Assembly: GCA_030604825.1 (NCBI GenBank)
Contig: JAUVVB010000010.1
Coordinates: 2,109-66,108 of the forward strand
Reading direction: 5' to 3'
Length of the DNA: 64,000 bases
From: Chloroflexota bacterium
GTDB lineage: Bacteria; Chloroflexota; Dehalococcoidia; E44-bin15
A program made the translations under genes and the position numbers. Below, in pieces: positions 1 to 64,000 of the stretch. Positions within the stretch are counted from its first letter, which is position 1. The number at the start of each line of letters is the position of its first letter. The notes beneath the pieces are model-generated. The model was not told the DNA's origin. It worked only from the letters and a program-made list of their open reading frames with translations, and searched no databases.

Positions 1-2048
1 TCGATCTGGGAATAGTCGGCACCGAGCAGGAGATGGCCGTCACCGGCAATAAAGGCCTGCCTCACCTGCCTTCCCAGCTCCCCCCTGATGGGGATGTTTT
101 GCAGATTGGGGTCGCTGGAGGAGAGCCGCCCGGTGGTGGTGCCCGTCTGGTTGAAACTGGTATGCACCCTCCCTGTCTGGGGATTGGTCAGGACAGGCAG
201 GGCATCGATATAGGTGGACTTCAGCTTTGTTAGCTGGCGATACTCCAGGAGGGGCTCAATTACGGGGTGAACGCCCCTAAGCCCATCGAGGACGGAGGCA
301 TCGGTGGAATAGCCGCTCTTGGTCTTACGCCCGCCGGGCAGCCTCAGTTCCTCGAAGAGAACAGCCCCCAGTTGCTGGGTTGAATTTATGTTAAATCTAT
401 GGCCAACCAGGTTATAGATCTCCGCCTCGAGCTCTATCATCCTCTGCCCCAGGCCCTGGGACATCGCCCACAGGGAATCCCTATCCAGCGCCACCCCGTT
501 CCTCTCCATGGCCAGGAGCACCGGAACCAGGGGCATCTCCACCCGGGAGAAGAGGTCCCACAGCCCCTCCCCCTTCAGCTCCCCCTCGAGCAGCCCGGCC
601 AGCATCCCGGTGATGTTAGCATCGTCACAGGCATATCGAGCAGCAGTGGCAATATCGACATAGGCCATGGAGATTTGCTTTGCCCCCTTGCCGATGAGGT
701 CGCTGATGGGGGTCATCTCGATGCCCAGCCGGCTGAAGGCAAGGGACTTGAGCCCCAGCGCCTTCTCCCCCAATAGATAGGCGGCGATCATGGTGTCGAA
801 GCTGAGGTTCTTCAGCTCGATGCCATGCTGGGCCAGAACCATCATGTCATACTTCCCATTGTGGGCCACCTTGGCAACCCCCGGATCCTGGATGAGGGGC
901 TTTAGCCCTTCCACAACCTGGGCCAGGGGGAGCTGGGTGCCCATACTATGCCCTACAGGCACATAGCAGGCCCTGCCCTGCTGCCAAGATATGGAGATGC
1001 CCACCAGCCCGGCATGCATAGGATGCCTGCCCGTGGTCTCAACGTCGATGACGAAGGATGGGACGGCGGATAGCTTCTCCACCAGCCCCTCCAGAGCCTC
1101 GGGGGTGTCCACAATGTGGTAATCCCTTTCCAGCACCTCCTTGGGCACCCTTTCCCCCTCCATCTCCAGCCCCTGGAGCTTTGGCAGAAGGGTGGTGAAC
1201 TCCAGTTCCCGGAAGAACTCCACCACCCTCTCCCGATCGAAGGCGGAGATGGCACAGGCATCCAGGTCCAGGGTGATGGGGACATCGGCGACGATAGTGG
1301 CCAGCCTCTTGCTTTGCTGCGCCTTTTTTTCGCCCTCTCTCAGTGCCTGCTGCACCTTTGGCGGGGCTACCTCATCGATATGGGCGTATATTTCCTCGAT
1401 GGTGTCAAACTGCTGAAGCAGCTTCGCCGCCGTCTTCTCGCCGATCCCCGAGACGCCGGGAATGTTGTCCGTGGCATCTCCTTTCAACCCCTTGAGGTCG
1501 GCGATTCGGGGGGGAGGGATGCCATATCTCTCCATCACCCTTTGCTCATCGTAGACCACGGTGTCGCTGAAGGGCCTGCCCGGCCTGGGGGTAAGCACCC
1601 TCACCCTGGGGGAAACTAACTGCAAGGTATCCAGGTCCCCGCTGACGACAATGGTATCGATCCCCTGGGCGCTGGCCTGGCGGCAAAGGGTCCCCAGGAT
1701 ATCGTCGGCCTCATAGCCCTCCACCTCAAAGAGGGGGATATGAAATGCCTGCACCAACTGGCGCACCCGCTTAAACTGATCCCTTAGCTCATCAGGAGCG
1801 GGGGGACGCTGCGCCTTATAGGGCTCGAACTCCTTATGCCTGAAGGTGGGTGCCGGATAGTCGAAGGCGATGGCATAATGGGTAGGCCTGAGCTCGGCGA
1901 GCACCTTTAGCACCATGCTGGCAAAGCCATAGACCGCCCCCGTCATCTCCCCCGTCTTGGTTACCGCCAGCGGGGGCAGGGCATGAAAGGCGCGATGCAC
2001 CAGCGCATTGCCATCGAACAGCAAGAGCAATGGCTTTTTTTCGACCAC
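1..2048 (-). CDS. polA: DNA polymerase I (5' part of gene; runs off window start); reading frame is broken near 1558-1562
   Basis: Minus-strand translation from GTG at 2046-2048 (SD AAGGGGAA upstream) gives VVEKKPLLLLFDGNALVHRAFHALPPL...RPTHYAIAFD...FEPYKAQRPPAPDELRDQF. This is the 5'-3' exonuclease N-terminus. A second frame further down gives VVYDEQRVMERYGIPPPRIADLKGLKGDATDNIPGVSGIGEKTAAKLL, the HhH motif. The two frames differ by 1 nt at about 1560. This ORF is not in the supplied track. Confidence 0.8.
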   Translation of the reverse strand, partial: MVEKKPLLLLFDGNALVHRAFHALPPLAVTKTGEMTGAVYGFASMVLKVLAELRPTHYAIAFDYPAPTFRHKEFEPYKAQRPPAPDELRDQFKRVRQLVQAFHIPLFEVEGYEADDILGTLCRQASAQGIDTIVVSGDLDTLQLVSPRVRVLTPRPGRPFSDTVVYDEQRVMERYGIPPPRIADLKGLKGDATDNIPGVSGIGEKTAAKLLQQFDTIEEIYAHIDEVAPPKVQQALREGEKKAQQSKRLATIVADVPITLDLDACAISAFDRERVVEFFRELEFTTLLPKLQGLEMEGERVPKEVLERDYHIVDTPEALEGLVEKLSAVPSFVIDVETTGRHPMHAGLVGISISWQQGRACYVPVGHSMGTQLPLAQVVEGLKPLIQDPGVAKVAHNGKYDMMVLAQHGIELKNLSFDTMIAAYLLGEKALGLKSLAFSRLGIEMTPISDLIGKGAKQISMAYVDIATAARYACDDANITGMLAGLLEGELKGEGLWDLFSRVEMPLVPVLLAMERNGVALDRDSLWAMSQGLGQRMIELEAEIYNLVGHRFNINSTQQLGAVLFEELRLPGGRKTKSGYSTDASVLDGLRGVHPVIEPLLEYRQLTKLKSTYIDALPVLTNPQTGRVHTSFNQTGTTTGRLSSSDPNLQNIPIRGELGRQVRQAFIAGDGHLLLGADYSQI

Positions 2049-2109
2049 TTCGTTCCCCTTCAATATCCCTCTCCTCCCCATTATAGCAACTTGTTGGAAA
2101 AAGCAAAAC

Positions 2110-2139
2110 TTGATAGCTTGCTCCCTTATGATGTATCAT
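2110..2139 (+). promoter_or_regulatory. Putative argF promoter (TTGATA-N18-TATCAT) with a perfect palindrome ATGAT-GT-ATCAT over the -10; candidate ArgR-type operator
   Basis: Read directly in the polA/argF divergent intergenic region. A GGGGGAAGGGG SD precedes the ATG at 2162. Confidence 0.3.
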
Positions 2140-2161
2140 TACCTAATATCGGGGGAAGGGG

Positions 2162-3052
2162 ATGAAGGGAAAAGACCTGCTCTCCATAGCTGATCTGGAT
2201 TCAGGGGAAATCCACGGCCTGATCGATAGCGCCATCACGTTGAAGCGGGGTGGAAGGAAAGCCCTCCTGGAGGGCAAAATGCTGGCCCTCATCTTCGAGA
2301 AGCCCTCCCTGCGCACCAGGGTGAGCTTTGATGTTGCCATGAAGCAGCTGGGAGGGGATACCATCTACCTCTCCCAAGCTGAGGTAGGACTGGGACAGCG
2401 GGAGCCCATATCCGATGTGGCTCGGGTGCTCAGCCGCTACGTGGATGGAATCGTGGCCCGAACCTTCTCCCACCAAAGCGTGGAGCTTCTGGCCCAATAT
2501 GCCTCCGTCCCGGTGATAAACGGCCTCTCCGACGAGGAGCACCCCTGCCAGGTTCTTTCGGATCTCTTGACCATCTATGAAAAGAAAGGCACACTGGAAG
2601 GTTTGATCGTCACCTATATTGGGGATGCCAATAACGTTGCCAACAGCCTGCTGCTGGCAGCATCCATAATGGGGATGGATTTCAGGATCGCCTCCCCCCA
2701 AGGCTATGGGCCTGCCGAGAAATTCCTGGTCCAGGGCCGAAAAACCCTGTTGACGCAGGACCCGAAACAGGCTGCCCGGGATGCCGATGTGGTCTATACC
2801 GATGTCTGGACCAGCATGGGGCAGGAGGCGGAGGCGGAGCGTCGCCGGATGGCTTTTTCGGGCTATCAGGTAGATAGCAGGCTTTTGTCGCTGGCAAAAG
2901 GGGAAGCCATCTTTATGCACCCGCTGCCGGCACATCATGGGGAGGAGATAGCGGAGGGGCTCCTGGAACTACCCCAGTCGGTGGTCTTCGACCAGGCGGA
3001 GAACCGGCTCCACATGCAAAAGGCGATCTTGGTGAAACTTCTAGGGGTATAA
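2162..3052 (+). CDS. argF: Ornithine carbamoyltransferase
   Basis: 296 aa with SLRTR (STRTR-like) carbamoyl-phosphate motif, HPCQ, DVWTSMGQE and HPLPA motifs typical of OTCase. Confidence 0.85.
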   Translation: MKGKDLLSIADLDSGEIHGLIDSAITLKRGGRKALLEGKMLALIFEKPSLRTRVSFDVAMKQLGGDTIYLSQAEVGLGQREPISDVARVLSRYVDGIVARTFSHQSVELLAQYASVPVINGLSDEEHPCQVLSDLLTIYEKKGTLEGLIVTYIGDANNVANSLLLAASIMGMDFRIASPQGYGPAEKFLVQGRKTLLTQDPKQAARDADVVYTDVWTSMGQEAEAERRRMAFSGYQVDSRLLSLAKGEAIFMHPLPAHHGEEIAEGLLELPQSVVFDQAENRLHMQKAILVKLLGV

Positions 3053-3066
3053 ATAGGGGTATAAAG

Positions 3067-4557
3067 ATGTGGGAAAAGGTAGGAGTCAAGATCGCCTGCG
3101 GAGTGTTTAGAACTCTTTGGGGCAAGCTGAAATCCGTCCTGGGTGGGAAAAGGGTGAAGATTACTGCCCGCGAAGTTGAAATCCCTGTCCCTGGAGGACG
3201 AAGCATCAAATATTCTGAGAGGATAACGGAAGTTCCTCTTAGTAAGGAAACAATTAGCCTTGTCGACGGTGGTGTTGAGTCGATACTGACTTCCCCAGCC
3301 ACAGCGGACGCGATTTCAAAGGTGCTTGGCCAAGCCGGGGCGAAGGAACTAGAAAAGCCCAAGGTGAGGGAGAAGAGGATAAAGCAAAGGGAAGATGTGG
3401 AGAGACTTGTGGAAGCTCCTCAGGTCAAAGCCTTGCCCGACAAGGAAAAGCTGCTATTTACGCTCTTCGCCTTTGTTGCTTATGGAGATAAGAGCTTCCA
3501 CTCCGATGCTTTCTGCGAAGCCGAGAATGCCTATCGAGAAGCCTACGAATTTGCCAAAAAGCTCGATGACAAACCCCTTCAGGGTATTTGCCTTAATCTT
3601 ATTGGCACGGCTATAGGTAATCAGCGTAGGGATGAAGAAGCGCTGCCTCTCTTCGAGGAAGCGCTAACGCTCAAATCCGACCTTGCCGAGGCTTGGTATA
3701 ACAAAGGGGTGTCGCTTCTTAGGCTTAAGCGATATGAGAAAGCCACCGTATGCTTTGATAAGGTGATAAGGCTCAAGCCTAACGATGCCGACGCGTGGCA
3801 TGGCAAAGGGGCAGCGCTTTTTGAGCTTGAGCGCTATGAGGAAGCCATCGCATGCTTTGGTGAGGCGATAAGGCTCGAGCCCGACCTTGCCGAGGCTTGG
3901 TATAACAAAGGCACAGCGCTTGCTGGGCTTGAGCGATATGAGGAAGCCATCTCCTGCTTCGATGAGGCGATAAGGCTTGACCCTGATTTTGCCATGGCTT
4001 GGTGTAATAAAGGCGTGGCGCTTAGCAGGCTTGAGCAATGCAAGGACGCCATTCCCTGCTTGGATGAGGCGATAAAGCTCGACCCCGATGATGCCGAGGC
4101 TTGGTATAACAAAGGCACAGCACTTATTGGGCTTGAGCGAGAAGAGGAAGCTATCCCTTGCTTTGATGAGGCGACAAGGCTTAACCCTGACCTTGGTAGC
4201 GCCTGGGCCATGAAAGGGCTGGCGCTGTTCCAGCTTGACCAAGACAAAGAGGCCAAGCAGAGCTTTGAGAAAGCTCTGCCTTTGAGAGATCAACTTCCAG
4301 ATAATGGCATGTCGGTCTTTAACGCTTTAACTTTCCTCATTTTGATGGAGGGGCTGGAGAGCGTTGCCTCAAATGATATAGAAGAAGCTAAGGAGAGAGC
4401 TTCAGAGCTTGCGCAACTGAGGAAAGAGGCGGAGAAAGATAACATGGCTCAGGTGGTCCATCAAGCAAGGGCAGAGTTTAAAGGGATGCTTTCTAAGGGA
4501 CAACTCAAAGGATTTCGCAAGCTTGAAAAGATACTAAGGGAAGTGGAAGAGCCATGA
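3067..4557 (+). CDS. TPR-repeat protein, lower GC (about 50%) than its neighbours; overlaps the der start as ATGA
   Basis: 496 aa with at least 6 tandem 34-aa TPR units (AEAWYNKGxAL..LERYEEAI.CFDEAIRL.PD). The units are near-identical at the DNA level. The N-terminal 200 aa have no recognisable domain. Confidence 0.8.
   Translation: MWEKVGVKIACGVFRTLWGKLKSVLGGKRVKITAREVEIPVPGGRSIKYSERITEVPLSKETISLVDGGVESILTSPATADAISKVLGQAGAKELEKPKVREKRIKQREDVERLVEAPQVKALPDKEKLLFTLFAFVAYGDKSFHSDAFCEAENAYREAYEFAKKLDDKPLQGICLNLIGTAIGNQRRDEEALPLFEEALTLKSDLAEAWYNKGVSLLRLKRYEKATVCFDKVIRLKPNDADAWHGKGAALFELERYEEAIACFGEAIRLEPDLAEAWYNKGTALAGLERYEEAISCFDEAIRLDPDFAMAWCNKGVALSRLEQCKDAIPCLDEAIKLDPDDAEAWYNKGTALIGLEREEEAIPCFDEATRLNPDLGSAWAMKGLALFQLDQDKEAKQSFEKALPLRDQLPDNGMSVFNALTFLILMEGLESVASNDIEEAKERASELAQLRKEAEKDNMAQVVHQARAEFKGMLSKGQLKGFRKLEKILREVEEP
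3652..4260 (+). repeat. Six tandem 102-bp DNA repeats encoding the TPR units (gccgaggcttggtataacaaagg recurs exactly)
   Basis: Direct reading of the sequence. The antisense ORFs 3664..4293 and 3834..4256 are repeat artefacts. Confidence 0.85.
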
Positions 4558-5867
4558 CCAAGCCCATCGTTGCCATAATGGGCAGGCCAAACGTGGGCAA
4601 GTCCACCCTGTTCAATCGCCTGGTGGGAAAGCCGATGGCCATCACCGAGCACACCCCCGGCACCACCAGGGATCGCCTCTATGCCGACATCGTCTGGAGG
4701 GACTCCAGCCTCACCCTCATCGATACCGGCGGCCTGTTTCCCACCCCACCATCGGAGCTGGCCCACAGGGTGAAGGAGCAGGTGCAGGTAGCCATGGATG
4801 AGGCCGATGTAATCATCTTCCTGGTGGATGTAGTGGACGGGGCAACCGTTATGGACAAGGAGATCGCCGAAACCCTGCGCCGCTCGGGAAAGCCGGTAAT
4901 GCTTGCCGTCAACAAGGCCGATAACGAGCAGCGCCGCCAGGAAGCGCTTCAGTTCTACGAGCTTGCCATGGGAGACCCCCTTCCCATCAGCGCCTATCAC
5001 AACATCGGCGTGGACCAGCTGCTCGATATGGTAGTGGAAAATCTCCCCTTCTTCCCCCCTGAGGAGGAGCTGGAGATGATGAAGGTTGCCATTGTGGGTC
5101 GCCCCAATGTGGGAAAGTCCATGCTCCTCAACGCCATCCTGAGGCAGGAGCGGGCCATCGTCACCGATACCCCGGGCACCACCAGGGATGCCCTGGACAC
5201 CATTTTTGAGTATAATGGCCAGCGTATGCTCCTCATCGATACCGCTGGCATTCGGAGGAGGGGAAAGGTTGAGGTGGGCATCGAGCGCTACAGCGTGGCC
5301 AGGGCGCTGCGCGCCATCAGCCGAGCCGATGTTGCCCTGCTCATCACCGAGGCCACCGAGGCCATCACCGCTCAGGATACCCACATCGCCGGCTACATCC
5401 AGGAGGCGTTCAAGGGGATGGTGCTGGTGGTTAATAAATGGGACCTGGTAGAGGAGATGGCGGACCGCTCCCAGTGGACCAGGGAGACCCGGCAACGGCT
5501 CAGGTTCATGCCTTACGTGCCCATCCTTTTCATCTCCGCCAAATACGGCAGGGGAATAGACGATGTTCTCAACGCAGCCAGGGAAATCTTCGAGGAGCGA
5601 CAGAAGCGCGTCGCCACCGCCCTGCTAAATAGCGTCATCCGCGATGCGGTGGATACCCATGCCCCCCCTTCAGTGAGGGGCAAAAGGCTTAAAATCCTTT
5701 ACGCCACCCAGGCGGAGATAAATCCCCCCACATTCGTCTTATTCATCAACGATCCCACCCTGATGCACTTCTCCTATCAGCGCTACCTGGAGAACAGGCT
5801 GCGCCAGGACTTTGGCTTTAAGGGAACGCCACTGCGCCTCATCTTCAAGAGAAGGGGTGAAAGGTGA
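4554..5867 (+). CDS. der: Ribosome-associated GTPase Der/EngA (two tandem GTPase domains)
   Basis: GRPNVGKS appears twice, plus DTGG/DTAG and NKAD/NKWD motifs and a KH-like C-terminus. Confidence 0.9.
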   Translation: MTKPIVAIMGRPNVGKSTLFNRLVGKPMAITEHTPGTTRDRLYADIVWRDSSLTLIDTGGLFPTPPSELAHRVKEQVQVAMDEADVIIFLVDVVDGATVMDKEIAETLRRSGKPVMLAVNKADNEQRRQEALQFYELAMGDPLPISAYHNIGVDQLLDMVVENLPFFPPEEELEMMKVAIVGRPNVGKSMLLNAILRQERAIVTDTPGTTRDALDTIFEYNGQRMLLIDTAGIRRRGKVEVGIERYSVARALRAISRADVALLITEATEAITAQDTHIAGYIQEAFKGMVLVVNKWDLVEEMADRSQWTRETRQRLRFMPYVPILFISAKYGRGIDDVLNAAREIFEERQKRVATALLNSVIRDAVDTHAPPSVRGKRLKILYATQAEINPPTFVLFINDPTLMHFSYQRYLENRLRQDFGFKGTPLRLIFKRRGER

Positions 5868-6490
5868 TCGTTCTCAAGTTTATCGGCATCGTCCTTCTGG
5901 GCTATCTCATCGGCGCCATCCCTTTTGGCGTCATCGCGGGAAGGCTGACTCGGGGCATCGATGTGAGGCAATATGGCAGTGGCAGCATGGGGGCGACCAA
6001 CGTATTGCGCACCATTGGCGCCCGGGCAGGCATCCTGGTCTTCGTGGCCGACGTGGCAAAGGGGGCAGCGGCGGTGGCCCTGGCCTGGCTCATTTTCGCC
6101 TCATCGCCCCATGTGGCCTGGGGTCAGGTGGCCGGGGGGGCGGCAGCCGTCATCGGGCATAGCTGGCCCATATATGTCAAATTCCAGGGCGGGCGCGGCG
6201 TGACCACCGGCCTGGGCGCTCTGATGACGATGCTCTGGCCGGTAGCTCTCATCTGCCTCGCCATCTTCGCCATCGTTTTGGGGTTATCCCGCTATGTCTC
6301 CCTAGGCTCCATGCTGGCAGCCTCGGCAGCGATAGTGTTCACCATCCCCTTCATTATCCTGGGGGAGGAACCTTTTGCCTACCTGGTTTATGGATTGGTT
6401 GTGGTACCCATAGTGCTCTTTCGCCATCGGGGAAACATTCAACGGCTAATTTGCGGAGGAGAGCCAAGGATAGGCAGGACAAGCCCATGA
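5864..6490 (+). CDS. plsY: Glycerol-3-phosphate acyltransferase PlsY
   Basis: GSGSMGATNVLRTIG motif in a polytopic membrane protein. It sits in the conserved der-plsY-gpsA cluster. Confidence 0.85.
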   Translation: MIVLKFIGIVLLGYLIGAIPFGVIAGRLTRGIDVRQYGSGSMGATNVLRTIGARAGILVFVADVAKGAAAVALAWLIFASSPHVAWGQVAGGAAAVIGHSWPIYVKFQGGRGVTTGLGALMTMLWPVALICLAIFAIVLGLSRYVSLGSMLAASAAIVFTIPFIILGEEPFAYLVYGLVVVPIVLFRHRGNIQRLICGGEPRIGRTSP

Positions 6491-7473
6491 AGGTCGCCAT
6501 CATCGGCACCACCGGCTGGGGGACAACCCTGGGGATAATGCTCGGCCGAAGGGACATGGAGGTCGCCCTGTGGGCCAGAACCAGGGAGGAGGCTGAAAGG
6601 CTGGACAGGGAGAGGGAGAACGCCCAGCGCCTGCCTGGCGTTCGCCTTCCCCAAAACCTATCCCCCACCGCCTCCATAGCGGAAGCGCTCCAAGGCGCCT
6701 CGTTGGTTATCCTCGCCGTGCCCTCCCAGGAGATGAGGGCCAATGTCCGGCTTTTGAAGGAGCACGTCGATGAATCGATGCCCATCCTGAGCGCTGCCAA
6801 AGGGCTGGAGCTGGGAACGGCAAAAAGGATGAGCCAGGTGATCGCCGAGGAGCTCGGGCCGGCGCACAGGTCAAATATCTGTGTGCTCTCCGGGCCAAAC
6901 CTATCCCGGGAGATCGTTCAAGGTTTGCCAGCATCAACGGTGGTCGCCGCAGAGGATACGTCACTGGCGGAAAGGGTTAAACGGATAATGAGCTCGCCAA
7001 CCTTCCAGGTTTATACCAGCGACGACGTGGTGGGGGTTGAACTGGGGGGAGCGCTTAAGAACATCATCGCCCTGGGCGCAGGCATGGCCGATGGGCTGGG
7101 CTATGGCAACAATGCCAAGGCTGCCTATATGGCGCAAGGCCTTACCGAGATCACCCGCCTCGGGGTTGCCGCCGGGGCAAGCCCCATCACCTTCATTGGG
7201 CTTTCTTGCCTGGGGGACCTGCTGGCCACTTGCTCCAGCCCGCTGAGCCGAAATCACACCCTGGGGGAAGGGTTAGCCCAGGGACGCTCCCTGGAGGAGA
7301 TAAAGGCCTCTATGGGAAGCGTTGTCGAGGGGGTTGCCACCACCGCTGCCGCCCGCCAGATGGCCCGAGAGCTGGGGGTGGAGATGCCCATCACCGAGCA
7401 GATCTACCGCGTGCTCTTTGAAGGCGAGAGTCCCGCCCGGGCGATGGCAGAGCTGATAGGGGAGCAAGGCTAA
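6487..7473 (+). CDS. gpsA: NAD(P)H-dependent glycerol-3-phosphate dehydrogenase
   Basis: MKVAIIGTTGWGTTLG Rossmann N-terminus. I place the start at the internal ATG at 6487 rather than 6451 because it overlaps the plsY end. Confidence 0.85.
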   Translation: MKVAIIGTTGWGTTLGIMLGRRDMEVALWARTREEAERLDRERENAQRLPGVRLPQNLSPTASIAEALQGASLVILAVPSQEMRANVRLLKEHVDESMPILSAAKGLELGTAKRMSQVIAEELGPAHRSNICVLSGPNLSREIVQGLPASTVVAAEDTSLAERVKRIMSSPTFQVYTSDDVVGVELGGALKNIIALGAGMADGLGYGNNAKAAYMAQGLTEITRLGVAAGASPITFIGLSCLGDLLATCSSPLSRNHTLGEGLAQGRSLEEIKASMGSVVEGVATTAAARQMARELGVEMPITEQIYRVLFEGESPARAMAELIGEQG

Positions 7474-8204
7474 GCGGGGTCCAGTTCCCCAAATTCGTAA
7501 AATACCGCAGTGGCGGCCACCAAGCCTGCGGTCTCCGCCCTGAGAACTCGTCTGCCCAGGGTGATAGGCACCAGGCCACAGCTTCGCGCAATCTCCACCT
7601 CCGCCGGGGAAAAACCCCCTTCAGGACCGATAAAGATGTTCACCGTGAGCGGGCTTTTGCCCGCCAGGGCAGGGCGCAGCCCCATGGCCTCCTCCCCCTC
7701 CCAGGCGAGCAGGGAAAGCCCCTCGGCCGACTCACAGGCCTGGGGAAAAAGGAGCACCGGCATCAGCGAGGGAAGCCTCCCCCGCCCCGATTGCTCCGCC
7801 GCCTCAGCGATGATCCGCTGCCACCGGCCAGACTTCCTCGTGCTCACATCCTTGAGGTGCCCCACCACACAGCGCTCACAGAGCATGGGGACAAAGCCCA
7901 TCACCCCCAGCTCCACCCCCTTCTGCAGGACGACTTCGAATTTATCGCCCTTGAGCAAGGCCTGATAGATGATGACCTTGATCCGCGGCTCCTCGATCAG
8001 CCTCCTCCCCACTACCACCCCTTTCACCCATCCCCTCTTCACCTCCTTCAGCTCCACCTCATATTCCCAGCCACTATTGTCCAGGACGATGATGCGCTCT
8101 CCCTGCCCCAGGCGCAGCACATCCCGTATCTGATGAACCTGATTTCCCTGGATCACCACACCATCCTGGTCTATCCATTCCGCAGGAATGAAAAAGCGGT
8201 GCAT
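7470..8204 (-). CDS. rsmE: 16S rRNA (uracil1498-N3)-methyltransferase RsmE
   Basis: MHRFFIP N-terminus and a PUA-like plus SPOUT C-terminal region (IFIGPEGGFSPAEVE). The start was moved to the internal Met at 8204. Confidence 0.75.
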   Translation of the reverse strand: MHRFFIPAEWIDQDGVVIQGNQVHQIRDVLRLGQGERIIVLDNSGWEYEVELKEVKRGWVKGVVVGRRLIEEPRIKVIIYQALLKGDKFEVVLQKGVELGVMGFVPMLCERCVVGHLKDVSTRKSGRWQRIIAEAAEQSGRGRLPSLMPVLLFPQACESAEGLSLLAWEGEEAMGLRPALAGKSPLTVNIFIGPEGGFSPAEVEIARSCGLVPITLGRRVLRAETAGLVAATAVFYEFGELDPA

Positions 8205-8218
8205 AACAGAACTCAACT

Positions 8219-9076
8219 TTACCCAACCTGGGCCACTATGGCTCGCCACCTATCCTCGGCCAGGACCTCTATTGTCTTAGCCCCCGCATCCCCAAGCCTT
8301 TCGCCCACCCCTTGAAGCCGGTCTTCAGCGATGCCACCAGCGATGAGAATGCCCCCTGCCTTGAGGCAGAGCGCCAGGGGATGGGAAAGCTCCTCGATGA
8401 CATCGGCAGTGATATTGGCCACCACGAGGTCAAACCTCGCATCGAGGGGAAGGGTCCCCTCCTCAACGGTTACCAGGTGAGCCACTCCATTGGCCTGGAT
8501 GTTTCCCTTCGCCACCGTCACCGCCGTGGGGTTGATGTCCACGGCCTGAACCGATGATGCCTCCAGCTTTGCCGCCGCTATAGCCAGAATCCCCGAGCCC
8601 GTCCCCAGGTCGAGCACCGCCATCCCCGGCCGAAGATATCGCTCCAGGGCCAACAGGCATAGCCTGGTGGTGGCATGCTCCCCGCTGCCAAAGGCCATCC
8701 CCGGGTCAAGCTCGATGACCACCTCGCCTGGCTTGGCCTTATAATCCTCCCAGGCCGGCTTTATCACCAGGCGCGCCCCCACCCTGAAGGTCTTGAAGTG
8801 CTTCCTCCAGGCGGTCTCCCATTCCTGCTCCTCGAATTCGCATTGGGAAAGCTCCACGGGACCTTTAAGCGCCAAGGAGGCCAGGGCCTGCTCAAGCTCC
8901 AGCCTCCTCTTGGGAAGGGAGATATCAACGGGAAGAAATATCTTGACTATGGCTTTTGCATCGGGGATGAGCTCCTGCTCTATGGCAACGCCGCCGTGGC
9001 CAAAGCCACCAAATACCTCCGCCACCAGCTCAGCATCGCCGGCCTGAACCTGGGCAGATAATTCAAGCCACCTCAT
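8219..9076 (-). CDS. prmA: Ribosomal protein L11 methyltransferase
   Basis: 285 aa with the SAM-binding LDLGTGSGILAIAAAKLEA motif. It lies in the dnaJ-prmA-rsmE arrangement common in Firmicutes and Chloroflexi. Confidence 0.8.
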   Translation of the reverse strand: MRWLELSAQVQAGDAELVAEVFGGFGHGGVAIEQELIPDAKAIVKIFLPVDISLPKRRLELEQALASLALKGPVELSQCEFEEQEWETAWRKHFKTFRVGARLVIKPAWEDYKAKPGEVVIELDPGMAFGSGEHATTRLCLLALERYLRPGMAVLDLGTGSGILAIAAAKLEASSVQAVDINPTAVTVAKGNIQANGVAHLVTVEEGTLPLDARFDLVVANITADVIEELSHPLALCLKAGGILIAGGIAEDRLQGVGERLGDAGAKTIEVLAEDRWRAIVAQVG

Positions 9077-9084
9077 CGCCTATT

Positions 9085-10200
9085 TTAGCTGCCGAAGGCA
9101 TCCCTTATGCGGTGTAAAAATCCCTTTTCGCCCTCGGGCATACTGGCCTCTCCCAGGCTTTCTGCCAGCTCCTGGAAAAGCCTTCTCTGGCGCTCATCCA
9201 GCGAGGTGGGGGTGATCACGTGAGCTATTACGACCTGATCACCCCTTCCCCCTCCCCTGAGATGAGGTACCCCCTTCTCCTTGAGGCGAAATAGCTTTCC
9301 CATTTGGGTTCCCGGCGGAATCTTGAGGGTAACCGGGCTATCTACCGTAGGCACCTCCACCTCAGCCCCCAGGGCCGCCTGGGCGAAGTTGATGGGCAGG
9401 TCATAGATGATGTCATCCCCCCTGCGCTGGAAGAAGGGATGCTCCTCAACCGAGAGGGCGATATAAAGGTTCCCCGCACCCGCACCCCAGCTCCCCGCGT
9501 TGCCCTCCCCGCTGAGGCGAATCTGGGAGCCATCGTCTACCCCGGCCGGGATGCGAACCGAGATGCGGCGCTGCCTTCTCTCCTTTCCCGAGCCGCGGCA
9601 ATGATGACAGGGATGGGTGATGATCCTGCCATCACCGCCACAGCGGTCGCAGGGGGTGACGTTGACAAAGCGCCCAAAGATGCTGCGCTGCACCCGGCGC
9701 AACTGCCCCGTCCCGTTGCACTGGGGACACCTTGAGGGCTGGCTTCCCGGCTCGCTGCCCACCCCATGACACTGGGAGCAGTTCTCGATGCGCTCAACCT
9801 CGATCTCCCTTTCGCAGCCGAAAACCGCCTCCTCAAAGGAGATGGAAAGGGAATAGCGAAGGTCAGCACCCTGCTGTGGGCCGCGCCGGGCGGCGGTGGT
9901 GGCGCCACCGAAGAAGCTATCGAAGATATCGCCAAATCCCCGGAAGATGTCGAAGTCCTCAAAGCCTCGACCAAAGCCCTCCCCCACGTGCCTGAAGCGA
10001 TCGTAGTTCGCCCTCTTTTCGGGGTCGGAGAGCACCTCATAGGCCTCGTTGAGCTCCTTGAACCTCTCCTCAGCCCCATCCGCCTTATTGCGGTCGGGGT
10101 GGTGCTGAAAGGCGAGCTTCCTGAAGGCCCGCTTTATCTCCTCCGCCGAGGCCGACCGATCTAGGCCTAAAACCTCATAATAATCTCTTTTGGCAGCCAT
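9085..10200 (-). CDS. dnaJ: Chaperone DnaJ
   Basis: J-domain (YYEVLGL...HPDRN), a G/F region and four CxxCxGxG zinc-finger repeats. Confidence 0.95.
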
Positions 10201-10231
10201 GCTTCAAATTCCGGGCGCAACTTAACATTCT

Positions 10232-10260
10232 ATTATAATCGAGCTTTTAGCACATGGCAA
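10232..10260 (-). promoter_or_regulatory. dnaJ promoter TTGCCA-N17-TATAAT
   Basis: Read on the minus strand between the dnaK terminator and the dnaJ start. Confidence 0.5.
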
Positions 10261-10281
10261 GCTTTCATATCTATCCCCAAC

Positions 10282-10313
10282 AAAAAAAGGGCGGGGTCCT
10301 TCCCGCCCTTTTT
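10282..10313. terminator. Bidirectional intrinsic terminator between dnaK and dnaJ (GGGCGGGG-loop-CCCGCCC flanked by an A7 run and a T5 run)
   Basis: GC-rich hairpin at 10289-10308 with flanking A/T tracts. Confidence 0.7.
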
Positions 10314-10326
10314 CCAAAGCCTTACC

Positions 10327-12222
10327 CTAAACCTCGCGGAACTCGCCCTCCACCGTCCCCTCCTCCGGTGGCTTCTCTCCGGGTGGCTCCTCGCCGGGGG
10401 CCTCCCCACTGGGCGGGGGCTGCGCCTGATAGACGGCAGCGCCCACCCTCTGCAATGCCTCGGATAGCTCCTGCATGATGCGCCGCACCTCGTTTATATC
10501 GCCGCTCTGAAGGGCCGAGCGCAGGGCGGCGATCTTCTCCTCCGCCTGCTGCCTGAGGTCGGCGGGCACCTTATCGCCGTGCTCGCGGAGGGTCTTCTCC
10601 GCCGTATAGGCCAGGGTATCAGCAGCGTTCCTGGTCTCCACCTCCTCCCGCCTCCTCCGGTCCTCCTCGGCATAGGTCTCCGCATCCCGCTGCATCCGCT
10701 CCACCTCCTCCCTGGAAAGGCCGCTGGAGGCAGTGATCACGATCTTCTGCTCCTTCCCCGTCCCTTTATCGTGAGCCTTGACGCTAACGATGCCATTGGC
10801 ATCGATGTCGAAGGCGACCTCGATCTGGGGGACGCCCCGGGGGGCGGGGATGACACCATCCAGCATAAACCGCCCTAATGTCTTGTTATCCGCAGCCATG
10901 GCCCTCTCCCCCTGGAGCACGTGGATATCCACGCTGGTCTGGTTATCGGCAGCGGTGCTGAAGAGCTGGCCCTTGGAGGTGGGGATGGTGGTATTCCGGG
11001 GTATGAGCGTGGTCATCACCCCACCCAGGGTCTCGATGCCCAGGGTAAGCGGGGTTACATCCAGCAACAGCACGTCCCTCACCTCCCCCTTGAGCACGGC
11101 AGCCTGGATGGCGGCACCCATAGCCACCACCTCATCAGGGTTAACCCCCTTAGAGGGCTCCCTGCCAAATAGCTCCTTCACCTTCTGCTGCACCAGGGGC
11201 ATGCGGGTCTGCCCCCCTACCAGGATAACCTCATCGATCTGAGCCGGGGTTAACCCCGCATCCTCCAGCGCCTGATGACAGGGACCAATGGTCTGCTCCA
11301 CCAGGTCGCCCACCAGCTGTTCCAGCTTGGCCCGGGTCAGGGTTATGTTGAGGTGCTTCGGCCCGCTGGCATCGGCAGTGATGAAGGGGAGGTTAATATC
11401 CGTCTGCAGCGTGGTGGAGAGCTCGCACTTCGCCTTCTCCGCCCCCTCCTTCAGCCGCTGCAGCGCCATGCGATCCTGCCTCAGATCGATCCCCTGATCC
11501 TTCTTGAACTCGTCGCAAAGCCACTCGATGACCCTCTGGTCGAAGTCATCCCCCCCGAGATGGGTGTCGCCGCTGGTGGATTTCACCTGGAAGGTGCCCT
11601 CTCCCAACTCCAGGATGGATATATCGAAGGTGCCGCCACCGAGGTCGAAAACGGCGATGGTCTGCTCCTTCTTCTTATCCGCACCATAGGCCAGAGAGGC
11701 AGCGGTGGGCTCATTGATTATCCTGAGCACCTCAAGCCCGGCGATCTTGCCCGCATCCTTGGTCGCCTGTCGCTGGCTATCGTTGAAATAGGCGGGAACG
11801 GTGACCACCGCCTCGGTCACCTTATCGCCCAGATAGGCCTCAGCATCCGTCTTCATCTTCTGCAAGATCATCGCCGATATCTCAGCAGGGCTATAATCCC
11901 TATCACCCATAACCACCTTAGCGTCGCCATTGGGTGCCTGGGCTATCTTAAAGGGGAGGATCTTCTTATCCCGCTCCACCTCGGGGGCGTCGAACTTTCG
12001 CCCCATGAGGCGCTTGATGCTGAATATGGTATTATCGGGGTTGGTTATTGCCTGCCGCTTGGCCACCTGACCGGTGAGCCGCTCCCCCGACTTGCTCATC
12101 GCCACCATCGAAGGAGTCACCCGCCCTCCCTCGGCGCTGGGGATCACCACCGACTCCCCCGCCTCTATCACCGCCACACAGCTATTGGTGGTTCCCAGAT
12201 CGATGCCTATTGCCTTTGCCAT
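10327..12222 (-). CDS. dnaK: Chaperone DnaK (Hsp70)
   Basis: [26 protein letters not shown] and other Hsp70 signatures; 631 aa. Confidence 0.97.
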
Positions 12223-12224
12223 CT

Positions 12225-12857
12225 CTATCCTCCCGCTTCATTCTCCTTGATGGCTTCTTCCTTGCCCTTGCCCACCTTTACCAGGGCGGGGCGAAGCACC
12301 CGCTCATGCAGCTTGTAGCCCTTCTGCAGCTCCTCGATGACCTTCCCTTCCTCCCCCTCACCATAGAGCACCGCCTCATGAAGGCTGGGGGCGAAGGGCT
12401 CGCCAAGGGCCTTGATCTCGCTCACCCCATGTACTTCCAGTATCGCCTGAAGCTTGCGCTGGATAAGCCGGATGCCATCCACCCAGGTGAGGCCGGCAAG
12501 CTTTTCCGAGACGCTCTCCAGGGCACGCTCCAAATCATCAAGCACCGGGAGCAGGTTCAAGATCAGCGTGGAATTGGCAAACTTGACCATCTCCTCTCGC
12601 TCCTGCTCAACGCGCCTCTTGTAGTTTATGAAATCCGCCTGGGCCCTCTGCCAGTTGGCAAGATAGTCCTCCGCCTTAGCCCTTTCCTCCTCAAGCGCCT
12701 TCTTGAGCGAGGGCACATCCTCCCCTACAACCGCCTCCGGGGCCGCCGGAATCTCCTCAGGGCTAAGCTCCTTCTCCTCTTCTTCCAAATCATACCCCCA
12801 AAAGGAATTATTGCTACCCCCGGAAGCGGGATTGACCCTCGCCATAAAGCTCCCCAA
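12225..12857 (-). CDS. grpE: Nucleotide exchange factor GrpE
   Basis: A coiled-coil N-terminal half and a C-terminal GrpE fold ([23 protein letters not shown]). It overlaps the hrcA end by about 40 nt, so the true start may lie slightly downstream. Confidence 0.85.
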
Positions 12858-13863
12858 CCAGGTAGCTCATCAACGAACCCATGTAGCGCACCACAGAGAT
12901 GGACCGCTCATATTGCATCCGAGTGGGACCCACCACCCCCAGGGCACCACCGACCTCACCTGGAACGCCATATCGGGTGATAACCATGCTGCACTCCCGC
13001 ATGGCATCCTCCCTATTCTCCGCCCCAATAATAACCTGGACCCCTTCCCCAGCAAGAACCCCAGGTAGGATAGACCTCACCAGCCTCCTGCTCTCCAAAA
13101 CCTCCATAAGGCTCAGCATCTTCTCGCTTTGGGCAAACTCTGGCTGAACCAAAATATGGGATAGCCCCTCAATATGGGGTTCCTCATACCTCTGCTCATC
13201 CTCCCCTTCCATGACGTGCACTACCGCCTTCCTCACCCTCTCCTCAGCAGGGGAAAGCTCCACGCCCCTTGAGGCAATCTCCGACCTGGTCAAACCGCCA
13301 AAGATGGCATTAAGTCTATTGGCGATAAAGGTAAGCCCCTCCTGCGATATCGCCTCATCGAAGCTCACCAGCTGCTGTTTGAGCCTGGTCTCGCCGAGGA
13401 GGACGATGAGCAGGGCAAGGAAATCCTGTACCGCCACCAGTTCCAGGTGCTTCAGCCTGGACTCCACCGCCTTGGGGGAGGTAACGATAGCCATGTTGCG
13501 AACCATTCGTGCCAGCAAAGAGGCAGCGAGGCGGGTCCATTGCTCCAGCTCCGCCTCCACCTGGTGGAAGAGATGGGAGATCATGCGCTGCTCCTCCAGC
13601 GGCACCTCCCCTCCCCCCGCCAGGGACTGCACATAATATCGGTAGCCCTTGTCCGAGGGGACACCTCCCCCCGAGGCATGGCGGCGGATGATATAGCCAT
13701 CCTCCTCAAGCCATGCCATCTCGTTTCGGATAGTGGCCGCACTTACCCCAAGCCCCTTTCGGGCGATGGTCTCCGAGGCTACGGGGCTCGCCCTGGAAAT
13801 GTATTCGCCCACGATGATGCTGAGGACTTTCTCCTTCCTTTCCGAGAGCATCGCCAACCCCAA
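12814..13863 (-). CDS. hrcA: Heat-inducible transcription repressor HrcA
   Basis: 349 aa. An N-terminal winged helix (LSERKEKVLSIIVGEYISRASPVASETIARK) and the HrcA C-terminal domain. TTG start. Confidence 0.9.
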   Translation of the reverse strand: MGLAMLSERKEKVLSIIVGEYISRASPVASETIARKGLGVSAATIRNEMAWLEEDGYIIRRHASGGGVPSDKGYRYYVQSLAGGGEVPLEEQRMISHLFHQVEAELEQWTRLAASLLARMVRNMAIVTSPKAVESRLKHLELVAVQDFLALLIVLLGETRLKQQLVSFDEAISQEGLTFIANRLNAIFGGLTRSEIASRGVELSPAEERVRKAVVHVMEGEDEQRYEEPHIEGLSHILVQPEFAQSEKMLSLMEVLESRRLVRSILPGVLAGEGVQVIIGAENREDAMRECSMVITRYGVPGEVGGALGVVGPTRMQYERSISVVRYMGSLMSYLVGELYGEGQSRFRG

Positions 13864-13890
13864 TTAGCACTCTCAAGATGAGAGTGCTAA
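13864..13890. promoter_or_regulatory. CIRCE operator (TTAGCACTC-N9-GAGTGCTAA), a perfect consensus, immediately upstream of hrcA
   Basis: Exact match to the HrcA-binding inverted repeat. It is preceded on the minus strand by TTGACA-N17-TTAAAT at 13895-13923. Confidence 0.9.
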
Positions 13891-13928
13891 TCTAATTTAA
13901 TACCCCGTTATTCCCTTTGTCAAGGGGG

Positions 13929-13957
13929 TTGACCGACCAGCTTCTCTTTGTTATACT
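13929..13957 (+). promoter_or_regulatory. fabH promoter TTGACC-N17-TATACT (divergent from the hrcA promoter)
   Basis: Near-consensus sigma-70-type hexamers 55 nt upstream of the fabH TTG start, which has a GAAGGAGG SD. Confidence 0.55.
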
Positions 13958-14011
13958 TTCCAAATATTGTCAAGCCTGAAGGATGAAATACAAGGCTGAA
14001 GGAGGCGAGGC

Positions 14012-15010
14012 TTGGCAGCTTATGGGCTGATTACTGGCTGGGGAAAGTATCTTCCCCGAAGGGTGCTCACCAATGAAGAACTGGAGAAAATGGTGGACAC
14101 CTCCGACGAGTGGATCGCCAGCCGCACCGGCATCAGGGAGCGACGCATCGTGGCGGATGATGAGACGGTATCCACCATGGCGGTGGAGGCAGGAAAGCGG
14201 GCCCTTGAGGTTGCCCATCTTGCGCCCAGCTCCCTGGACCTGATCATCGTGGGCACCAATAGTCCCGACAGGCTAGTCCCGGGCTCAGCCTTCCTGGTGC
14301 AGCATGCCATCGGCGCCACCAAGGCGGCTGCCTTCGATATAGCTGCCGGCTGCAGCAGCTTCATCCACGCCCTGGCAACCGCCTATCAGTTCATCTCCTC
14401 AGGGGCTTATGAGAACATCCTGGTGGTGGGAAGCGATGCTGTAAGCCGCTATATCAACTGGGAGGACCGCGGCACCTGCATCCTCTTCGGCGATGGCGCC
14501 GGGGCGGTGGTGGTGCAGGCAAAGGGCGTGGCTAGCGATATGCTTCAATTTTTGCTGGGGAGCGACGGGGGAGGAGCCGATCTCCTCTACGTGCCCGGGG
14601 TTTGCGACCGGACAACGGGAACGCCCCCAAATGGGCACCACGTCATTATGGAAGGGAGAGAGGTATTCAAGTTCGCGGTCACCACTATGGCTGAGGCCTC
14701 CAGGCAGGTGGTGAAGGACGCTGGCCTTCAGATATCCGATATCGACCTCTTTATTCCCCACCAGGCAAACGACCGCATCATCCAGGCGGCAGCAAGGTCG
14801 CTGGGCATCCCCAGCGAAAAGGTCTTCGTCAATCTGGAACACTATGGCAACCTATCTGCGGCATCCCCCGCAGTGGCCCTTTGTGAGGCGGTGGAGCAGG
14901 GAAGGCTAAAGGCGGGGGATCTGGTTATTCTGGTAGCCTTTGGCGCCGGCCTATCCTGGGCCGCCATGGTGCTCAGGTGGCAGCCCTTAGCTAGCAAGGA
15001 GAAAGTATGA
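14012..15010 (+). CDS. fabH: 3-oxoacyl-ACP synthase III
   Basis: 332 aa. The Cys-His-Asn catalytic triad is visible in the track translation (C118, H251, N281). Confidence 0.9.
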   Translation: MAAYGLITGWGKYLPRRVLTNEELEKMVDTSDEWIASRTGIRERRIVADDETVSTMAVEAGKRALEVAHLAPSSLDLIIVGTNSPDRLVPGSAFLVQHAIGATKAAAFDIAAGCSSFIHALATAYQFISSGAYENILVVGSDAVSRYINWEDRGTCILFGDGAGAVVVQAKGVASDMLQFLLGSDGGGADLLYVPGVCDRTTGTPPNGHHVIMEGREVFKFAVTTMAEASRQVVKDAGLQISDIDLFIPHQANDRIIQAAARSLGIPSEKVFVNLEHYGNLSAASPAVALCEAVEQGRLKAGDLVILVAFGAGLSWAAMVLRWQPLASKEKV

Positions 15011-15585
15011 AGCAAGCGAAAGCAATTACCATGATGGATGCCATCTTCCCCAACGCCACCCTGGTGCGCGATCTACTTCTCGTCCTCGGCTTCAGTACCC
15101 TGACCGCTCTCTCCGCCCAGATCGCCTTCTATATCGGTCTTGTTCCCATTACGGGGCAGACCTTTGCCGTGCTGCTTGCCGGGGCACTCTTGGGGAGTAA
15201 GCGTGGCGCGCTGAGCCAGCTTACCTACCTAGGGATGGGAGCCATGGGTGCTCCTGTATTTGCCGGATGGATGGGTGGCCCCGCCGTGCTCCTGGGCCCC
15301 ACCGGGGGATATCTCGTAGGGTTTGTGGCTGCGGCCTTCGTTGTCGGCTATCTCGCCGAGCGGGGTTGGGATCGACGCCTTTGGAGCATTGCCCTTGCCA
15401 TGCTGGCTGGAAATGCCGTCATTTACCTGTTCGGCCTCTCTTGGCTTGCCCGATTTGTGCCTGCGGGCTCGCTCCTTTCCGCAGGGCTCATCCCCTTCAT
15501 CCCCGGCGACCTGACAAAGCTGGTTGTGGCAACCATCGCCCTGCCCTCGGGGTGGGCAATCCTGAATCAACGGCGAGGTTGGTAA
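15007..15585 (+). CDS. bioY: Biotin transporter BioY (ECF S-component)
   Basis: 192-aa polytopic membrane protein with the PVFAG...GPTGGYLVGF signature of the BioY family. Confidence 0.8.
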   Translation: MKQAKAITMMDAIFPNATLVRDLLLVLGFSTLTALSAQIAFYIGLVPITGQTFAVLLAGALLGSKRGALSQLTYLGMGAMGAPVFAGWMGGPAVLLGPTGGYLVGFVAAAFVVGYLAERGWDRRLWSIALAMLAGNAVIYLFGLSWLARFVPAGSLLSAGLIPFIPGDLTKLVVATIALPSGWAILNQRRGW

Positions 15586-15663
15586 TAAGTGGCCAGCAAA
15601 GGCTTGAAAAAGGAAAGGACAGCGATAAAGCCTGTCATCGGCCACAGCAAGTAGTTTGAAAAA

Positions 15664-16302
15664 ATGGAGATCACCTGGCTTGGCCATTCCTGCTTCAGGA
15701 TCAAGGGGCGGGATGCCACCCTGATCACCGACCCCTATGATGAGAGCATCGGCTACTCCCTGGGCAAGCCAAAGGCAAACATCGTCACCTCAAGTCATCC
15801 TCATCCCGGTCATGGCTTCGTGGCCGGAATTGGCGGCCTGCCCAAGGTGGTTCAGGGATCGGGGGAGTACGAGATTTCAGGCGTCTTCATCTCCGGCATT
15901 GCCGCCTTCCACGATAGCGAAAGGGGGAAGAGGCGAGGCAAGAACACCGTCTACCTCATCGAGATGGATGAGATCGCCCTTTGCCATCTTGGCGACCTGG
16001 GGCACGTCCTCCCCTCGGAGCTGGTGGAGGAGCTGAGCAATGTGGAGGTGCTCATGATTCCTGTGGGAGGGCTCTCCACCATCGATGCCGCACTGGCCGC
16101 CGAGATGGTGAGCCTGCTTCAGCCCAGGATCGTCATCCCCATGCACTATAAGACCGATGCGGTGCATTTCCCCTTTGAGCCGGTGAGCGCTTTTCTCAAG
16201 CAGATGGGGCTGAAGGGGGTTTCGGCCCAGCCTAAGCTATCCATAACCAAGGGAGGGCTGCCCGAGGGGACAAAGGTGGTGGTGCTGGACTACCATAGCT
16301 AG
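15664..16302 (+). CDS. Metallo-beta-lactamase-fold hydrolase (UPF0173-like)
   Basis: 212 aa; HPHPGHG metal-binding motif variant; the MEITWLGHSCF N-terminus is typical of this family. Confidence 0.7.
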   Translation: MEITWLGHSCFRIKGRDATLITDPYDESIGYSLGKPKANIVTSSHPHPGHGFVAGIGGLPKVVQGSGEYEISGVFISGIAAFHDSERGKRRGKNTVYLIEMDEIALCHLGDLGHVLPSELVEELSNVEVLMIPVGGLSTIDAALAAEMVSLLQPRIVIPMHYKTDAVHFPFEPVSAFLKQMGLKGVSAQPKLSITKGGLPEGTKVVVLDYHS

Positions 16303-16363
16303 TTCTTTCCCGCCCACCCTGATAGGTTTTATTCAGGGGGCTTGTGCCCCCAAAGCATTCAGG

Positions 16364-16407
16364 GCAAAAAAGCGCCCCGGAGGTTTTTGGCCTTCGGGGC
16401 GCTCTTT
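16364..16407 (-). terminator. Intrinsic terminator of the large surface-protein gene (GCGCCCCG...CGGGGCGC followed by U6 on the minus strand)
   Basis: Hairpin plus U tract immediately 3' of the gene end at 16425. A second hairpin, GGGGGCTTGTGCCCCC at about 16335-16350, lies 3' of the convergent plus-strand gene. Confidence 0.6.
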
Positions 16408-16424
16408 ATGTCACTTACCGGCGA

Positions 16425-19400
16425 TCACACCGCGCGCCTCGTCCTCACGATGAGAACGATAACCGCAACCGCCAGTACCGCGCCAAGGCCGATCAGTATC
16501 CAGATCCAGTAGGGGATCGGCGGCGGCGGCAGTCCAGTGGTGAAGCCAGCAGAGGCCCACGCCGTGGTTGAACCGTCATGAGCGCGCACCCTCCAGAAGT
16601 ACTGGGTGCCCTCCTCCAGGTCATCAGTAGGCGTGTAGGTCTGCTGATTGCCTAGGCTGGCGTCAACCACCTTGTCGGTGAAGCCAGCGTCGGTAGCCAA
16701 CTGGAAGTCGTAGCCGGTCATACCCTCTACCGGTGTCCAGCTAAAGGTCGGCTTCAGCGGTTGATTGGTCGCGCCCCCTGGCGGACCGGTAAGGTCAGGC
16801 ATGGGCGGTGCCACGCCAGGCCCGGTGGTGAAGGACTGAACCTCCGACCATGGACCAACGGCCGATGCCGTCCCCAGGACGGTGTTGTTCACCCTCATCC
16901 GCCAGTAGAAGGTCTTGTCGGACAGGAATGTGGCAGCCAACGTCCAACTGGTGGCGGGGGCGTTTACGGTGGTCCGCGTGAAGTTCATCATGCCGGGGTC
17001 GGTGTCCCAGTCGAGGTCATACCCCAGAGCGGCAGGAACTGACTCCCACTCGAAGGTGACATCGTACGCCGGTATGCCAATAGGCACGCCGGTGATTACA
17101 CCAACGCCCGTTGCCCCATCAGCAGGCGCTATCAGATCAGGAGCCGGCACCACGCCCGGGGTTAGGGTATCGGTGTACTCCAGCACCTTGTCCACGATCA
17201 TGCCCGCCACATAGACGTTCGCCGTGTCCACAGTGAACAGGGTGTAGGAGCTGCCCTCCACTCCCCTCAGCAGCGCCAGGGTGGGAGCATTGGCTATAGG
17301 GGCAAACCCCTGGGTCACCCGGAAGAACGCGGGCTGAGTGCCCAGGATGACCGGGGAGATTCCGGGCTCGATGGAGCGCAGCACACCACCTGCAGGCGGT
17401 GCAACGACCCATGCTGCCGGGTCAGCCACATAGAGCGCGCCATCGCCGCTCATCGCTATGCCTATAGCAGGCGCGGGCGCAGCCGAGATGTGCGCCTTGG
17501 AGGTGCCCACGAACCGCCACACCTGCCCCACAGCGCCACCACCGCCAATGTAAACCGTCGCATTGGTGGCATAATCGGGGTCAAAGGCGATCCACTGCAC
17601 GCTCCCTGCTCCCTCGCCACTGATGGAACCAAACAGGCTTATGGCCATGGTGGAGGTATCGGTGATCTTCATCAGCACGCCGGTGCCCGAGCAGACGATG
17701 TCGCCGTTGGGACCCTGCTCCATCTCCATCACACCAACGCCCGAGTTGCCGATGACGGGCCAGGTGCTGCCGGCGTCGGTGCTCCTGCCCACCGAGGTGC
17801 CACTGGAAACATAGAGCGTGGTGGCGTCCTCAACAATCATGTCCGAGAACCCCGCAAGCGCACCGAGAAGGGTCTTCTGCAAGAAGAAGTCGCCGCCATT
17901 GTTGGACACCCTTATCCGGTTGCCGGCACCGCCAGGCTCGCCCCAGTAAATCGTAGAATCGGTGGCATACTCGGGGCTGACCCTGACCAGGGCGTTGTTG
18001 TTGTTGGTCACCATCACGTCTATGCGCTCCCAGTAGACATGCATTATGTAGTCGCTGCGCCACAGGCTGTCAAAGCCTGCACCAAAGGTCTGGCAGGTGG
18101 CGATGAAGAGCATGTTGTCGTTGGCATAGTCGGGCGAAGGCCACACGTCCATGATGCCCGTATTGATCAGGGTGTCGATGAGGGACACCTGGTTCCAGCT
18201 AACGCAGCTATCCTGGGTCCAGGAAAGGGCGCTCTCATCGCTCACACCACCGCCCGTGCCGCAGTAGGCCAGGCCGGTGGTGAGGAAGTCAGGGCTCAGA
18301 GCCACCAAGGCCAGGCCGCTAGCGCCTGTTGGCAGCTTGTTGGGCCCAGACCACCACGGGGGAGACCCCCACGGCTGGGTGGTATAAACCACATTGGCAT
18401 AGGGTGCCGTGGCACTGGCTGCCGTGTCGCCCACGATGAGGGCAGCGCTTCCGCCAATGGTGCCCACGAAGTCAAGGCTGTTAACGCCGGTGACGCCAGA
18501 GACCAGCGCCGTCGCGCCAACGTTCCTCACCCGCCAGGCATCGTTATTGGCAGCAAGAGCTGCACCAGCGGTGCCCACGAAGGCGACCTGCGAGCCGCCC
18601 AGCAGACCGTTGAAGTCCTCGGGCAATGCTATGGTCGCGGAGGTGACAGGCTGGGCGAAAAGCACAATGGGCCACGCTGCTCCAAACCCGCCAGCAGCAT
18701 CCCAGTTACCCGGCGCTGCCACAGCCACACGGCCATCGCCCAGATGCACCTGGGTAGCAGCAGCGACGCTGCCCGCAGCAACGATGGTGAAGTCGGTGCT
18801 GTAGTTGGACGAGAAGGCCACTGCGTAGACATCCTCATTGGCAACACCGCCGAAATTCTGCCCTGACCAGCTCAGGTTGGGCGGCGCGCCCCAGCCCCAG
18901 ATGTAGACGCCGTTGGTCTCAGCGAAGAGGCCGGTGCCATCGGCCACACCGATAACGATGGGGTGTGTGCCACTCAGCACTGGCCCCACATCGATGGAGG
19001 TGATCACATCCGTGGCTGCACCGGCAATCGTAGTGGCAGTGCCCAGGGCGGACCAGGTTCCGCCGGCATCGTTGGATGCCCATATGGTAATGCCATCGGT
19101 GACCACTATGTAGTTGGCATCATCGGGGGCCACCGCAATCATCCCAGCAGCGGCGAGACCTGGATTGCTGAGCGTCGTCCAGTTCCGCCCGCCATTAGTC
19201 GACCGCATCACCTCAATGAAGGGGGCGACGGCGGCATTCGTGCCCGTGGTATAGATCACCTTGTCGGTGTCAAAGTTGGGGGAAAGGGCAAGGTCGTCGA
19301 CATCGCCCATTATGTATATCCCCCTGCCCAGGGGCTGCGGCGTTATCACCGTTGCCCAGGAGAGGTCACCCGCCTCGGCGGGCTTGGCCGGAGCCGCTAC

Positions 19401-19469
19401 CACAGCCAGGCTCAGCACCAGGACCAGTGCCATCAGCGCCATTACTATGCTGGGTAGTTTTCCTTTCAT
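16425..19469 (-). CDS. Large secreted cell-surface protein with BNR/Asp-box repeats (sialidase-like beta-propellers), two FN3/Ig-like domains and a C-terminal TM anchor
   Basis: 1014 aa. N-terminal signal peptide (MKGKLPSIVMALMALVLVLSLAVVAAPAKPAEA). Repeated S-x-D/N-x-G-x-T/N-W motifs (STNGGRNW, SNDAGGTW, STDAGSTW). Two repeats of about 90 aa ending Y.WR.R. The C-terminus PYWIWILIGLGAVLAVAVIVLIVRTRRAV is a TM helix followed by a basic tail. Confidence 0.7.
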   Translation of the reverse strand: MKGKLPSIVMALMALVLVLSLAVVAAPAKPAEAGDLSWATVITPQPLGRGIYIMGDVDDLALSPNFDTDKVIYTTGTNAAVAPFIEVMRSTNGGRNWTTLSNPGLAAAGMIAVAPDDANYIVVTDGITIWASNDAGGTWSALGTATTIAGAATDVITSIDVGPVLSGTHPIVIGVADGTGLFAETNGVYIWGWGAPPNLSWSGQNFGGVANEDVYAVAFSSNYSTDFTIVAAGSVAAATQVHLGDGRVAVAAPGNWDAAGGFGAAWPIVLFAQPVTSATIALPEDFNGLLGGSQVAFVGTAGAALAANNDAWRVRNVGATALVSGVTGVNSLDFVGTIGGSAALIVGDTAASATAPYANVVYTTQPWGSPPWWSGPNKLPTGASGLALVALSPDFLTTGLAYCGTGGGVSDESALSWTQDSCVSWNQVSLIDTLINTGIMDVWPSPDYANDNMLFIATCQTFGAGFDSLWRSDYIMHVYWERIDVMVTNNNNALVRVSPEYATDSTIYWGEPGGAGNRIRVSNNGGDFFLQKTLLGALAGFSDMIVEDATTLYVSSGTSVGRSTDAGSTWPVIGNSGVGVMEMEQGPNGDIVCSGTGVLMKITDTSTMAISLFGSISGEGAGSVQWIAFDPDYATNATVYIGGGGAVGQVWRFVGTSKAHISAAPAPAIGIAMSGDGALYVADPAAWVVAPPAGGVLRSIEPGISPVILGTQPAFFRVTQGFAPIANAPTLALLRGVEGSSYTLFTVDTANVYVAGMIVDKVLEYTDTLTPGVVPAPDLIAPADGATGVGVITGVPIGIPAYDVTFEWESVPAALGYDLDWDTDPGMMNFTRTTVNAPATSWTLAATFLSDKTFYWRMRVNNTVLGTASAVGPWSEVQSFTTGPGVAPPMPDLTGPPGGATNQPLKPTFSWTPVEGMTGYDFQLATDAGFTDKVVDASLGNQQTYTPTDDLEEGTQYFWRVRAHDGSTTAWASAGFTTGLPPPPIPYWIWILIGLGAVLAVAVIVLIVRTRRAV

Positions 19470-19636
19470 CTATTCTCCTTCCTATTTCAGGTAGTTAAAC
19501 CCTTTCGGGCTTTTTGACTGTCATGGGTCGGCATTTCCTTCAAGCTATCTCATCTATCACCCCCTTTCACTGCGATTCCCTCCTCCAGAATAGGCCCTCC
19601 TTTCGCGTCGAGCCCAAGCCTACGAAGGGTTTCACC

Positions 19637-19665
19637 TATTTACCACATATCGCTTTATCTGTCAA
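19637..19665 (-). promoter_or_regulatory. Promoter P3 of the surface-protein gene: TTGACA-N17-(TGg)TAAATA, giving a roughly 170-nt 5' UTR
   Basis: Read on the minus strand. The UTR also holds a GAAA-tetraloop hairpin (AAGCCCGAAAGGGUUU) about 30 nt before the SD GGAAGGAG. Confidence 0.45.
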
Positions 19666-19878
19666 CCCCACAAAAAGGGAAGCCCACCAAGCAAACCTCA
19701 GCTAGCTTCCCCTTATCTTCAAAAAGATAATGATTCCCTTTTCTCTATTTCTTGGGGTTGACACTTCTCACCGCCGCTCCATACCCTTTATATCCACCCC
19801 CAGCCAACTCTCTGCACAGATTTAGATATGTTACTACAACAATAGTAATATTGTCAATACCTGAGCTACGTTGTGTAT

Positions 19879-19906
19879 AGTATAAAGCTATTTTCAGGTT
19901 TGTCAA
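19879..19906 (-). promoter_or_regulatory. Promoter P1 TTGACA-N16-TATACT immediately 3' of rho; a second, TTGACA-N18-TAACAT, lies about 50 nt downstream
   Basis: Near-consensus hexamers inside an AT-rich block in an otherwise GC-rich region. Confidence 0.45.
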
Positions 19907-19920
19907 GCCCCAGGGCGAGG

Positions 19921-21189
19921 TCACGTCTCCTTTGCCAGCGTGGCCAGGAACTCGGCATTATTCTTAGTCTTTGCCAATCTCTCCAACACCCTCTCCGAAG
20001 CCTCGCTGGGATTGACGGAGTTGGAGGCCACCAGGCTTGCCATGCGCCTCAGCAGCCAAACCTTCTGCATGGTGGCCTCATCCAGGAGAAGCTCCTCCCG
20101 CCGGGTGCCGCTTCTCTGGATGTCGATGGCGGGGAAGATGCGGCGATCGGCAAGGCGGCGGTCCAGGTGAAGCTCCATGTTTCCCGTCCCCTTGAACTCC
20201 TCATAGATCACCTCGTCCATGCGGCTCCCGGTATCGACGATGCAGGTGGCGATGATGGTGAGACTTCCCCCCTCCTCGGTATTGCGGGCAGCGCCGAAGA
20301 AGCGCTTTGGCGGATAGAGGGCTACGGTGTCAATTCCGCCGGAGAGGGTGCGCCCGCTGGGGGGGAGGGCAAGGTTATAGGCCCGGGTGAGGCGGGTGAT
20401 GCCATCGAGCAGGATGACCACATCCTTGCCATCCTCCACCAGCCTCTTTGCCCGCTCCAGGGCAAGCTCTGCCACCCGGGCGTGGTCATCCACCGGCTCA
20501 TCAAAGGTGGAGCTGATGACGTCCCCCTTCACCGAGCGCTGCATATCGGTGACCTCCTCGGGGCGCTCCCCGATGAGGCAAATCATGAGGTAGATATCGT
20601 TGTAGTTGGCGGTGATGCCATTGGCGATATGCTTGAGCAGCACCGTCTTACCCGCCTTGGGCGGGGAGACGATGAGGCCGCGCTGTCCGCGGCCGATGGG
20701 AGCGATGAGGTTCACCAGGCGGGTGGAGAGAGTATCCGGGGTGGTCTCCAGATTGAGGAACCTGTTGGGAAAGATGGGGGTCAGGGAATTGAAATGGGGG
20801 CGAGATTTGGCCTGCTCAGGGTCATTGCCGTTTACCGCCTCCACGCGGAGCAGGCTAAGGTATTTCTCCCCATCCTTGGGCGGTCTCACCTGCCCGGTTA
20901 CCATATCGCCGGTCCTGAGCCCGAAGCGGCGAATCTGGGACTGGGAAACGTAAATATCCCCTGGCCCCGCCCTAAGCTTATCCTGGCGCAGGAAGCCGAA
21001 GCCATCATCCATGATGTCGAGCACTCCACCGCCAAAGGTATACCCCTGAAGCTCTGCCTGGGCCTGAAGCAGCCTCATCACCAGGTCCTGCTTCTTGAGC
21101 GTGGTATGGCCCGAAATGCCCATCTCCCGGGCTATTTCCATTAGCTCCTCGCGCGTCTTGGCTTCCAGTTCTGCAATGTTTATGCTCAT
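19921..21189 (-). CDS. rho: Transcription termination factor Rho
   Basis: 422 aa. N-terminal RNA-binding domain, CSD-like OB fold, Walker [16 protein letters not shown] and the Q/R loops. Confidence 0.95.
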
Positions 21190-21836
21190 TTCTCGATCAC
21201 CTTCCTCCAGTCCTCCGCAAAGCGGGAGATTCCGATATCGGTAAGGGGATGGCGGATCATCTGCATCAGCACATTATAGGGAACGGTGGCCACATGGGCC
21301 CCTGCCTTGGCAGCAGACACCATGTGAAGGGGATGACGCAGGCTGGCAGCAATTACCTGGGTGGGGAGATCGTAATATTCGAAGATCTCCACAGCGTCTT
21401 TAACCACCTCCATCCCCTGATGGCCAATATCATCCAGTCTGCCCACAAAGGGGCTGACATAGGTCGCCCCGGCAAGGGCACCAAGCAGGGCCTGATTCGC
21501 CGAAAAGCAAAGGGTGAAATTGGTCTTTATGTTCTCCCTGGAGAGAACGGAGATCGCCTCCAGCCCCGCCTCCGATACCGGTATCTTGACCACGACGTTC
21601 TCATGCCAAGAGGAGAGCTGGCGTGCCTCCTCAATCATGGCCTCGGCATCCAGGCTTAGCACCTCGGCAGAGACGGGGCCACCAACAATGGAACATATCT
21701 CCAGGATAGCCGCCTTGAAGTCAGCACTCTCCTCCCTGGCAACCAGGCTGGGATTTGTGGTTACCCCGCTTATGATGCCCAGCTTGGCGGCATGGCGGAT
21801 GTGGTCTATATTTGCCGTATCTAGAAAGATGCGCAC
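21186..21836 (-). CDS. tal: Short-type transaldolase / fructose-6-phosphate aldolase (Fsa/TalC family)
   Basis: 216 aa. [14 protein letters not shown]...GVTTNPSL...Schiff-base lysine region VVVKIP. The stop overlaps the rho ATG. Confidence 0.8.
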
Positions 21837-21861
21837 CTAAGGCCTCCAATCTTAAATTCAG

Positions 21862-23490
21862 CTACAAGGGCAAGGGATGCTGATCCCCCTCGCGGAGCAC
21901 CCCCTTGGCCACGGCGATGAAATCGCGAAACAGGGGATGGGGGCGGTTGGGACGCGACCTGAACTCGGGATGAAACTGGGTGCCCACCATAAAGGGGTGG
22001 CCTCGAACCTCGCTGATCTCCACCAGCCTGCCCTCAGGGGAGAGGCCGCTGAAAACCATCCCTGCCTTCTCCAGGGTTTGCCGAAAATCGTTGTTCAACT
22101 CGAAACGGTGGCGGTGGCGCTCATAGACCACCCCCTCCCCATAGGCGGCGGCAGCCCGCGTTCCCTTCACCAGATGGCAGGGATAAACCCCCAACCTCAT
22201 CGTCCCCCCCTTATCCCTCACCTGGCGCTGCTCCGGGAGCAGGTCGATCACGGGATAGGGCGTTTCCCGATCAAACTCGGTGGAATTGGCTTCAGCGGAG
22301 TCCAGCGCATATCGGGCATACTCGATAACCATAACATGCATCCCCAGACACAGCCCCAGATAGGGGATGTTGTTCTCCCGAGCGTATCTAGCGGTGTTTA
22401 CCATCCCCTCGATTCCTCGAACGCCAAAACCCCCGGGGACGACGATCCCCTGGACGAAGCGAAGCAGATCTTCGCCGCCATCCTGTTCCACATCCTCGGA
22501 ATGGATCCAAAGGATCTCTACATCCCGGTCATGGTAAACGGCGGCGTGGCACAGCGCCTCACGCACCGAGATGTAGGAATCACGAAGCTCCACATATTTG
22601 CCCACAATGGCAATGGGAAGGGACTCCTTGGGCTCCTTCATCCTCTCCACCAACCCCCACCACTCATTCAAGTCCTGCTCCTGGGAGGGGAGATTTAGCA
22701 TCTCCACGATGAGCCGCCCCAGCCCTGCCTCTTCAAGGAGGAGCGGGGTTTCATAGATTATGGGCAAGGTGGGCAGGGGCAATACGGCTTTGCGATCCAC
22801 GTCGCAGAAGAGGGCGATCTTGTCCCTGTTCTCCTCGGTAATGGGATAGTCGCTGCGACATACGATGATATCGGGCTGAATGCCGATGCGCCTCAGCTCG
22901 TTAACGCTGTGCTGGGTAGGCTTGGTCTTCACCTCCCCGGTGGAGGCAAGATAGGGGAGGAGGGTAACATGAACATAAAGCACGTTCTCCCTGCCGATAT
23001 CGCTCCTCATCTGGCGGATGGCCTCCAGAAAGGGGAGCCCCTCGATGTCGCCCACGGTGCCCCCAACCTCGACGATGACCACATCAGCCCCGCTCTCTCG
23101 GGCCACATCCCAGAAGCGCTCCTTTATCTCGTTGATGACATGGGGGACCACCTGAATGGTGCCGCCAAGGAAGTCCCCCCTCCTCTCCCTGCCGATGAGG
23201 GAGCTATAGATCTGCCCCGTGGTCACGCTGGAGGCAGCGGTAAGGTTCACATCGATGAAGCGTTCATAGTGACCAAGGTCAAGGTCAGTCTCGGCACCAT
23301 CCTGGGTGACGAACACCTCGCCATGCTGATAAGGGGACAGGGTCCCCGGATCGACGTTGATATAGGGATCCAGCTTCTGAACGGAGACGGAGATATTGCG
23401 GCTCTTCAACAACTTCCCTATGGAGGCGACGGTGATGCCCTTGCCCACCGAGCTCACCACGCCACCGGTCACAAATATATACTTGGTCAT
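21862..23490 (-). CDS. pyrG: CTP synthase
   Basis: 542 aa. N-terminal synthetase domain ([19 protein letters not shown]) and a C-terminal glutamine amidotransferase domain (GLCLGMH). Confidence 0.95.
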
Positions 23491-23649
23491 CCCTTGGCTT
23501 CCCTAGAGGAAAGAAATGGGGCCTTCCCTACTTTATCAATTCTGGAAGGAGTTCCTTCCGAAGTTTATACCATGCTCAGAGGCAGCCGTCTTATCGGCTT
23601 ATCGGCATGGGGATCTCGCTCTGGGTATATTATTATAATGCCCCACATC

Positions 23650-23725
23650 CATAATGTCAAGCCCACATTGACCGGCAGGGCATTGCCTTCTCATAATGGC
23701 TGGAAGTGTGTTATAATGGGCCGAT
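23650..23725 (+). promoter_or_regulatory. tyrA-aroA promoter region: TTGACC-N18-CATAAT, and an extended -10 TGtTATAAT at about 23712-23720
   Basis: Read in the 316-bp divergent pyrG/tyrA intergenic region. Confidence 0.4.
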
Positions 23726-23807
23726 TCCGCGGAAATTGGGGCTTCATGGTCTCACAGCTTTTCTTAGTCCTTCTGCAGGGTGTTACAGGGCAGGCTGGAG
23801 GTAAGGT

Positions 23808-24656
23808 GTGATGCGGGTTGCCATCATCGGTCTGGGGCTGATCGGGGGTTCCATGGGTCTAGCCCTGAAGCAGGCCGATTTTGAAGTGGTGGGATTTGCC
23901 CGCCGCGGTGAGGTAGCCCAAAGGGCCCTCGCCATCGGGGCGGTGGACAGGGCTGAGGCGGATCTGGCCTCGGCGGTGGAGGGCGCCCAGATGGTGATCA
24001 TCGCTACTCCAGTCCTGGCGATGAAGGAGATACTGGCCCAGCTGGGGAGGATGCTTCCCCATGACGCGGTGGTCAGCGACACGGCGAGCACCAAGGAGCA
24101 GGTTATGGGGTGGGCCCAGCAGAGCCTGCCCCCAGGGGTGAGTTTTATTGGCGGACATCCAATGGCGGGGACGGAGATATCGGGGATCGAGGCCGCCGAG
24201 GCGGAGCTCTTTCGTGGGTGCATCTACTGTTTGGTTCCCGGGGAAAACGCCTCCGAGGAGGCTATCTCCCTGGTGGAGGGGCTGGTGAGGAAGATAGGGG
24301 CAAAGCCTCTGTTCCTCGATGCCACGGAGCACGATAGCCTGGTGGCGGGCATCAGCCACCTTCCCCTGCTCCTTTCCACCGCCCTGGTTTCGGCCACCTG
24401 CAAAAGCCCCCAATGGCCCAAGATGGCGAAGCTAGCCGCCAGCGGATTTCGCGACCTCTCCCGCCTCGCCTCGGGAAGCCCCCAGATGAGCAGGGACATT
24501 TGCCTTACCAATAGGGAGCATATACTGCGCTGCATCGATGAGTTCAGCAAGGAGCTGGGGAAGCTACGCCGCCTGCTGAGCGAAGGTGGCGATGAACTGG
24601 AGGAGGCCTTCCTCAGGGCAAGGGAGGCCAGGGAGAAGTGGCTTCAGGGAGGATAG
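23808..24656 (+). CDS. tyrA: Prephenate dehydrogenase
   Basis: 282 aa. Rossmann N-terminus VAIIGLGLIGGSMGLAL. GTG start with an adjacent ATG. Confidence 0.8.
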   Translation: MMRVAIIGLGLIGGSMGLALKQADFEVVGFARRGEVAQRALAIGAVDRAEADLASAVEGAQMVIIATPVLAMKEILAQLGRMLPHDAVVSDTASTKEQVMGWAQQSLPPGVSFIGGHPMAGTEISGIEAAEAELFRGCIYCLVPGENASEEAISLVEGLVRKIGAKPLFLDATEHDSLVAGISHLPLLLSTALVSATCKSPQWPKMAKLAASGFRDLSRLASGSPQMSRDICLTNREHILRCIDEFSKELGKLRRLLSEGGDELEEAFLRAREAREKWLQGG

Positions 24657-24665
24657 GGAGTTTTT

Positions 24666-25970
24666 ATGGAGCAAAGGGTAAGAGGATGCCCTCGGCTTGA
24701 GGGCAAGGTATCTCCCCCGGGGGATAAGTCCATCTCCCATCGTGCCGTCATCCTGAGCAGCATCGCCAGGGGAAGGGCAAGGCTCTCCAATTTCGCCCCC
24801 GGCGCCGATTGCCGCTCAACTGTTTCTTGCTTAAGGGAACTGGGAGTGGAGATCGTGGAGGAGTCTCCGGGCATGCTCACCGTCTCTGGGGTGGAGGCAC
24901 TCAGGGAGCCAAAGGATGTGCTCGATGCTGGAAATAGCGCCACCACCATACGCCTGCTGGCTGGGCTGCTGGCAGCTCAGGATTTCCTCTCCATAATCAC
25001 CGGGGATGATTCCCTTCGCTCCCGCCCCATGGGCCGATTGATCCATCCCCTTCGCCTGATGGGGGCCGATATCTGGGGGAGGGGAGGGGATTCCCTGGCC
25101 CCCCTGGCCATCAAAGGCAGCCGGCTTCGGGGAATCCAGTATCGCCTGCCCATGGCCAGCGCCCAGATAAAGTCGGCCATCCTGCTGGCAGCCCTCTTCG
25201 CCAAGGGGGAAACCACCATTGAGCAGCCAGCGCCTTCCCGGGATCACACCGAACGCCTGCTCAGGGCTATGGGGGCAAAGCTGGAGAGCGATGGTTTGAG
25301 GGTCACCCTGGCCCCAGCCCCCGCCCTCTCCGCCATCGACCTTCATATCCCCGGGGACATCAGCTCTGCCGCCTTCTGGCTGGTGGCAGGGGCCATTCAC
25401 CCCAACGCCAGGATAAGGCTGAAAGACACCGGGATCAACCCCACCAGGATGGGGATCATCGAGGTCCTTTTGGACATGGGGGCCAAGCTCACCATAGAGG
25501 GGGAGCGGATGGAGGGTGGCGAGCCCGTAGCCGAGCTTGCCATAGAGTCCAGCGATCTGGCGGGGAGGCAGATCGGGGGAGACCTTATACCCCGGCTTAT
25601 CGATGAGATCCCCCTTATCGCCGTAGCTGGCTGCGTTGCCCGGGGAACCACCGTCATCCGGGATGCCGCAGAGCTCAGGGTGAAGGAGACGGACCGGATC
25701 AGGGCCACGGTAAGGGAGCTATCCAAGCTGGGGGCTCATATCGAGGAACTGCCTGATGGCATGATCGTTCACGGGGGCAGGAAGCTTGAGGGAGGAGAGT
25801 GCTACAGTCACCACGACCATCGCTTGGCCATGGCCCTGGGCATAGCCGGGCTCGTTGCCCAAGGGGAAACGGTGATCCACGATGCCGAAGTGGTGGCATT
25901 TTCCTATCCCGCTTTCTGGCGGGATCTGGAGCGGCTCTGCCGCAGAACTGCGGAGAAAGGGGGTAGCTAA
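24666..25970 (+). CDS. aroA: 3-phosphoshikimate 1-carboxyvinyltransferase (EPSP synthase)
   Basis: 434 aa. LPGDKSISHRA and other EPSPS motifs. Confidence 0.9.
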   Translation: MEQRVRGCPRLEGKVSPPGDKSISHRAVILSSIARGRARLSNFAPGADCRSTVSCLRELGVEIVEESPGMLTVSGVEALREPKDVLDAGNSATTIRLLAGLLAAQDFLSIITGDDSLRSRPMGRLIHPLRLMGADIWGRGGDSLAPLAIKGSRLRGIQYRLPMASAQIKSAILLAALFAKGETTIEQPAPSRDHTERLLRAMGAKLESDGLRVTLAPAPALSAIDLHIPGDISSAAFWLVAGAIHPNARIRLKDTGINPTRMGIIEVLLDMGAKLTIEGERMEGGEPVAELAIESSDLAGRQIGGDLIPRLIDEIPLIAVAGCVARGTTVIRDAAELRVKETDRIRATVRELSKLGAHIEELPDGMIVHGGRKLEGGECYSHHDHRLAMALGIAGLVAQGETVIHDAEVVAFSYPAFWRDLERLCRRTAEKGGS

Positions 25971-25997
25971 AGGCCAGAGCGCTAAGACTTTGGGGGA

Positions 25998-26261
25998 ATG
26001 CAGATGAATACAGAGCTGATTCACATTGGTTTTGGTAATGTGTTGGCGGCAAATCGGGTTATTGCCATGGTCTCCCCCAACTCAGCACCCACCAAGAGAA
26101 TGGTGCAGCAGGGGAAGAGCAGCGGGTTGCTCATCGACATGACCAATGGCAGAAGGACGAAGGCAGTGCTGGTGATGGACAATGGCCATATCGTGCTGGC
26201 CGCCATCGCTCCGGAAACCATCGCTGGCAGGCTGACGGCAAGTCGGGGGGTTCAGGTCTGA
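25998..26261 (+). CDS. RemA/YlzA-like DUF370 protein (biofilm regulator family), directly upstream of gmk as in Bacillus ylzA-gmk
   Basis: 87 aa. IHIGFGNVLAANRVIAMVSPNSAPTKRMVQQ...GLLIDMTNGRRTKAVLVMDNGHIVLAAIAPETIAGRL aligns along its full length with RemA. Confidence 0.75.
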   Translation: MQMNTELIHIGFGNVLAANRVIAMVSPNSAPTKRMVQQGKSSGLLIDMTNGRRTKAVLVMDNGHIVLAAIAPETIAGRLTASRGVQV

Positions 26262-26293
26262 AAAAGGGGGGAGAGAAAAGGCCACTCCTCATC

Positions 26294-26875
26294 GTGCTCT
26301 CCGGCCCTTCAGGGGTGGGGAAGGACGCTGTGCTGGCGAGGATGAAGCGGAAAGCCCTCCCTCTACATTATACGGTGACGGCAACCACCCGTCCCCAGAG
26401 GGAGGGGGAAAGGGATGGTGTGGACTACCACTTCCTCTCCGCGGAGAGGTTTCAGCAGATGGTGGAGCGGGGGGAGATGCTGGAGTGGGCCAAGGTGTAT
26501 GGTCACTGGTATGGGGTGCCCCGGGAGCAGGTGAAGGAGGCCCTGGGGAGGGGGCTCGACGTCATAATAAAGGCCGACATCCAGGGGGCGGCGACCATCA
26601 AAAAAGCCTGCCCTCAGGCCATCCTCGTTTTCCTCACCCCCCACTCCATGGAGGAGCTGGAGGAACGCCTTAGGAAGAGAAAAACGGAATCCACCATCGA
26701 CCTGGGCCTGCGTATAAAGACGGCTTATCAGGAGATGAAGCGCCTGCCCATGTTTGAGTATGTGGTGGTGAATCGCCAGGATGAGATTGACCTGGCAGTG
26801 GCCCAGATCGAGGCCATCGTCACTGCAGAGAAACGCCGCCGAAAGCCAAGGGGTGTCCGCTATAACGAGCTATAG
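26294..26875 (+). CDS. gmk: Guanylate kinase (start codon uncertain)
   Basis: P-loop SGPSGVGK, and the TTRPQREGERDGVDYHF and GHWYG motifs. The conserved N-terminal strand (KRPLLIVL) lies in frame upstream of the GTG at 26294, with no ATG/GTG/TTG available. Confidence 0.85.
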   Translation: MLSGPSGVGKDAVLARMKRKALPLHYTVTATTRPQREGERDGVDYHFLSAERFQQMVERGEMLEWAKVYGHWYGVPREQVKEALGRGLDVIIKADIQGAATIKKACPQAILVFLTPHSMEELEERLRKRKTESTIDLGLRIKTAYQEMKRLPMFEYVVVNRQDEIDLAVAQIEAIVTAEKRRRKPRGVRYNEL

Positions 26876-27699
26876 GCCTGCTGAAGGAGTAGCGCATCCG
26901 CCTCAAGATTTGGGCTCTCACAGATAACCAGCCCCTTTGCCCCCACATCCTTCAGCGCCCTTACCAACTCCTCGTAGCGGAAGTCGGACTGCTTCAGATT
27001 TAGGTGCTTGATCTCCCCGCCTTTCCCGTACTCGATCCCCGAGACGTGGATGTGAACGTCATCCAGGGCCTTTCTCCCCAGCCTGTCCTCCACCTGGCGG
27101 AGCAAGGAGACGAATTCATCATAGGAATTGAACCTCCCCGTTCTGGCATGCCAGTGGGCGAAGTCCAGGCAGGGGGCAATGCCTTTTACCTCAGCGCTCA
27201 AGCTCAGCACCTCCTCCACGGTGCCAAACTGGCTCCCCTTGCCCATAACCTCGGGGCGGAGCAGCACCCGATTTCCCTCCGCCCTGAGCAGCTCTACCGC
27301 CTCCTCGAGGATCCCCTTCACCTTGCCATATACCGCCGCTGGCTCATCCCCCAGATAAAAGGCAGCATGGAAAACGATGCTCTCGGCCCCGAAGAGGGAG
27401 GCAATGCGGGCGGTCTGAATCACCCTATCTCGGCTGGCAATTACCTTCTCCCTCTCCTCGGCGTTGAGGTTGATGAAATAGGGGGCGTGAGCGGTGAGTT
27501 TCACCTCCCTCTTTCTGGCCACCTCCCCCACCTCCCGGGCCATCCTGTGGTCCATCTTCACCCCGCGCACGAACTGCACCTCCATGCAGCCCAGGCCCAG
27601 CTCCGCAATTCGCTCGATGCCAGCCTGGGTGCTGGGGGATGGGGAGCTGTGAGGGACGCCGGCAGTGCCGAAGAGGAGTTTCTCCATGACCGTCTCCAA
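26860..27699 (-). CDS. AP endonuclease family 2 / endonuclease IV-like TIM-barrel protein (xylose isomerase-like fold)
   Basis: 279 aa. AHAPYFINL, LLRPEVMGKG, LDFAHWHARTG and IHVSG...HLNL align with the metal-ligand motifs of Nfo-type endonuclease IV. Confidence 0.55.
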   Translation of the reverse strand: METVMEKLLFGTAGVPHSSPSPSTQAGIERIAELGLGCMEVQFVRGVKMDHRMAREVGEVARKREVKLTAHAPYFINLNAEEREKVIASRDRVIQTARIASLFGAESIVFHAAFYLGDEPAAVYGKVKGILEEAVELLRAEGNRVLLRPEVMGKGSQFGTVEEVLSLSAEVKGIAPCLDFAHWHARTGRFNSYDEFVSLLRQVEDRLGRKALDDVHIHVSGIEYGKGGEIKHLNLKQSDFRYEELVRALKDVGAKGLVICESPNLEADALLLQQAYSSL

Positions 27700-27742
27700 A
27701 GGGCATTCTAGCCCGCCATCAATTCGCCGTCAAGGCTCTAGC

Positions 27743-27771
27743 TTGACAGGGAGAAGGATGCACGCTATGCT
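27743..27771 (+). promoter_or_regulatory. Promoter TTGACA-N17-TATGCT placed so that transcription would start at or within a few nt of the ATG at 27778 (leaderless or near-leaderless MFS mRNA)
   Basis: Hexamers read directly; only 6 nt separate the -10 from the ATG. Confidence 0.45.
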
Positions 27772-27777
27772 GCGGAG

Positions 27778-29130
27778 ATGAAAAACCGCGATGGCGATAA
27801 GCGGATGTCAGAACTGCCAAGGCCCACGCCCCTGGGGGAGAGCCAGATAGAGGTAGCGCCGCCCCCCCTCCCCCGGATCACCACCTTCACCTCGCTGCGC
27901 AACCGCAACTATCTTTGGTACTGGCTGGGACAGGTCGCCTTCTTTGCCGGGCTTCAGATGAACATAGTGGCCCGAGGCTGGCTGGTGTGGATCATGACCA
28001 GATCCGCATTTGACATCGGAATAGTGAGCTTTGCCTTCGGGGTGCCCATCCTCCTTTTCTCCGTCTTCGGCGGTGCCATCGCCGATCGGGTGAGGAAGCG
28101 AAACCTGCTCATCGTCACCCAGGCCTTCAACGCTATCGTCACCCTCGTTATCGCCATCCTCATAGGGACGGGGCGAATCGAGTTCTGGCATCTGGTGATA
28201 GCCGCAGTGTTAATCGGCTTCTCCTTCGTTTTCAACGGACCGGCGCGCCAGGCCATCATTCCCGAGCTGGTAAGGAGCAGGGAGCTGCTGAACGCCATCG
28301 CCCTCAACTCCACCGGGATGAACCTGACGCGGGTGGTGGCCCCGGCAATAGCTGGCGCCCTGCTGGTTTTCATTGGCATAGCGGGGGTTTACTATATAGT
28401 GGTGGCATGCTATGTGGCTGCCGCAGCCGCACTATTTATGATCTCCGTCCCCAAGGGGGGTGAGGAAGGGGTTGGCGTCCCGCTTTGGGCAGGTGCCAGC
28501 GACCAAAGCCGCTCAAGAGGGCTAGCGCGGGCGATCTGGGCAGACCTGGTAGAGGGGCTGAGCTACATTCGCCACAGCCCCCTCATCCTTTCCCTGCTCG
28601 CCATGGCCTTTATCCCCCTCGCCTTTGGCCTCCCCTACATGAACCTCCTCCCCGTATTTGCCGACGAGGTGCTCCATGTGGGCAAAGTTGGCTTCGGAAT
28701 GCTCATCGCCATGACGGGAGCAGGAGCGCTGGTGGCCTCTCTGGTCATCGCCTCCCTGGGCGATTTCAGGAGGAAGGGCATGCTCCTTCTCATACTGGCC
28801 CTGGGGTTTGGCATAACCCTTGTCGTCTTTGGCATCTCTCACTCCTTCGCCCTCTCCATGGCAATACTGGTGGCGGTGGGCGCTGGCGGCGCCGGCTATA
28901 TGACGATAAACAATACCCTGATTCAGAGCAATGTGCCGGTCAGGATGATGGGCAGGGTGATGAGCATCTACATGGTCACCTTTGCCTTGATGCCCATGGG
29001 CACCCTACCCATAGGGGCTTTGGCTGAGGTCATCGGGGTTTCCTACGCCGTGGCAGCAGGGGGCATCCTCATTGTCCTCTTCACCCTGGCAGTGGTCATC
29101 CTGCGCCCCAGCTTGAGAAAACTGGAGTAA
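27778..29130 (+). CDS. MFS transporter (12 TM)
   Basis: 450-aa polytopic protein with the MFS motif GAIADRVRKRN between TM2 and TM3. Confidence 0.8.
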   Translation: MKNRDGDKRMSELPRPTPLGESQIEVAPPPLPRITTFTSLRNRNYLWYWLGQVAFFAGLQMNIVARGWLVWIMTRSAFDIGIVSFAFGVPILLFSVFGGAIADRVRKRNLLIVTQAFNAIVTLVIAILIGTGRIEFWHLVIAAVLIGFSFVFNGPARQAIIPELVRSRELLNAIALNSTGMNLTRVVAPAIAGALLVFIGIAGVYYIVVACYVAAAAALFMISVPKGGEEGVGVPLWAGASDQSRSRGLARAIWADLVEGLSYIRHSPLILSLLAMAFIPLAFGLPYMNLLPVFADEVLHVGKVGFGMLIAMTGAGALVASLVIASLGDFRRKGMLLLILALGFGITLVVFGISHSFALSMAILVAVGAGGAGYMTINNTLIQSNVPVRMMGRVMSIYMVTFALMPMGTLPIGALAEVIGVSYAVAAGGILIVLFTLAVVILRPSLRKLE

Positions 29131-29144
29131 AAAGGAGGTTTCTG

Positions 29145-30386
29145 GTGCTACAGAAGGTTTCCCTGGCGGTGAAGGATCTGGACAAATATCGCCTCCTGGT
29201 AGGCAGCGAGCTTATCGACGAGGTGGAGGCGCTGGCCCAGAGCCTAAAGGGGATAAGGGTGTGTCACATCAACTCCACGCCCTTCGGCGGTGGGGTTGCC
29301 GAACTCCTCTACTCCTACATCCCCCTGGCCCGGGGGGCGGGGATCTGTGCCGACTGGCAGGTCATTCACGGCGACCATCGCTTCTTCACCATCACCAAGT
29401 CCCTTCACAATGCCCTTCAGGGTAAGGAATATCCCCAAATCGAGACGGAAGCTATCCAGAGGATCTACAAGGCCAGTAACCTTCAGAACGCCCAGGAGCT
29501 GGATCCGAACTACGATGTCTTTGTGGTCAACGACCCGCAGCCAGCGGCGCTGCGCCACTTCTGCGACGCCGAGCAGGCGAAGTGGATCTGGCGCTGCCAT
29601 GTGGATAGCTCCGAGCCCGATGAGGCGACATGGCAATTCCTGCGCCCCTACATCGAGGGGTACGATGCCGCCATCTTCACCATGGAGAGGTTCGTCCCCG
29701 CTGACCTTAAAGCCCCCCAGATCGCCATCATGGCCCCGGCCATCGACCCCCTCAACACCAAGAACATGGACCTTCCCTCCACCCTTTGGCGGGAGATGCT
29801 GGACAACCTGGACATCGATAAGGGCCGGCCCCTCATCTCCCAGATATCCCGCTTTGACCCGTGGAAGGACCCCTTCGGGGTGATGCAGGTCTACCGCCTG
29901 GCGAAGGAAAAGCTCCCCGGACTGCAGCTGGCCCTCATCACCTCCTTTGCCGGCGATGACCCCGAGGCTTGGGATATGTATGCTGCGGTGCATCAAGAAG
30001 CGGATAAGGACCCCGACATTTACATCTTCTCCAACCTCACCGGGGTGGGCAACATGGAGGTGAACGCCTTTCAGACCGCCAGCAGCGTGGTGATCCAGAA
30101 ATCCATCAAGGAGGGCTTTGGATTGGTGGTTGCTGAAGCCCTGTGGAAGGGGACCCCGGTGGTGGCGGGAAATACGGGGGGTATCCCCCTGCAGATGACC
30201 GGCGAGCTCCAGGAATATCTGATCACCACCATTGAGGAGTGTGCTGCGAAGCTAGTCTATCTGCTGGAGCACAGCGATATCGCCCATGAGCTGGGGCAAA
30301 GGGGGAAAGAGCATATCAGACAGAATTTCCTCATGCCCAGGCTGCTCAGGGATGAGCTTTCCCTGATCAAGAGCCTGGTGGACTAG
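29145..30386 (+). CDS. GT4-family glycosyltransferase, TreT-like (trehalose glycosyltransferring synthase)
   Basis: 413 aa. RFDPWKDP and E...GFGLVVAEALWKGTPVV (GT-B C-terminal nucleotide-sugar binding). The length and motifs fit TreT of thermophiles. Confidence 0.6.
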   Translation: MLQKVSLAVKDLDKYRLLVGSELIDEVEALAQSLKGIRVCHINSTPFGGGVAELLYSYIPLARGAGICADWQVIHGDHRFFTITKSLHNALQGKEYPQIETEAIQRIYKASNLQNAQELDPNYDVFVVNDPQPAALRHFCDAEQAKWIWRCHVDSSEPDEATWQFLRPYIEGYDAAIFTMERFVPADLKAPQIAIMAPAIDPLNTKNMDLPSTLWREMLDNLDIDKGRPLISQISRFDPWKDPFGVMQVYRLAKEKLPGLQLALITSFAGDDPEAWDMYAAVHQEADKDPDIYIFSNLTGVGNMEVNAFQTASSVVIQKSIKEGFGLVVAEALWKGTPVVAGNTGGIPLQMTGELQEYLITTIEECAAKLVYLLEHSDIAHELGQRGKEHIRQNFLMPRLLRDELSLIKSLVD

Positions 30387-31045
30387 ACTTCCTCTTCCTC
30401 TTCCTCGAGCAGGGTCGTCTCCTCACCGAGGTGAGGGATGAGGGGCTCTGCCCTTTCCCGTCTCCTTCGGGGAGGGGAGAGCTCGGCGATGGCCTGCCTC
30501 AACCTGGAGAGCTCCTCCTCGATGTCCCCCTCAAGCCTCACCGCCACCCCCACAATGCCGACCTGTGAAAGCTGCTCCAGTTCTTCCTTGGATATGCCCC
30601 GGGGTATTTGGACCACCAAGGGCTTGCCCACCAGGTTGGCCACATGCTGGCATCCCATCAGCGCCTTCACCGAAAGCTCCCCCTCCATCCCAATGAGCAC
30701 GGCGTCGATGGGCAATTGTTCAATAGCCCGGATCAAGCCTTCGGCCAGGGAAGGCTCTATGTGCACCATCCTTCCCATCTTCCCCTCGCGGAGAAATGAC
30801 AGGGGTGCCCTTGCCTCAAAGACCAGGAAATCACACCCCATCTCCCCGAGCTGGGATACCTCCTCTGCCCTCACCTCCTCCAGGGATACCCCCCAGGGGA
30901 TGTCGCTCAGGGAGGCGATGGTTTTTCTCAGCCCCTCCACCTTCAGCTTCGACAGGGAAAGGAGCACCGCGTCGGCACTCCCCCCAGCAATAGCATCCCC
31001 CGGGCTCAACGAAGCGATAAGCGCCATGGAGGGGCCTTTGGTCAT
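30383..31045 (-). CDS. Hypothetical protein with an acidic C-terminal tail (..TLLEEEEEEV); start set at the Met after the tRNA
   Basis: The track ORF 30383..31213 runs through the tRNA-Thr gene. The first plausible start is MTKGPS at 31045, with a GGGCGGGGG SD. No confident family assignment. Confidence 0.4.
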   Translation of the reverse strand: MTKGPSMALIASLSPGDAIAGGSADAVLLSLSKLKVEGLRKTIASLSDIPWGVSLEEVRAEEVSQLGEMGCDFLVFEARAPLSFLREGKMGRMVHIEPSLAEGLIRAIEQLPIDAVLIGMEGELSVKALMGCQHVANLVGKPLVVQIPRGISKEELEQLSQVGIVGVAVRLEGDIEEELSRLRQAIAELSPPRRRRERAEPLIPHLGEETTLLEEEEEEV

Positions 31046-31132
31046 CGCTGCCCCCGCCCTGAAGCCAATGGGTTGAGTGCCACCGCGGGAGAGGTGCTGT
31101 AACTTCTCTAGAAGCTTGCTCACTGAACCTCC

Positions 31133-31207
31133 TGGAGCCAGCGGTCGGATTCGAACCGACGACCGACGGTTTACGAAACCGTTGCTCTGCCTCTGAGCTA
31201 CGCTGGC
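31133..31207 (-). tRNA. tRNA-Thr (anticodon CGU)
   Basis: Manual cloverleaf: GCCAGCG-UA-GCUC-AGAGGCAGA-GAGC-A-ACGGU-UUCGUAA-ACCGU-CGGUC-GUCGG-UUCGAAU-CCGAC-CGCUGGC-U-CCA. Upstream promoter TTGCCC-N17-TATAAT at about 31228-31256. Confidence 0.9.
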
Positions 31208-31398
31208 CCTCAACCGGATTTAATTCCGCCACAATTATATACTACCGAGAAAAGCTGGGCAACTTCCTTCGCTATGCTGAGGAGCACGGCTACCCAGCAA
31301 CGCTGGGGCAATACACAGGTGCCTGCGGAATATCATTCTACAGATTGACCAACTGGCCGTTTTTAACTTCCCGATGGTATCACCTCTTGCAGTCCCGG

Positions 31399-32595
31399 TC
31401 ACCATTCCATCTCTATAGTAGCTACGGGTTCCCACTCGCCATCCTGGAAGATGCGGACAAAATAGTGGCTACCCCATCTCTCATGGGGGATGCCCCACTC
31501 CTCCTCGCCGGTCCATCGATATGTATAACCGAACATCTCCAGTTTGCTTTCCTCCATTGCTGGCACCACCACATCGACATCGAAGCTGTCTACCTCCTCA
31601 AACACCTGAACCATCCAGTGAACCCAAAAGTAGCCTCCCGCGGCTACGTCGCTCCACAACTCCTTGCCATACCTCTCGACGAACCTTTGGTAGAAGGCCC
31701 TCTCCTCCGCTGTCCCCTTCTCCCAAACGGCAAAGCTCACGCCGATGAAGCCCTCAGCATATTCGACACCTGCGGCCACGCGCAAGACAGCAGCTTCGGG
31801 TGGGGTGCAGCTAAAGAGCAGACCAGCGTAGCCCATCTCCCGGGCCTGCTTGACGATGAGGGCACAGGAACTCGGTGTAGACGGTGTTGTATCGATGAGG
31901 TCTGGCTCCCGGGCTAGCATCCTGGTAACGAAGGGGGTGAAGTCGGTGGCGCCCATCTCAAAGAGTTCTCTGGCCACCACCTCCATACCCCGCGCCTCGG
32001 CTGCATTGCTGGCCAACTCCTGGGCCTCCTCGCCACTCGTGGTGTGCCCGCTTATCAGGGCCACCCTCTTGACCGCGGGGTGATTCTCCGCAAGCCACTG
32101 GTAGCCAGCATCAGCAATGAACTGGGGAGCCGACAAAAAGGCGAAGGTATAGGGATACTCCGGGCCGAGGGGGAAGGATGGCCCAGCCGTGGTGGCGGCA
32201 AAAAGAACCACGTGGTTCTCCTCGGTGATGGGCCTTACCGCCATAGCGCAGCTAGTGCCAATGGGGCCAAAGATGTACTCAACTTTTTCGTCGAAGATGA
32301 GCTTTTGAACTGCGGTCACCGATTCCTCAGGCTGCACTTTATCATCCGCCACCACTATCTGGAGCGCGTATCTCTGCCCGCCGATCACGATCCCCCCTTG
32401 CTCGTTGATCTCGTCTACAGCCATCTCTGCCCCTCCCATAAATGGGAGGAACCAGGGGGCGGCAGGGCCTGTCAGTGGGCCGATGAATCCCAGCTTGTAC
32501 GTCCTGCCCTCCTCACCTGGTCCGCAGGAAGCGGTGAACACCAGAACAAGCGCCATGAGAACTAACCATACGCTCACTAACCACCTTTTCATCAC
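31399..32595 (-). CDS. Solute-binding lipoprotein, periplasmic-binding-protein type I (Leu/Ile/Val-binding-like), with no adjacent permease or ATPase genes
   Basis: 398 aa. Signal peptide plus lipobox (LVFTASCG). The overall PBP1/LivJ-like pattern (FIGPLTG...GAEMAVDEINEQGG...) is present. Confidence 0.7.
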   Translation of the reverse strand: MMKRWLVSVWLVLMALVLVFTASCGPGEEGRTYKLGFIGPLTGPAAPWFLPFMGGAEMAVDEINEQGGIVIGGQRYALQIVVADDKVQPEESVTAVQKLIFDEKVEYIFGPIGTSCAMAVRPITEENHVVLFAATTAGPSFPLGPEYPYTFAFLSAPQFIADAGYQWLAENHPAVKRVALISGHTTSGEEAQELASNAAEARGMEVVARELFEMGATDFTPFVTRMLAREPDLIDTTPSTPSSCALIVKQAREMGYAGLLFSCTPPEAAVLRVAAGVEYAEGFIGVSFAVWEKGTAEERAFYQRFVERYGKELWSDVAAGGYFWVHWMVQVFEEVDSFDVDVVVPAMEESKLEMFGYTYRWTGEEEWGIPHERWGSHYFVRIFQDGEWEPVATIEMEW

Positions 32596-32832
32596 GGCCT
32601 CCTCTTTAAACTCATGATTCAGGACTTCCTATTCCTGTCCACATCCCCTGGCTGGGCTTATCTGTTAAACGACATCTGTTGCACTAAGACCGGCCGATCT
32701 CTGTGATGGTTTCAATGAGGCAGGCTTTTTGCCCGACTAGCGAGGTCCCTCTTTGAGGGAACGGTTTGGAAGGGCAAGAGGCTCGTGAACGAACCCCGTG
32801 CACGAATAGCATATGATAAGCTGTCTAAGCTG
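32596..32832 (-). promoter_or_regulatory. Leader element copy A: promoter TTGACA-N17-TATGCT followed by a roughly 150-nt conserved structured 5' UTR upstream of the solute-binding-protein gene
   Basis: Shares about 85% identity over about 135 nt with copy B and is homologous to copy C. Contains conserved hairpins UCCCUC-AAA-GAGGGA, CGGGC-AAAAA-GCCUG and CCC-AGCCA-GGG. Confidence 0.5.
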
Positions 32833-34062
32833 TCAACCGCTCACTGCGGTCGTCGCCCGCCGACCGGTCTCCCTGACGAAGAGGACCAAAACCGGCGGTA
32901 TGAGGGCCAGGCCGGCGATGAAGTAGAACCCCGCTGCCGCTATGCCGGTGGCGGTCATGACCAGACCCATCAACAAGGGAATGGCAAAGCCGCCGATGCG
33001 GCTGACGGTGAAGATGCCGCCAAAGGCACTGCCCGCCAGGATGGGGCCGACCTCCTTCAGCTCTATGACGATAGACCTGAGCTGCGGCAGGGAGCACCCC
33101 AGCAGGAAACCGCTCAGCAGAAAGACAAGGTACAGGGGCCACCCCCAGAGAACCGCAACCAGCGCTACCATGCCGGCGTTGGCAAAGAAGAAGGGCCAAA
33201 CGAACACCTTCCTCAGGCCGACCCGGTCTGAGAGCCAGGAGCCCACGAACATGCCCAGTATGCCGGTCCACGTGGCCAGGGAGGCAAATACACCCGCCTC
33301 AGTCTCCGACATCCCTTTCTCCACCAAGAAGGTGGGGACTATGGCCACAACAGCTAAGAGGTTGCCAATAACGAACATCTCGACGACACCCAGCAGCCAG
33401 ATGTCCCTGACGCTGAAAACCTGGCGCAACCCTTTCAACATGGGTGGCCGTGCCCTCATTTGCTCGGCCATCGCCCCAGTGGGTTCCCGCTCCCTGGCCG
33501 CCACCAGCCATAGGATCCAAGAGGCGATGGCAAGCCCGCCACCCAGGAACATCACATTTTGCCAGCCGCCCAGCGCGGCAGCCAGCGGAGCTGCCACAAT
33601 CAGCGCCAGCCCGCCTCCGATGAAGGGGCCCATGAGCAGGATGCCATTGGCCCGGCTCAGCTCCGAGGGGCCGAACCACATGGCCACCCCCTTGGCCAGG
33701 TTGGGGGTGACGAAGCCGTAGCTCACGCCCATCAGCAACATAGGCAGCCACAGGCTCCAGAAGTTGAAGGCGAAGCCCCTCAGCCCGCCAAGGATGGCGG
33801 TGAAGATGAGGGCTATGACTATCACCTTCTTCACCCCAAAGCGGTCGGCGGCCACACCCCCGATGAGGGAGAAGAAGAGCATCCCCAAGGGCAGCGCCCC
33901 CCATATTAAACCGATTTGAGCATAGCTTAAGGCAAAGTCAACCTCTATTTGGGGAAAGAGGGGGGGCATTATCATCAGAACAAAGCCATTGACGATGAGG
34001 TTTATCAGGAAGAGATAGCTCAGCATCGGCCATCTGTATGCTACTTTCTCTTCAACTGCCAT
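32833..34062 (-). CDS. MFS transporter (12 TM)
   Basis: 409-aa polytopic membrane protein with the MFS motif GGVAADRFGVKK after TM2. Confidence 0.8.
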   Translation of the reverse strand: MAVEEKVAYRWPMLSYLFLINLIVNGFVLMIMPPLFPQIEVDFALSYAQIGLIWGALPLGMLFFSLIGGVAADRFGVKKVIVIALIFTAILGGLRGFAFNFWSLWLPMLLMGVSYGFVTPNLAKGVAMWFGPSELSRANGILLMGPFIGGGLALIVAAPLAAALGGWQNVMFLGGGLAIASWILWLVAAREREPTGAMAEQMRARPPMLKGLRQVFSVRDIWLLGVVEMFVIGNLLAVVAIVPTFLVEKGMSETEAGVFASLATWTGILGMFVGSWLSDRVGLRKVFVWPFFFANAGMVALVAVLWGWPLYLVFLLSGFLLGCSLPQLRSIVIELKEVGPILAGSAFGGIFTVSRIGGFAIPLLMGLVMTATGIAAAGFYFIAGLALIPPVLVLFVRETGRRATTAVSG

Positions 34063-34346
34063 TCTCTGCTCATCTCATATTCTGGCGGAGTCACTTCGTT
34101 GTTCCTGTCGTTGCACCCTGTTCACTGGCTCATCCCATTAGCGCCACTCCACATCCCCTGGCTGGGCTTATCTCTTAACAGCCATCTATTGCGCTAAGAC
34201 TAGCAAATCTCTGCGGTGATTTCAATGAGCCAGGCTTCTTGCCCGACGACTGAGGTCCCTCATGAGGGAACGATTTGGAGGGGCTGGAGAGGGCGCCTTA
34301 GGAAATCGCCGCCCTGCCAGAGGTGGCCTCTCCTCCACGCTGGTTT
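34063..34346 (-). promoter_or_regulatory. Leader element copy B (conserved structured 5' UTR upstream of the MFS gene)
   Basis: The 135-nt core at about 34151-34285 is roughly 85% identical to copy A. Confidence 0.5.
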
Positions 34347-34706
34347 TCAGCTCCACTCAACCCATATCTCGTAGCGACTTGGGCACCCTCTTTGTTGATA
34401 CATGAGCTCAAAGTGAGCTGACTGTCCTGGCCTCAGGTCAAATATAGGTTCAGATGCTTCACCAAGAAGCGCACCGTTAGCGTCATACCACTCAACAGAT
34501 ACGTCTACCTCATCTGCAGCATATTCACCCATATTCGCCACAGCACCCCTGACATAACATGTGCAATAGTCGCCAGTGGCAGACCGTTCACACTCTTGGC
34601 TGTGGTTGAGGATCCGCACATAGGTCGGTGGTAGCGACATCCCACCGTAGCAGCCTGCTGTAGCGATTAACACCAAGATAGCAGCCAAGGTTACGATATA
34701 CTTCAT
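34347..34706 (-). CDS. Small lipoprotein (about 120 aa; DUF4352-like beta-sandwich?), about 50% GC
   Basis: The track ORF was trimmed to start at MKYIVTLAAILVLIATAGC (signal peptide plus lipobox Cys). Rest of the protein: ..DVSVEWYDANGALLGEASEPIFDLRPGQSAHFEL. Confidence 0.45.
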   Translation of the reverse strand: MKYIVTLAAILVLIATAGCYGGMSLPPTYVRILNHSQECERSATGDYCTCYVRGAVANMGEYAADEVDVSVEWYDANGALLGEASEPIFDLRPGQSAHFELMYQQRGCPSRYEIWVEWS

Positions 34707-34892
34707 TGCTGCACCTTGCCTAGCCATCAAGCCTCGACCTATTAGACTTGGGAGCGGCCAGCTTGACAGCAGAGCAACAGTATGATAGGCTTCCGCAATT
34801 CCTCTATGAAGAGACCCGGGCACCTGGGAGGGCGCTGGTCGCTCGCACCTCGGAGCAGGCACCCGGGCCTCTTCATTTCCACTTCTAACCGT

Positions 34893-35129
34893 TCATGTAT
34901 GCGCTTTACTTGCTCGGTCAAATAGCCTTTTCATCAGCAAGCATATCCCCGTGATGCTACAGGCTATTACCCATCCCAGTATAAGCCATCTCCACTCGCC
35001 GTCCATCACAAAACCTGCCAAGTCAAGGCTGCCAAAAAGCAGGAATATGCACCAAGAGAACAGCCCAAAACGGGTTCTAGTACCGTAGTTGCTCATTATG
35101 CCTTGGACATACTCTAGTGTTCTTATCAT
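34893..35129 (-). CDS. Small 2-TM membrane protein (about 78 aa), about 47% GC
   Basis: The track ORF 34893..35201 begins inside the region homologous to the noncoding leader A, so I set the start at MIRTLEYV (35129). Two hydrophobic helices (FGLFSWCIFLLFGSL and WLILGWVIACSITGICLL). Confidence 0.35.
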   Translation of the reverse strand: MIRTLEYVQGIMSNYGTRTRFGLFSWCIFLLFGSLDLAGFVMDGEWRWLILGWVIACSITGICLLMKRLFDRASKAHT

Positions 35130-35164
35130 GCTCAGCCGGTCACCAAAACCCTGAGACTGCCACA

Positions 35165-35330
35165 CCAGCGCTGACGCCAGCAGACATTCTTGGTAGTTCA
35201 ACGAGACGGGCTTCTTGCCCGACTAGCGAGGTCCCTTATGAGGGAACGATTTGGAACGCTAGGAGGCTGGTAAACGAACCCAGCGCGGGGATAGGATACA
35301 CGGACTTCGCTGGATTGTCAACTCTAGGGC
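35165..35330 (-). promoter_or_regulatory. Leader element copy C: promoter TTGACA-N17-TATCCT followed by a diverged copy of the conserved leader
   Basis: GUUCCCUCAUAAGGGACCUCGCUAGUCGGGCAAGAAGCCCG aligns with copies A and B. The second hairpin shows a U-to-C change that turns a G-U pair into G-C. Confidence 0.45.
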
Positions 35331-35396
35331 GCGGGAGGCGGTCGGTGTAGCGCTACAATGCAACTTTGTGCCTCAAGGGGTCGGCGCCCCCAGGGG

Positions 35397-35558
35397 TCAG
35401 TCCTCTGCCTTTTCCTTACATTCCTCCATTTCCTTCCTGGCCTCTTCGGCAAGCCAGTCATCTGGGGCCGGCATCAAGGAGGTCCACATATGACGGAGCA
35501 TCAGTCTTTCCATAGCGAGTAGTTTTCTCTTCATGACTTCGGCTTCCTTCTCGTCCAT
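35397..35558 (-). CDS. Possible small protein (53 aa, MDEKEAEVMKRKLLAMERLMLRHMWTSLMPAPDDWLAEEARKEMEECKEKAED)
   Basis: ATG preceded by GGTGAGGGTGAG. Too short for the supplied track. Lies between the tRNA fragment and leader C. Confidence 0.25.
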   Translation of the reverse strand: MDEKEAEVMKRKLLAMERLMLRHMWTSLMPAPDDWLAEEARKEMEECKEKAED

Positions 35559-35635
35559 CTCACCCTCACCACCTGACTAACAGAATGAACAACCCTTTCG
35601 CTCGTGACAGGATTTCCAGCCAAGCTGAAGCTAGG

Positions 35636-35678
35636 CGGGGTTTACGAAACCGTTGCTCTGCCGCTGAGCTACGCTGGC
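35636..35678 (-). repeat. Duplicated 5' half of tRNA-Thr (positions 1 to about 40, one mismatch), with no 3' half
   Basis: ggtttacgaaaccgttgctctgccGctgagctacgctggc compared with ggtttacgaaaccgttgctctgccTctgagctacgctggc in the intact gene at 31168-31207. Confidence 0.8.
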
Positions 35679-35754
35679 TTTTTCGCCCTTTTTCGCCCGA
35701 TACGTGTTTCTGCTTTCTTTCCCTAAGAAAGAGAAAGCCAAACCCCAAGCGAGG

Positions 35755-36399
35755 CTAGCGCTCGCGAACCTCAGCGGTGTAGCCTGAAGCCTTCACATCA
35801 TCCATGATCTTATTGGCTTCTCCGGCTTCAATATCAACATGAAGGACTAGGTCCTTTTCCTCTCCACTGGCGGAGGGAAGGTACATCATGGTTTTCATAT
35901 TTGCCTTGTGCTTATTGAGGATACCCAGCACCTCTGTCATGCACCGGACATCACAGCTGCGAACGGTAAGACGGGTGCCCACTTCCCCGATGCCCAATAG
36001 CGGGTTCAATATCTTGTAGAAGAAATCGTTGGTGGTAACTATGCCCACGACCCTATCGCCTTCCAACACGAGAAGGCAACCGACCCTCCTCTCCTGTGCC
36101 AAAGCGACGGCACTCTCCACCGTCATGTCGGGGGTGGCGGTGATCACATCCTTTTCCATGATCTCCTTGACCGTCATCTTGGACAGAAGATAGGTCAATT
36201 CCCAGATGCTCAGCGAGGTGGCTGAAGAGGGGGCGGCCCTGAGTACCCTGTCCTTGGTCACCAGTCCAACGAGCTTGCCCTTGTCCACTATGGGCAGGCG
36301 TTCGAACCGGTGAGCCCTCATTATCTCAGCAGCCTGGCTTACGGGTGTATCACTGGGTACCGTTACCACATTGTAGGTCATGATGTCACGAACACGCAT
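35755..36399 (-). CDS. CBS-domain pair protein
   Basis: Two CBS motifs (VRDIMTYNVVTVPSDTPVSQAAEIM..; VKEIMEKDVITATPDMTVESAVAL..). Start set at the internal MRVRDIM. Confidence 0.7.
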   Translation of the reverse strand: MRVRDIMTYNVVTVPSDTPVSQAAEIMRAHRFERLPIVDKGKLVGLVTKDRVLRAAPSSATSLSIWELTYLLSKMTVKEIMEKDVITATPDMTVESAVALAQERRVGCLLVLEGDRVVGIVTTNDFFYKILNPLLGIGEVGTRLTVRSCDVRCMTEVLGILNKHKANMKTMMYLPSASGEEKDLVLHVDIEAGEANKIMDDVKASGYTAEVRER

Positions 36400-36488
36400 G
36401 ATTGCCCTCCTGCATTGAATTACGAAAATCGCTGCCGCTAATGATACCACAAAAACATACCCCTTCACACCCCTCCCCGTGTCAACGG

Positions 36489-36517
36489 TTGAAGCCTTGG
36501 CATAGAAGGAGTATCAT
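36489..36517 (+). promoter_or_regulatory. pyrD promoter TTGAAG-N17-TATCAT
   Basis: Read directly. A GGAGG SD lies 8 nt before the TTG start. Confidence 0.4.
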
Positions 36518-36538
36518 TACATAAAATGGAGGTTTTGG

Positions 36539-37465
36539 TTGAAGCTTTCGGTTCAGCTTGCCCCTCATAACCGGCGAGGCTTACTCCTCAACAACCCGGT
36601 GATGACGGCATCGGGAACCGTTGAATACGGAACGGAATATGCCCAGGTGGTGGATATCAACAGGCTGGGGGCCATCATCTGCAAAGGGACCACCCTCACC
36701 CCCCGCCGGGGCAATCCCCAACCCCGCCTTGCCGAGACCCCATCGGGGCTGCTCAACTCGGTGGGGCTTCAGAACATCGGCATCGATGCCCTGATCAATG
36801 AGAAGGCGCCCATCTGGGCCACCTGGCTGGTTCCGGTGATCGTCAACATCGCCGGCGAGAGGGTGGAGGATTATGCCCAGCTTGCCCGCAGGCTGGAGGG
36901 GGTGGCTGGGGTCAGCGGCATCGAGGTAAACATAAGCTGTCCTAACCTCGCTCGCGGTGGGATGGAGTTTGGCCAGAGCCCCCAGATGGCGGCCGAGGTC
37001 ACCGCGGCGGTGAAGGCAAATACCACCCTTCCCGTCATCGTCAAGCTGACCCCCAATGTGACCGACATCACCCAGATTGCCCACGCCGTGGCTGAGGCCG
37101 GGGCCGATGCCATATCCCTCATCAACACCGTATCGGGCATGGCCATCGACATAGCCAAAAGGAAGCCCTTCCTCGGGGGGATCAGCGGGGGGCTCTCCGG
37201 GCCTGCCATCAAGCCCATCGCCGTTTATATGGTGCATCAGGTCTCGGGCGCGGTGGAGGTACCCATAATTGGCTGCGGCGGCATCTCGTGTACCAACGAT
37301 GCCCTGGAGTTCATCATGGCAGGGGCTACCGCGGTGCAGGTGGGCACGGCAAACCTCGTTAGCCCCAATGCCCCCGTTGAGGTGCTGGAGGGGATGGAGC
37401 GCTTCCTGGAGAGGGAAGGGGTGGAGGACATCGCCCAGCTCATCGGCGCAGCCAAAGCTCCTTGA
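36539..37465 (+). CDS. pyrD: Dihydroorotate dehydrogenase (class 1 catalytic subunit)
   Basis: 308 aa. NPVMTASGT, GAIICKGTT, NISCPN and IIGCGGI motifs. Confidence 0.85.
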   Translation: MKLSVQLAPHNRRGLLLNNPVMTASGTVEYGTEYAQVVDINRLGAIICKGTTLTPRRGNPQPRLAETPSGLLNSVGLQNIGIDALINEKAPIWATWLVPVIVNIAGERVEDYAQLARRLEGVAGVSGIEVNISCPNLARGGMEFGQSPQMAAEVTAAVKANTTLPVIVKLTPNVTDITQIAHAVAEAGADAISLINTVSGMAIDIAKRKPFLGGISGGLSGPAIKPIAVYMVHQVSGAVEVPIIGCGGISCTNDALEFIMAGATAVQVGTANLVSPNAPVEVLEGMERFLEREGVEDIAQLIGAAKAP

Positions 37466-37550
37466 CAATTAATAACTGCTATGATATTTTGTCAGAACGA
37501 ATTGGGAGCGGCAACTAGTTCGAAAAAACCGTCCCGAAGGGGCGGATTTT
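37462..37550 (+). promoter_or_regulatory. ilv-leu operon leader: TTGACA overlapping the pyrD stop, then an intrinsic-terminator-like hairpin CCGUCCC-GAAG-GGGCGG plus AUUUU (37529-37550) upstream of ilvD
   Basis: Hairpin and U tract read directly. A short [26 protein letters not shown], spans it. No obvious Ile/Val/Leu codon run. Confidence 0.4.
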
Positions 37551-37568
37551 AAACTTAAAGGGGGAGGA

Positions 37569-39230
37569 TTGAGAAGCGACGTGGTGAAGCGGGGCGTGGA
37601 GCGCGCCCCCCATCGCGCCCTGCTCCGCTCCCTGGGGTGCACCGATAGGGAGCTGGAGCAGCCCTTCATCGGCATCATCAACAGCTTTAGCGAGGTCATC
37701 CCGGGACACGTTCACCTCAGGGCCATCGCCGAGGCGGTAAAGGGCGGGGTGAGGAGCAAGGGGGGGACCCCCTTTGAGGTGAACACCATCGGGGTGTGTG
37801 ATGGCATCGCCATGGGACATATGGGGATGAAGTATAGCCTCCCCAGCCGCGAGCTCATCGCCGACTCAGTGGAGGTCGTGGCTCAGGCCCATGGCTTCGA
37901 TGGCCTGGTGTTCATCACCAACTGCGATAAGATCGTTCCCGGAATGCTAATGGCTGCGGTGAGGATAAACATACCATCGATCTTCATCAGTGGAGGCCCA
38001 ATGCTGGCGGGGCGATGGCAGGGCCAAAGCGTAGATGTGAACACCGTCTTCATGGCGGTGGGCAAGGTAGCCACCGGGGAGATGAGCCAAAAGGAGCTGG
38101 GGGAGCTGGAGAGGGTTGCCTGCCCCGGTTACGGAAGCTGTGCCGGTATGTTCACCGCCAACACCATGAACTGCCTCACCGAGGCCCTGGGCATGGCGCT
38201 CCCGGGGAATGGCACCATCCCCGCCGTTGATGCCCGCCGCATTGCCCTTGCCCGGGAGGCGGGGGAGAAGGTGATGGAGCTCCTCTCCCGGGAGACCTGC
38301 CCCCGGGACATCATCACCGCCGATTCCATCAAAAATGCCTTCATCGTGGATATGGCCCTGGGGGGAAGCACCAACTCCGTGTTGCACCTGATAGCCATCG
38401 CCCACGAGGCGGGGGTCGATTTCCCCCTCTCGGAGGTAAACGAGATAAGTGAAAAGACCCCACACCTGGTTAGGCTAAGCCCGGCTGGGGATCATCACGT
38501 TGAGGACCTGGACCTCGCCGGTGGCATAGGGGCGGTGATGAAGGAGGTCAAGGGGCTACTCGCTATGGGGGTGAGGACGGTTTCCGGGAAATCTCTTGTC
38601 GAGAAACTGGCAGCTATGGAGCCCATGGTTAAGGACGAAAAAGTCATCCGCCCCATCTCCCAGCCCCACTCCAAAACCGGTGGGCTCGCCATCCTCCTCG
38701 GCAACCTGGCGCCGGAGGGAGCGGTGGTGAAGAGCGCCGCCGTGGCCCCTGAGATGCTCCGCCACCGGGGTAGGACACGGGTATTTGACTCCGAGGAGGA
38801 GGCAACGGAGGCGATATTGGGCGGCTCCATCTCTCCGGGAGAGGTGGTGGTCATCCGCTACGAGGGACCCAAGGGGGGGCCAGGGATGAGGGAGATGCTG
38901 GGCCCAACATCCCTGCTCAGCGGAATGGGGCTGGACGATAAGGTGGCACTCATTACCGATGGTCGCTTCTCCGGGGCAACCAAGGGGGCAGCTATCGGCC
39001 ACATCTCCCCAGAGGCGGCCTCGAGGGGGCCCATAGCCGCCCTTAGAGATGGCGATATGATAGTGATAGACATCCCCGACCATAGGCTGGATGTTGAGCT
39101 TAGCGATACGGAGATCAGAGGGCGTCTCAGCAGGCTGCCTGATTTCGAGTCCACGGTCAAAAAAGGCTACCTGGTGCGCTATGCCCAGAGGGTAACCTCA
39201 GCCAGCAAGGGGGCAGTCTTCGAGAGATAG
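37569..39230 (+). CDS. ilvD: Dihydroxy-acid dehydratase
   Basis: 553 aa. CDGIAMGH, the Fe-S cysteines and the C-terminal GGPIAAL..DGD motifs. Confidence 0.95.
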
Positions 39231-39239
39231 GGGGCTATT

Positions 39240-40931
39240 ATGAAGTTAACTGGAGCCCAGATCCTATGTGAAAGCCTGATTAAGGAAAAGGTGGAGGTGA
39301 TGTTCGGCGTCCCTGGCGGAGCCGTCCTTCCCTTCTATGACGCCATGCCCCAATATCCCCAGCTACGCCACATCCTAGTGCGCCACGAACAGGGAGCGGC
39401 CCATGCCGCCGACGGCTATGCCCGGGCCTTGGGGAGGGTGGGGGTATGCGTCGCCACCTCCGGCCCTGGCGCTACCAACCTAGTCACCGGGATCGCTGCC
39501 GCCCACCTCGATTCCTCCCCGGTGGTGGCGATAACAGGGCAGGTGGCAAGGCCCTTCATCGGCAAGGATGCCTTCCAGGAGATAGACATCACCGGCATCA
39601 CCCTGCCCATTACAAAACATAACTATCTGGTGATGCGAGCCGAGGATCTGGCCACCGTGGTCAAGGAGGCGTTCCACATCGCCCGAGAGGGTAGACCGGG
39701 ACCCGTTCTTATCGATATCCCCCGCGATGTCTTCATCGAAGAGGCCGAGTTTCGCTACCCCGATAGGGTGAACCTCAGGGGCCGTCGGCCAACCCTCAAT
39801 GGTCACCCGGCGCAGGTGAAGAAGGCGGCAAAGCTGATCAACGAGGCAAAACGCCCCCTGATCATCGCCGGCAGGGGGGTCATCATCTCCGGGGCCTTTG
39901 CCCAGCTCAAAGAGCTGGCGGAGAAGGGACAGATACCAGTGGTCACCACCCTTTTGGGTATTGGCTCCTTCCCCGAATCCCACGTGCTCAGCTTTGGCAT
40001 GCTGGGGATGCATGGCATGGCCTATGCCAACATGGCGGTAAACGCCGCTGACCTCATCATCGCCATCGGGATGAGATTCGACGACCGGGCCACGGCAAAG
40101 GTCTCCGGCTTTGCCCCCCATGCCCAGGTCGTCCATATCGATATCGACCCCGCAGAGATAGGCAAGAACGTGCGGGTGGATGTGCCCATCGTGGGCGATG
40201 TGGCCCATGTGTTGAAAGCCCTCAATGAGCAGGTGGCGCCCCAAAACAGGGTGGAATGGGTCTCCCAGATCGAGGAATGGCGCCGTGAGCACCCCTCAAC
40301 CATTATCCGGGAGACGGAGAGCCTGCTCCCCCAGTATGTGATCCGCCAGATCTATGAGATAACCCAGGGAAATGCTATCATCGTCACCGGTGTAGGGCAG
40401 CACCAGATGTGGTCCGCCCACCACTTCCAGTACGATAGGCCCAATAGCCTGATCTCCGCCGGTGGGCTGGGACCCATGGGCTTCGAGCTCCCCGCCGCCA
40501 TTGGAGCCAAGGTGGCACGCCCCGAGGAGACCGTCTGGTGCATCGCCGGCGATGGCGGCTTTCAGATGACCATCCAGGAGCTGGCGACGGTGGCTCAGGA
40601 GAACGTCACCTTAAAGATAGCCATCATCAATAATAGGTTTCTGGGCATGGTGAGGCAGTGGCAGCAGCTTTTCTACCAGCGTCGCTATGTGGCTACGCCC
40701 CTCGCTGGGCCCGATTTCGTCAAGGTGGCGGAAGCCTATGGCATCGCCGCCATCAAGGTAACCGATAGGCTTCAGGTGATCCCCGCCATCCAAAGGGCCA
40801 TGGAGCATGAAGGACCCTTCCTCATCGACTTCGTGGTTGAGCCCGAGGAGAACGTTTACCCCATGGTGCCCCCCGGTGCCGCCCTGGCGGAGATCATGGA
40901 GGAGCCTAGAGAGGAGGTCAGGGCAAGATAA
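39240..40931 (+). CDS. ilvB: Acetolactate synthase large subunit
   Basis: 563 aa. ThDP-binding GDGGFQM..N..LGMV and FAD-domain motifs. Confidence 0.9.
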   Translation: MKLTGAQILCESLIKEKVEVMFGVPGGAVLPFYDAMPQYPQLRHILVRHEQGAAHAADGYARALGRVGVCVATSGPGATNLVTGIAAAHLDSSPVVAITGQVARPFIGKDAFQEIDITGITLPITKHNYLVMRAEDLATVVKEAFHIAREGRPGPVLIDIPRDVFIEEAEFRYPDRVNLRGRRPTLNGHPAQVKKAAKLINEAKRPLIIAGRGVIISGAFAQLKELAEKGQIPVVTTLLGIGSFPESHVLSFGMLGMHGMAYANMAVNAADLIIAIGMRFDDRATAKVSGFAPHAQVVHIDIDPAEIGKNVRVDVPIVGDVAHVLKALNEQVAPQNRVEWVSQIEEWRREHPSTIIRETESLLPQYVIRQIYEITQGNAIIVTGVGQHQMWSAHHFQYDRPNSLISAGGLGPMGFELPAAIGAKVARPEETVWCIAGDGGFQMTIQELATVAQENVTLKIAIINNRFLGMVRQWQQLFYQRRYVATPLAGPDFVKVAEAYGIAAIKVTDRLQVIPAIQRAMEHEGPFLIDFVVEPEENVYPMVPPGAALAEIMEEPREEVRAR

Positions 40932-41494
40932 TGGCAAAGCATACCTTAATCGCCTTGGTGGAAGATAAGCCCGGCGTCTTAAATCGGGTGGCAAGCCTCT
41001 TCCGCAGGCGCGGCTTCAATATCGAGAGCATCGCCGTGGGGCATGCCGAATTGCCCGGGCTTTCCCGGATGACCATCGTGGTGGATGGCACCGCTGCCCT
41101 GGTGGAGCAGGTGAGAAAGCATCTGGATAAGCTCATCGATGTGGTCAAGGTCACCGACATCACCGACGATAACACGGTAGCCAGGGAGCTGGCGCTGATA
41201 AAGGTCAAGGCCACCCCCTCAACCCGGAGCGAGCTCATCCAGATCGTGGACATCTTCAGGGCAAACATCGTGGATGTGGCCTCCGATTCCGTTACCGTTG
41301 AGGTAACCGGGGATGAGGATAAGATCGATTCCCTGTTTCGCCTGCTGAAAGGCTTTGGCATCAGGGAGATAGCGCGCACCGGCCGCATCGCCATGACCCG
41401 CGGGGCTGCCCGCCCGCTGGTTGTGGAGGGGAAGCCGCAGCGGGAGGCCCCCCGCCGCAGGGCAAAAGGCCCCGATGTGATATCCAATCTATGA
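40931..41494 (+). CDS. ilvN: Acetolactate synthase small (regulatory) subunit
   Basis: 187 aa. ACT domain ([34 protein letters not shown]). Confidence 0.85.
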
Positions 41495-41504
41495 GGAGCA
41501 AGCC

Positions 41505-42497
41505 ATGGCAAAAATCTATTATGACAAGGACGCAAACCTAGACCTGCTTAAGGACAGGAAAATCGGCGTAATCGGCTTCGGCAGCCAGGGGCATGCCCAC
41601 GCCCTGAACCTGAAGCAGAGCGGCTGCGATGTCATGGTGGGTGAGTTAAGGGATAGCGAGCCGTGGCGAAATGCCCAGGAGGCAGGGCTTAAGGTGGCCA
41701 CCGCCGAAGAGGTGGCCAAGGCCTCTGACATAATGGTGATGCTTGTCCCCGACCAGCTCCACCGCCAGGTGTATCATGCCTCCATCGAGAAGGGGCTTGA
41801 TGGAGGCAACATGCTCATGTTCGCCCACGGCTTCAACATCCACTACGGCCAGATAATCCCACCCCCCGATGTCGATGTCACCATGATAGCGCCCAAGTGT
41901 CCCGGCCATATGCTGCGCCGCCTCTATGAAGAGGGCTCCAGCGCCCCCGCCCTGGTGGCAATCCACCAGGATGCCACGGGCAAGGCAAAGGAGATCGCCC
42001 TGGCCTATGCCAAGGGAATCGGTTGCACCAAGGCCGGGGTCCTGGAGACCACCTTTGCCGAGGAGACGGAGACCGACCTCTTCGGGGAGCAGGTGGTGCT
42101 CTGCGGCGGCATCAGCGCACTGGTGAAGGCTGCCTTTGAAACCCTGGTGGATGCCGGCTATCAGCCGGAGATCGCCTACTTCGAATGCCTCCACGAGCTA
42201 AAGCTAATCATCGACCTCATCTACCAGGGAGGCCTGAGCTATATGCGCTATTCGGTGAGCGATACCGCAGAGTATGGCGATTATACCCGCGGGCCGAGGG
42301 TGATCGACGACCTGGTGCGGGAGGAGATGTGGCAGATACTGAGCGAGATTCAGGATGGCACCTTCGCCCGGGAGTGGATACTGGAGAATCAGGCGGGGCG
42401 TCCCAGCTTCAACCTGATGAGGCGCATGGAGGCGGAGCACGAGATAGAGGAAGTGGGCAAGAAGCTCAGGGAGATGATGCCCTGGCTCAGGGGATGA
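41505..42497 (+). CDS. ilvC: Ketol-acid reductoisomerase
   Basis: 330 aa. [13 protein letters not shown] Rossmann motif and C-terminal KARI domain. Confidence 0.95.
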
Positions 42498-42513
42498 AGA
42501 GAAGGGGCTTAGG

Positions 42514-43341
42514 ATGGCTATTCCGTCGGAGAAAAATATAGAACTTCCGCTACTCCTTGAAATAGAAGCAGCAGGAGGGAAGGCAAGAGCATCAGACTTG
42601 TATGATGCTGTAGCAAGGCATTTCCCGAGCCTCACTCAGGCTGACCAAGAAAGGAGACACCTCAAAAGTAACTTGCCTATTTGGCGGAACAGGGTTCAAT
42701 GGGCTAGGCAACACCTGGTTATCAAAGGCGAAGTCGACGCCCCCGCTCGAGGCATTTGGCGGATTACTGGAAAAGGAAGAGAACGACTGGGGAAAGGTGG
42801 ACAGGGTCCGTCGCCACCCCCACCTCCTCCACCTACGATTAGAGAGATATTAGAGAGAGAGACGCAGCAACTCCGCCAGCAGTTACATGACCTATTGATG
42901 AACTTAGACCCCCGACAGTTTGAGCTGTTTGCAACAAAGCTTCTTGAGAGTGTAGGCTTCACAGACCTGGAAGTGACGAACTATACTGGAGATGGTGGTA
43001 TCGATGGCTATGGAAATCTGGAGATGGGAGTGGTCAGAGTTAAAGCAGCATTTCAAGTGAAACGGTGGCGTCAAAATGTGCCCCGTCCTGAGATTGACCG
43101 CTTTCGTGGCGCGATAGCAGGAAGTTTTGACCAGGGGATATTCATTACCACGTCTGACTTCTCAGACGAAGCAAAGCAGGTATCGAGTAGGCCAGGAACG
43201 GTTGCCATTGTTCTAATCAATGGCAATAGGATTGTGGATATCCTGCTGGAAAAGGCATTAGGCGTTAGGCGTGAACCGCTCAGCATAACGAGAATTGATG
43301 AGGATTTCTTCATGGCCTTTGGCATTTCAGGGGAGGAGTAA
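42514..43341 (+). CDS. Mrr-like type IV restriction endonuclease (Mrr_N winged helix, poly-Pro linker, Mrr_cat), about 49% GC, embedded between ilvC and leuA
   Basis: Catalytic-domain signature FELFATKLLESVGFTDLEVTNYTGDGGIDGYGNLEMG...AFQVKRWRQNV...FRGAI matches PD-(D/E)xK Mrr_cat. Proline linker GGQGPSPPPPPPPT. 16-nt gaps on both sides, each with its own SD. Confidence 0.75.
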   Translation: MAIPSEKNIELPLLLEIEAAGGKARASDLYDAVARHFPSLTQADQERRHLKSNLPIWRNRVQWARQHLVIKGEVDAPARGIWRITGKGRERLGKGGQGPSPPPPPPPTIREILERETQQLRQQLHDLLMNLDPRQFELFATKLLESVGFTDLEVTNYTGDGGIDGYGNLEMGVVRVKAAFQVKRWRQNVPRPEIDRFRGAIAGSFDQGIFITTSDFSDEAKQVSSRPGTVAIVLINGNRIVDILLEKALGVRREPLSITRIDEDFFMAFGISGEE

Positions 43342-43356
43342 GCTAAGGAGTGGAAA

Positions 43357-44892
43357 ATGGAGCGCGTTATAATCTTCGACACCACTTTAAGGGATGGGGA
43401 GCAATGCCCGGGGGCAACCCTCAACATCGATGAGAAGCTGGAGATTGCCCACCAGCTAGAGCGGCTGAAGGTGGATGTCATCGAGGCTGGCTTCCCCATT
43501 GCCTCCCCCGGGGACTTCGAGTCGGTTCGCCTCATCGCCAAGGAGGTGAGGGAGCCCATAATCTGCGCCCTGGCCCATGCCAATCCCGAGGCGGTGGACC
43601 GCGCCTGGGAGTCAATAAAGGAGGCAAAGAGGGGGCGGATTCACGTCTTCCTCTCCAGCTCCGACATTCACCTCACCCACCAGCTCAGGATGGGGCGTGA
43701 GGAGATCCTTGAGCTTGCCACCGCCATGGTGGCTCGCGCCAAGGGTTATCTGGAGGATGTGGAGTTCTCGCCCATGGACGCCACCCGCACCAACCCCGAG
43801 TTCATCTACCAGATCCTCGAGGCCACCATCGATGCCGGGGCAACGACGGTCAACATCCCCGATACCGTGGGCTACACCACCCCCGAGGAGTTCTCCCGGC
43901 TGATCAGGGGCATCTTCGAGAACGTGCCCAACATAGATAAGGCGGTGGTCAGCGTTCACTGCCATGACGACCTGGGCCTTGCCGCGGCCAATAGCCTGGC
44001 TGCCATCGCCAGTGGTGCCCGGCAGGTGGAATGCACCATCAATGGCATTGGTGAACGGGCAGGAAATGCCTCCATGGAGGAGATCGTGATGGCGCTCCAC
44101 ACCCGAAAGGACTTTTTCCAGCTGAGCACCAATATCGACACCACCCAGATCTATAAGACCAGCCGCCTGGTGAGTGAGCTTACTGGCTTCGCGGTACCGC
44201 CCAATAAGGCGGTGGTAGGGGCAAACGCCTTCCGCCATGAGGCCGGGATCCACCAGGATGGCATCCTGAAGGAGCCCACCACCTATGAGATCATGGATGC
44301 CCGCACCGTAGGGCTGCCAGCCAGCGCCCTGGTTCTGGGCAAGCACAGCGGGCGTCACGCCCTTAAGGCCAGGCTCGAGGAACTGGGCTATACCCTAAGC
44401 AAGGAGGAGCTAAATCGCGCCTTCTCCGCCTTCAAGGAGCTCGCCGACAAGAAGAAGGAGGTTACCGACCGCGACCTGGAGTCCCTGGTGGCCGAGGAGA
44501 TGCGCACCATATCGGAGACCTATCACCTGGACCAGGTTCAGATTTTCTGCGGCGACCGCAGCGTTCCCACCGCCACGGTCAGGCTCATCACCCCCGAGGG
44601 CAATGTCATCGCCGATGCCGCCCTGGGCACCGGCCCGGTGGACGCCGTCTATAAGGCCATCAACCGCCTGGTGGGAGTGCCCAACGTGCTCACCGAGTTC
44701 AGCGTTAAATCGGTGACCGAGGGCATCGATGCCATCGGTGAGGTGACAATAAGGATAGAGAGCGAGGGGAAGGTGTACACTGGAAGGGGCGCCGCCACCG
44801 ACATCATCGTTGCCAGCGCCAAAGCATATATGAACGCCCTCAACCGGCTCATAGCGGCAAAGGGCATCAAGGGAAAGGAATCCGGGTCATGA
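43357..44892 (+). CDS. leuA: 2-isopropylmalate synthase
   Basis: 511 aa. [18 protein letters not shown]...the LeuA catalytic TIM barrel plus the C-terminal regulatory domain. Confidence 0.9.
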
Positions 44893-45041
44893 CCTCGGAG
44901 GAGAAAGCTCAAGGAAAGGTCGAGAGCCGCCTGGCAAGCCTGGAGCTAAACTTCAAGATACTGCTGGCATTGATCCTGGTTAGCCTCAGCGCAAGCCTCG
45001 TCGCCCTGATAATAGCCCTGGTGACGCTGCTCACCGCCTAA
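44889..45041 (+). CDS. Possible 50-aa single-TM micro-protein between leuA and leuC ([50 protein letters not shown])
   Basis: The ATG overlaps the leuA stop as ATGA. The ORF ends 26 nt before the leuC ATG. Below the track's length cut-off. Confidence 0.3.
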
Positions 45042-45067
45042 TGGTGCAACCAAAAGGAGATTGCCCC

Positions 45068-46324
45068 ATGACCTTAGCCGAAAAGATCCTCGCTGCCCAT
45101 TCAGGCAAAGATAAGGTCAGCCCTGGCGAGTTCCTAAGCGTCAGGGTTGACCTGATATTGGCAAACGATGTCACCGCCCCCCTCGCCATCAGGGAGTTTC
45201 GCCGCATCGGCGTCCAAAAGGTCTTCGACCCCCAAAGGGTGGTGATGGTGCCCGACCATTTCGTGCCCAATAAGGACATCCCCTCCGCAGAGCAGGCAAA
45301 GCTGATGAGGGAATTCGCCCAGGAGCAGGGTTTGGTCTATTTCGAGGTGGGCAGGATGGGCATCGAGCATGTGCTGCTTCCGGAGCAGGGGTTGGTTGTC
45401 CCCGGGGATGTGGTCATTGGCGCCGACTCCCACACCTGCACCTATGGCGCTTTGGCGGCGTTTGCCACCGGGATGGGCTCCACCGACATCGCCTCCGCCA
45501 TGGCCACTGGAGAGATATGGATGAAGGTCCCGCCCACCATGAAGTTCGTCTATCAGGGCAGGCCGGGGAGATGGATCAGCGGCAAGGACCTCATCCTTTA
45601 TACCATCGGAGACATCGGGGTTGATGGCGCCCTCTACTCGGCAATGGAGTTTTCGGGCGAGGCCATCGATTCCCTTTCCCTGGACAGTCGCTTCAGCATG
45701 GCCAACATGGCCATCGAGGCTGGCGCCAAGGCAGGCATCTTCAGGGTTGATAAAAAGACCTTAGCTTATGTTCGGTCCCGCGCCAAGCGTCCCTACAAGG
45801 TCTATGAGCCCGCTGAGGATGCTCAATATGCAAAAGTCATTGAGTACGATGCCTCCAATATCGAGCCCCAGGTTGCCTTCCCCCACCTCCCCTCCAACAC
45901 CAGGCCCATAAGCGAGGTGGGCGAGGTGAGGATCGACCAGGTGGTGATCGGCAGCTGTACCAACGGCCGCCTTGAGGACCTGGAGACCGCCGCCGAGGTG
46001 CTCAAATGGAGAAGGGTTCACCCCGAGGTGCGCCTGATCATCATCCCCGGCTCCCAGAAGGTCTATCTTGAGGCGATGCGCCGCGGCCTGATCGAGACCT
46101 TCGTCCTGGCCGGGGCAGCGGTGAGCACCCCCACCTGCGGTCCCTGCCTCGGCGGGCATATGGGAGTGCTGGCAGCAGGAGAGTGCTGCCTTGCCACAAC
46201 CAATCGCAATTTCGTGGGACGCATGGGAAGCCCGGATTCGGAGGTCTATCTGGCGGGCCCGGCAATCGCCGCCGCCAGCGCCATACTGGGCAGGATTGGA
46301 AGTCCGGAGGAGGTGGCGGCATGA
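45068..46324 (+). CDS. leuC: 3-isopropylmalate dehydratase large subunit
   Basis: Aconitase-family motifs (VPDHF, GSCTNGR, CGPCLG). Start set at MTLAEKIL (AAGGAG SD) rather than 45041. Confidence 0.9.
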
Positions 46325-46363
46325 AGGCTTTATGGAATCTTTTATTTGAAAGGAGGTGAAGAA

Positions 46364-46567
46364 ATGAAAGGAACGATAAAGAGACTCATCCGGGACCGGG
46401 GTTTCGGCTTCATCGGTGCAGAAGATGGGGAAGAGTTCTTCTTCCACCGCTCCGCTTTGGAAGGGATAGATTTTGAGGCTCTAGAAGAGGGCGACAGCGT
46501 AGAGTTCAATTCGGAGCGGGGACCTAAAGGCCTCCGGGCAGTGAATATAAGGACGATAAAAGCTTAG
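46364..46567 (+). CDS. Cold-shock protein (CspA family)
   Basis: MKGTIKRLIRDRGFGFIGAEDGEEFFFHRSAL, the RNP1/RNP2-like OB-fold motifs. Start set at the internal Met. Confidence 0.85.
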   Translation: MKGTIKRLIRDRGFGFIGAEDGEEFFFHRSALEGIDFEALEEGDSVEFNSERGPKGLRAVNIRTIKA

Positions 46568-46581
46568 CATAAGGGGGTGAT

Positions 46582-46866
46582 ATGCTAACAGTGACAGCAC
46601 ATGCGGCAGAGGAGCTTAAGGCTGTGGCCGAGGCTGAGGGCACAGAGCCTGACCAGGTGCTAAGGCTGGTCCCTGCGGAGTCAGGAATGCTGACTCTGGT
46701 CCTTGATACGGTCAGGGAGGGAGACCAGGTGGTGGAGCATGAAGGAGGCAAGGTACTGTTGGTCGGAGCCGAACTAGCTGACGCCGTTGACGGGCTGATG
46801 CTGGATGCTGAGCATACGGCAGAGGGTTGCCGACTAGTTATATCTGGACCCACTCCCGAAGCCTGA
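46582..46866 (+). CDS. HesB/IscA-fold protein lacking the Cys ligands (degenerate A-type carrier-like)
   Basis: LTVTAHAAEELKA...LRLVPAESG.LTLVLD...EGDQVVEHEGGKVLLVGAELADAVDGLMLD aligns with the IscA fold. Only one Cys, and it is not at the ligand positions. Confidence 0.5.
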   Translation: MLTVTAHAAEELKAVAEAEGTEPDQVLRLVPAESGMLTLVLDTVREGDQVVEHEGGKVLLVGAELADAVDGLMLDAEHTAEGCRLVISGPTPEA

Positions 46867-47027
46867 GTCAACGACGGAGATGTGAGCGAATGCGGCAAGT
46901 GCCACCCCTATCGCCATCAAGGCGGCTGCCCAGCCAGGCGGATTAGCGAACCCAAAGTTCGTATATACCACTTTTAGGCGAAATTCCGTAAGAATGTTCA
47001 GGAAAAAGGGATAAAAAGGAGGTCAGA

Positions 47028-47303
47028 ATGAATATCTACGTAGGCAATTTGTCACGCGAGGTCACAGAGGAGGAATTGCGGGAGGCATTTGAGGCTTTCG
47101 GGCAGATCACATCCGCCAGAATCATCACGGACAAATTCAGCGGCGTATCGAGAGGATTCGGATTCGTGGAGATGTCTGACAAAGCTGAAGCCCAAGCCGC
47201 GATCACCGGCCTGAACGGCAAGGAGCTGAAAGAACGAGCGCTTATCGTTAATGAGGCTCGCCCTCGCTCCGAAGGCGGTCGAGGTGGTGGGCAGCGCTTC
47301 TAG
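47028..47303 (+). CDS. RRM-type RNA-binding protein with a Gly-rich tail (Rbp family)
   Basis: RNP2 IYVGNL and RNP1 RGFGFVEM; C-terminal GGRGGGQRF. Confidence 0.85.
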   Translation: MNIYVGNLSREVTEEELREAFEAFGQITSARIITDKFSGVSRGFGFVEMSDKAEAQAAITGLNGKELKERALIVNEARPRSEGGRGGGQRF

Positions 47304-47442
47304 TAAGCGGCACTCGGACATAATAGAGTCATAGTAGAACTTCGCAAAGCCCAGAAGCGTTATCTGAAATGCCAGGCCGAGCAATGGTCTGACTAGCTGC
47401 CGAGGAGCAGCGTTAGTAGCAGAGGTTAAACTATGGAGAAGG

Positions 47443-47519
47443 CACAACCGGCTGTGGCGATGGCTGCCGCCAGCGCCATACTGGGCAGGATCGCAAGCCC
47501 GGAGGAGATGGTGGGGTGA
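47443..47519 (+). repeat. Diverged duplicate of the leuC 3' end (about 80% nt identity to 46255-46324). It keeps a 25-aa in-frame micro-[31 protein letters not shown], whose stop overlaps the SD of the next gene
   Basis: ggctgccgccagcgccatactgggcaggatcgcaagcccggaggagatggtggggtga compared with the leuC end cgccgccgccagcgccatactgggcaggattggaagtccggaggaggtggcggcatga. Confidence 0.8.
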
Positions 47520-47528
47520 AGGAGGGGG

Positions 47529-48494
47529 ATGTGTTCAGTGAGAGCAGAACATAAAAAACGCCAAATTATTGATAAAGCAAACAGAAGAGCTAAGAAGCTA
47601 AGGCCTAAATGCTTTTTTAGTAGTTGCAGCGAACTTGCAATAAACTCACATTCTCAATCAGTGGGGCGTTCCCTAAAGAATATAAGTGTAGACGATAAAG
47701 TAATAGGGCTTAGTATAGATCCGTTTCGCCCTCCGGAAGATGTTGACGATTGGTTTAAGGAGATAGGAATTAGGCAAGCCTCGCTTTTCAAAGGCTTCTG
47801 CTGGAAACACGATAGTGAGTTTTTTAGATCCGTTGATGATTTCGAAATGGCAGATATGGATAAGGTGACATTGGCAAAATTGGCATTTAGAACGTTCGCA
47901 ATGGCAGTCAGAATTAAACAGCAGGAATCATGCAGGATGTCGACGGTCATTAAAGAGAGTGAAGGAATATTCTATACTGACGACCTTTACTATCATAATG
48001 TAGGCCAGAGAGTGTTTCTAAAAAAGGATTTTCCTTACTATTTGAGTAAATTTGAGAAAATGTTTAATTCTGACAACTACGACGATGTAGAAAGCGCGGT
48101 TTTTTTGCTCAATAGAAACATTGGGATATCATGTTCGACTGTTATTGACCCAACTCTTATAAGCCCAAAAAACCTATACGACCATGATATCGTTGACCTC
48201 CAACCAGCGATGTTTTTTACTGTCTTACCGGATTTTGCCGAAACAACTGTCATATTCACATATTTCATAAACGATAAACAAGCAGCTCTCAACTTTATTG
48301 GAGAGCATGATAAACTAGAGGATATAGTATTCAATCACTGTGAAGATGTATTATTTAATCCTCATTTTTTCCACTCTCTTACTGATAGCCAAAAGAGGAA
48401 AATCGTAAAGGCTTTAGCTCCTTGGATAGTTTGGGGAAAAGTGCAATTCCCCGATTTATTTAAAGTGAATCTAACTTCACCAAATTACTATTAA
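47529..48494 (+). CDS. Orphan 321-aa protein, about 38% GC in a roughly 62% GC context; no family I can assign; basic N-terminus with a Cys/His cluster
   Basis: Long clean ORF with an AGGAGGGGG SD; AT-rich codon usage quite unlike its neighbours. N-terminus KKRQIIDKANRRAKKLRPKCFFSSCSELAINSHS ... GFCWKHDSEFF. Sits between the leuC-end duplicate and leuD. Confidence 0.6.
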   Translation: MCSVRAEHKKRQIIDKANRRAKKLRPKCFFSSCSELAINSHSQSVGRSLKNISVDDKVIGLSIDPFRPPEDVDDWFKEIGIRQASLFKGFCWKHDSEFFRSVDDFEMADMDKVTLAKLAFRTFAMAVRIKQQESCRMSTVIKESEGIFYTDDLYYHNVGQRVFLKKDFPYYLSKFEKMFNSDNYDDVESAVFLLNRNIGISCSTVIDPTLISPKNLYDHDIVDLQPAMFFTVLPDFAETTVIFTYFINDKQAALNFIGEHDKLEDIVFNHCEDVLFNPHFFHSLTDSQKRKIVKALAPWIVWGKVQFPDLFKVNLTSPNYY

Positions 48495-48542
48495 CAAAGA
48501 CATTATCTGAGATTGGGGAGATTTTAGGAAGGGGGATACAGC

Positions 48543-49058
48543 TTGAAACTGCAAGGCAAAGTCCACAAATACGGGGCCAACATCGATACCGATGCCATCA
48601 TCCCCACTCGCTACCTGAATATATCCGAGCCCGCGGAGCTGGCAAAGCACTGCATGGAGGGTATTGACCCCGATTTCGTGGGCCGGATGGAAAAGGGCGA
48701 TTTCATCGTTGCTGGCACCAACTTCGGCTACGGCTCCTCAAGGGAGCATGCCCCCATCGCCATTAAGGAGGCGGGGATATCGTGCGTCATCGCCTCAAGC
48801 TTTGCCCGCATCTTCTTCCGAAACGCCATCAATATCGGCCTGCCCCTGTTGGAGTGTGCCCCGGCGGAGGAGGAAAGCGAGGCGGGGGACATCCTGGAGG
48901 TGGAGCTCAAAAGCGGCAAGATCAGGAACATCACCAGGGATAAGCTTTTTCAGGCCGAGCCCTATCCCGATTTCATGATGGAGCTCATCTCGGCAGGGGG
49001 GCTCATCGAACATACCAAGAAGAAGATAGAGGCGAGGAGGCGCCAGGGTGAGATTTGA
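48543..49058 (+). CDS. leuD: 3-isopropylmalate dehydratase small subunit
   Basis: 171 aa. LeuD swivel-domain motifs ([13 protein letters not shown]). TTG start with a GAAGGGGG SD. Confidence 0.85.
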
Positions 49059-50139
49059 CATCGCCCTTTTGCCCGGCGATGGCGTTGGTCCCGAGGTCAC
49101 CGCTGAGGCGGTCAAGGTTCTTGAGGCGGTGGGCAAAAGGTTCCATCACCAGTTCTCCTTTAATCAAGGGGACATTGGCGGGATCGCCATCGACCACCAC
49201 GGGGTGGCTCTGACCGGGGATACGCTCAACATGTGCCAGAGGTGCGATGCCGTCCTCCTAGGGGCGGTGGGCGGCCCCAAATGGGATGACCCCAGGGCGA
49301 AGGTTCGCCCTGAGGACGGGCTTCTCGCCCTGAGAAAGGGGCTCAGGCTCTTTGCCAACCTCCGCCCGGTAAAGGTTCTCCCCATGCTCATCGATTCCAC
49401 CACCATAAAGCCCGACGTGATTAAAGGGGTTGACCTGGTGGTGGTTCGTGAGCTTACCGGCGGGCTCTACTTCGGCAAACCCAAGAGGCAGTGGCAGACA
49501 GCCAGAGGGAGGAAAGCGGTAGATACCCTGGCCTACTCCGAGAAGGAGATCGAGCGCATCCTCAGGGTTGGCTTTGAGCTTGCCCGAAGCCGCAGGAAAA
49601 GGCTGGCCTCGGTGGACAAGGCCAATGTGCTGGAATCCTCCCGGCTTTGGCGGCAGATCGCCATAGAGCTCTCCATCCACTATCCCGATGTGGAGCTGCA
49701 GCACCTGTTGGTGGATGCCTGCGCCATGAGACTCATCCAGCGCCCTTCGGAGTTCGATGTAATCGTCACCGAGAACATGTTTGGCGACATCCTCACCGAT
49801 GAGGCATCGATGCTTGCCGGCTCCATGGGGATGCTGCCCTCGGCAAGCCTCGCCGGAATTCCCAAGGCAGGGGAAAAGACCTTCGGCATGTACGAGCCCA
49901 TCCATGGCAGCGCCCCGAGAAGGGCGGGGCAGAACATAGCCAACCCCATCGCCATGATCACGAGCGTGGCCATGATGCTGCGCTACTCTTTCGCCCTGGC
50001 GGAGGAGGCGGAAGCGATAGAGGGGGCGGTAAGCGATGTGCTGGAGGAAGGTTACCGCACTTATGATATAATGGAGGAAGGCAAAAAGCAGATAGGCACC
50101 AGGGAGATGGGGGATTTAATTGCGGGGAGAATGGGTTGA
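49048..50139 (+). CDS. leuB: 3-isopropylmalate dehydrogenase
   Basis: 363 aa. Isocitrate/isopropylmalate dehydrogenase signature [26 protein letters not shown]. Confidence 0.9.
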
Positions 50140-50660
50140 TGGTGGAGAGGGTGGCAATCTTCATAGACGGAAGCAACTTCTACCACACCTTGAAGGACAA
50201 CTTCGCGCGGGCAGACCTGGATTTTGGAGCTCTTGCCTCTAAACTGTGTGGTGACCGCCTTCTTGTCCGCACCTATTACTACAATGTCCCTGTTGACCAG
50301 AAAAGGGAGCCCCAGAGATATGCTGACCAGCGGAAATTTCTCGCTCGGCTGCACCTGACCCCCTACCTTACCCTAAAGCTAGGACGGCTGGTTTACCGAG
50401 GAGGTATCCCCATCGAGAAGGGCGTTGATGTAAGGTTAGCCACCGACATGTTGAACCTGGCATGGAAGAATGTTTACGATACAGCGATCACCGTTACCGG
50501 AGATGGGGACTTTGCCGATGCGGTGGAGGCGGTGAAAGAGCTGGGCAAACATGTGGAGAACGCCTTTACCAAGAAGGGGTTGTCTCAGCACCTTCGGCAG
50601 GCTTGCGACCGCTTAATTATTTTAGACGAGGGTTTTCTGAAGGAATGCTGGCTAAAATAA
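50136..50660 (+). CDS. NYN-domain (LabA-like) nuclease, about 52% GC; start overlaps the leuB stop
   Basis: [14 protein letters not shown]...[17 protein letters not shown]...[16 protein letters not shown] matches the acidic-residue pattern of NYN/PIN-like ribonucleases. Confidence 0.7.
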
Positions 50661-50812
50661 TAAGCAGGGGGTGAAAGTTTCCTTTGACCCCCTGGCGGTT
50701 ATTACCCGCCATGGCCTAAGCGATGGCGGGGCGATAATTACGTTATGATAATATATTAATACTGTTGAATTGTCAAGTCCTTTTTGAGAATTGGCAAACT
50801 CGGGGATAACAA

Positions 50813-52408
50813 ATGCGGCAGATCCAGCTCTATGACACCACCCTCAGAGATGGGGCGCAGCGGGAGGGAATCTCCTTCACCGTTGAGGATAAGCTCAGGA
50901 TCGCCAGTAAGCTGGACGAGCTGGGCATCCACTTCATCGAGGGGGGCTGGCCGGGCTCAAACCCCAAGGACGATGAGTTTTTCGCCAAAGCGAAGCAGCT
51001 CAACCTCTCCCACGCCCAGCTTGCCGCCTTCGCCTCAACCCGGCGACCAAAGATAAAGGCGGAAAGGGACCCTAGCCTTCGCGCCCTGCTTGAGGCGGGA
51101 ACCAGGGTGGTTACCATAGTGGGGAAGAGCTGGGAGCACCACGTAACTCAGGTATTGGGGACCACCCTTGAGGAAAACCTGCGCATGATCGCCGATTCCA
51201 TAGGCTATCTAAAATCCCAGGGGCGCATGGTCTTCTTCGATGCCGAGCACTTCTTCGATGGCTATAAGGCAAACCCGCAATACGCCCTGAAGACCATAAA
51301 GGCGGCCGCCGAAGCCGGGGCTGATTGCCTCATCCTCTGCGACACCAATGGTGGCGCCCTGCCCTCTGAGGTAGCTGTCGCCACCACTGCCGCCGCGGAG
51401 ATGGGCATCCCCCTGGGCATCCATGCCCATAACGATGCCGAGCTTGCGGTGGCAAATACCCTAGCCGCCATCGAGGCGGGAGCCACCCAAGTTCAGGGAA
51501 CCATCAACGGCTACGGCGAGCGCTGCGGAAACACCAACCTGTGCTCCATCATCCCCACCTTCAAGCTCAAAATGGGCATCCCCTGCATCAGCGACGAGCA
51601 GCTGGCCAAGCTGACCGAGATGGCCCACTATGTGGCCGAGGTAGCCAACCTCACCGTGGATAACCACCTTCCCTACGTAGGGTCAAGCGCCTTCGCCCAC
51701 AAGGCGGGGCTTCACGTCGATGCCATGATGAAGTGGGAGGAGAGCTATCATCACATCAATCCCGAGCAGGTGGGCAATCGGTGGCGCACCCTTATATCCG
51801 AGCTTTCGGGAAGGGGAGGCATAGTTTATAAGGCCAGGGAAAGGGGACTGGAGCTGGCCGCCAAGGATGAGCAGACCCGCGCCATACTGGAACAGATCAA
51901 GTCCATGGAGAGCCGCGGCTTCCAGTATGATGGCGCCGAAGCCTCCTTCGAGCTCCTTATCCGGCGGGCTCAGCCGGACTACCATCCCCCCTTCGAGCTG
52001 GTGGATTTCATGGTGGTGGTGGAAAAAAGGCGCCGCCCACCAACCATCGAGGAGGAGGAGCTCCTATCTGAGGCCACGGTGAAGGTGAAGGTGGGGACCG
52101 ATGTGATCCATACCGCAGCCGAGGGAAATGGTCCGGTAAATGCCCTAGATGCAGCGCTCCGTAAAGCATTGCTGGTTTTCTACCCCAGCCTGGCGGCGGT
52201 AAGGCTGGTGGACTATAAGGTTCGCGCCATCGAAGGAACGGAGGGAACCGCCTCCAGGGTGCGCGTCCTCATCGAATCCAGCGATGGCGAGCATGAGTGG
52301 AGGACGGTGGGCAGCTCCACCAACATCATCGAGGCAAGCTGGCTGGCACTGGCCGATAGCCTTGAGTACTGGCTGCTGAAAAAGCAAGGAGAGGGGACTA
52401 TACTTTAG
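50813..52408 (+). CDS. cimA: (R)-citramalate synthase (LeuA-family, CimA type)
   Basis: 531 aa. LYDTTLRDGAQ...IEGGWPGSNPKD...HAHND. The C-terminal LeuA-dimer-like domain and length fit CimA. Confidence 0.75.
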   Translation: MRQIQLYDTTLRDGAQREGISFTVEDKLRIASKLDELGIHFIEGGWPGSNPKDDEFFAKAKQLNLSHAQLAAFASTRRPKIKAERDPSLRALLEAGTRVVTIVGKSWEHHVTQVLGTTLEENLRMIADSIGYLKSQGRMVFFDAEHFFDGYKANPQYALKTIKAAAEAGADCLILCDTNGGALPSEVAVATTAAAEMGIPLGIHAHNDAELAVANTLAAIEAGATQVQGTINGYGERCGNTNLCSIIPTFKLKMGIPCISDEQLAKLTEMAHYVAEVANLTVDNHLPYVGSSAFAHKAGLHVDAMMKWEESYHHINPEQVGNRWRTLISELSGRGGIVYKARERGLELAAKDEQTRAILEQIKSMESRGFQYDGAEASFELLIRRAQPDYHPPFELVDFMVVVEKRRRPPTIEEEELLSEATVKVKVGTDVIHTAAEGNGPVNALDAALRKALLVFYPSLAAVRLVDYKVRAIEGTEGTASRVRVLIESSDGEHEWRTVGSSTNIIEASWLALADSLEYWLLKKQGEGTIL

Positions 52409-52596
52409 TACTAATGCTGGTGGAGATGGGCTGAGAGGGGTTGAGCTTCTGATTTTGCCCTTTATCCAACCAAAGATAGGCCATTCCTCTCCGTTTTTCG
52501 CCCCAAGTTCGTATGAAAATCTATCCCTTTTTCCCTTTTACATGATAATGCTATGTTTGACGGAATTCCCCCCGGGTCTTAAAGTCTAATCGGCTG

Positions 52597-54834
52597 ATGA
52601 ACAGGATAAGCTTAGCTCTCCGCAGTTGGCAAACAGGTCTTGGGGAGGGATTTAGGAGCAGCCTTCTCTTCCGAGGCGGGGCCTTCCTGCTGGGGTTACT
52701 CATCGTTTTGCGCATTACCAGCCTGGTGAACCCCGACTATCCCCTGGGCCCAGTGGCGGGGGTGCTTGGTGCTGCCATAATCCTGCAGGTCGGGTGCTAC
52801 TTCCTGCTCCGCCAGGAGCGCCTGCTTACCCCCCTCAGCTGGCTCCTCCTGGTCACCGACATCCTGGCAATAAGCCTGCTGGTGTATTTCACCGGGGGGG
52901 TGGAGAGCATCTTCCTCTGGGCTTACCTGCTGATAATACTGTGGTGGGGATATATGGTCAGACTAACCGGGGCTGTTGTCGCCGGGGCGATCTCGCTGGC
53001 CGCTTTCTGGCTTTTCAACGGACTGGAACTGGGGGGAGCCCTGCCCCACTACCAGCTCCTTCCCCTGGAGGAAAGCTTCTACCAACACCTGCCGCTGGTG
53101 GGCGCTATTGGCGCCGTCTATTCCCTGGCCATCCCCCTGGTGGTCTGGATCGGCGGCTATCTCTCCACCCGCCGTCAGCAGGAGAGCAAAAAGCTGGGTT
53201 ATCTGGATGGGGTGAAGGCCTTTGTGGAGGCGGTGGAGGCCAAGGACCCCCATACCAAGGGTCATTCGGAAAGGGTGGCCCATTATAGCGTGCTCATTGC
53301 CCAGGAATTGGGACTGAAGAGGAAGGAAGTTGAGCTCATCAGGGAGGCAGGGCTTGTTCATGACGTGGGAAAGGTCTTCCTCCCCGAGGAGGTGCTCACC
53401 ACCAAGGGGGCTCTGGACCCGGCGCAGCAGGTGGCAATGATGAGCCACCCCTTGCTAAGCTATGAGGTGCTGGGGAAATCCGGTGCCCCTAAAGAAGTCC
53501 TCCTTCCGGTAAGGCATCACCATGAGTGGTACGGGGGAGGAGGCTATCCCGATGGGCTCTCGGGGGAGCAAATACCATTGGCAGCACGCATCATGGCGGT
53601 GGCTGACGCCTTTGAGGCGATGACCGCCGGGCGCTCTTACCGGGGGCGACGCCCCATCAAGGAGACGGCCAAGGAGCTCACCAAGGGGAAGGGGACCCAG
53701 TTTGACCCCAAGGTGGTGGATGCCTTCCTCAAGCGATTGGAGACGGAAGAGGTACCTACCCGATTGCCCAAGGGGGTGCCCGCCGCAGTGGCAAGTGAGG
53801 AGTCAAAGATCCCCCTTGCCCGCAAGGAGCTGCCCTGGACCCTGGGCATGATGACGGTAACCCAGTACAAGGCCTCCACCATCCTGTTTCGACTGGGCCA
53901 GGAGGTGCGCTCCATCCTGGACCGTAAGACCATCCTGTCAAGGGTTCTGGCCCTGCTCAAGGAGGTCCAGGGCTATGAGAACTGCGCCATCTTCGTCATG
54001 GAGGATGGGGAGCTGGTGATGCAGGCAGCCATCGGCTATCGGCTGCACCAGCGGGGGGCAAGGGTGGCTAAGGGGGAGGGAGTCATCGGATGGGTGGCGG
54101 AGAACGATGTGGTGCGCCTGATCCCGGATGTAACCGTCAACCCCAGCTATATGGAGAGCAGCTTTCTGAAGACGGGGACGATGCTGGTTGTCCCCCTCTG
54201 CGCGGAGAGAAGGGTGATAGCAGTTCTGGTGATAGAGAACGAGATAGCCGATGCCTTCACCGTGGAGGACGTCCACCTGGTGGAGGCCATTGCGCCGCAT
54301 ATTGCAGCGGTGATCGAGGTGGCCTTGCTTCACGAGCAGGCGAAGACGGCTGCCGCCTATGACAGCCTGACCGGGGTTCACAACCATCGCTATTTCTACC
54401 AGCGCCTGGGGGAGGAGCTGGCCCACGCCCACCGCCATGGGCACCCCCTCTCCATCGCCATCATCGATGTCGATGAACTGAAAAGGATAAACGACCTCTA
54501 TGGGCACCTCGCCGGGGATGAGGCACTGCGGCACATGGGGCACATTCTGAGGGAAAAGGTGAGAGCTTCCGATGTGGTGGCCAGATACGGGGGGGACGAG
54601 TTCGCCATCATCATGCCAGAGACGGATAAGCAGGAGGCGGAGAACGCAATAGCCAGGCTTATGGTTCTGCTGGACGCAGCAACGGTTCAGCATAATGACC
54701 AGAGCTTCCCCATGCCCCACCGCTCCCACGGGCTGGCCACTTTCCCCGGGGACGGCGATAACCCCACCGAGCTCTTCGCCGTTGCCGACGCCGCTCTGTA
54801 TCAGGCAAAGGGTAAAAAGGCCGGTAGCAGCTAA
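52597..54834 (+). CDS. Membrane-anchored c-di-GMP signalling protein: N-terminal polytopic sensor, HD-GYP phosphodiesterase, GAF, GGDEF
   Basis: About 6 N-terminal TM helices. HD-GYP motifs (VHDVGKV...HHEWYGGGGYPDGL). GAF region. C-terminal RYGGDEFAII diguanylate cyclase motif. Confidence 0.8.
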   Translation: MNRISLALRSWQTGLGEGFRSSLLFRGGAFLLGLLIVLRITSLVNPDYPLGPVAGVLGAAIILQVGCYFLLRQERLLTPLSWLLLVTDILAISLLVYFTGGVESIFLWAYLLIILWWGYMVRLTGAVVAGAISLAAFWLFNGLELGGALPHYQLLPLEESFYQHLPLVGAIGAVYSLAIPLVVWIGGYLSTRRQQESKKLGYLDGVKAFVEAVEAKDPHTKGHSERVAHYSVLIAQELGLKRKEVELIREAGLVHDVGKVFLPEEVLTTKGALDPAQQVAMMSHPLLSYEVLGKSGAPKEVLLPVRHHHEWYGGGGYPDGLSGEQIPLAARIMAVADAFEAMTAGRSYRGRRPIKETAKELTKGKGTQFDPKVVDAFLKRLETEEVPTRLPKGVPAAVASEESKIPLARKELPWTLGMMTVTQYKASTILFRLGQEVRSILDRKTILSRVLALLKEVQGYENCAIFVMEDGELVMQAAIGYRLHQRGARVAKGEGVIGWVAENDVVRLIPDVTVNPSYMESSFLKTGTMLVVPLCAERRVIAVLVIENEIADAFTVEDVHLVEAIAPHIAAVIEVALLHEQAKTAAAYDSLTGVHNHRYFYQRLGEELAHAHRHGHPLSIAIIDVDELKRINDLYGHLAGDEALRHMGHILREKVRASDVVARYGGDEFAIIMPETDKQEAENAIARLMVLLDAATVQHNDQSFPMPHRSHGLATFPGDGDNPTELFAVADAALYQAKGKKAGSS

Positions 54835-54843
54835 GGGTTTAGG

Positions 54844-55467
54844 TCATCTCGGCTTTCCCACAGGAATTATGTAAAGGGGCTTCGCCTCTTTTCCCAGGTC
54901 CAGCACCCGGCTCACCTCTTCATCGTAGAAGGCGCCGACCATCACCACCGCCAGGCCCAGGGTCTCCGCCTGCAGATGGATGTTCTCCCCTACGTGCCCC
55001 ACCTCCATGTGAACATACCTTTCCGCCCTCCTGCCATACCGCCAGACGGTCCTCTCATATAGGGCACAGATGACGATATCCACCAGAGCCTGGGCGATGA
55101 ATTCCTCATCCAGGGCAGCAGCGGAGAGGGCATCCCTGAAATCCCCCCCTTTGTGCCGGCTCAGGGAGTGGTTTTCCACGTTGTAGTGATAGATCCCCGC
55201 CTCAAGCCCGTCAACGCCATCCCTGCCCACCACCACATAGAGCTCCAGGGGGTAGGTGGCGCCGGCGCTGGGGGCTGCCCTCAGCCCTTGGGCGCTGGTA
55301 ATCCCCTGTGCCGCCCACAATATCTGGGAGAGCTGGAAGAGGGACAGGGGCTCTCTGCGGTACCTCCTCACCGACCTTCTCCGCGAGATGGCCTCCTCAA
55401 CGGACATCGTTCCGCTGCGGGAGGGGGGAGGCAGGTCGAACTCCTTGGAATGCTCCTCAGGCCCCAT
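54844..55467 (-). CDS. Nitroreductase-family protein (SagB-type dehydrogenase-like)
   Basis: 207 aa. RRSVRRY...LSQILWAAQGIT...YPLELYVVV pattern of the nitroreductase/SagB fold. Confidence 0.6.
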   Translation of the reverse strand: MGPEEHSKEFDLPPPSRSGTMSVEEAISRRRSVRRYRREPLSLFQLSQILWAAQGITSAQGLRAAPSAGATYPLELYVVVGRDGVDGLEAGIYHYNVENHSLSRHKGGDFRDALSAAALDEEFIAQALVDIVICALYERTVWRYGRRAERYVHMEVGHVGENIHLQAETLGLAVVMVGAFYDEEVSRVLDLGKEAKPLYIIPVGKPR

Positions 55468-55476
55468 GGTAAATCC

Positions 55477-56652
55477 TCAGAGAAGCTGGGCACTGGCCTC
55501 AGCAGTGACGATGCGGTAGACCTCCTGGAGGGGAAGGGCGTGCTCCTGGGCAAGACGGCGACAGTCCTCGTATTCAGCGGAGAGGCCAACCCTTTTGCCC
55601 CCAAGGCGCTTCACCTTCACCATGACCGGGCCCAGGCTGGATTGGAAGGGGATCATCTCCCGCTCAGATTCGTGGCGCTTCACCTCTTTAACCCGAAGGC
55701 CAAAGGTGGAGGTCTCCCGAAATATGGTCTCCACCATCCTCCCCTCCGCCTCCTCGGGGGCGAGGACGCTGAGCATCAGCGCCGGGCGGTTCTTCTTCAT
55801 CTGAATGGGGGTAAACCACACATCCAGGGCACCCCCCTCGAAGAGGCGCTCCTGGATATGGCCATAAAGCTCGGGGCTCATATCGTCGATGTTGGTTTCC
55901 AGCAGAAGGAGATGGCGCTCCTCCTCCCTCCCCTCCCCGACCCAGAGGGGGAGAACGTTGGGCAGGCTCTCCAGCTCCCGGGCACCAACCCCGTAGCCAA
56001 TGCGCTCAACGGAGAAGGTAGGGCGGTCAAAGGAGGCCAGGGTGGTGACGATGGCCGCCCCGGTAGGGGTGACCAGCTCCCCCAGCTCGGGGGAGGGGGT
56101 GGGCCTAAGCGGGGCATGGGATGAGGCGATTAGCTCCAGGGTGGCGGGCGCAGGCACGGGCAGCACCCCCTGTTCCGTCTGAACCAGGCCGCTTCCGCTG
56201 GGCAGGGGGGATGAAAAGAGGGCCTCGATGCCCAAGAGCTCAAGGCCAATCACCGCCCCCACCACGTCAACGATGGCGTCGGTGGCCCCCACCTCATGAA
56301 AGTGGACCTCCTCTACGGGGACCCGGTGAACCTTTGCCTCGGCAGAGGCCAGGCGACGAAAGATAAGGGCGCACCGCTCTTTCGTCTTTTGGGACAAGGG
56401 GCCTTCTTGGACCAGGTTCAGTATCTGCTTTAGATTACGCCCTTCCGGGGTGCTGCCCTCTAGGATCACCTCCGCTTTGGTGCCAGTGATCACCCCCCGT
56501 CTCGCTGGCTGGGCCGATATGCGGTAGCCGGCAAGGGGGAGCTTGGCAAGCTCAGCGGCGAGCAGCTCCAGGGGGAGCCCGACATCGAGAAGGGCGCCCA
56601 GGATCATATCCCCGCTCAAGCCAGAGAAGCAATCCAGATAGCCGACCTTCAA
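55477..56652 (-). CDS. larC: LarC, nickel-pincer cofactor nickel insertase (DUF111)
   Basis: 391 aa. MKVGYLDCFSGLSGDMILGALLDVG N-terminus and HFHEVGATDAIVD motif. Confidence 0.8.
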   Translation of the reverse strand: MKVGYLDCFSGLSGDMILGALLDVGLPLELLAAELAKLPLAGYRISAQPARRGVITGTKAEVILEGSTPEGRNLKQILNLVQEGPLSQKTKERCALIFRRLASAEAKVHRVPVEEVHFHEVGATDAIVDVVGAVIGLELLGIEALFSSPLPSGSGLVQTEQGVLPVPAPATLELIASSHAPLRPTPSPELGELVTPTGAAIVTTLASFDRPTFSVERIGYGVGARELESLPNVLPLWVGEGREEERHLLLLETNIDDMSPELYGHIQERLFEGGALDVWFTPIQMKKNRPALMLSVLAPEEAEGRMVETIFRETSTFGLRVKEVKRHESEREMIPFQSSLGPVMVKVKRLGGKRVGLSAEYEDCRRLAQEHALPLQEVYRIVTAEASAQLL

Positions 56653-57467
56653 CGTGCCTCCTTAAGCGACTCAGCCATGCTCCCGGTGCGGTACCCCGCC
56701 AGGTCGAGGGTGATATAGATATAGCCCAGGGCACGAAGCTCCGCCACCACCTTAAGGCTTGTTTCCACATCGCCGAGAAGCGCCATATCCTGGGGGCTTG
56801 CCTCAATGCGGGCAATGCTGCCATGATGGCGCACCCGAAAATGGCGCAGCCCCAACTTGGCCAGCGCCTCCTCCGCCCTCATGATGCGCTCCAGGAGCTC
56901 AGCGGCGATGGGCATGCCATAGGGGATGCGGGAGGCGAGGCAAGCCATTGGCGGCTTATCCCAGTTGGGCAAGCCCAGGCTTTGGGAAAGGGCGCGAATC
57001 TCCGCCTTGGTGAGGCCAGCCTCGAGGAGGGGGCTTCTCACCCCAAACTCCTGGGCAGCGATCCTTCCCGGCCGAAAATCCCCCAGGTCATCGCGATTGG
57101 TGCCATCGACCACCCCCTTAAGCCCGTTCTCTTTGGCGATCTGGCTCAACAGACGAAAAAGTCCCCGCTTGCAGTAGTAGCAGCGATGGCGGTCATTAGC
57201 TACGAAGGAGGGATCATCAAGCTCGTTGGTCTCGATAATGAGATGGCGCAGACCAAGCTGGCGAGCCAACGATTCAGCCTGAGCGATCTCTGAAGGAGGG
57301 TAAACGGGCGAAACAGCGGTAACCGCCAGCGCCTTCTGGCCCAGGGTCTCATGGGCGATAAAGGCAAGCAGGGTGCTATCGACGCCGCCGGAGTAGGCGA
57401 CGGCTGCTGAGCCCAGCTCGGCGAGCTGGGACCTAACCTTGGCCAGTTTTTCTTCCACCTTTAGCAA
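56649..57467 (-). CDS. larE: LarE, ATP-dependent sacrificial sulfur transferase (PP-loop)
   Basis: 272 aa. PP-loop SGGVDST. The catalytic Cys region CYYCK is present. Confidence 0.8.
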   Translation of the reverse strand: MLKVEEKLAKVRSQLAELGSAAVAYSGGVDSTLLAFIAHETLGQKALAVTAVSPVYPPSEIAQAESLARQLGLRHLIIETNELDDPSFVANDRHRCYYCKRGLFRLLSQIAKENGLKGVVDGTNRDDLGDFRPGRIAAQEFGVRSPLLEAGLTKAEIRALSQSLGLPNWDKPPMACLASRIPYGMPIAAELLERIMRAEEALAKLGLRHFRVRHHGSIARIEASPQDMALLGDVETSLKVVAELRALGYIYITLDLAGYRTGSMAESLKEAR

Positions 57468-58812
57468 GGGCCACCCTTAACGCTTCCCTCACCGATTCCA
57501 CGGCGATGGCCTCCATTCCCTGAGGGGCACTAACCCTGGCCGCTCTGGGGAGGAGGCAGCGCCTAAATCCCAGCTTTGCCGCCTCGCCGAGCCTTCTCTC
57601 CAGCTGAGGCACACCCCTTAGCTCACCGCTCAGCCCCAACTCCCCGATGACCACCAGGCTGGGGTCGATGGCATCGCCGCGAAGGCTGGAGGAGATGGCA
57701 AGGGCGATTCCGAGGTCGGCGGCGGGCTCGCTCACCCTCAGCCCACCAACCACATTGACGATGATATCCTGACTCCCCAGGGCAAGGCCGACCCGCCGGG
57801 AGAGAACGGCGGCGATGAGGAGAAGGCGGTTGAAGTCGATGCCGTTGGCGGTGCGTCGGGGAAGTCCAAAGCTTGAGGGGCTGGTGAGCGCCTGGATCTC
57901 CACCAGGAGGGGTCTCGTCCCCTCCAGGGTGGGAACCACTGCCGAGCCCACGGTATCGCCAGCCCGTTGCGACAGGAAAACCTGGGAAGGGTTATCCACC
58001 TCCACCAGGCCGTTTCCCCCCATCTCGAAGATGCCCACCTCGTTGGTGGAGCCAAAGCGGTTCTTCACCCCCCTCAGCAGCCGGTAGGAGCTGAAGGGCT
58101 CCCCCTCCAGATAGAGCACCACATCCACGATATGCTCCAGCACCCTGGGCCCGGCGATGGCGCCATCCTTGGTAACATGCCCTGAGAGCAGAACGGGAAC
58201 GCCAGCCACCTTTGCCCACTGCATCAATCTCATGGTGCACTCTCGAATCTGAGCCACGCTCCCCGGGGATGAGCCCACATCATCGAGGTAAACCGTCTGA
58301 ATGGAATCGACGACCACCAGCTCGGGGGACTCCCGTTCCAATTGCTCCAGGATGAGCTCCAGGTTTGTCTCGGGGAGGATGAACAGCCCCTCGCCGCCAA
58401 GGCCGAGGCGATTTGCCCTCAGCCTAACCTGCCCCAGCGACTCCTCGCCGGAGACATAGAGCACCCTCCTCCCCTGCTGGGAAACCATGGCCGAGACCTG
58501 AAGCAGGAGGGTTGATTTGCCAATTCCGGGGTCACCTCCGATGAGCACCAGGGAGCCGGGGACGATGCCCCCTCCCAAAACCCGGTTAAACTCGGCGCAG
58601 GAGGTGGCAAGGCGGGGCAGCCCCTCGCTGGCCACCTGGGAGAGTTCCTGAGGGGCGGTTGAGGGCAGCCGGGAAGGGCGGCCTGGGGCAGGGGGCACCA
58701 TTTCCACAAAGGTGTTCCAGCCGTGGCAATCGGGGCAGCGGCCCAGCCATTTTATGCTCTCCCTGCCGCACTGCTGGCAAACGAAAATAACCCTCTCCCG
58801 ACGTTTGGCCAT
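57433..58812 (-). CDS. radA: DNA repair protein RadA/Sms
   Basis: C4 zinc finger (CQQCGRE...CPDC), Walker A GDPGIGKST, KNRFG motif and a Lon-like C-terminal domain. Confidence 0.9.
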   Translation of the reverse strand: MAKRRERVIFVCQQCGRESIKWLGRCPDCHGWNTFVEMVPPAPGRPSRLPSTAPQELSQVASEGLPRLATSCAEFNRVLGGGIVPGSLVLIGGDPGIGKSTLLLQVSAMVSQQGRRVLYVSGEESLGQVRLRANRLGLGGEGLFILPETNLELILEQLERESPELVVVDSIQTVYLDDVGSSPGSVAQIRECTMRLMQWAKVAGVPVLLSGHVTKDGAIAGPRVLEHIVDVVLYLEGEPFSSYRLLRGVKNRFGSTNEVGIFEMGGNGLVEVDNPSQVFLSQRAGDTVGSAVVPTLEGTRPLLVEIQALTSPSSFGLPRRTANGIDFNRLLLIAAVLSRRVGLALGSQDIIVNVVGGLRVSEPAADLGIALAISSSLRGDAIDPSLVVIGELGLSGELRGVPQLERRLGEAAKLGFRRCLLPRAARVSAPQGMEAIAVESVREALRVALAKGGRKTGQG

Positions 58813-58890
58813 GGCAAACCTCTAAAGCAGAAGGGGAAGCCCAAAAAGGGCCTCCCCGTGAGAAACCCGCTACTTCCCAACCCCCTTGCC

Positions 58891-64000: not shown

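Follow-up and report, generated by a model that had tools for sequence, protein, structure and literature searches.

Probable secondary gain of co-oriented accessory genes at the joints of two housekeeping operons in a Dehalococcoidia-type genome

Background

Operon pairs that join a native gene to an ORFan arise by insertion and are expressed from native promoters (Price, Arkin & Alm 2006, 'The Life-Cycle of Operons', PMC1480536). In E. coli, e14 / phage 21 enters the 3' end of icd and leaves the 3' pseudogene icdC, according to PMC13626634, which cites Hill et al. 1989. The ssrA islands of Dehalococcoides are arranged in tandem, with copies of the ssrA end repeated at their boundaries (McMurdie et al. 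2011, PMC3146451), and 15 of the 31 described islands have no integration module (PMC3146451). In T-even phages, the seg and mob genes are free-standing homing endonuclease genes (PMC2988022). Here we analysed a 64-kb window (the whole stretch of DNA under study) in which two conserved housekeeping operons have probably taken up accessory genes at their joints as later additions of different age; the polarity of this reading (gain here versus loss elsewhere) was set by parsimony over MAG fragments with no species tree.

Host operons and inserted genes

Gene identities were set with Pfam and NCBIfam, and PADLOC was run for defence families. The host genome is compact (about 90% coding) and of the Dehalococcoidia type. 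Two host strings, argF-der and ilvDBNC-leuACDB-cimA, hold accessory genes within them, and all host and inserted genes of both strings lie on the + strand.

2162-3052, + strand: argF (ornithine carbamoyltransferase), host gene; Pfam OTCace/OTCace_N
4554-5867, + strand: der/engA GTPase, host gene 3' of the TPR gene; Pfam MMR_HSR1 x2 and KH_dom-like
5864-6490, + strand: plsY, in the der-plsY-gpsA string that begins with der
37462-37490, + strand: promoter-like site TTGACA-17-TATTTT with TG, 5' of ilvD; from a consensus scan only
37569-42497, + strand: ilvD-ilvB-ilvN-ilvC, host genes; NCBIfam equivalogs; GC3 0.76-0.79
43357-44892, + strand: leuA, host gene; NCBIfam
44889-45041, + strand: 50-aa small membrane ORF, overlapping leuA (ATGA) and leuC (TAATG); GC3 0.75
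45041-46324, + strand: leuC, host gene; NCBIfam
48543-49058, + strand: leuD, host gene; NCBIfam
49048-50139, + strand: leuB, host gene; NCBIfam
50813-52408, + strand: cimA (citramalate synthase), last host gene of the string; NCBIfam TIGR00977, 737 bits

The argF-der-plsY-gpsA order recurs in 27 loci, and the site at 37462-37490 is a candidate operon promoter for the ilvD string. The 50-aa membrane ORF, which is kept at the leuA-leuC joint in the related loci L083-85 (45 aa) and L006, is an older resident of that joint with native composition. The remaining genes within the strings are inserts, most of them of defence, toxin or stress/RNA-binding type.

3067-4557, + strand: TPR-repeat protein, 496 aa; Pfam TPR_1 and related families
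42514-43341, + strand: Mrr-type restriction endonuclease, 275 aa; Pfam Mrr_N and Mrr_cat
46364-46567, + strand: cold-shock-domain protein (csp), 67 aa from ATG, opening the csp-HesB cassette; Pfam CSD
46582-46866, + strand: HesB/IscA-like protein, 94 aa, second cassette gene; weak family match
47028-47303, + strand: RRM-type RNA-binding protein, 91 aa, a unit of its own after a 161-nt spacer; Pfam RRM_1
47529-48494, + strand: 321-aa protein of a large unannotated family, an older insert common to sister lineages; GC 0.37
50139-50660, + strand: NYN/LabA-like nuclease-domain protein, 173 aa from ATG; Pfam NYN, PADLOC HEC-09 and NYN

The TPR gene contains six tandem 102-nt repeat units, and it terminates at the TGA that ancestrally closed argF and that overlaps the ATG of der. 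The argF gene of the window ends in a new TAA, while its relatives (compared with L087-L093) have an ATGA overlap between argF and der, as at the joint in L089-L093. No TPR gene was found between argF and der in L087 or L089-L093, and this insert appears to be unique to the window lineage. The Mrr insert, for its part, is practically the ORF alone, flanked by two purine-rich SD-like motifs, and its product matched PDC-S02 (139 bits) and mREase_IV in PADLOC. It was missing from the ilvC-leuA joint in 10 of the 10 relatives examined: in L083/84, whose ilvC and leuA are 89% and 92% identical in amino acids, the gap is 51 nt, and the joint is likewise insert-free in the eight others. By this comparison the Mrr insert also seems unique to the window lineage. 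A separate Logan contig carries an Mrr identical at 274 of 275 residues.

Displaced leuC termini and stacked cassettes

Two copies of the leuC 3' end bracket the csp-HesB-RRM genes, a new finding that goes beyond the original prediction.

46250-46327, + strand: DR1, the leuC terminus (last ~67-75 nt of leuC), ending EEVAA*; nhmmer E 4.5e-16
47456-47522, + strand: DR2, a leuC 3'-end relic of 67 nt, 85% identical to 46261-46327; nhmmer E 8.7e-14

Sister leuC genes end EE[VI]VG*, as DR2 does, whereas the leuC of the window ends EEVAA*. In addition, DR2 retains the sister-type terminus GTGGGGTGA and a tight AGGAGG junction to the 321-aa gene. We infer that DR1 is a replacement leuC terminus and that DR2 is the displaced ancestral leuC 3' end. 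The leuC-csp-HesB order is repeated in L179 (csp 86% identical in amino acids) and L180 (99%). L180, an independent Logan assembly that is 98.7% identical over the leuC end, csp, HesB and the RRM start, contains only the start of the RRM gene, which is missing from L179. In L179, two further leuC-end relics (nhmmer E 8.9e-11 and 3.1e-7) come after leuC-csp-HesB and precede a different AT-rich gene, so that three leuC-end copies stand in series. These copies indicate probable serial recombination at the leuC terminus by cassettes with no integrase of their own; no recombinase was found in any cassette or among the window ORFs scanned. Synonymous divergence of csp-HesB between the window and L179 was lower than that of the adjacent leuC, only marginally so (p = 0.07). 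The HesB-like protein has 94 homologs, which elsewhere come after rpoD or a treble-clef zinc-finger gene, and its family matches were Pfam Fe-S_biosyn at 19 bits (below cutoff) and NCBIfam IscA_HesB_Se at 20 bits.

The leuC-leuD block had first been read as one insert; it proved to consist of three or more stacked units that differ in age, namely csp-HesB, RRM and, older than these, the 321-aa gene. At the TPR, Mrr and NYN joints, no duplication of a host-gene terminus was found. Because an entry scar is thus present at one of the four sites, an entry mechanism is supported for leuC-leuD only.

Two older inserts

Five other contigs also carry the 321-aa gene in the leuC-leuD interval. In L083/84 it follows leuC after 18 nt, and in the closest relatives leuC is followed directly either by this gene or by leuD. 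Relative to L083 and L081, the dS value of the gene was 0.63-0.67, similar to that of its flanks, with a dN/dS of 0.30, pointing to purifying selection. Its product, which had been taken for an orphan, belongs to a family of 3001 clusters at 50% identity with the invariants C28, C33, SHSQS 40-44 and GFC..HD 89-95, and members of this family occur in defence-island contexts. It had no match in Pfam, NCBIfam or PADLOC. An AF2 model (pLDDT 90, confident) had no match in a comparison with the PDB, nuclease folds included.

The NYN gene, which belongs to a 15-member cluster at 90%, is likewise found between leuB and cimA in L006 (86% identical in amino acids). The comparison with L006 gave a dS of 0.92 and a dN/dS of 0.07: NYN is an older insert, common to L006 and under purifying selection. 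In L081 (12 nt) and in L007-L009, leuB and cimA abut. Directly 3' of its stop codon lies a further feature.

50664-50745, + strand: two-hairpin element; MFE -46 kcal/mol, z -5.3

This element, for which no Rfam match was found, is 97% identical in L006, although the remainder of the NYN-cimA spacer has diverged, and it is missing wherever NYN is missing. It belongs to the NYN unit.

Orientation and expression of the inserts

The original prediction held that the inserts keep the strand of their operon and join it seamlessly. Strand was confirmed: all 5 independent insert units of the window are co-oriented with their hosts (p = 0.03), and so are about 20 more inserts at the same joints in relatives (p about 1e-6). 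Seamlessness holds for TPR-der (ATGA overlap), ilvC-Mrr-leuA (16 and 15 nt, both with an AAGGRG motif) and leuB-NYN (TGATG overlap), but not for the spacers of 161 nt (HesB-RRM), 225 nt (RRM to the 321-aa gene) and 152 nt (NYN-cimA), which could contain promoters or processing sites. Within the first cassette, leuC is 39 nt from the csp ATG and csp is 14 nt from HesB. The ancestral joints measured -4 to about 50 nt, and native co-directional spacers of 78-1692 nt in the window were left unused. A terminator scan found none at the joints and fewer sites than in shuffled sequence. Together with the SD motifs and the overlaps, this makes it plausible that the inserts use operon read-through, and co-transcription and translational coupling with the host genes may be inferred.

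Composition of the inserts

The GC3 values of 13 host genes ranged from 0.71 to 0.80, with a mean of about 0.76. As originally predicted, the inserts fell below this range: TPR 0.53, Mrr 0.46, csp 0.54, HesB-like 0.56, RRM 0.63, the 321-aa gene 0.36 and NYN 0.63, each about 3-15 sampling SD under the host mean by our own binomial estimate. No other confidently annotated protein gene of the window had a GC3 <0.64. The original observation of lower-GC genes lying co-oriented within the housekeeping operons at four sites is confirmed.

Low GC does not, however, signify recent arrival, because the 321-aa gene and NYN occupy the same sites in sister lineages, match their flanks in divergence and are still AT-rich; for these older inserts it is a stable trait of the genes and not a time stamp. 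There is, moreover, a little less than an even chance that the low GC arose by evolution in place, possibly because codon usage is weakly selected, because mutation is AT-biased and lacks the counterforce that keeps core genes GC-rich, or because low expression is favoured by selection, so that the contrast would be uninformative about transfer or age. The 321-aa gene has kept a GC3 of 0.36-0.40 in three lineages with a flank dS of 0.5-1.1 (0.39 in L081 and L083-86, against 0.70-0.75 in their host genes), NYN has stayed at 0.51-0.63 (0.51 in L006), and a homolog of the 321-aa gene has a GC of 0.37 in an unrelated contig of 42.5% GC. Such evolution would explain composition but not position, since empty joints, varied occupants and leuC relics need insertion events, and the native small ORF at leuA-leuC retains its host-like GC3 under weak constraint (dN/dS 0.6).

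Distribution in relatives and alternative explanations

In the closest relatives, the argF-der, ilvC-leuA and leuB-cimA joints are closed, as is leuC-leuD where the 321-aa gene is not present. In other Dehalococcoidia, the same joints hold a ParE toxin with an upstream partner, a GIY-YIG protein, a treble-clef zinc finger, two GNATs, RidA, MgtC, PNPOx, an MGMT-like protein, an AbiGi-like protein and a conserved 2-TM protein, all co-oriented. Gene gain at these joints is thus a property of the clade, not of one lineage as had been predicted. The original interpretation stands as regards secondary insertion into pre-existing operons, and falls as regards lineage-specific gain, a single leuC-leuD insert and orphan status. 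That the same genes occupy the same sites in relatives (the 321-aa gene and NYN) tells against it in part, but their composition is still unlike that of the host.

Since the window comes from a metagenome-type contig (a 66.6-kb NCBI record) and its inserts differ in composition from their flanks, faulty assembly or binning might have joined different strains or species into a chimera. We regard such an artefact as extremely improbable: the joins fall at codon-exact overlaps with reading frames preserved, and independent assemblies give leuC-csp-HesB up to the RRM start (L180), leuC-321-aa-leuD (the five contigs), leuB-NYN-cimA (L006) and the Mrr gene with one residue different. Chimerism is thereby excluded for most inserts, TPR excepted. 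It is also improbable, if less so, that the inserts are ancestral operon members lost repeatedly in the sampled relatives, with the window keeping the old state. The 321-aa gene and NYN are indeed shared with some relatives, and the long ilvC-leuA spacer of L083, with two SD-like motifs colinear with both Mrr junctions, could be a deletion scar. However, Mrr and TPR are missing from every relative examined, including the closest; the occupants are unrelated in function to the pathways, vary by lineage and deviate in composition; and the leuC relic puts the csp-HesB-RRM stack upstream of a pre-existing junction of leuC with the 321-aa gene.

A somewhat better case, though still an unlikely one, is that the nuclease-type inserts (Mrr, NYN, the GIY-YIG and restriction-endonuclease-like genes of relatives, possibly the 321-aa protein) are free-standing selfish genes resembling homing endonucleases. 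By such 'intronless homing', insert-free alleles would be cut near the joint and the gene copied in during repair, as with T4 seg/mob. The presence at the joints of PD-(D/E)xK (Mrr_cat), NYN and GIY-YIG domains, along with a ParE toxin, agrees with it, as does the promoter-less, ORF-only, co-oriented form of the inserts. Many occupants, however, are not nucleases (TPR, csp, RRM, HesB-like, GNAT, MgtC, PNPOx, RidA), and the model of the 321-aa protein matches no nuclease fold. When the window is compared with L083, leuC and leuD become no more similar in nucleotide sequence as the 321-aa gene is approached, which gives no signal of co-conversion; this gene and NYN diverge with their flanks, consistent with vertical descent; and terminal duplications are not a homing signature.

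Proposed mechanism

Under secondary gain at the joints, an insert would survive only if it were co-oriented, free of terminators and able to preserve ribosome hand-over to the downstream essential gene through a Shine-Dalgarno motif or an ATGA/TGATG overlap. It would then ride the operon mRNA as a transcribed passenger, and deletion bias would later trim its flanks down to the ORF alone. Such trimming over time would leave young inserts with scars and long spacers (csp-HesB, RRM) and old ones tight (the 321-aa gene, the 5' joint of NYN). At leuC-leuD only, incoming DNA probably recombined within leuC, some 65-75 nt short of its stop codon, and supplied a substitute terminus, displacing the original downstream as a relic; repeated rounds stacked the cassettes with the newest closest to leuC. 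Candidate agents are a recombinase that acts in trans and Campbell-type homologous recombination, in which a circle would bring in the cassette together with one repeat.

Comparison with known systems

As in ORFan/HGT operon insertion, foreign or taxonomically restricted genes of unrelated function lie beside native genes, co-oriented and apparently expressed from native promoters. Here, however, 50 kb of sequence contains five such units, placed in two operons whose joints measured -4 to about 50 nt, and the same joints are reused across the whole class. Like e14 at icd, the leuC cassettes are integrated in a metabolic gene that encodes a protein, within its 3' end, and provide a substitute terminus with few amino-acid changes, the native terminus being left beyond the insert as a 3' pseudogene fragment. 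In contrast to e14, they are cassettes of 0.6-1.2 kb with one to three small genes and no integrase, excisionase or phage genes, inserted in several rounds in tandem at a site within an operon, and downstream leuD and leuB therefore depend on passage through the insert.

The ssrA islands occur in the same bacterial class and are likewise tandem inserts, with the target 3' end directly repeated at the boundary of each one; the absence of an integration module is shared with about half of them. Their target, however, is a tmRNA gene with a 20-bp repeat, whereas here the target encodes a protein and the repeat measures 50-75 nt, and they are kilobases long, can carry a DsiB serine recombinase module and lie outside operons. 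The seg and mob genes resemble the present inserts as promoter-less, ORF-only cassettes between conserved genes, in the same orientation and riding polycistronic transcripts (here presumably so), and several occupants here have nuclease domains (Mrr_cat, NYN, GIY-YIG). The present inserts differ in lying in a cellular genome, in including many non-nuclease occupants and in showing no co-conversion tracts, and the older ones look vertically inherited. In the sequence examined there was no intI or attI, and the cassettes are set apart by the leuC terminus in direct copies, not by the attC inverted-repeat sites of integron cassettes. The leuC cassettes nevertheless share with integron cassettes a promoter-less, co-oriented stack 3' of a fixed recombination point, newest nearest, whose expression would start at an upstream promoter.

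Low-GC genes within two housekeeping operons

Housekeeping genes of the window, whose GC content is 0.584, form two long co-directional strings: argF-der-plsY-gpsA, and a longer one of ilvD-ilvB-ilvN-ilvC-leuA-leuC-leuD-leuB-cimA. Pfam/NCBIfam searches confirmed every host gene. The closest relatives of its leuC gene come from Dehalococcoidia/Chloroflexota MAGs. Accessory genes were found at the following joints, that is, junctions of two neighbouring host genes.

Inserted genes in the window
3067-4557, operon strand: TPR protein, argF/der joint
42514-43341, operon strand: Mrr-type restriction endonuclease, ilvC/leuA joint
46364-48494, operon strand: csp (cold-shock domain), HesB/IscA-like, RRM and a 321-aa protein with no family match, leuC/leuD joint
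50139-50660, operon strand: NYN-domain protein, leuB/cimA joint

The original prediction that lower-GC, strand-keeping genes lie inside housekeeping operons was borne out: all of these genes are co-oriented with their hosts, and their GC3 values range from 0.36 to 0.63 (TPR, 0.53; Mrr, 0.46; csp, 0.54; HesB-like, 0.56; RRM, 0.63; 321-aa, 0.36; NYN, 0.63), against 0.71-0.80 for the host genes. No further confidently annotated protein gene across the 64 kb showed a GC3 below 0.64. The junctions had also been described as seamless, which holds for the ATGA overlap from TPR to der, the 16 and 15 nt on either side of Mrr, the TGATG from leuB to NYN and the 14 nt between csp and HesB, but not for three long spacers of 161, 225 and 152 nt. 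Because 90% of the window is coding and 39 of the 48 core junctions are co-directional, insertion between co-directional genes is by itself unsurprising. The unexpected part is that every event took place at a joint measuring only -4 to ~50 nt in relatives, together with the co-orientation of every insert.

The Mrr ORF sits exactly between two purine-rich SD-like motifs, and the inserted DNA is little more than the ORF itself. Both motifs are present, 4 nt apart and colinear with the Mrr junctions, within the unusually long 51-nt ilvC|leuA spacer of a contig from a close relative (L083, 2969-3019), and this spacer reflects either the joint as it was before insertion or a scar left by gene loss. 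At the argF/der joint, the TPR ORF terminates on the ancestral argF TGA, and argF has gained a new TAA. A tandem AGGGGTATAA x2 at the argF stop was considered as a target-site duplication and rejected, as both copies lie on one side of the insert. Within the TPR gene, six tandem 102-nt (34-aa) units with ~70% nucleotide identity occupy 3632-4243; this part of the gene was thus enlarged by internal repeat amplification.

The leuA/leuC joint holds a 50-aa single-helix membrane ORF of native composition (44889-45041), which overlaps leuA (ATGA) and leuC (TAATG). Relatives L083-85 and L006 retain it as a 45-aa ORF, and an MgtC-family gene takes the slot in other relatives.

The same joints in relatives

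Relatives of the ilv-leu operon were collected through a scan of genome collections with leuC and by retrieving 321-aa protein homologs, while those of argF-der came from a metagenome scan with der. Where an insert was absent, its flanking genes were adjacent: argF|der, ilvC|leuA, leuC|leuD (or leuC|321-aa) and leuB|cimA (L083/84, L081, L004, L008, L087-L093). ilvC adjoins leuA in all relatives examined, the closest being L083/L084 (89% amino acid identity for ilvC and 92% for leuA), and leuB adjoins cimA in L081, L007, L008 and L009. The argF-der ATGA overlap is present in L089-L093, and in L087 argF runs into the der start; none of these six contigs carries a TPR gene at argF/der. Thus, the comparison with sister genomes that the original prediction called for showed closed joints in the closest relatives, so the inserts are secondary to the operons.

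The distribution of the inserts is patchier than that of the operon. Mrr and TPR were found in the window lineage only, and csp-HesB in the window, L179 and L180. Among the older inserts, a homolog of the 321-aa protein (66% amino acid identity) lies between leuC and leuD in L083-L086 and L081, without csp, HesB or RRM and, in L083, 18 nt past leuC; a NYN gene (86% amino acid identity) occupies the leuB/cimA joint of L006 in the same position as in the window. In addition, unrelated genes occupy these joints elsewhere.

Occupants of the joints in other relatives (all on the operon strand)
L001: ParE toxin with an upstream partner, and a 68-aa ORF
L065: treble-clef zinc finger and GIY-YIG protein
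L006: GNAT, RidA and a 145-aa protein
L007: GNAT, MGMT-like fragment and an AT-rich 186-aa protein
L011/L012: MgtC, PNPOx and MGMT-like protein
L005: AT-rich 151-aa protein
L088: AbiGi-like protein
More distant lineages: conserved 2-TM protein

None of the ~20 independent occupants in relatives is antisense (p ~1e-6). This gene gain, first taken to be lineage-specific, proved to be clade-wide. A second kind of joint occupant was observed in L001, where a MITE/REP-like filler, a ~100-nt repeat element (77-88% identical; copies at 5717-5968, 6575-6675, 9894-9990, 14594-14721 and 15915-16038), fills the ilvB|ilvN, ilvN|ilvC and leuA|leuC joints as well as downstream sites.

Independent confirmation was obtained for all inserts except TPR. 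The independent Logan assembly L180 matches the window with 98.7% identity from the leuC end through csp and HesB to the start of RRM; Mrr recurs on another Logan contig with a difference at 1 of 275 residues; and the 321-aa and NYN arrangements recur in JGI and NCBI contigs.

Age and composition of the inserts

Comparison of the window with L083/L081 gave a dS of 0.63-0.67 (flanks, 0.54-1.07) and a dN/dS of 0.30 (flanks, 0.08-0.24) for the 321-aa gene, whose nucleotide identity to L083 (0.78) is close to that of leuC (0.80) and leuD (0.79). These values indicate a functional gene that has co-diverged with the operon. Its GC3 is nevertheless 0.36-0.40 in three lineages, compared with ~0.71-0.75 for the hosts. 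Similarly, NYN, a member of a 15-member 90% cluster annotated in Dehalococcoidia, showed a dS of 0.92 and a dN/dS of 0.07 against L006, where its GC3 is 0.51 (host, 0.71-0.80). Low GC in these two genes, retained despite co-divergence, is thus a persistent trait and no sign of recent arrival. Relatives with the same genes at the same sites and of matching composition had been named as evidence against the initial interpretation; the sites are indeed shared for the 321-aa gene and NYN, but GC3 still differs from that of the host. Atypical GC is consequently unusable for dating, as two inserts have remained AT-rich through synonymous divergence of 0.6-0.9. The younger gains are the Mrr, TPR and csp-HesB-RRM units.

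A displaced leuC terminus

The last 67 nt of leuC (46261-46327) are repeated at 47456-47522, directly upstream of the 321-aa gene, with 85% identity (nhmmer E 8.7e-14). The upstream copy completes the leuC ORF, while the downstream copy is a truncated fragment, or relic. The relic ends in PAVA...EEMVG* followed by AGGAGG, matching the terminus (EE[VI]VG*) and tight junction between leuC and the 321-aa gene in the sister genomes, whereas the functional leuC ends in PAIA...EEVAA*. The sister-type terminus of the relic identifies it as the displaced ancestral end, the functional terminus having come with the insert. L179 (86% amino acid identity over the part of leuC present) has leuC-csp-HesB with the same junction as the window, and past csp-HesB it carries two further leuC-end relics (E 8.9e-11 and 3.1e-7) followed by a different AT-rich gene, making three copies in total. 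The order of units is thus leuC / csp-HesB-RRM / relic / 321-aa in the window and leuC / csp-HesB / relic / relic / gene X in L179. All relics start within ~10 nt of one position, 62-75 nt upstream of the stop codon. Such a pattern is what recombination recurring at a single position in the leuC terminus leaves behind. A degenerate third relic between HesB and RRM (~46890-46950), plausible by eye and colinear with L179 relic A, was dropped, as nhmmer reported nothing there at E<10.

Each round of recombination at the leuC terminus would supply a substitute gene end, and the agent may have been a trans-acting site-specific recombinase or Campbell-type homologous integration of excised circles. 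Duplicated host-gene termini were not found for argF, ilvC or leuB at the other three sites, so the leuC mechanism is not generalisable to them. Sliding identity to L083 revealed no recombination breakpoint in leuC. The third-position identity of csp-HesB (0.83-0.87) against that of the adjacent leuC (0.75; p = 0.07) is only suggestive of later horizontal sharing of this cassette. The youngest stack (csp-HesB, RRM) retains relics and long spacers; the older joints may have become tight because selection maintained translation of the essential gene that follows, together with deletion bias in a compact genome.

A bolder reading is that, in this Dehalococcoidia clade, the last ~70 nt of leuC constitute a reusable in-operon docking site for small promoter-less, integrase-less cassettes, captured serially and each with a fresh gene end, and that tight essential-operon joints serve these streamlined genomes as distributed "defence and stress gene slots" in place of conventional defence islands. 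We consider this rather unlikely. If it were true, the 321-aa family would be a new single-gene defence protein of unrecognised fold, and the hairpin element that follows NYN would be a functional partner of the NYN cassette.

Passenger proteins

The product of 42514-43341 possesses an N-terminal Mrr_N winged-helix domain and a C-terminal Mrr_cat PD-(D/E)xK domain (Pfam, 66 and 88 bits, above cutoffs), with PADLOC matches to mREase_IV (type IV restriction) and PDC-S02, and is thus a putative type IV restriction endonuclease of the Mrr family. That of 50139-50660 is a putative NYN/LabA-like nuclease (Pfam NYN, 99.7 bits over residues 5-163; PADLOC HEC-09, 62.8 bits).

Although the 321-aa protein has no match in Pfam, NCBIfam or PADLOC, its earlier designation as an orphan could not be maintained, as a profile search recovered a family of 3001 clusters at 50% identity, all of ~320-380 aa and some with an N-terminal SEC-C motif. 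In Omnitrophota and other contigs, its homologs adjoin an EcoRV-type R-M system, methyltransferases, MazE, FRG, Hypoth_Ymh, RmuC and PLD-like genes and an integrase; a defence role can only be guessed at from this neighbourhood. AF2 modelling with 8 sequences was poor (pLDDT 63), while a 36-sequence alignment gave a pLDDT of 90.3 and a pTM of 0.90; a Foldseek search of the latter model against the PDB found no match (best E 0.29, TM 0.13). An HNH-like Cys/His nuclease motif, unsupported by any family match or by this confident model, was dropped.

The HesB-like gene has other neighbours elsewhere. In one Dehalococcoidia lineage (L174/L175, 6001-6704), homologs with 70% amino acid identity form a tandem pair downstream of rpoD; in another lineage (L176-L178), they directly follow a treble-clef zinc-finger gene, whose family is also found at the L065 leuA|leuC joint.

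Expression and an NYN-linked hairpin element

Upstream of ilvD, consensus scans found a single good promoter-like site (37462-37490); they also found fewer terminator-like sites than in shuffled sequence, with none at the joints, whose anatomy consists of SD motifs and overlaps. The window also encodes the Rho termination factor (19921-21189, minus strand), which bears on polarity from poorly translated AT-rich passengers onto downstream operon genes. Together, these features make read-through expression of the inserts plausible.

Directly past the NYN stop, within the 152-nt NYN-cimA spacer, we observed a 78-nt two-hairpin element (window 50664-50745; L006 6767-6843). The copies in the window and L006 share 97% identity, whereas the remainder of the spacer has diverged and the flanking coding DNA has a dS of 0.7-0.9. 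The element has an MFE of -46 kcal/mol (z -5.3), has no Rfam match, and is missing where NYN is missing.

Other features of the window

The first 40 nt of a tRNA-Thr(CGT) gene (31133-31207, minus strand) are repeated with 97.5% identity at 35639-35678, 4.4 kb away. Genes for a periplasmic binding protein and an MFS transporter lie in the interval, along with ~1.5 kb of low-GC DNA without an assignable gene. This repeat resembles a scar of integration or duplication, although the repeated part is the 5' half, whereas integration scars at tRNA genes usually involve the 3' half. A 100-185-nt repeat is present in three copies (~80-88% identical; 32630-32820, 34140-34290 and 35190-35300), each a short way upstream of a minus-strand ORF; Rfam gave no match, and the predicted folding does not surpass that of shuffled sequence (z -0.4). 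Two RNA features lie further right.

61757-61840, minus strand: c-di-GMP-II riboswitch (62.5 bits), upstream of a 102-aa ORF (61435-61743, minus strand)
62843-62960, minus strand: 5S rRNA gene, in the AT-rich right end of the window

Implications

The observed pattern of inserts is real, and the initial interpretation of it is partly supported. Bacteria with nearly no spare intergenic DNA appear to keep accessory genes within indispensable transcription units, where passengers would be expressed at no cost and shielded from deletion. Serial recombination at a conserved protein-gene terminus, without a linked integrase, is suggested by the stacked leuC-end relics and, if general, would be a simple route of cassette exchange among uncultured Chloroflexota. 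The functional leads are the 321-aa family, with its 3000 clusters, confident predicted structure without a PDB match and defence-island neighbours, the conserved hairpin element linked to the gene for the NYN nuclease, and a number of proteins that are candidates for single-gene defence. The analysis thus adds one mechanistic clue and several leads, which would carry greater weight only if the docking-site reading proved general.

Comparison with known systems

A limited literature search found no paper on operon-joint cassettes or leuC-end repeats in Dehalococcoidia. Integration of e14 or phage 21 into icd leaves an icdC pseudogene (PMC13626634). The csp-HesB-RRM cassette resembles this type in being flanked by a direct repeat of the target 3' end, with an ancestral displaced fragment and a variant functional terminus. 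However, the integrase/excisionase that e14-type elements carry near the att site is absent; the cassette encodes only the CSD, HesB-like and RRM proteins, and the window ORFs that were scanned included no recombinase. In Dehalococcoides, copies of the ssrA end delimit tandem ssrA islands (PMC3146451), and the leuC cassettes are likewise tandem units separated by repeats of the target-gene end. The target there is ssrA, with a 20-bp 3'-end repeat, while here it is leuC, and the window contains no tmRNA gene. Unlike both e14 and the ssrA islands, the leuC cassettes are 0.6-1.2 kb long, lack a recombinase and lie inside an operon. Integrons possess an attC imperfect inverted repeat at the 3' end of each cassette, together with intI/attI upstream; the separators here are direct copies of the leuC end instead, inverted-repeat scans revealed none between the cassettes, and there is no adjacent integrase.

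For the nuclease-type passengers, the nearest functional analogy is provided by the free-standing endonuclease genes of T4, which lie between conserved genes as co-oriented cassettes lacking promoters (PMC2988022). Putative nucleases recognised by domain are Mrr_cat (PD-(D/E)xK) and NYN in the window and GIY-YIG in L065, but intronless homing by free-standing homing endonucleases would be an unlikely source of such inserts. Many passengers are not nucleases, and the model of the 321-aa protein has no nuclease-fold match. Moreover, when the window is compared with L083, sliding identity along leuC and leuD shows no increase toward the 321-aa gene, and the dS of this insert resembles that of its flanks; there is thus no signal of co-conversion.

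It is established that ORFan or horizontally transferred genes can be inserted beside native ones and be expressed from the promoter of the latter; the study concerned reports that internal operon insertions are much rarer than additions at operon ends (PMC1480536). The inserts in the window match this class, described by Price et al. (2006), in that their flanks are adjacent and co-oriented in insert-free relatives and their distribution is narrower than that of the operon.

What the first reader, a model, noticed from the sequence alone, without database searches (positions are those of the whole stretch)
32596..35330. Three diverged copies of a roughly 150-nt promoter-plus-structured-leader upstream of three consecutive transporter-type units (candidate new cis-regulatory RNA)
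A conserved element sits about 35-90 nt upstream of the start codons of the solute-binding protein, the MFS transporter and the small-TM/lipoprotein pair. Copies A (32596-32832) and B (34063-34346) share about 85% identity over 135 nt, and copy C (35165-35330) is more diverged. Copies A and C carry their own TTGACA-N17-TAtnnT promoter about 25 nt before the conserved core, so the core is transcribed as 5' UTR. Three hairpins are kept in all copies (UCCCUC/GAGGGA, CGGGC/GCCYG, CCC/GGG). In copy C a U-to-C change converts a G-U into a G-C pair in hairpin 2, which is consistent with selection on structure. The pattern resembles a riboswitch or attenuator regulon and does not match any riboswitch consensus I know (TPP, SAM, cobalamin, glycine, guanidine I-III, fluoride, ZTP, Mn, T-box).
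Basis: seen in the sequence. Interest (0 to 1): 0.7.

Follow-up and report, generated by a model that had tools for sequence, protein, structure and literature searches.

The report
Repeated promoter-leader RNA module in islet
Three genes on a small inserted piece of DNA in a Dehalococcoidia-type bacterium each carry a copy of the same short leader with two fixed hairpins, often with its promoter; it is probably a new lineage-specific regulatory leader RNA, but the evidence does not show a riboswitch.

Summary
A 66-nt core occurs three times on the minus strand (32706-32771, 34216-34280, 35192-35256). Copies A and C share a TTGACA-N17-TATnnT promoter, and A and B share a 3' extension. No Rfam family matches. 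A covariance model finds no other copy in the 64-kb window. Small hairpins on the gene-sense strand are modestly supported. G·U pairs would be A·C on the other strand. One P2 pair occurs as G-C, G·U and A-U. The P1 loop length varies. A third hairpin keeps its pairing through three double changes. The riboswitch-regulon reading is not supported. Homologues of the binding protein and the MFS transporter elsewhere lack the element. Two further independent copies precede unrelated genes, one of them about 140 nt upstream of a c-di-GMP-I aptamer. No conserved terminator or Shine-Dalgarno-masking platform was found. Only six distinct sequences exist. All three window copies lie in a ~4.4-kb insertion at tRNA-Thr that is absent from ten syntenic contigs of relatives. 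Best reading: a lineage-specific, promoter-proximal leader RNA module copied in front of island genes, acting in cis as a docking site for a shared factor. Interest is moderate to low.

The parts
32596..32836 (-). Copy A, the whole module between the MFS stop codon and the start of the binding-protein gene. It has the promoter, a 5' hairpin, the core, P3 and the A/B-type 3' extension.
32808..32836 (-). Copy A promoter, TTGACA-N17-TATGCT. The -35 box overlaps the MFS stop codon.
   Evidence: 10 of 12 positions match
32706..32771 (-). Copy A core: single-stranded UUCCAAACCGU, P1 at 32746-32760, ACCUC linker, P2 at 32718-32738, then CUCAUUGAA.
   Evidence: (87.3 bits)
32686..32701 (-). Copy A hairpin P3, GAGAUC-GGCC-GGUCUU.
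   Evidence: helix 4
32638..32705 (-). 3' extension shared only by A and B. It includes the CCC/GGG hairpin and the GGGGAUGUGGA box, where a 10-codon ORF starts (32612-32644).
34063..34346 (-). Copy B, the whole intergenic region between the lipoprotein-like gene and the MFS gene. It has no sigma-70-type promoter, and the sequence upstream of its core is unrelated to A and C.
34216..34280 (-). Copy B core (P1 34256-34269, P2 34228-34248).
   Evidence: (84.1 bits)
34196..34211 (-). Copy B hairpin P3, GAGAUU-UGCU-AGUCUU. The closing pair is U-A where copy A has C-G.
35165..35330 (-). Copy C: promoter, 5' hairpin, core and P3, upstream of the small two-TM ORF.
35293..35321 (-). Copy C promoter, TTGACA-N17-TATCCT. 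The -10 box reads TATGCT in strains L008, L018 and L019.
35192..35256 (-). Copy C core (P1 35232-35245, P2 35204-35224).
   Evidence: (83.5 bits)
35173..35188 (-). Copy C hairpin P3, AAUGUC-UGCU-GGCGUC. Two pairs are changed on both sides relative to copy A.
31399..32595 (-). Solute-binding protein gene (Peripla_BP_6), downstream of copy A.
32833..34062 (-). MFS_1 transporter gene, downstream of copy B.
34347..34712 (-). Lipoprotein-like gene. Its N-terminus MKYIVTLAAILVLIATAGC contains a lipobox. No Pfam family matches.
34893..35132 (-). Small ORF with two predicted TM segments, downstream of copy C. It has no Pfam match and was not called as a gene in the Logan contigs.
31208..35638 (.). Inserted islet of about 4.4 kb that holds all three copies. 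It is absent from syntenic loci of relatives and contains no integrase ORF.
31133..31207 (-). Complete tRNA-Thr(CGU) gene at one end of the islet.
35639..35678 (-). 40-nt copy of the 5' half of tRNA-Thr (39 of 40 identical), forming a direct repeat at the other end of the islet.

Best explanation
The element is a lineage-specific, promoter-proximal 5' leader RNA module. It has been copied, whole or in part, in front of unrelated genes carried on inserted or low-GC DNA of a Dehalococcoidia-type bacterium. Where the promoter is present (A, C, L005, and a weaker one in L004), transcription starts about 30-45 nt before a 66-nt core. In the transcript the core forms two short hairpins of fixed sequence (P1 UCCCUC/GAGGGA, and P2 CGGGC/GCCYG with an A-rich pentaloop). 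These are flanked by fixed single-stranded segments (UUCCAAAUCGU, ACCUC, CUCAUUGAA) and followed by a hairpin of free sequence (P3). I infer that the fixed hairpins and single strands are a common docking site for one trans-acting partner. That partner is most likely an RNA-binding protein or the transcription elongation complex itself (nut/put-like), and less likely a small ligand. On this reading all genes carrying the module are co-controlled at the level of transcript elongation or stability, not by masking each ribosome-binding site. Shown: the repeats, the promoters, strand-specific pairing, restriction to the islet, absence from Rfam. Inferred: transcription through the core, the existence of a partner, and the level of control.
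For: Three copies score 83-87 bits with the core model, with nothing else in the window. Consensus promoters lie 36 nt (A, C) and 53 nt (L005) upstream of the core. Ten G·U or U·G cells in P1/P2 would be A·C on the other strand, and pair 39-51 occurs as G·U, G-C and A-U. The spacing between the P1 half-sites is 2, 3 or 4 nt; a hairpin loop tolerates this but a dimeric DNA operator would not. Three of the six P3 pairs changed on both sides among A, B and C. In a crude substitution simulation, the chance of keeping P3 pairing was about 0.04-0.06 per comparison. In strain contig L018 the copy A core carries six changes within 36 nt; none breaks P1 or P2, and one turns a G·U pair into A-U. Copy B keeps the core although it has no promoter, so the core is not merely a passenger of a promoter. 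Independent copies in L004/L006/L007 and in L005 have unrelated flanks but an 87-92% identical core, in the same orientation as the downstream gene. Distance to the promoter is fairly constant, while distance to the start codon ranges from about 10 nt to more than 300 nt.
Against: Only six distinct sequences are known. P1 and P2 have no pair changed on both sides, and the shuffle controls are not exceeded (336 of 500; 100 of 500). Folding energies of the window copies are ordinary (z -1.0 to -1.5). No transcript data exist. No candidate partner protein is encoded next to the copies. The six-change patch in L018 could mean relaxed constraint or gene conversion, not selection. Concerted evolution among copies could account for part of the sequence identity. 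A copy upstream of a c-di-GMP-I aptamer fits poorly with an antitermination role if that riboswitch acts by termination.
Confidence: 0.45

Rival explanations
1. The copies are a putative mobile promoter with a hitch-hiking leader. They arose by local duplication and recombination that supplied promoters to newly acquired island genes. On this reading the conserved core has no RNA function of its own, and its similarity reflects recent copying and gene conversion.
For: The module meets the operational definition of a putative mobile promoter: 50-100 nt of non-coding DNA at 80% identity or more upstream of non-homologous genes in one genome (PMC3488235; identities; gene families). All copies lie in one 4.4-kb inserted islet. 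The copies are mosaic: A shares its 5' part with C and its 3' part with B. L018 shows a clustered six-change patch that looks like gene conversion. A and B carry 10-codon ORF remnants that begin like the ORF after C.
Against: Copy B retains the core but not the promoter. L005 shares only the core, and its promoter region has no homology apart from the TTGACA hexamer itself. The flanks have diverged beyond recognition while the core stays 87-92% identical. Substitutions avoid breaking the stems.
Confidence: 0.25
2. The core is the aptamer of a new metabolite-, ion- or second-messenger-sensing riboswitch class, and P3 together with downstream sequence forms the expression platform.
For: The element lies in 5' leaders and has conserved single-stranded segments next to small helices. 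No known family matches. In L005, P3 contains the likely start codon. Tandem arrangement with another riboswitch, as in L004, has precedents.
Against: There is no coherent gene set: the downstream genes are a binding protein, an MFS transporter, a small membrane ORF, a c-di-GMP-I aptamer with a small ORF, and a PsbP-like protein with ComEA. Homologues of the transporters elsewhere lack the element. Stems are invariant and loops vary. No enclosing helix is supported (p 0.3-0.9). No terminator or common Shine-Dalgarno pairing was found. The element is confined to one narrow lineage.
Confidence: 0.12
3. The element works at the DNA level. The two inverted repeats (TCCCTC..GAGGGA and GTCGGGC..GCCCGAC) would be operators for a repressor bound downstream of the promoter, or sites for a recombinase of the islet.
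For: Both halves of each repeat are fixed in sequence while the centre varies, as in protein-bound palindromes. The copies lie in mobile-looking DNA.
Against: Half-site spacing in P1 varies from 2 to 4 bp. The symmetric change to CAGGC..GCCTG in L018 keeps pairing but alters both half-sites. P3 keeps pairing with different sequences. The ends do not match the attC R boxes except GTTGAAC in copy C, and the islet encodes no integrase or regulator.
Confidence: 0.1
4. The element is a small non-autonomous mobile repeat (MITE- or REP-like) with no fixed relation to genes.
For: Homology boundaries are sharp and the genomic contexts are unrelated.
Against: No terminal inverted repeats were found (0 inverted pairs of 14 nt or more), and no target-site duplications were seen on reading the flanks. 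Only three copies occur in 64 kb, all within 2.7 kb. None occurs in about 96 kb from relatives. All five independent contexts have the same orientation as the downstream gene, and four of the five have a TTGACA -35 box upstream (three pass the promoter scan).
Confidence: 0.05

Closest known systems
Putative mobile promoters (Matus-Garcia, Nijveen and van Passel 2012, PMC3488235)
   Same: These are highly similar 50-100-nt non-coding stretches upstream of non-homologous genes within one genome, often of unknown mechanism. The window copies meet that operational definition.
   Different: Here the shared part is mainly the transcribed leader, not the promoter. One copy has no promoter, and the leader shows hairpins maintained by structure-preserving changes.
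Orphan structured 5' leader motifs and riboswitch candidates as catalogued in Rfam
   Same: It is a short conserved motif in 5' leaders, on the sense strand, with small helices and conserved single strands.
   Different: No Rfam model matches. There is no coherent downstream gene set, the stems are invariant and the loops variable, and there are too few members for covariation statistics.
Phage lambda nut and rrn leader antitermination sites (boxA plus boxB), and HK022 put RNA. The sequences are recalled from memory; the papers consulted (PMC3177189, PMC2800207) gave no sequences in text.
   Same: Small hairpins lie shortly after a strong promoter on mobile DNA. P2 is a 5-bp G+C stem with a purine-rich pentaloop (AAAAA, AAGAA, GAAAA) like boxB. 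The GCUCAUUG that follows in copies B and L005 resembles the 8-nt boxA core. put consists of two hairpins acting in cis.
   Different: The boxA-like segment is partly paired and is not conserved in copies A, C and L004. No N-like protein gene is nearby. One copy precedes a riboswitch. This is a resemblance only; nothing was tested.
tRNA- or tmRNA-targeted genomic islands of Dehalococcoidia (general knowledge; for example the ssrA islands of Dehalococcoides)
   Same: The islet is flanked by a direct repeat of part of a tRNA gene and is absent from relatives.
   Different: The repeat is the 5' half of the tRNA, not the 3' end. There is no integrase, and the insert is only 4.4 kb.

Membership tests
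Any Rfam 15 family (riboswitches, leaders, sRNAs) | A covariance-model score at or above the family's gathering threshold. | tested here: not met
   (whole window, gathering threshold) finds only 5S rRNA, a tRNA and c-di-GMP-II. (32500-35500, E up to 10) gives only chance-level hits: mir-2450 at 25 bits against a threshold of 59, and PhotoRC-I at 15 against 45.
Riboswitch (as a kind) | Helices supported by covariation around conserved junction nucleotides. | tested here: inconclusive
   P1 and P2 have no double-sided changes and only wobble-type changes. P3 has 3 of 6 pairs changed on both sides, but among only three sequences. The shuffle controls are not exceeded.
Riboswitch (as a kind) | Association with a functionally coherent gene set across genomes. 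| tested here: not met
   The downstream genes are unrelated to one another. Loci of binding-protein and MFS homologues lack the element.
Riboswitch (as a kind) | An expression platform, either a terminator/antiterminator or Shine-Dalgarno sequestration coupled to the aptamer. | tested here: inconclusive
   No terminator-like site follows any copy. There is no common anti-SD pairing. Only in L005 does P3 cover the likely start codon. The closing helix is at chance level.
Riboswitch (as a kind) | Direct ligand binding. | not testable with these tools
   This needs in-line probing or ITC.
Putative mobile promoter (PMC3488235) | Non-coding stretches of 50-100 nt at 80% identity or more, upstream of non-homologous CDSs in one genome. 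| tested here: met
   Identities are 84% over 138 nt, 82% over 103 nt and 88% over 59 nt. The downstream genes are Peripla_BP_6, MFS_1 and an unclassified small ORF.
MITE / REP-type repeat | Terminal inverted repeats, and many dispersed copies in either orientation. | tested here: not met
   No inverted repeat of 14 nt or more was found. There are three clustered copies in 64 kb, all in the same orientation. The whole genome could not be searched.
Integron attC site | R''/R' boxes (RYYYAAC ... GTTRRRY) at the ends, a position at the 3' end of promoterless cassettes, and an intI gene nearby. | tested here: not met
   Reading of the sequence shows GTTGAAC only in copy C and no RYYYAAC partner. 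Copies A and C carry their own promoters. The islet contains no integrase ORF.
nut / rrn-type antitermination site | A boxA sequence bound by NusB-NusE, plus a boxB-type hairpin. | tested here: inconclusive
   A boxB-like P2 is present in all copies. The boxA-like GCUCAUUG is present only in B and L005 and diverges in A, C and L004. The consensus was recalled from memory, and binding cannot be tested here.
tRNA-integrated genomic island | A direct repeat of a tRNA segment at both ends, and absence from syntenic relatives. | tested here: met
   The 40-nt repeat is 39 of 40 identical. Ten contigs of relatives (L020-L029) show CBS followed after about 200 nt by the next shared gene, with no insert; the intact tRNA-Thr in that gap was confirmed in L020.
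tRNA-integrated genomic island | An integrase gene of its own. | tested here: not met
   The islet holds only five ORFs, and none has an integrase domain.

The most novel reading that the evidence does not exclude
The 66-nt core is a new class of cis-acting regulatory RNA restricted to mobile islets of marine-sediment Dehalococcoidia. It would be either a riboswitch for a general signal, or a put/nut-like RNA that reprograms RNA polymerase right after strong promoters. On this reading it travels as a portable expression cassette that lets newly acquired genes be expressed and co-controlled.
Probability: 0.12. Interest if true: 0.65.

Novelty: new member of a known kind. Interest (0 to 1): 0.35.

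Why it matters
If the core is a functional leader RNA, it would be a rare regulatory element described for Dehalococcoidia, a class that is hard to grow and for which few regulatory RNAs are known. It would also show how a small inserted islet brings its own promoter-leader cassette to express unrelated cargo genes. If it is only a propagated promoter region, it is one more example of a common phenomenon (more than 4000 such families were reported in PMC3488235).

Tried and rejected
1. Rfam, at gathering thresholds and in permissive mode, gave no family.
2. Pattern scans of the genome and metagenome collections returned only L004 to L008 as true hits (L003 was a chance match). A viral-contig scan found nothing (one search was a syntax error). 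Phage and plasmid BLAST found nothing.
3. Look-ups of binding-protein paralogues on NCBI contigs failed because the proteins were not on record. The two loci that could be fetched lack the element.
4. Nine loci of MFS homologues lack the element.
5. A closing helix between the 5' flank and a downstream UGGA-type segment looked convincing by eye in every copy, but RNAduplex against shuffles gave p 0.3-0.9, so I rejected it.
6. Pairing of the CCUC motifs with the downstream Shine-Dalgarno sequence is plausible only for copy A and is not general.
7. Coding potential of the core is rejected: loop indels break every frame, and only copy B has a start codon.
8. A stand-alone sRNA is unlikely: copy B has no promoter, and no terminator follows P3.
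9. attC, MITE and operator readings are covered under the membership tests.
10. Thermodynamic stability is not informative for the window copies (z about -1 to -1.5).
11. I tried to confirm the boxA consensus from papers, but the texts held no sequence, so that resemblance remains a recollection.
Full report
**Observation**

The genes of the region lie on the minus strand:
- a Peripla_BP_6 solute-binding protein (31399-32595)
- an MFS_1 transporter (32833-34062)
- a lipoprotein-like gene (34347-34712)
- a small ORF with two predicted TM segments (34893-35132)

The three gene-free stretches in front of them contain related sequence.
- A versus B: 84% identity over 138 nt.
- A versus C: 82% over 103 nt.
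- B versus C: 88% over 59 nt.

The copies are mosaic. A and C share the 5' part, including a consensus-like promoter: TTGACA-17-TATGCT at 32836-32808 and TTGACA-17-TATCCT at 35321-35293, each matching 10 of 12 positions. A and B share a 3' extension. Only a 66-nt core is common to all three: 32706-32771, 34216-34280 and 35192-35256.

A covariance model of the core was run without filters over both strands of the whole window. It scores 83-87 bits on these three sites and at most 11.5 bits elsewhere.

One detail of the finding is wrong. The CCC/GGG hairpin exists only in A and B. The third hairpin kept in all three copies is a different one, directly after CUCAUUGAA.

**Known families**

Rfam 15 gives no match, either at gathering thresholds or at E up to 10. 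The window does contain a 5S rRNA, a tRNA-Thr and a c-di-GMP-II riboswitch, so the search itself works.

**Copies elsewhere**

A stem-agnostic pattern was scanned over the genome and metagenome collections. It returned one chance hit (L003) and five true hits.
- L008 is the same locus as copy C in another sample.
- L004, L006 and L007 are one further locus.
- L005 is a second further locus.

In both new loci the core is 87-92% identical to the window copies, while the flanks are unrelated.

In L005 a TTGACA-17-TAGGAT promoter lies 53 nt upstream of the core. In L004 a homologue of the copy C promoter is present, with a weak -10 box.

The downstream genes differ from those in the window.
- In L004 the core is followed after about 140 nt by a c-di-GMP-I aptamer (80 bits) and a 75-aa ORF.
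- In L005 it is followed by a PsbP-like 92-aa ORF and a ComEA-type protein.

Loci encoding homologues of the binding protein (L001, L002) and of the MFS transporter (L009-L017, 65-70% identity) have no copy. The MFS homologues sit in acyl-CoA dehydrogenase and glycyl-radical enzyme neighbourhoods. Viral contigs, phages and plasmids have none. The element is therefore not tied to these transporter families. It belongs to a narrow lineage.

**Genomic setting**

BLAST of the strain contigs against the window exposed a 40-nt copy of the 5' half of tRNA-Thr(CGU) at 35639-35678. It is 39 of 40 identical to positions 31168-31207 of the complete tRNA gene at 31133-31207.

Homologues of the neighbouring CBS-domain protein are named Dehalococcoidia or Chloroflexota where a name exists.

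In ten contigs of relatives (L020-L029), the CBS gene is followed after about 200 nt by the next gene that the window shares with them, a 217- or 222-aa protein. On the longer contigs TreT, MFS_3, an AP endonuclease and guanylate kinase follow, which is the order that flanks the region in the window. In L020, where it was checked, that 200-nt gap holds an intact tRNA-Thr.

The 4.4 kb between the tRNA and its partial copy (31208-35638) is missing in all of these contigs. It is therefore an inserted islet. It has no integrase ORF. Part of it has a lower G+C content (0.53-0.54 against 0.58-0.61).

All three copies are inside the islet. About 96 kb of sequence from the relatives has no copy.

**Is it RNA structure?**

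*Evidence for*
1. In six distinct cores, 95% of cells in P1, P2a and P2 form standard pairs, against 26-57% when the 3' partners are slid by 1-3 columns.
2. Ten of those cells are G·U or U·G. They would be A·C on the plus strand, so pairing is specific to the gene-sense strand.
3. Pair 39-51 of P2 occurs as G-C (C, L004), G·U (A, B, L005) and A-U (copy A in strain L018). This is a classical route through a wobble intermediate.
4. The two halves of P1 are separated by 2, 3 or 4 nt in different copies. A hairpin loop tolerates this; a dimeric DNA operator does not.
5. P3 keeps 17 of 18 cells paired in A, B and C although 4 to 8 of its 16 positions differ between them. Three of its six pairs changed on both sides. 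A crude substitution simulation gives about 0.04-0.06 per comparison.
6. L004 and L005 have unrelated hairpins at the same place.
7. In strain contig L018 (99.1% identical overall), the core of copy A carries six changes within 36 nt. All are in loops or single strands or preserve pairing.

*Evidence against*
1. P1 and P2 have no double-sided change.
2. The shuffle controls are not exceeded.
3. Folding energies of the window copies are ordinary (z -1.0 to -1.5).
4. There are only six sequences.

I conclude that small hairpins in the transcript are likely but not proven.

**How it may work**

The core lies at a fairly constant distance from the promoter, 36 to 53 nt after the -10 box. Its distance to the start codon varies from about 10 nt to more than 300 nt.

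No terminator-like site follows any copy. No pairing with the ribosome-binding site is common to the copies. An enclosing helix that I thought I saw in every copy is at chance level.

Both strands of P1 and the inner five pairs of P2 never change, while the loops do. Copy B keeps the core without a promoter.

These features fit a docking site for a common partner that acts early on the transcript better than they fit a metabolite aptamer with a gene-specific platform. The partner could be an RNA-binding protein or the elongation complex.

From memory, P2 (a 5-bp stem with an A-rich pentaloop) looks like boxB. The GCUCAUUG that follows in copies B and L005 looks like the 8-nt boxA core. HK022 put is likewise two hairpins just after a promoter. 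I could not verify the consensus sequences from the papers I opened. The boxA-like segment is also not conserved in A, C and L004. This is a lead, not a result.

The plainest rival is that the copies are a propagated promoter region. They meet the operational definition of putative mobile promoters (PMC3488235). A and B carry 10-codon ORFs beginning AUG UGG. These look like remnants of the start of the ORF that follows copy C (GUG UGG), as expected if promoter, leader and gene start were copied together.

**Verdict**

The repeat is real and is not in Rfam. It is probably a lineage-specific leader RNA module carried on a small inserted islet. The riboswitch-regulon interpretation is only partly supported. 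Its core claims, a transporter-linked regulon and covariation, do not hold up with the data available.

Novelty: a new member of a known kind (propagated promoter-leader modules, or orphan leader motifs).

Interest is moderate to low. It would rise if a genome-wide search showed many 5'-of-gene copies with covariation.

Noticed in passing
window 31208-35638, with 31133-31207 and 35639-35678: A segment of about 4.4 kb is bounded by tRNA-Thr(CGU) and a 40-nt copy of that tRNA's 5' half. It is absent from ten syntenic contigs of relatives, so it is an inserted islet. It has no integrase. The duplicated part is the 5' half of the tRNA, which is unusual.
   Followed up: yes
L004 545-635 (also in L006; L007 ends before this position): A c-di-GMP-I riboswitch aptamer (80 bits) lies about 140 nt downstream of a copy of the element. 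No promoter was detected between them, so the two may form a tandem leader.
   Followed up: partly
window 61757-61840 (-): A c-di-GMP-II riboswitch (62.5 bits) lies directly upstream of a 102-aa membrane-protein ORF (61435-61743).
   Followed up: partly
window 62843-62960 (-) and 63000-64000: The 5S rRNA gene stands alone: no 23S rRNA lies upstream. The adjacent 1 kb is strikingly AT-rich compared with the 58% G+C window.
   Followed up: partly
window 34810-34872 (-): A long, nearly perfect G+C-rich hairpin (about 17 bp) lies between the small-TM ORF and the lipoprotein-like gene. It was picked up as a false mir-2450 hit. It may be a terminator or a processing site within the islet.
   Followed up: no
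window 32612-32644 (-) and 34122-34154 (-); compare about 35171 (-): Copies A and B each contain a 10-codon ORF (AUG UGG ... UGA) that starts in the shared GGGGAUGUGGA box, although the sequence after it is unrelated. Copy C has GUG UGG in frame with the small-TM ORF. This is either a remnant of a copied gene start or a leader peptide.
   Followed up: partly
L018 3731-3795 (equivalent to window 32734-32769): In a 99.1%-identical strain contig, the core of copy A alone carries six changes within 36 nt. This looks like a short gene-conversion tract from an unseen fourth copy, or like relaxed constraint.
   Followed up: partly
L009 4483-5235, L011 9300-10001, L017 2095-2564: MFS homologues (65-70% identity) in other lineages follow gene-free stretches of 470-750 nt, next to acyl-CoA dehydrogenase, nitroreductase and glycyl-radical enzyme genes. 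In the one stretch searched (L011), Rfam finds nothing convincing.
   Followed up: partly
one search hit table (contigs of 49,556 and 71,215 nt, not fetched): Related MAG contigs carry three to six paralogues of the binding protein each (48-58% identity). These contigs could not be retrieved, so whether they carry the element is unknown.
   Followed up: no

Follow-up and report, generated by a model that had tools for sequence, protein, structure and literature searches.

The locus studied here raises two linked questions: how did a low-GC gene with no recognizable domain come to lie between leuC and leuD in the ilv-leu operon of a Dehalococcoidia genome, and what might its product do? We analyzed a 64,000-nucleotide stretch of contig JAUVVB010000010.1 (the window) from a Chloroflexota bacterium. 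A reading made from the letters alone (the sequence-only reading) had described the gene, here called X, as an intact ORF in line with the operon, of low GC content and with Mrr and NYN genes as neighbors, and each of these features is borne out (Table 1). X is compositionally foreign, with a GC content of 37% against approximately 60% for the operon (X 0.373, GC3 0.357; leuC 0.606, GC3 0.759; leuD 0.568, GC3 0.767). Homologues share a start codon that corresponds to the GTG at 47538; translation from there yields the 318-residue NCBI protein P0001, and the stop codon of X lies 48 nt from the leuD start. Scans of 44800-49200 for promoters (six promoter-like sites versus 3.2 expected) and for terminators (one hairpin, inside X at 48431-48454, versus 4.5 expected) were uninformative. 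X would be transcribed by operon read-through and translated from the ribosome binding site (RBS) that follows the stop codon of leuC or of its relic.

Table 1. Features of the leuC-leuD region, in coordinates of the window.
Feature	Position	Strand	Evidence
Mrr-type gene	42514-43341		domain-library match
leuC (3-isopropylmalate dehydratase large subunit)	45041-46324	+	427-aa ORF; NCBIfam TIGR02083 1.7e-210
Direct repeat copy 1, functional leuC 3′ end and stop codon	46261-46327	+	repeat search, alignment
Block between the two leuC-end copies	46325-47455	+	CSD, HesB-like and RRM genes
Cold-shock-domain (CSD) gene	46346-46567	+	Pfam CSD 1.3e-17
Weak HesB/IscA-like ORF	46582-46866	+	Pfam Fe-S_biosyn 0.0013, under its cutoff
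RRM RNA-binding gene	47028-47303	+	Pfam RRM_1 1.9e-24
Micro-ORF, relic of the ancestral leuC 3′ end	47433-47519	+	last 23 codons match the leuC end
Direct repeat copy 2	47456-47522	+	repeat search, alignment
Gene X	47529-48494	+	321-aa ORF from ATG; 318 aa from GTG at 47538; 37% GC
C28, C33, H41 codons	47610-47612, 47625-47627, 47649-47651	+	motif C-x4-C-x4-AINSHSQS; proposed zinc ligands
C91-W-K-H94-D95 codons (GFCxxHD)	47799-47813	+	most conserved segment of the family
R121...A126...K130 codons, long helix	47889-47918	+	consensus R-x4-E-x3-K
leuD (small subunit)	48543-49058	+	NCBIfam TIGR02087 2.3e-62, TIGR02084 8.3e-70
NYN gene	50136-50660		domain-library match

The 3′ end of leuC is present twice, as a direct repeat of 67 nt with 85% identity whose copies lie 1195 nt apart. 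An exact 26-nt core (46271-46296 in the first copy) occurs twice in the window versus 0 occurrences expected from 100 shuffles. The duplication upstream of X and the match of the last 23 codons of the micro-ORF to the leuC end had both been recognized from the sequence, and both hold; the description of the micro-ORF as a decayed leuC copy does not. The present leuC ends in GSPEEVAA, within the proximal copy, and the distal copy ends in EEMVG before its stop codon, resembling the leuC ends of relatives (EEIVG, EEVVG). The relic stop codon is followed by AGGAGG and then by the start of X, and this stretch aligns with the leuC-X junctions of the related loci L003 and L009, where the same RBS and GTG junction into X follows leuC itself. 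Because of this relative-like ending and this shared junction, the distal copy is read as the ancestral leuC end, and X therefore predates the duplication. The repeat is, judging from these alignments, the insertion scar of an event later than the acquisition of X, in which the CSD/HesB-like/RRM block and a new leuC end in place of the old were put upstream of the ancestral one. L003 and L009 lack this block.

The order leuC-X-leuD recurs in L001/L093, L003-7 and L009, with one leuC end at each of the junctions in L001, L003 and L009, and in L011 X follows the leuC end; X orthologues are found at the leuC-leuD junction in four other Dehalococcoidia lineages, without the repeat. The LeuC of the window is 81-91% identical to Dehalococcoidia LeuC proteins. 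Synonymous divergence (dS) of X is 0.58-1.05, versus 0.65-1.07 for full-length leuC and leuD (four taxa compared, a weak test), and its dN/dS is 0.2-0.3 versus 0.1-0.15 in the neighboring genes. The ORF is intact in all lineages, and X is, by these substitution estimates, under purifying selection. Gene order and divergence taken together show that X was in all appearance acquired before the lineages of the window, L001, L003 and L009 split, and has been kept under purifying selection since. The sequence-only reading had set a housekeeping family, conserved at this position in related genomes with a similar GC content, against an acquired gene; the position is indeed conserved in relatives, but the similarity in GC is absent, the low GC being conserved too. 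The vertical retention of X over a dS of approximately 0.6-1 is long for a typical defense gene, and its GC3 has not been ameliorated.

Five configurations of the leuC-leuD gap were observed in this clade. In the closest relative, L179 (LeuC 91%), a CSD gene directly follows leuC. The gap in L180 contains, in order from leuC to leuD, a PEPCK-like gene, a second copy of the leuC end and o237, and this duplication, at least 110 nt long, is independent of the one in the window. In L181/L182 leuC is followed by o64, o170, a methyltransferase gene, o208 and leuD. In all three further relatives (L179, L180 and L181) leuC is followed by cargo other than X, and X is missing from the two in which the whole gap is spanned. 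Cargo genes of the gap have a GC3 of 0.37-0.60, versus 0.70-0.75 for core genes. The gap is shown by these gene orders and compositions to behave as a hotspot for low-GC cargo that differs between lineages of this clade of Dehalococcoidia, and X is shown to be, on the same grounds, one such cargo, old and not brought in by the duplication. Further cargo of the hotspot (cold-shock, RRM, PEPCK-like and SAM-methyltransferase genes) is not defense-like. The L181 cargo gene o208 was considered as a HEPN gene because of its RNKFAH motif and a HepS match that falls short of significance (E 0.75), and we do not claim it as such.

The claim that X belongs to no recognizable family stands only as far as annotation goes. 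No model in Pfam, NCBIfam, PHROGs or the defense-protein HMMs of PADLOC-DB 2.0 matches X; the label "orphan" is wrong, however, as a database search recovered eight close homologues, all at least 42% identical and five leu-linked, and a profile built from X and these homologues matches 3001 representative clusters (50% identity) at E ≤ 1e-3, of which 1213 reach E ≤ 1e-10. Full-length matches to the family profile include RefSeq proteins named "SEC-C domain-containing" or "YecA family" (E 1e-52 to 1e-105). The SEC-C motif (PF02810) is absent from X and its close homologues and, because only a subset of the family has it, does not define the family; the current names follow this 19-residue motif and are uninformative on the conserved core of 300 residues. 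Ten distant members compared with curated libraries gave nothing beyond the SEC-C motif, save a weak Cas2 match (E 0.02, PADLOC-DB 2.0). In the literature we found no described function for the RefSeq SEC-C/YecA family members, nothing relevant on the family, its accessions or a gene between leuC and leuD, and no paper testing the family against phage.

The family is marked by the motifs C-x4-10-C-x7-H, GFCxxHD and R-x4-E-x3-K together with a C-terminal E. The Cys/His cluster pointed out in the sequence-only reading is real and conserved (C28, C33, H41, C91, H94 and D95), with corrections: residue 39 is Asn rather than His, and the residues given as C90 and H93 are C91 and H94. Among 330 members, C28, C33 and H41 are kept in 293, 313 and 315, respectively, the rest being gapped besides one Ser at position 28. 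C91 and H94 are each present in 325, D95 in 321, R121 in 325, Glu126 in 300 (91%) and K130 in 278. X has nine of the ten signature residues (C28, C33, H41, C91, H94, D95, R121, K130 and E272). At position 126 the window copy has Ala (GCA, 47904-47906), a residue found in only three of the 330 sequences including this one, and all seven closest homologues have Glu. An error in the consensus of the metagenome assembly could account for the E126A change, and the window allele, if judged by the family alignment, may be attenuated. From conservation alone, C28, C33, H41 and C91 would bind zinc, and H94, D95, R121, E126, K130 and E272 would make up an active site for hydrolysis, with nucleic acid as the probable substrate.

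The AlphaFold model of X obtained with 56 sequences is confident (pLDDT 94.4, pTM 0.93) and resolved the conserved N-terminal domain that a run with eight sequences had left unresolved (pLDDT 63). The predicted fold has three parts, namely a small Cys/His domain rich in beta structure, a long hairpin of helices and an alpha/beta domain. A Foldseek search of the model against the PDB and BFVD returned nothing at E ≤ 1e-3, which shows the fold, as predicted, to be without counterpart among solved or viral predicted structures. A sequence-profile search of the PDB yielded no more than a marginal hit on the SWI5 zinc finger (E 0.007), of C2H2-like type.

Members of the family are also found outside the leu operon, and enrichment near leu genes outside this clade was not seen. 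Of 99 loci compared, 95 have a family gene whose GC content is lower than that of the surrounding locus (median difference -8 points). Among 5426 E. coli genomes, 92 carry the family gene, each as a single copy. One member, the E. coli protein WP_001317900.1 (L178, 9055-10194), is encoded between gpD and ogr in a P2-like prophage; another is found in a P4-like element near an integrase, AlpA, a DUF927 gene and an AAA ATPase + DUF4435 pair, which we read as PARIS after Rousset et al. 2022 (PMC9122126). Members on plasmids are beside IS elements, AbiH and a type ISP restriction-modification (R-M) gene, and other neighbors of the family include AAA_21, ResIII, MmeI, HsdS and integrases. PADLOC models matched number 246 within 2 kb of family genes and 98 beyond 4.5 kb, a crude contrast that counts models rather than proteins. 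No conserved partner gene was found among 103 same-strand neighbors, and many members adjoin ordinary housekeeping genes; some come immediately 3′ of the genes for UvrB, ParC, methylmalonyl-CoA mutase, urea carboxylase and ABC-F proteins. Relatives of X were not found in viral contigs or phage records, and the E. coli member matches only two records, both of Listeria phages, among 50,697 phage records. These searches show the X family to be, as far as sequence similarity can define it, very large, horizontally scattered and uncharacterized.

Several origins and roles could be proposed for X. Some integrative elements insert at the 3′ end of a conserved gene and leave that end duplicated, as at tRNA/tmRNA-type att sites and in the ssrA-targeting islands of Dehalococcoides. 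The sequence-only reading had taken the duplicated leuC end as an att-type target duplication left by site-specific integration of X itself. The repeat is genuine and immediately upstream of X, and X is foreign in composition. The duplication is an insertion scar, but its copies bracket the CSD/HesB-like/RRM block and not X; no terminal inverted or direct repeat was found around X and none occurs downstream of it; the distal copy runs into X in just the way that leuC does in relatives, whose junctions in L001, L003 and L009 lack any repeat; and no integrase or recombinase is encoded among the ORFs of 42000-52000, which are the ilv/leu genes, Mrr, CSD, the HesB-like ORF, RRM, X and NYN. An att-type integration of X is largely refuted, and we regard it as extremely improbable. 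Recombination that uses the conserved leuC 3′ end as its anchor may instead produce the insertions, either as a Campbell-type single crossover or as homology-facilitated illegitimate recombination between variants of the operon, a mechanism drawn from two scars only. A dedicated integrase is less likely, since no recombinase gene is close by and the two independent duplications are of unequal length (approximately 70 versus at least 110 nt). A lineage-specific housekeeping or leucine-pathway role, such as an Fe-S/LeuCD accessory factor or an operon regulator, would explain the place of X between the subunit genes and would fit its conserved position, the purifying selection, the Cys-rich motif beside the gene for an Fe-S enzyme and the apparent translational coupling to leuC. 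This role is very improbable: the few close homologues of X contrast with at least 120 LeuC clusters that are 81% or more identical to the LeuC of the window, cargo other than X fills the gap in L180 and L181, CSD directly follows leuC in L179, members elsewhere lie in prophages, plasmids and unrelated contexts, and the low GC is foreign to the operon.

A free-standing selfish gene resembling a homing endonuclease, repeatedly invading the leuC/leuD junction and, elsewhere, the 3′ flanks of conserved genes, could account for the occupation of one intergenic site in several lineages, the persistently low GC3, the members directly 3′ of genes such as UvrB and ParC, the Cys/His and His-Asp motifs, and a neighbor-joining tree in which non-leu copies nest among leu-linked ones. 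The dS of X is, however, close to that of its flanks, so that co-divergence explains the shared site, and sequences beside X are no less diverged than elsewhere, giving no sign of co-conversion. E. coli genomes have a single copy each, the family is almost absent from phage records, the slot holds unrelated cargo in relatives, and neither sequence nor fold reveals an HNH, GIY-YIG, LAGLIDADG or PD-(D/E)xK nuclease domain. Homing and co-conversion were rejected on the dS comparison of four taxa and on flank divergence, and we consider the homing explanation quite improbable. X could also be a neutral or decaying passenger, or a nucleic-acid-binding or regulatory protein that is neither enzymatic nor involved in conflict, with the E126A copy in the window being lost. 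The Ala at a position where most of the family has Glu, the dN/dS above that of the neighbors, the basic N-terminus with its weak zinc-finger-like match and the heterogeneous contexts all fit such a protein. We find it unlikely, as the ORF is intact in every lineage with a dN/dS well below 1, and approximately ten polar residues are conserved over more than 300 diverse sequences, a pattern that suggests catalysis rather than binding alone.

The explanation that we prefer, to which we give about an even chance, is that X is an intact, maintained family member in a hotspot that later received the scar, and that it acts as a zinc-containing hydrolase and stand-alone conflict effector. The family may comprise stand-alone effectors of the anti-phage, abortive-infection or addiction type, and the sporadic occurrence of its members as low-GC genes that stand alone, whether in a P2-like prophage, in a P4-like element, on plasmids or in R-M islands, fits a conflict or defense effector, as far as genomic context can indicate. 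The suggestion that X is a defense or toxin candidate by association remains a reasonable hypothesis, and a defense role is plausible but unproven on this evidence from sequence; the association with Mrr and NYN itself is weak because other hotspot cargo is not defense-like. A bolder version, which strikes us as rather doubtful, would make the family a new-fold, zinc-dependent hydrolytic effector forming a widespread single-gene anti-phage or abortive-infection system of P2/P4 hotspots, plasmids and R-M islands, with streamlined Dehalococcoidia parking conflict genes (X, Mrr, NYN and the possibly HEPN-like o208) in the essential ilv-leu operon and using the leuC 3′ end as a recombination anchor for cassette turnover. 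If true, such an operon-embedded defense hotspot would secure both expression and retention. Should X be a conflict effector, a large unannotated family (approximately 3000 clusters at 50% identity) with a new predicted fold would be added to the defense repertoire, and the members in E. coli and Salmonella make the family easy to test. The locus itself presents an essential amino-acid operon as a turnover hotspot for accessory genes, with repeated duplication of the leuC 3′ end, and a compact natural example of cassettes entering operons without a dedicated integrase.

Several known systems resemble parts of this locus. As in 3′-end-targeting integrative elements, a direct repeat of the target end flanks inserted DNA, insertions are stacked, and a second independent case exists in a relative. 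Unlike those elements, the inserts are only 1-2 kb, have no integrase in or near them and differ in repeat length (approximately 70 versus at least 110 nt); a protein-coding gene of an operon serves as the target, and X has no flanking repeat. The spacing C-x4-C-x7-H with its weak SWI5 match (E 0.007), and the beta-hairpin followed by a helix carrying C91-x2-H94-D95 in the model of X, recall C2H2 or treble-clef-like zinc knuckles and His-Me-finger nucleases, yet X has no significant structural or sequence match to any such family, and the likeness serves as a lead only. The RefSeq "SEC-C" or "YecA family" proteins of mobile elements in E. coli, Salmonella, Enterococcus and Lactococcus (for example WP_001317900.1 and WP_000248794.1) are full-length homologues of X that match the family profile along approximately 300 residues (E 1e-52 to 1e-62), encoded by stand-alone, sporadic genes and sharing the C..C..H, GFCxxHD and R..E..K motifs; they differ in having an N-terminal SEC-C zinc motif, absent from X, and are 21-24% identical to it. 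According to Table S1 of Rousset et al. 2022 (PMC9122126), at least 15 genomes have a "SEC-C" gene, WP_053286111, standing alone in their P4 hotspot, and this gene falls outside the systems tested in that study. X differs from the P2/P4 hotspot systems in residing in a biosynthetic operon of a Dehalococcoidia genome rather than in a phage. The likeness lies in the relatives of X, as members of its family occur in a P2-like prophage and a P4-like element, and WP_053286111 is, by name alone, a candidate further member.

The low-GC feature between leuC and leuD is real and more than a product of chance. The ORF in question, here called X (see table), has a GC content of 37.3% and a GC3 of 0.357, compared with 60.6% and 0.759 for leuC and 56.8% and 0.767 for leuD. 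The start codon common to its homologues is a GTG at 47538, giving a protein of 318 residues; residues are numbered here on the 321-residue form. The 3′ end of leuC is duplicated (46261-46327 and 47456-47522, 67 nt each, 85% identical), and the 26-nt exact core within the two copies was reproduced in no shuffle of the window. The sequence-only reading, which had pointed to a low-GC ORF in the leuC-leuD gap and to a duplicated leuC end, was thus borne out with small corrections.

Features of the window, with coordinates and strand
Feature	Position	Strand	Remark
ilvC	41505-42497	+	ilv-leu operon, based on Pfam/NCBIfam
Mrr-type gene	42514-43341	+	between ilvC and leuA
leuA	43357-44892	+	
50-aa membrane ORF	44889-45041	+	between leuA and leuC, overlapping both; single-pass type
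leuC	45041-46324	+	
Cold-shock-domain (CSD) gene	46346-46567	+	next after leuC
Weak HesB/IscA-like ORF	46582-46866	+	94 aa; Fe-S_biosyn E 0.0013, under Pfam cutoff
RRM gene	47028-47303	+	
X	47529-48494	+	ORF in question
leuD	48543-49058	+	
leuB	49048-50139	+	
NYN gene	50136-50660	+	
cimA/leuA2	50813-52408	+	
tRNA	31136-31207	-	Rfam, score above gathering
c-di-GMP-II riboswitch	61757-61840	-	Rfam, score above gathering
5S rRNA	62843-62960	-	Rfam, score above gathering

The membrane ORF between leuA and leuC is probably a genuine small gene, since counterparts of 45-46 residues are found at the same place in three comparison loci (L003, L180 and L181). The HesB-like ORF lies next to leuC, which encodes an Fe-S enzyme subunit. 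X itself contains a perfect 14-nt inverted repeat (47907-47920 and 48061-48074, with 140 nt between the arms). Near the 3′ end of X, upstream of leuD, there is a terminator-like hairpin with a T-rich tail (48431-48454), to be read against a terminator count for the region that falls below the shuffle expectation.

X had been proposed to have arrived by site-specific insertion at leuC, leaving an att-type duplication. The relatives show that this mechanism is wrong for X. The order leuC-X-leuD is found on other metagenome contigs with the homologues P0003 (L001, also L093), P0005 (L003-L007 and L094) and P0002 (L009), and P0007 (L011, 49% identity to X) lies immediately after a leuC 3′ end. LeuC ends in ...EEVVG* in L003, ...EEVVVG* in L009 and ...EEIVG* in L001; in L003 and L009, a G-rich RBS and then the GTG of X come after the leuC stop. 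The distal copy in the window, which forms the tail of a micro-ORF (47433-47519), ends in ...EEMVG*, and behind its stop come AGGAGG and the start codon of X, the same RBS-GTG junction as in L003 and L009. The functional leuC of the window ends in ...EEVAA*, and the CSD gene comes next. In L179, the closest relative found (LeuC 91%), the CSD gene likewise lies directly after leuC, and the contig stops within it. Because of its ...EEMVG* end and a junction shared with relatives, the copy formerly regarded as decayed is the ancestral 3′ end of leuC, to which X remains joined. The later insertion comprises 46325-47455 (the CSD gene, HesB-like ORF and RRM gene) together with a replacement leuC end. 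The att-duplication idea was right in kind but attached to the wrong gene: the repeats bracket the CSD/HesB-like/RRM block, and no direct or inverted repeats flanking X were found.

Substitution rates were compared across four loci (the window, L001, L003 and L009). The dN/dS of X was 0.21-0.31, and its dS (0.58-1.05) fell in the same range as that of full-length leuC and leuD (0.65-1.07). Co-conversion tracts were looked for in the flanks of X, with no sign of any. The simplest reading is that X was acquired once, before these four lineages split, and has since descended vertically under purifying selection. Many MAG proteins labelled Dehalococcoidia share 81-91% identity with the window LeuC, which places the host in a clade of that class. 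X is rare within this clade: the database search returned 8 close homologues, versus at least 120 LeuC clusters sharing ≥81% identity. Low-GC contigs (L002, L010, L008, L092, L095-99 and L012) carry further close homologues that are not in leu operons; in a neighbour-joining tree these nest among the leu-linked copies, so the gene has moved between hosts. Except in L011, the X homologues at leu loci have a GC of 0.38-0.40 and a GC3 of 0.39-0.40, beside leu genes with a GC3 of 0.71-0.75 where complete (L001 and L003). A GC3 of 0.36-0.40 is therefore seen in four lineages separated by a dS of ~0.6-1, within operons at ~0.75. Selection may favour AT-richness in X, or may instead maintain the high GC3 of the core genes; alternatively, X may pass between these operons more frequently than a comparison of four taxa can reveal.

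The leuC-leuD gap is a cargo hotspot. Three further relatives (L179, L180 and L181/L182) each carry different cargo after leuC, and in all cases the cargo has a GC3 of 0.37-0.60 versus 0.70-0.75 for core genes. In L180 (Dehalococcoidia GCA_014859165.1), leuC is followed by a PEPCK-like gene, an independent second leuC 3′ end of at least 110 nt (core 8999-9027, within L180 8940-9090; contig JACUUT010000004.1), a 237-aa ORF without known identity and leuD. This architecture resembles that of the window, but with other cargo and another repeat length. In L181/L182, four genes separate leuC from leuD: first a 64-aa membrane ORF, then an ORF of 170 aa, a SAM-methyltransferase gene and finally an ORF of 208 aa. 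The 64-aa ORF of L181 (4986-5180) is homologous to a 62-aa membrane ORF of L001 (2023-2211), likewise immediately after leuC. X follows this small gene in L001 and the other three genes follow it in L181, so X and the set of three are alternatives to each other as cargo at one position. The 208-aa ORF (6483-7109, 37.6% GC), directly upstream of leuD in the slot held by X elsewhere, has an RNKFAH (Rx4H) motif, no Pfam match and a non-significant PDB match to HepS (E 0.75); it is possibly a HEPN-type protein. Other gaps vary as well. Between ilvC and leuA, the Mrr-type gene of the window is replaced in L180 by two other ORFs, one a PaREP1 gene, and the gap is empty in L003; in L181 an Mrr gene lies directly upstream of leuA. 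After leuB, the window has the NYN gene and L180 has genes for LexA and a methyltransferase, while leuB and cimA are adjacent in L001 and L181. Taken as a whole, the ilv-leu operon resembles a series of slots for cargo.

No recombinase was found near the leuC-end duplications of L180 and the window. Because of this, and because the two duplications differ in length, we infer from these two scars that recombination using the conserved 3′ end of leuC as its anchor is to be favoured over a dedicated integrase. A circular fragment could enter by a Campbell-type single crossover at this end, or the cargo could be exchanged by homology-facilitated illegitimate recombination between operon variants.

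X had wrongly been taken for an orphan. Curated libraries did not recognise it, and a word-indexed search returned 8 homologues (42-100% identity), but an exhaustive profile search at E≤1e-3 retrieved 3001 representatives of 50%-identity clusters, 1213 of them at E≤1e-10. Among the species-representative genomes searched, relatives are spread across many phyla and taxa, including Psychrobacter, Acinetobacter, Legionella, alphaproteobacteria, Bacteroidota, Planctomycetota, Patescibacteria and one Woesearchaeota MAG. Members on RefSeq plasmids and E. coli chromosomes are labelled "SEC-C domain-containing protein" or "YecA family protein"; they match the family profile over ~300 residues (E 1e-52 to 1e-105), and the RefSeq name is based only on a 19-residue N-terminal SEC-C motif that X lacks. 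The proposed Cys/His cluster is real and conserved, except that position 39 holds Asn instead of His; conservation applies to C28, C33, H41, C91 and H94, plus D95, and near-invariance in 330 members extends to G89, F99, R121, E126, K130 and E272. Codon 126 of the window X is GCA (Ala, 47904-47906), at a position that is Glu in 300 of 330 family members and in all seven closest homologues. A single A-to-C change turns GAA into GCA, and Ala126 may be an attenuated allele or an assembly/MAG consensus error. An AlphaFold2 model built from a 56-sequence alignment (pLDDT 94.4, pTM 0.93) predicts a basic N-terminal helix, a small beta-rich domain bearing the Cys/His residues, a hairpin of two ~30-residue helices carrying R121, E126 and K130, and a C-terminal alpha/beta domain. 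The locus is of interest on two counts: X belongs to a very large family that lacks annotation, has a new predicted fold and includes E. coli members open to testing, and the operon itself contains a cargo hotspot with recurrent leuC-end duplication.

Throughout the family the genes stand alone, and no neighbour is conserved. Among 103 neighbours on the same strand, the Pfam families seen most often were AAA_21 (5), ResIII, ABC_tran and SMC_N (3 each), followed by MmeI_TRD, Methylase_S and Phage_integrase (2 each). In 95 of 99 non-redundant loci, the family gene has a lower GC than the remainder of its locus (median difference -8 points). Its distribution is sporadic: 92 of 5426 complete E. 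coli genomes contain it, each with one or two copies. It lies between IS3 copies near AbiH on an Enterococcus plasmid, and beside an IS6 element, ~5 kb from a type ISP restriction-modification enzyme gene, on a Lactococcus plasmid. In PADLOC, genes <2 kb from family members matched 246 models, mainly restriction-modification, versus 98 at >4.5 kb, figures that count models rather than proteins and are only suggestive. Many members, however, follow housekeeping genes. Same-strand members lie directly downstream of highly conserved genes, namely those for ParC (L017), urea carboxylase (L033/L043), UvrB (L042), methylmalonyl-CoA mutase (L052/L054) and ABC-F (L024), a placement resembling that of X after leuC. 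Such members, together with the non-defence cargo of the Dehalococcoidia hotspot, count against a defence role, which is nonetheless plausible. The most likely reading, at somewhat less than even chances, is that X is a single-gene conflict module. Its chemistry, for which the confidence is lower, would be that of a hydrolase-like effector that binds zinc through C28/C33/H41/C91, with H94/D95/R121/E126/K130/E272 as its putative active site. X would be expressed by operon read-through and translated from the RBS behind the stop codon of leuC or of its relic.

Mobile elements carry members of the family. One is part of a P2-like prophage in E. coli O157:H7, where gpD and ogr flank it. Another is found on a Salmonella IncHI2 plasmid, in a P4-like element with an integrase, AlpA and a DUF927 gene; the AAA ATPase and DUF4435 pair of the same element is read as PARIS, following Rousset et al. 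2022 (PMC9122126). According to Table S1 of that paper, at least 15 E. coli genomes have a lone "SEC-C" gene, outside the systems tested there, in their P4 defence hotspot; its name makes it a candidate member of the X family.
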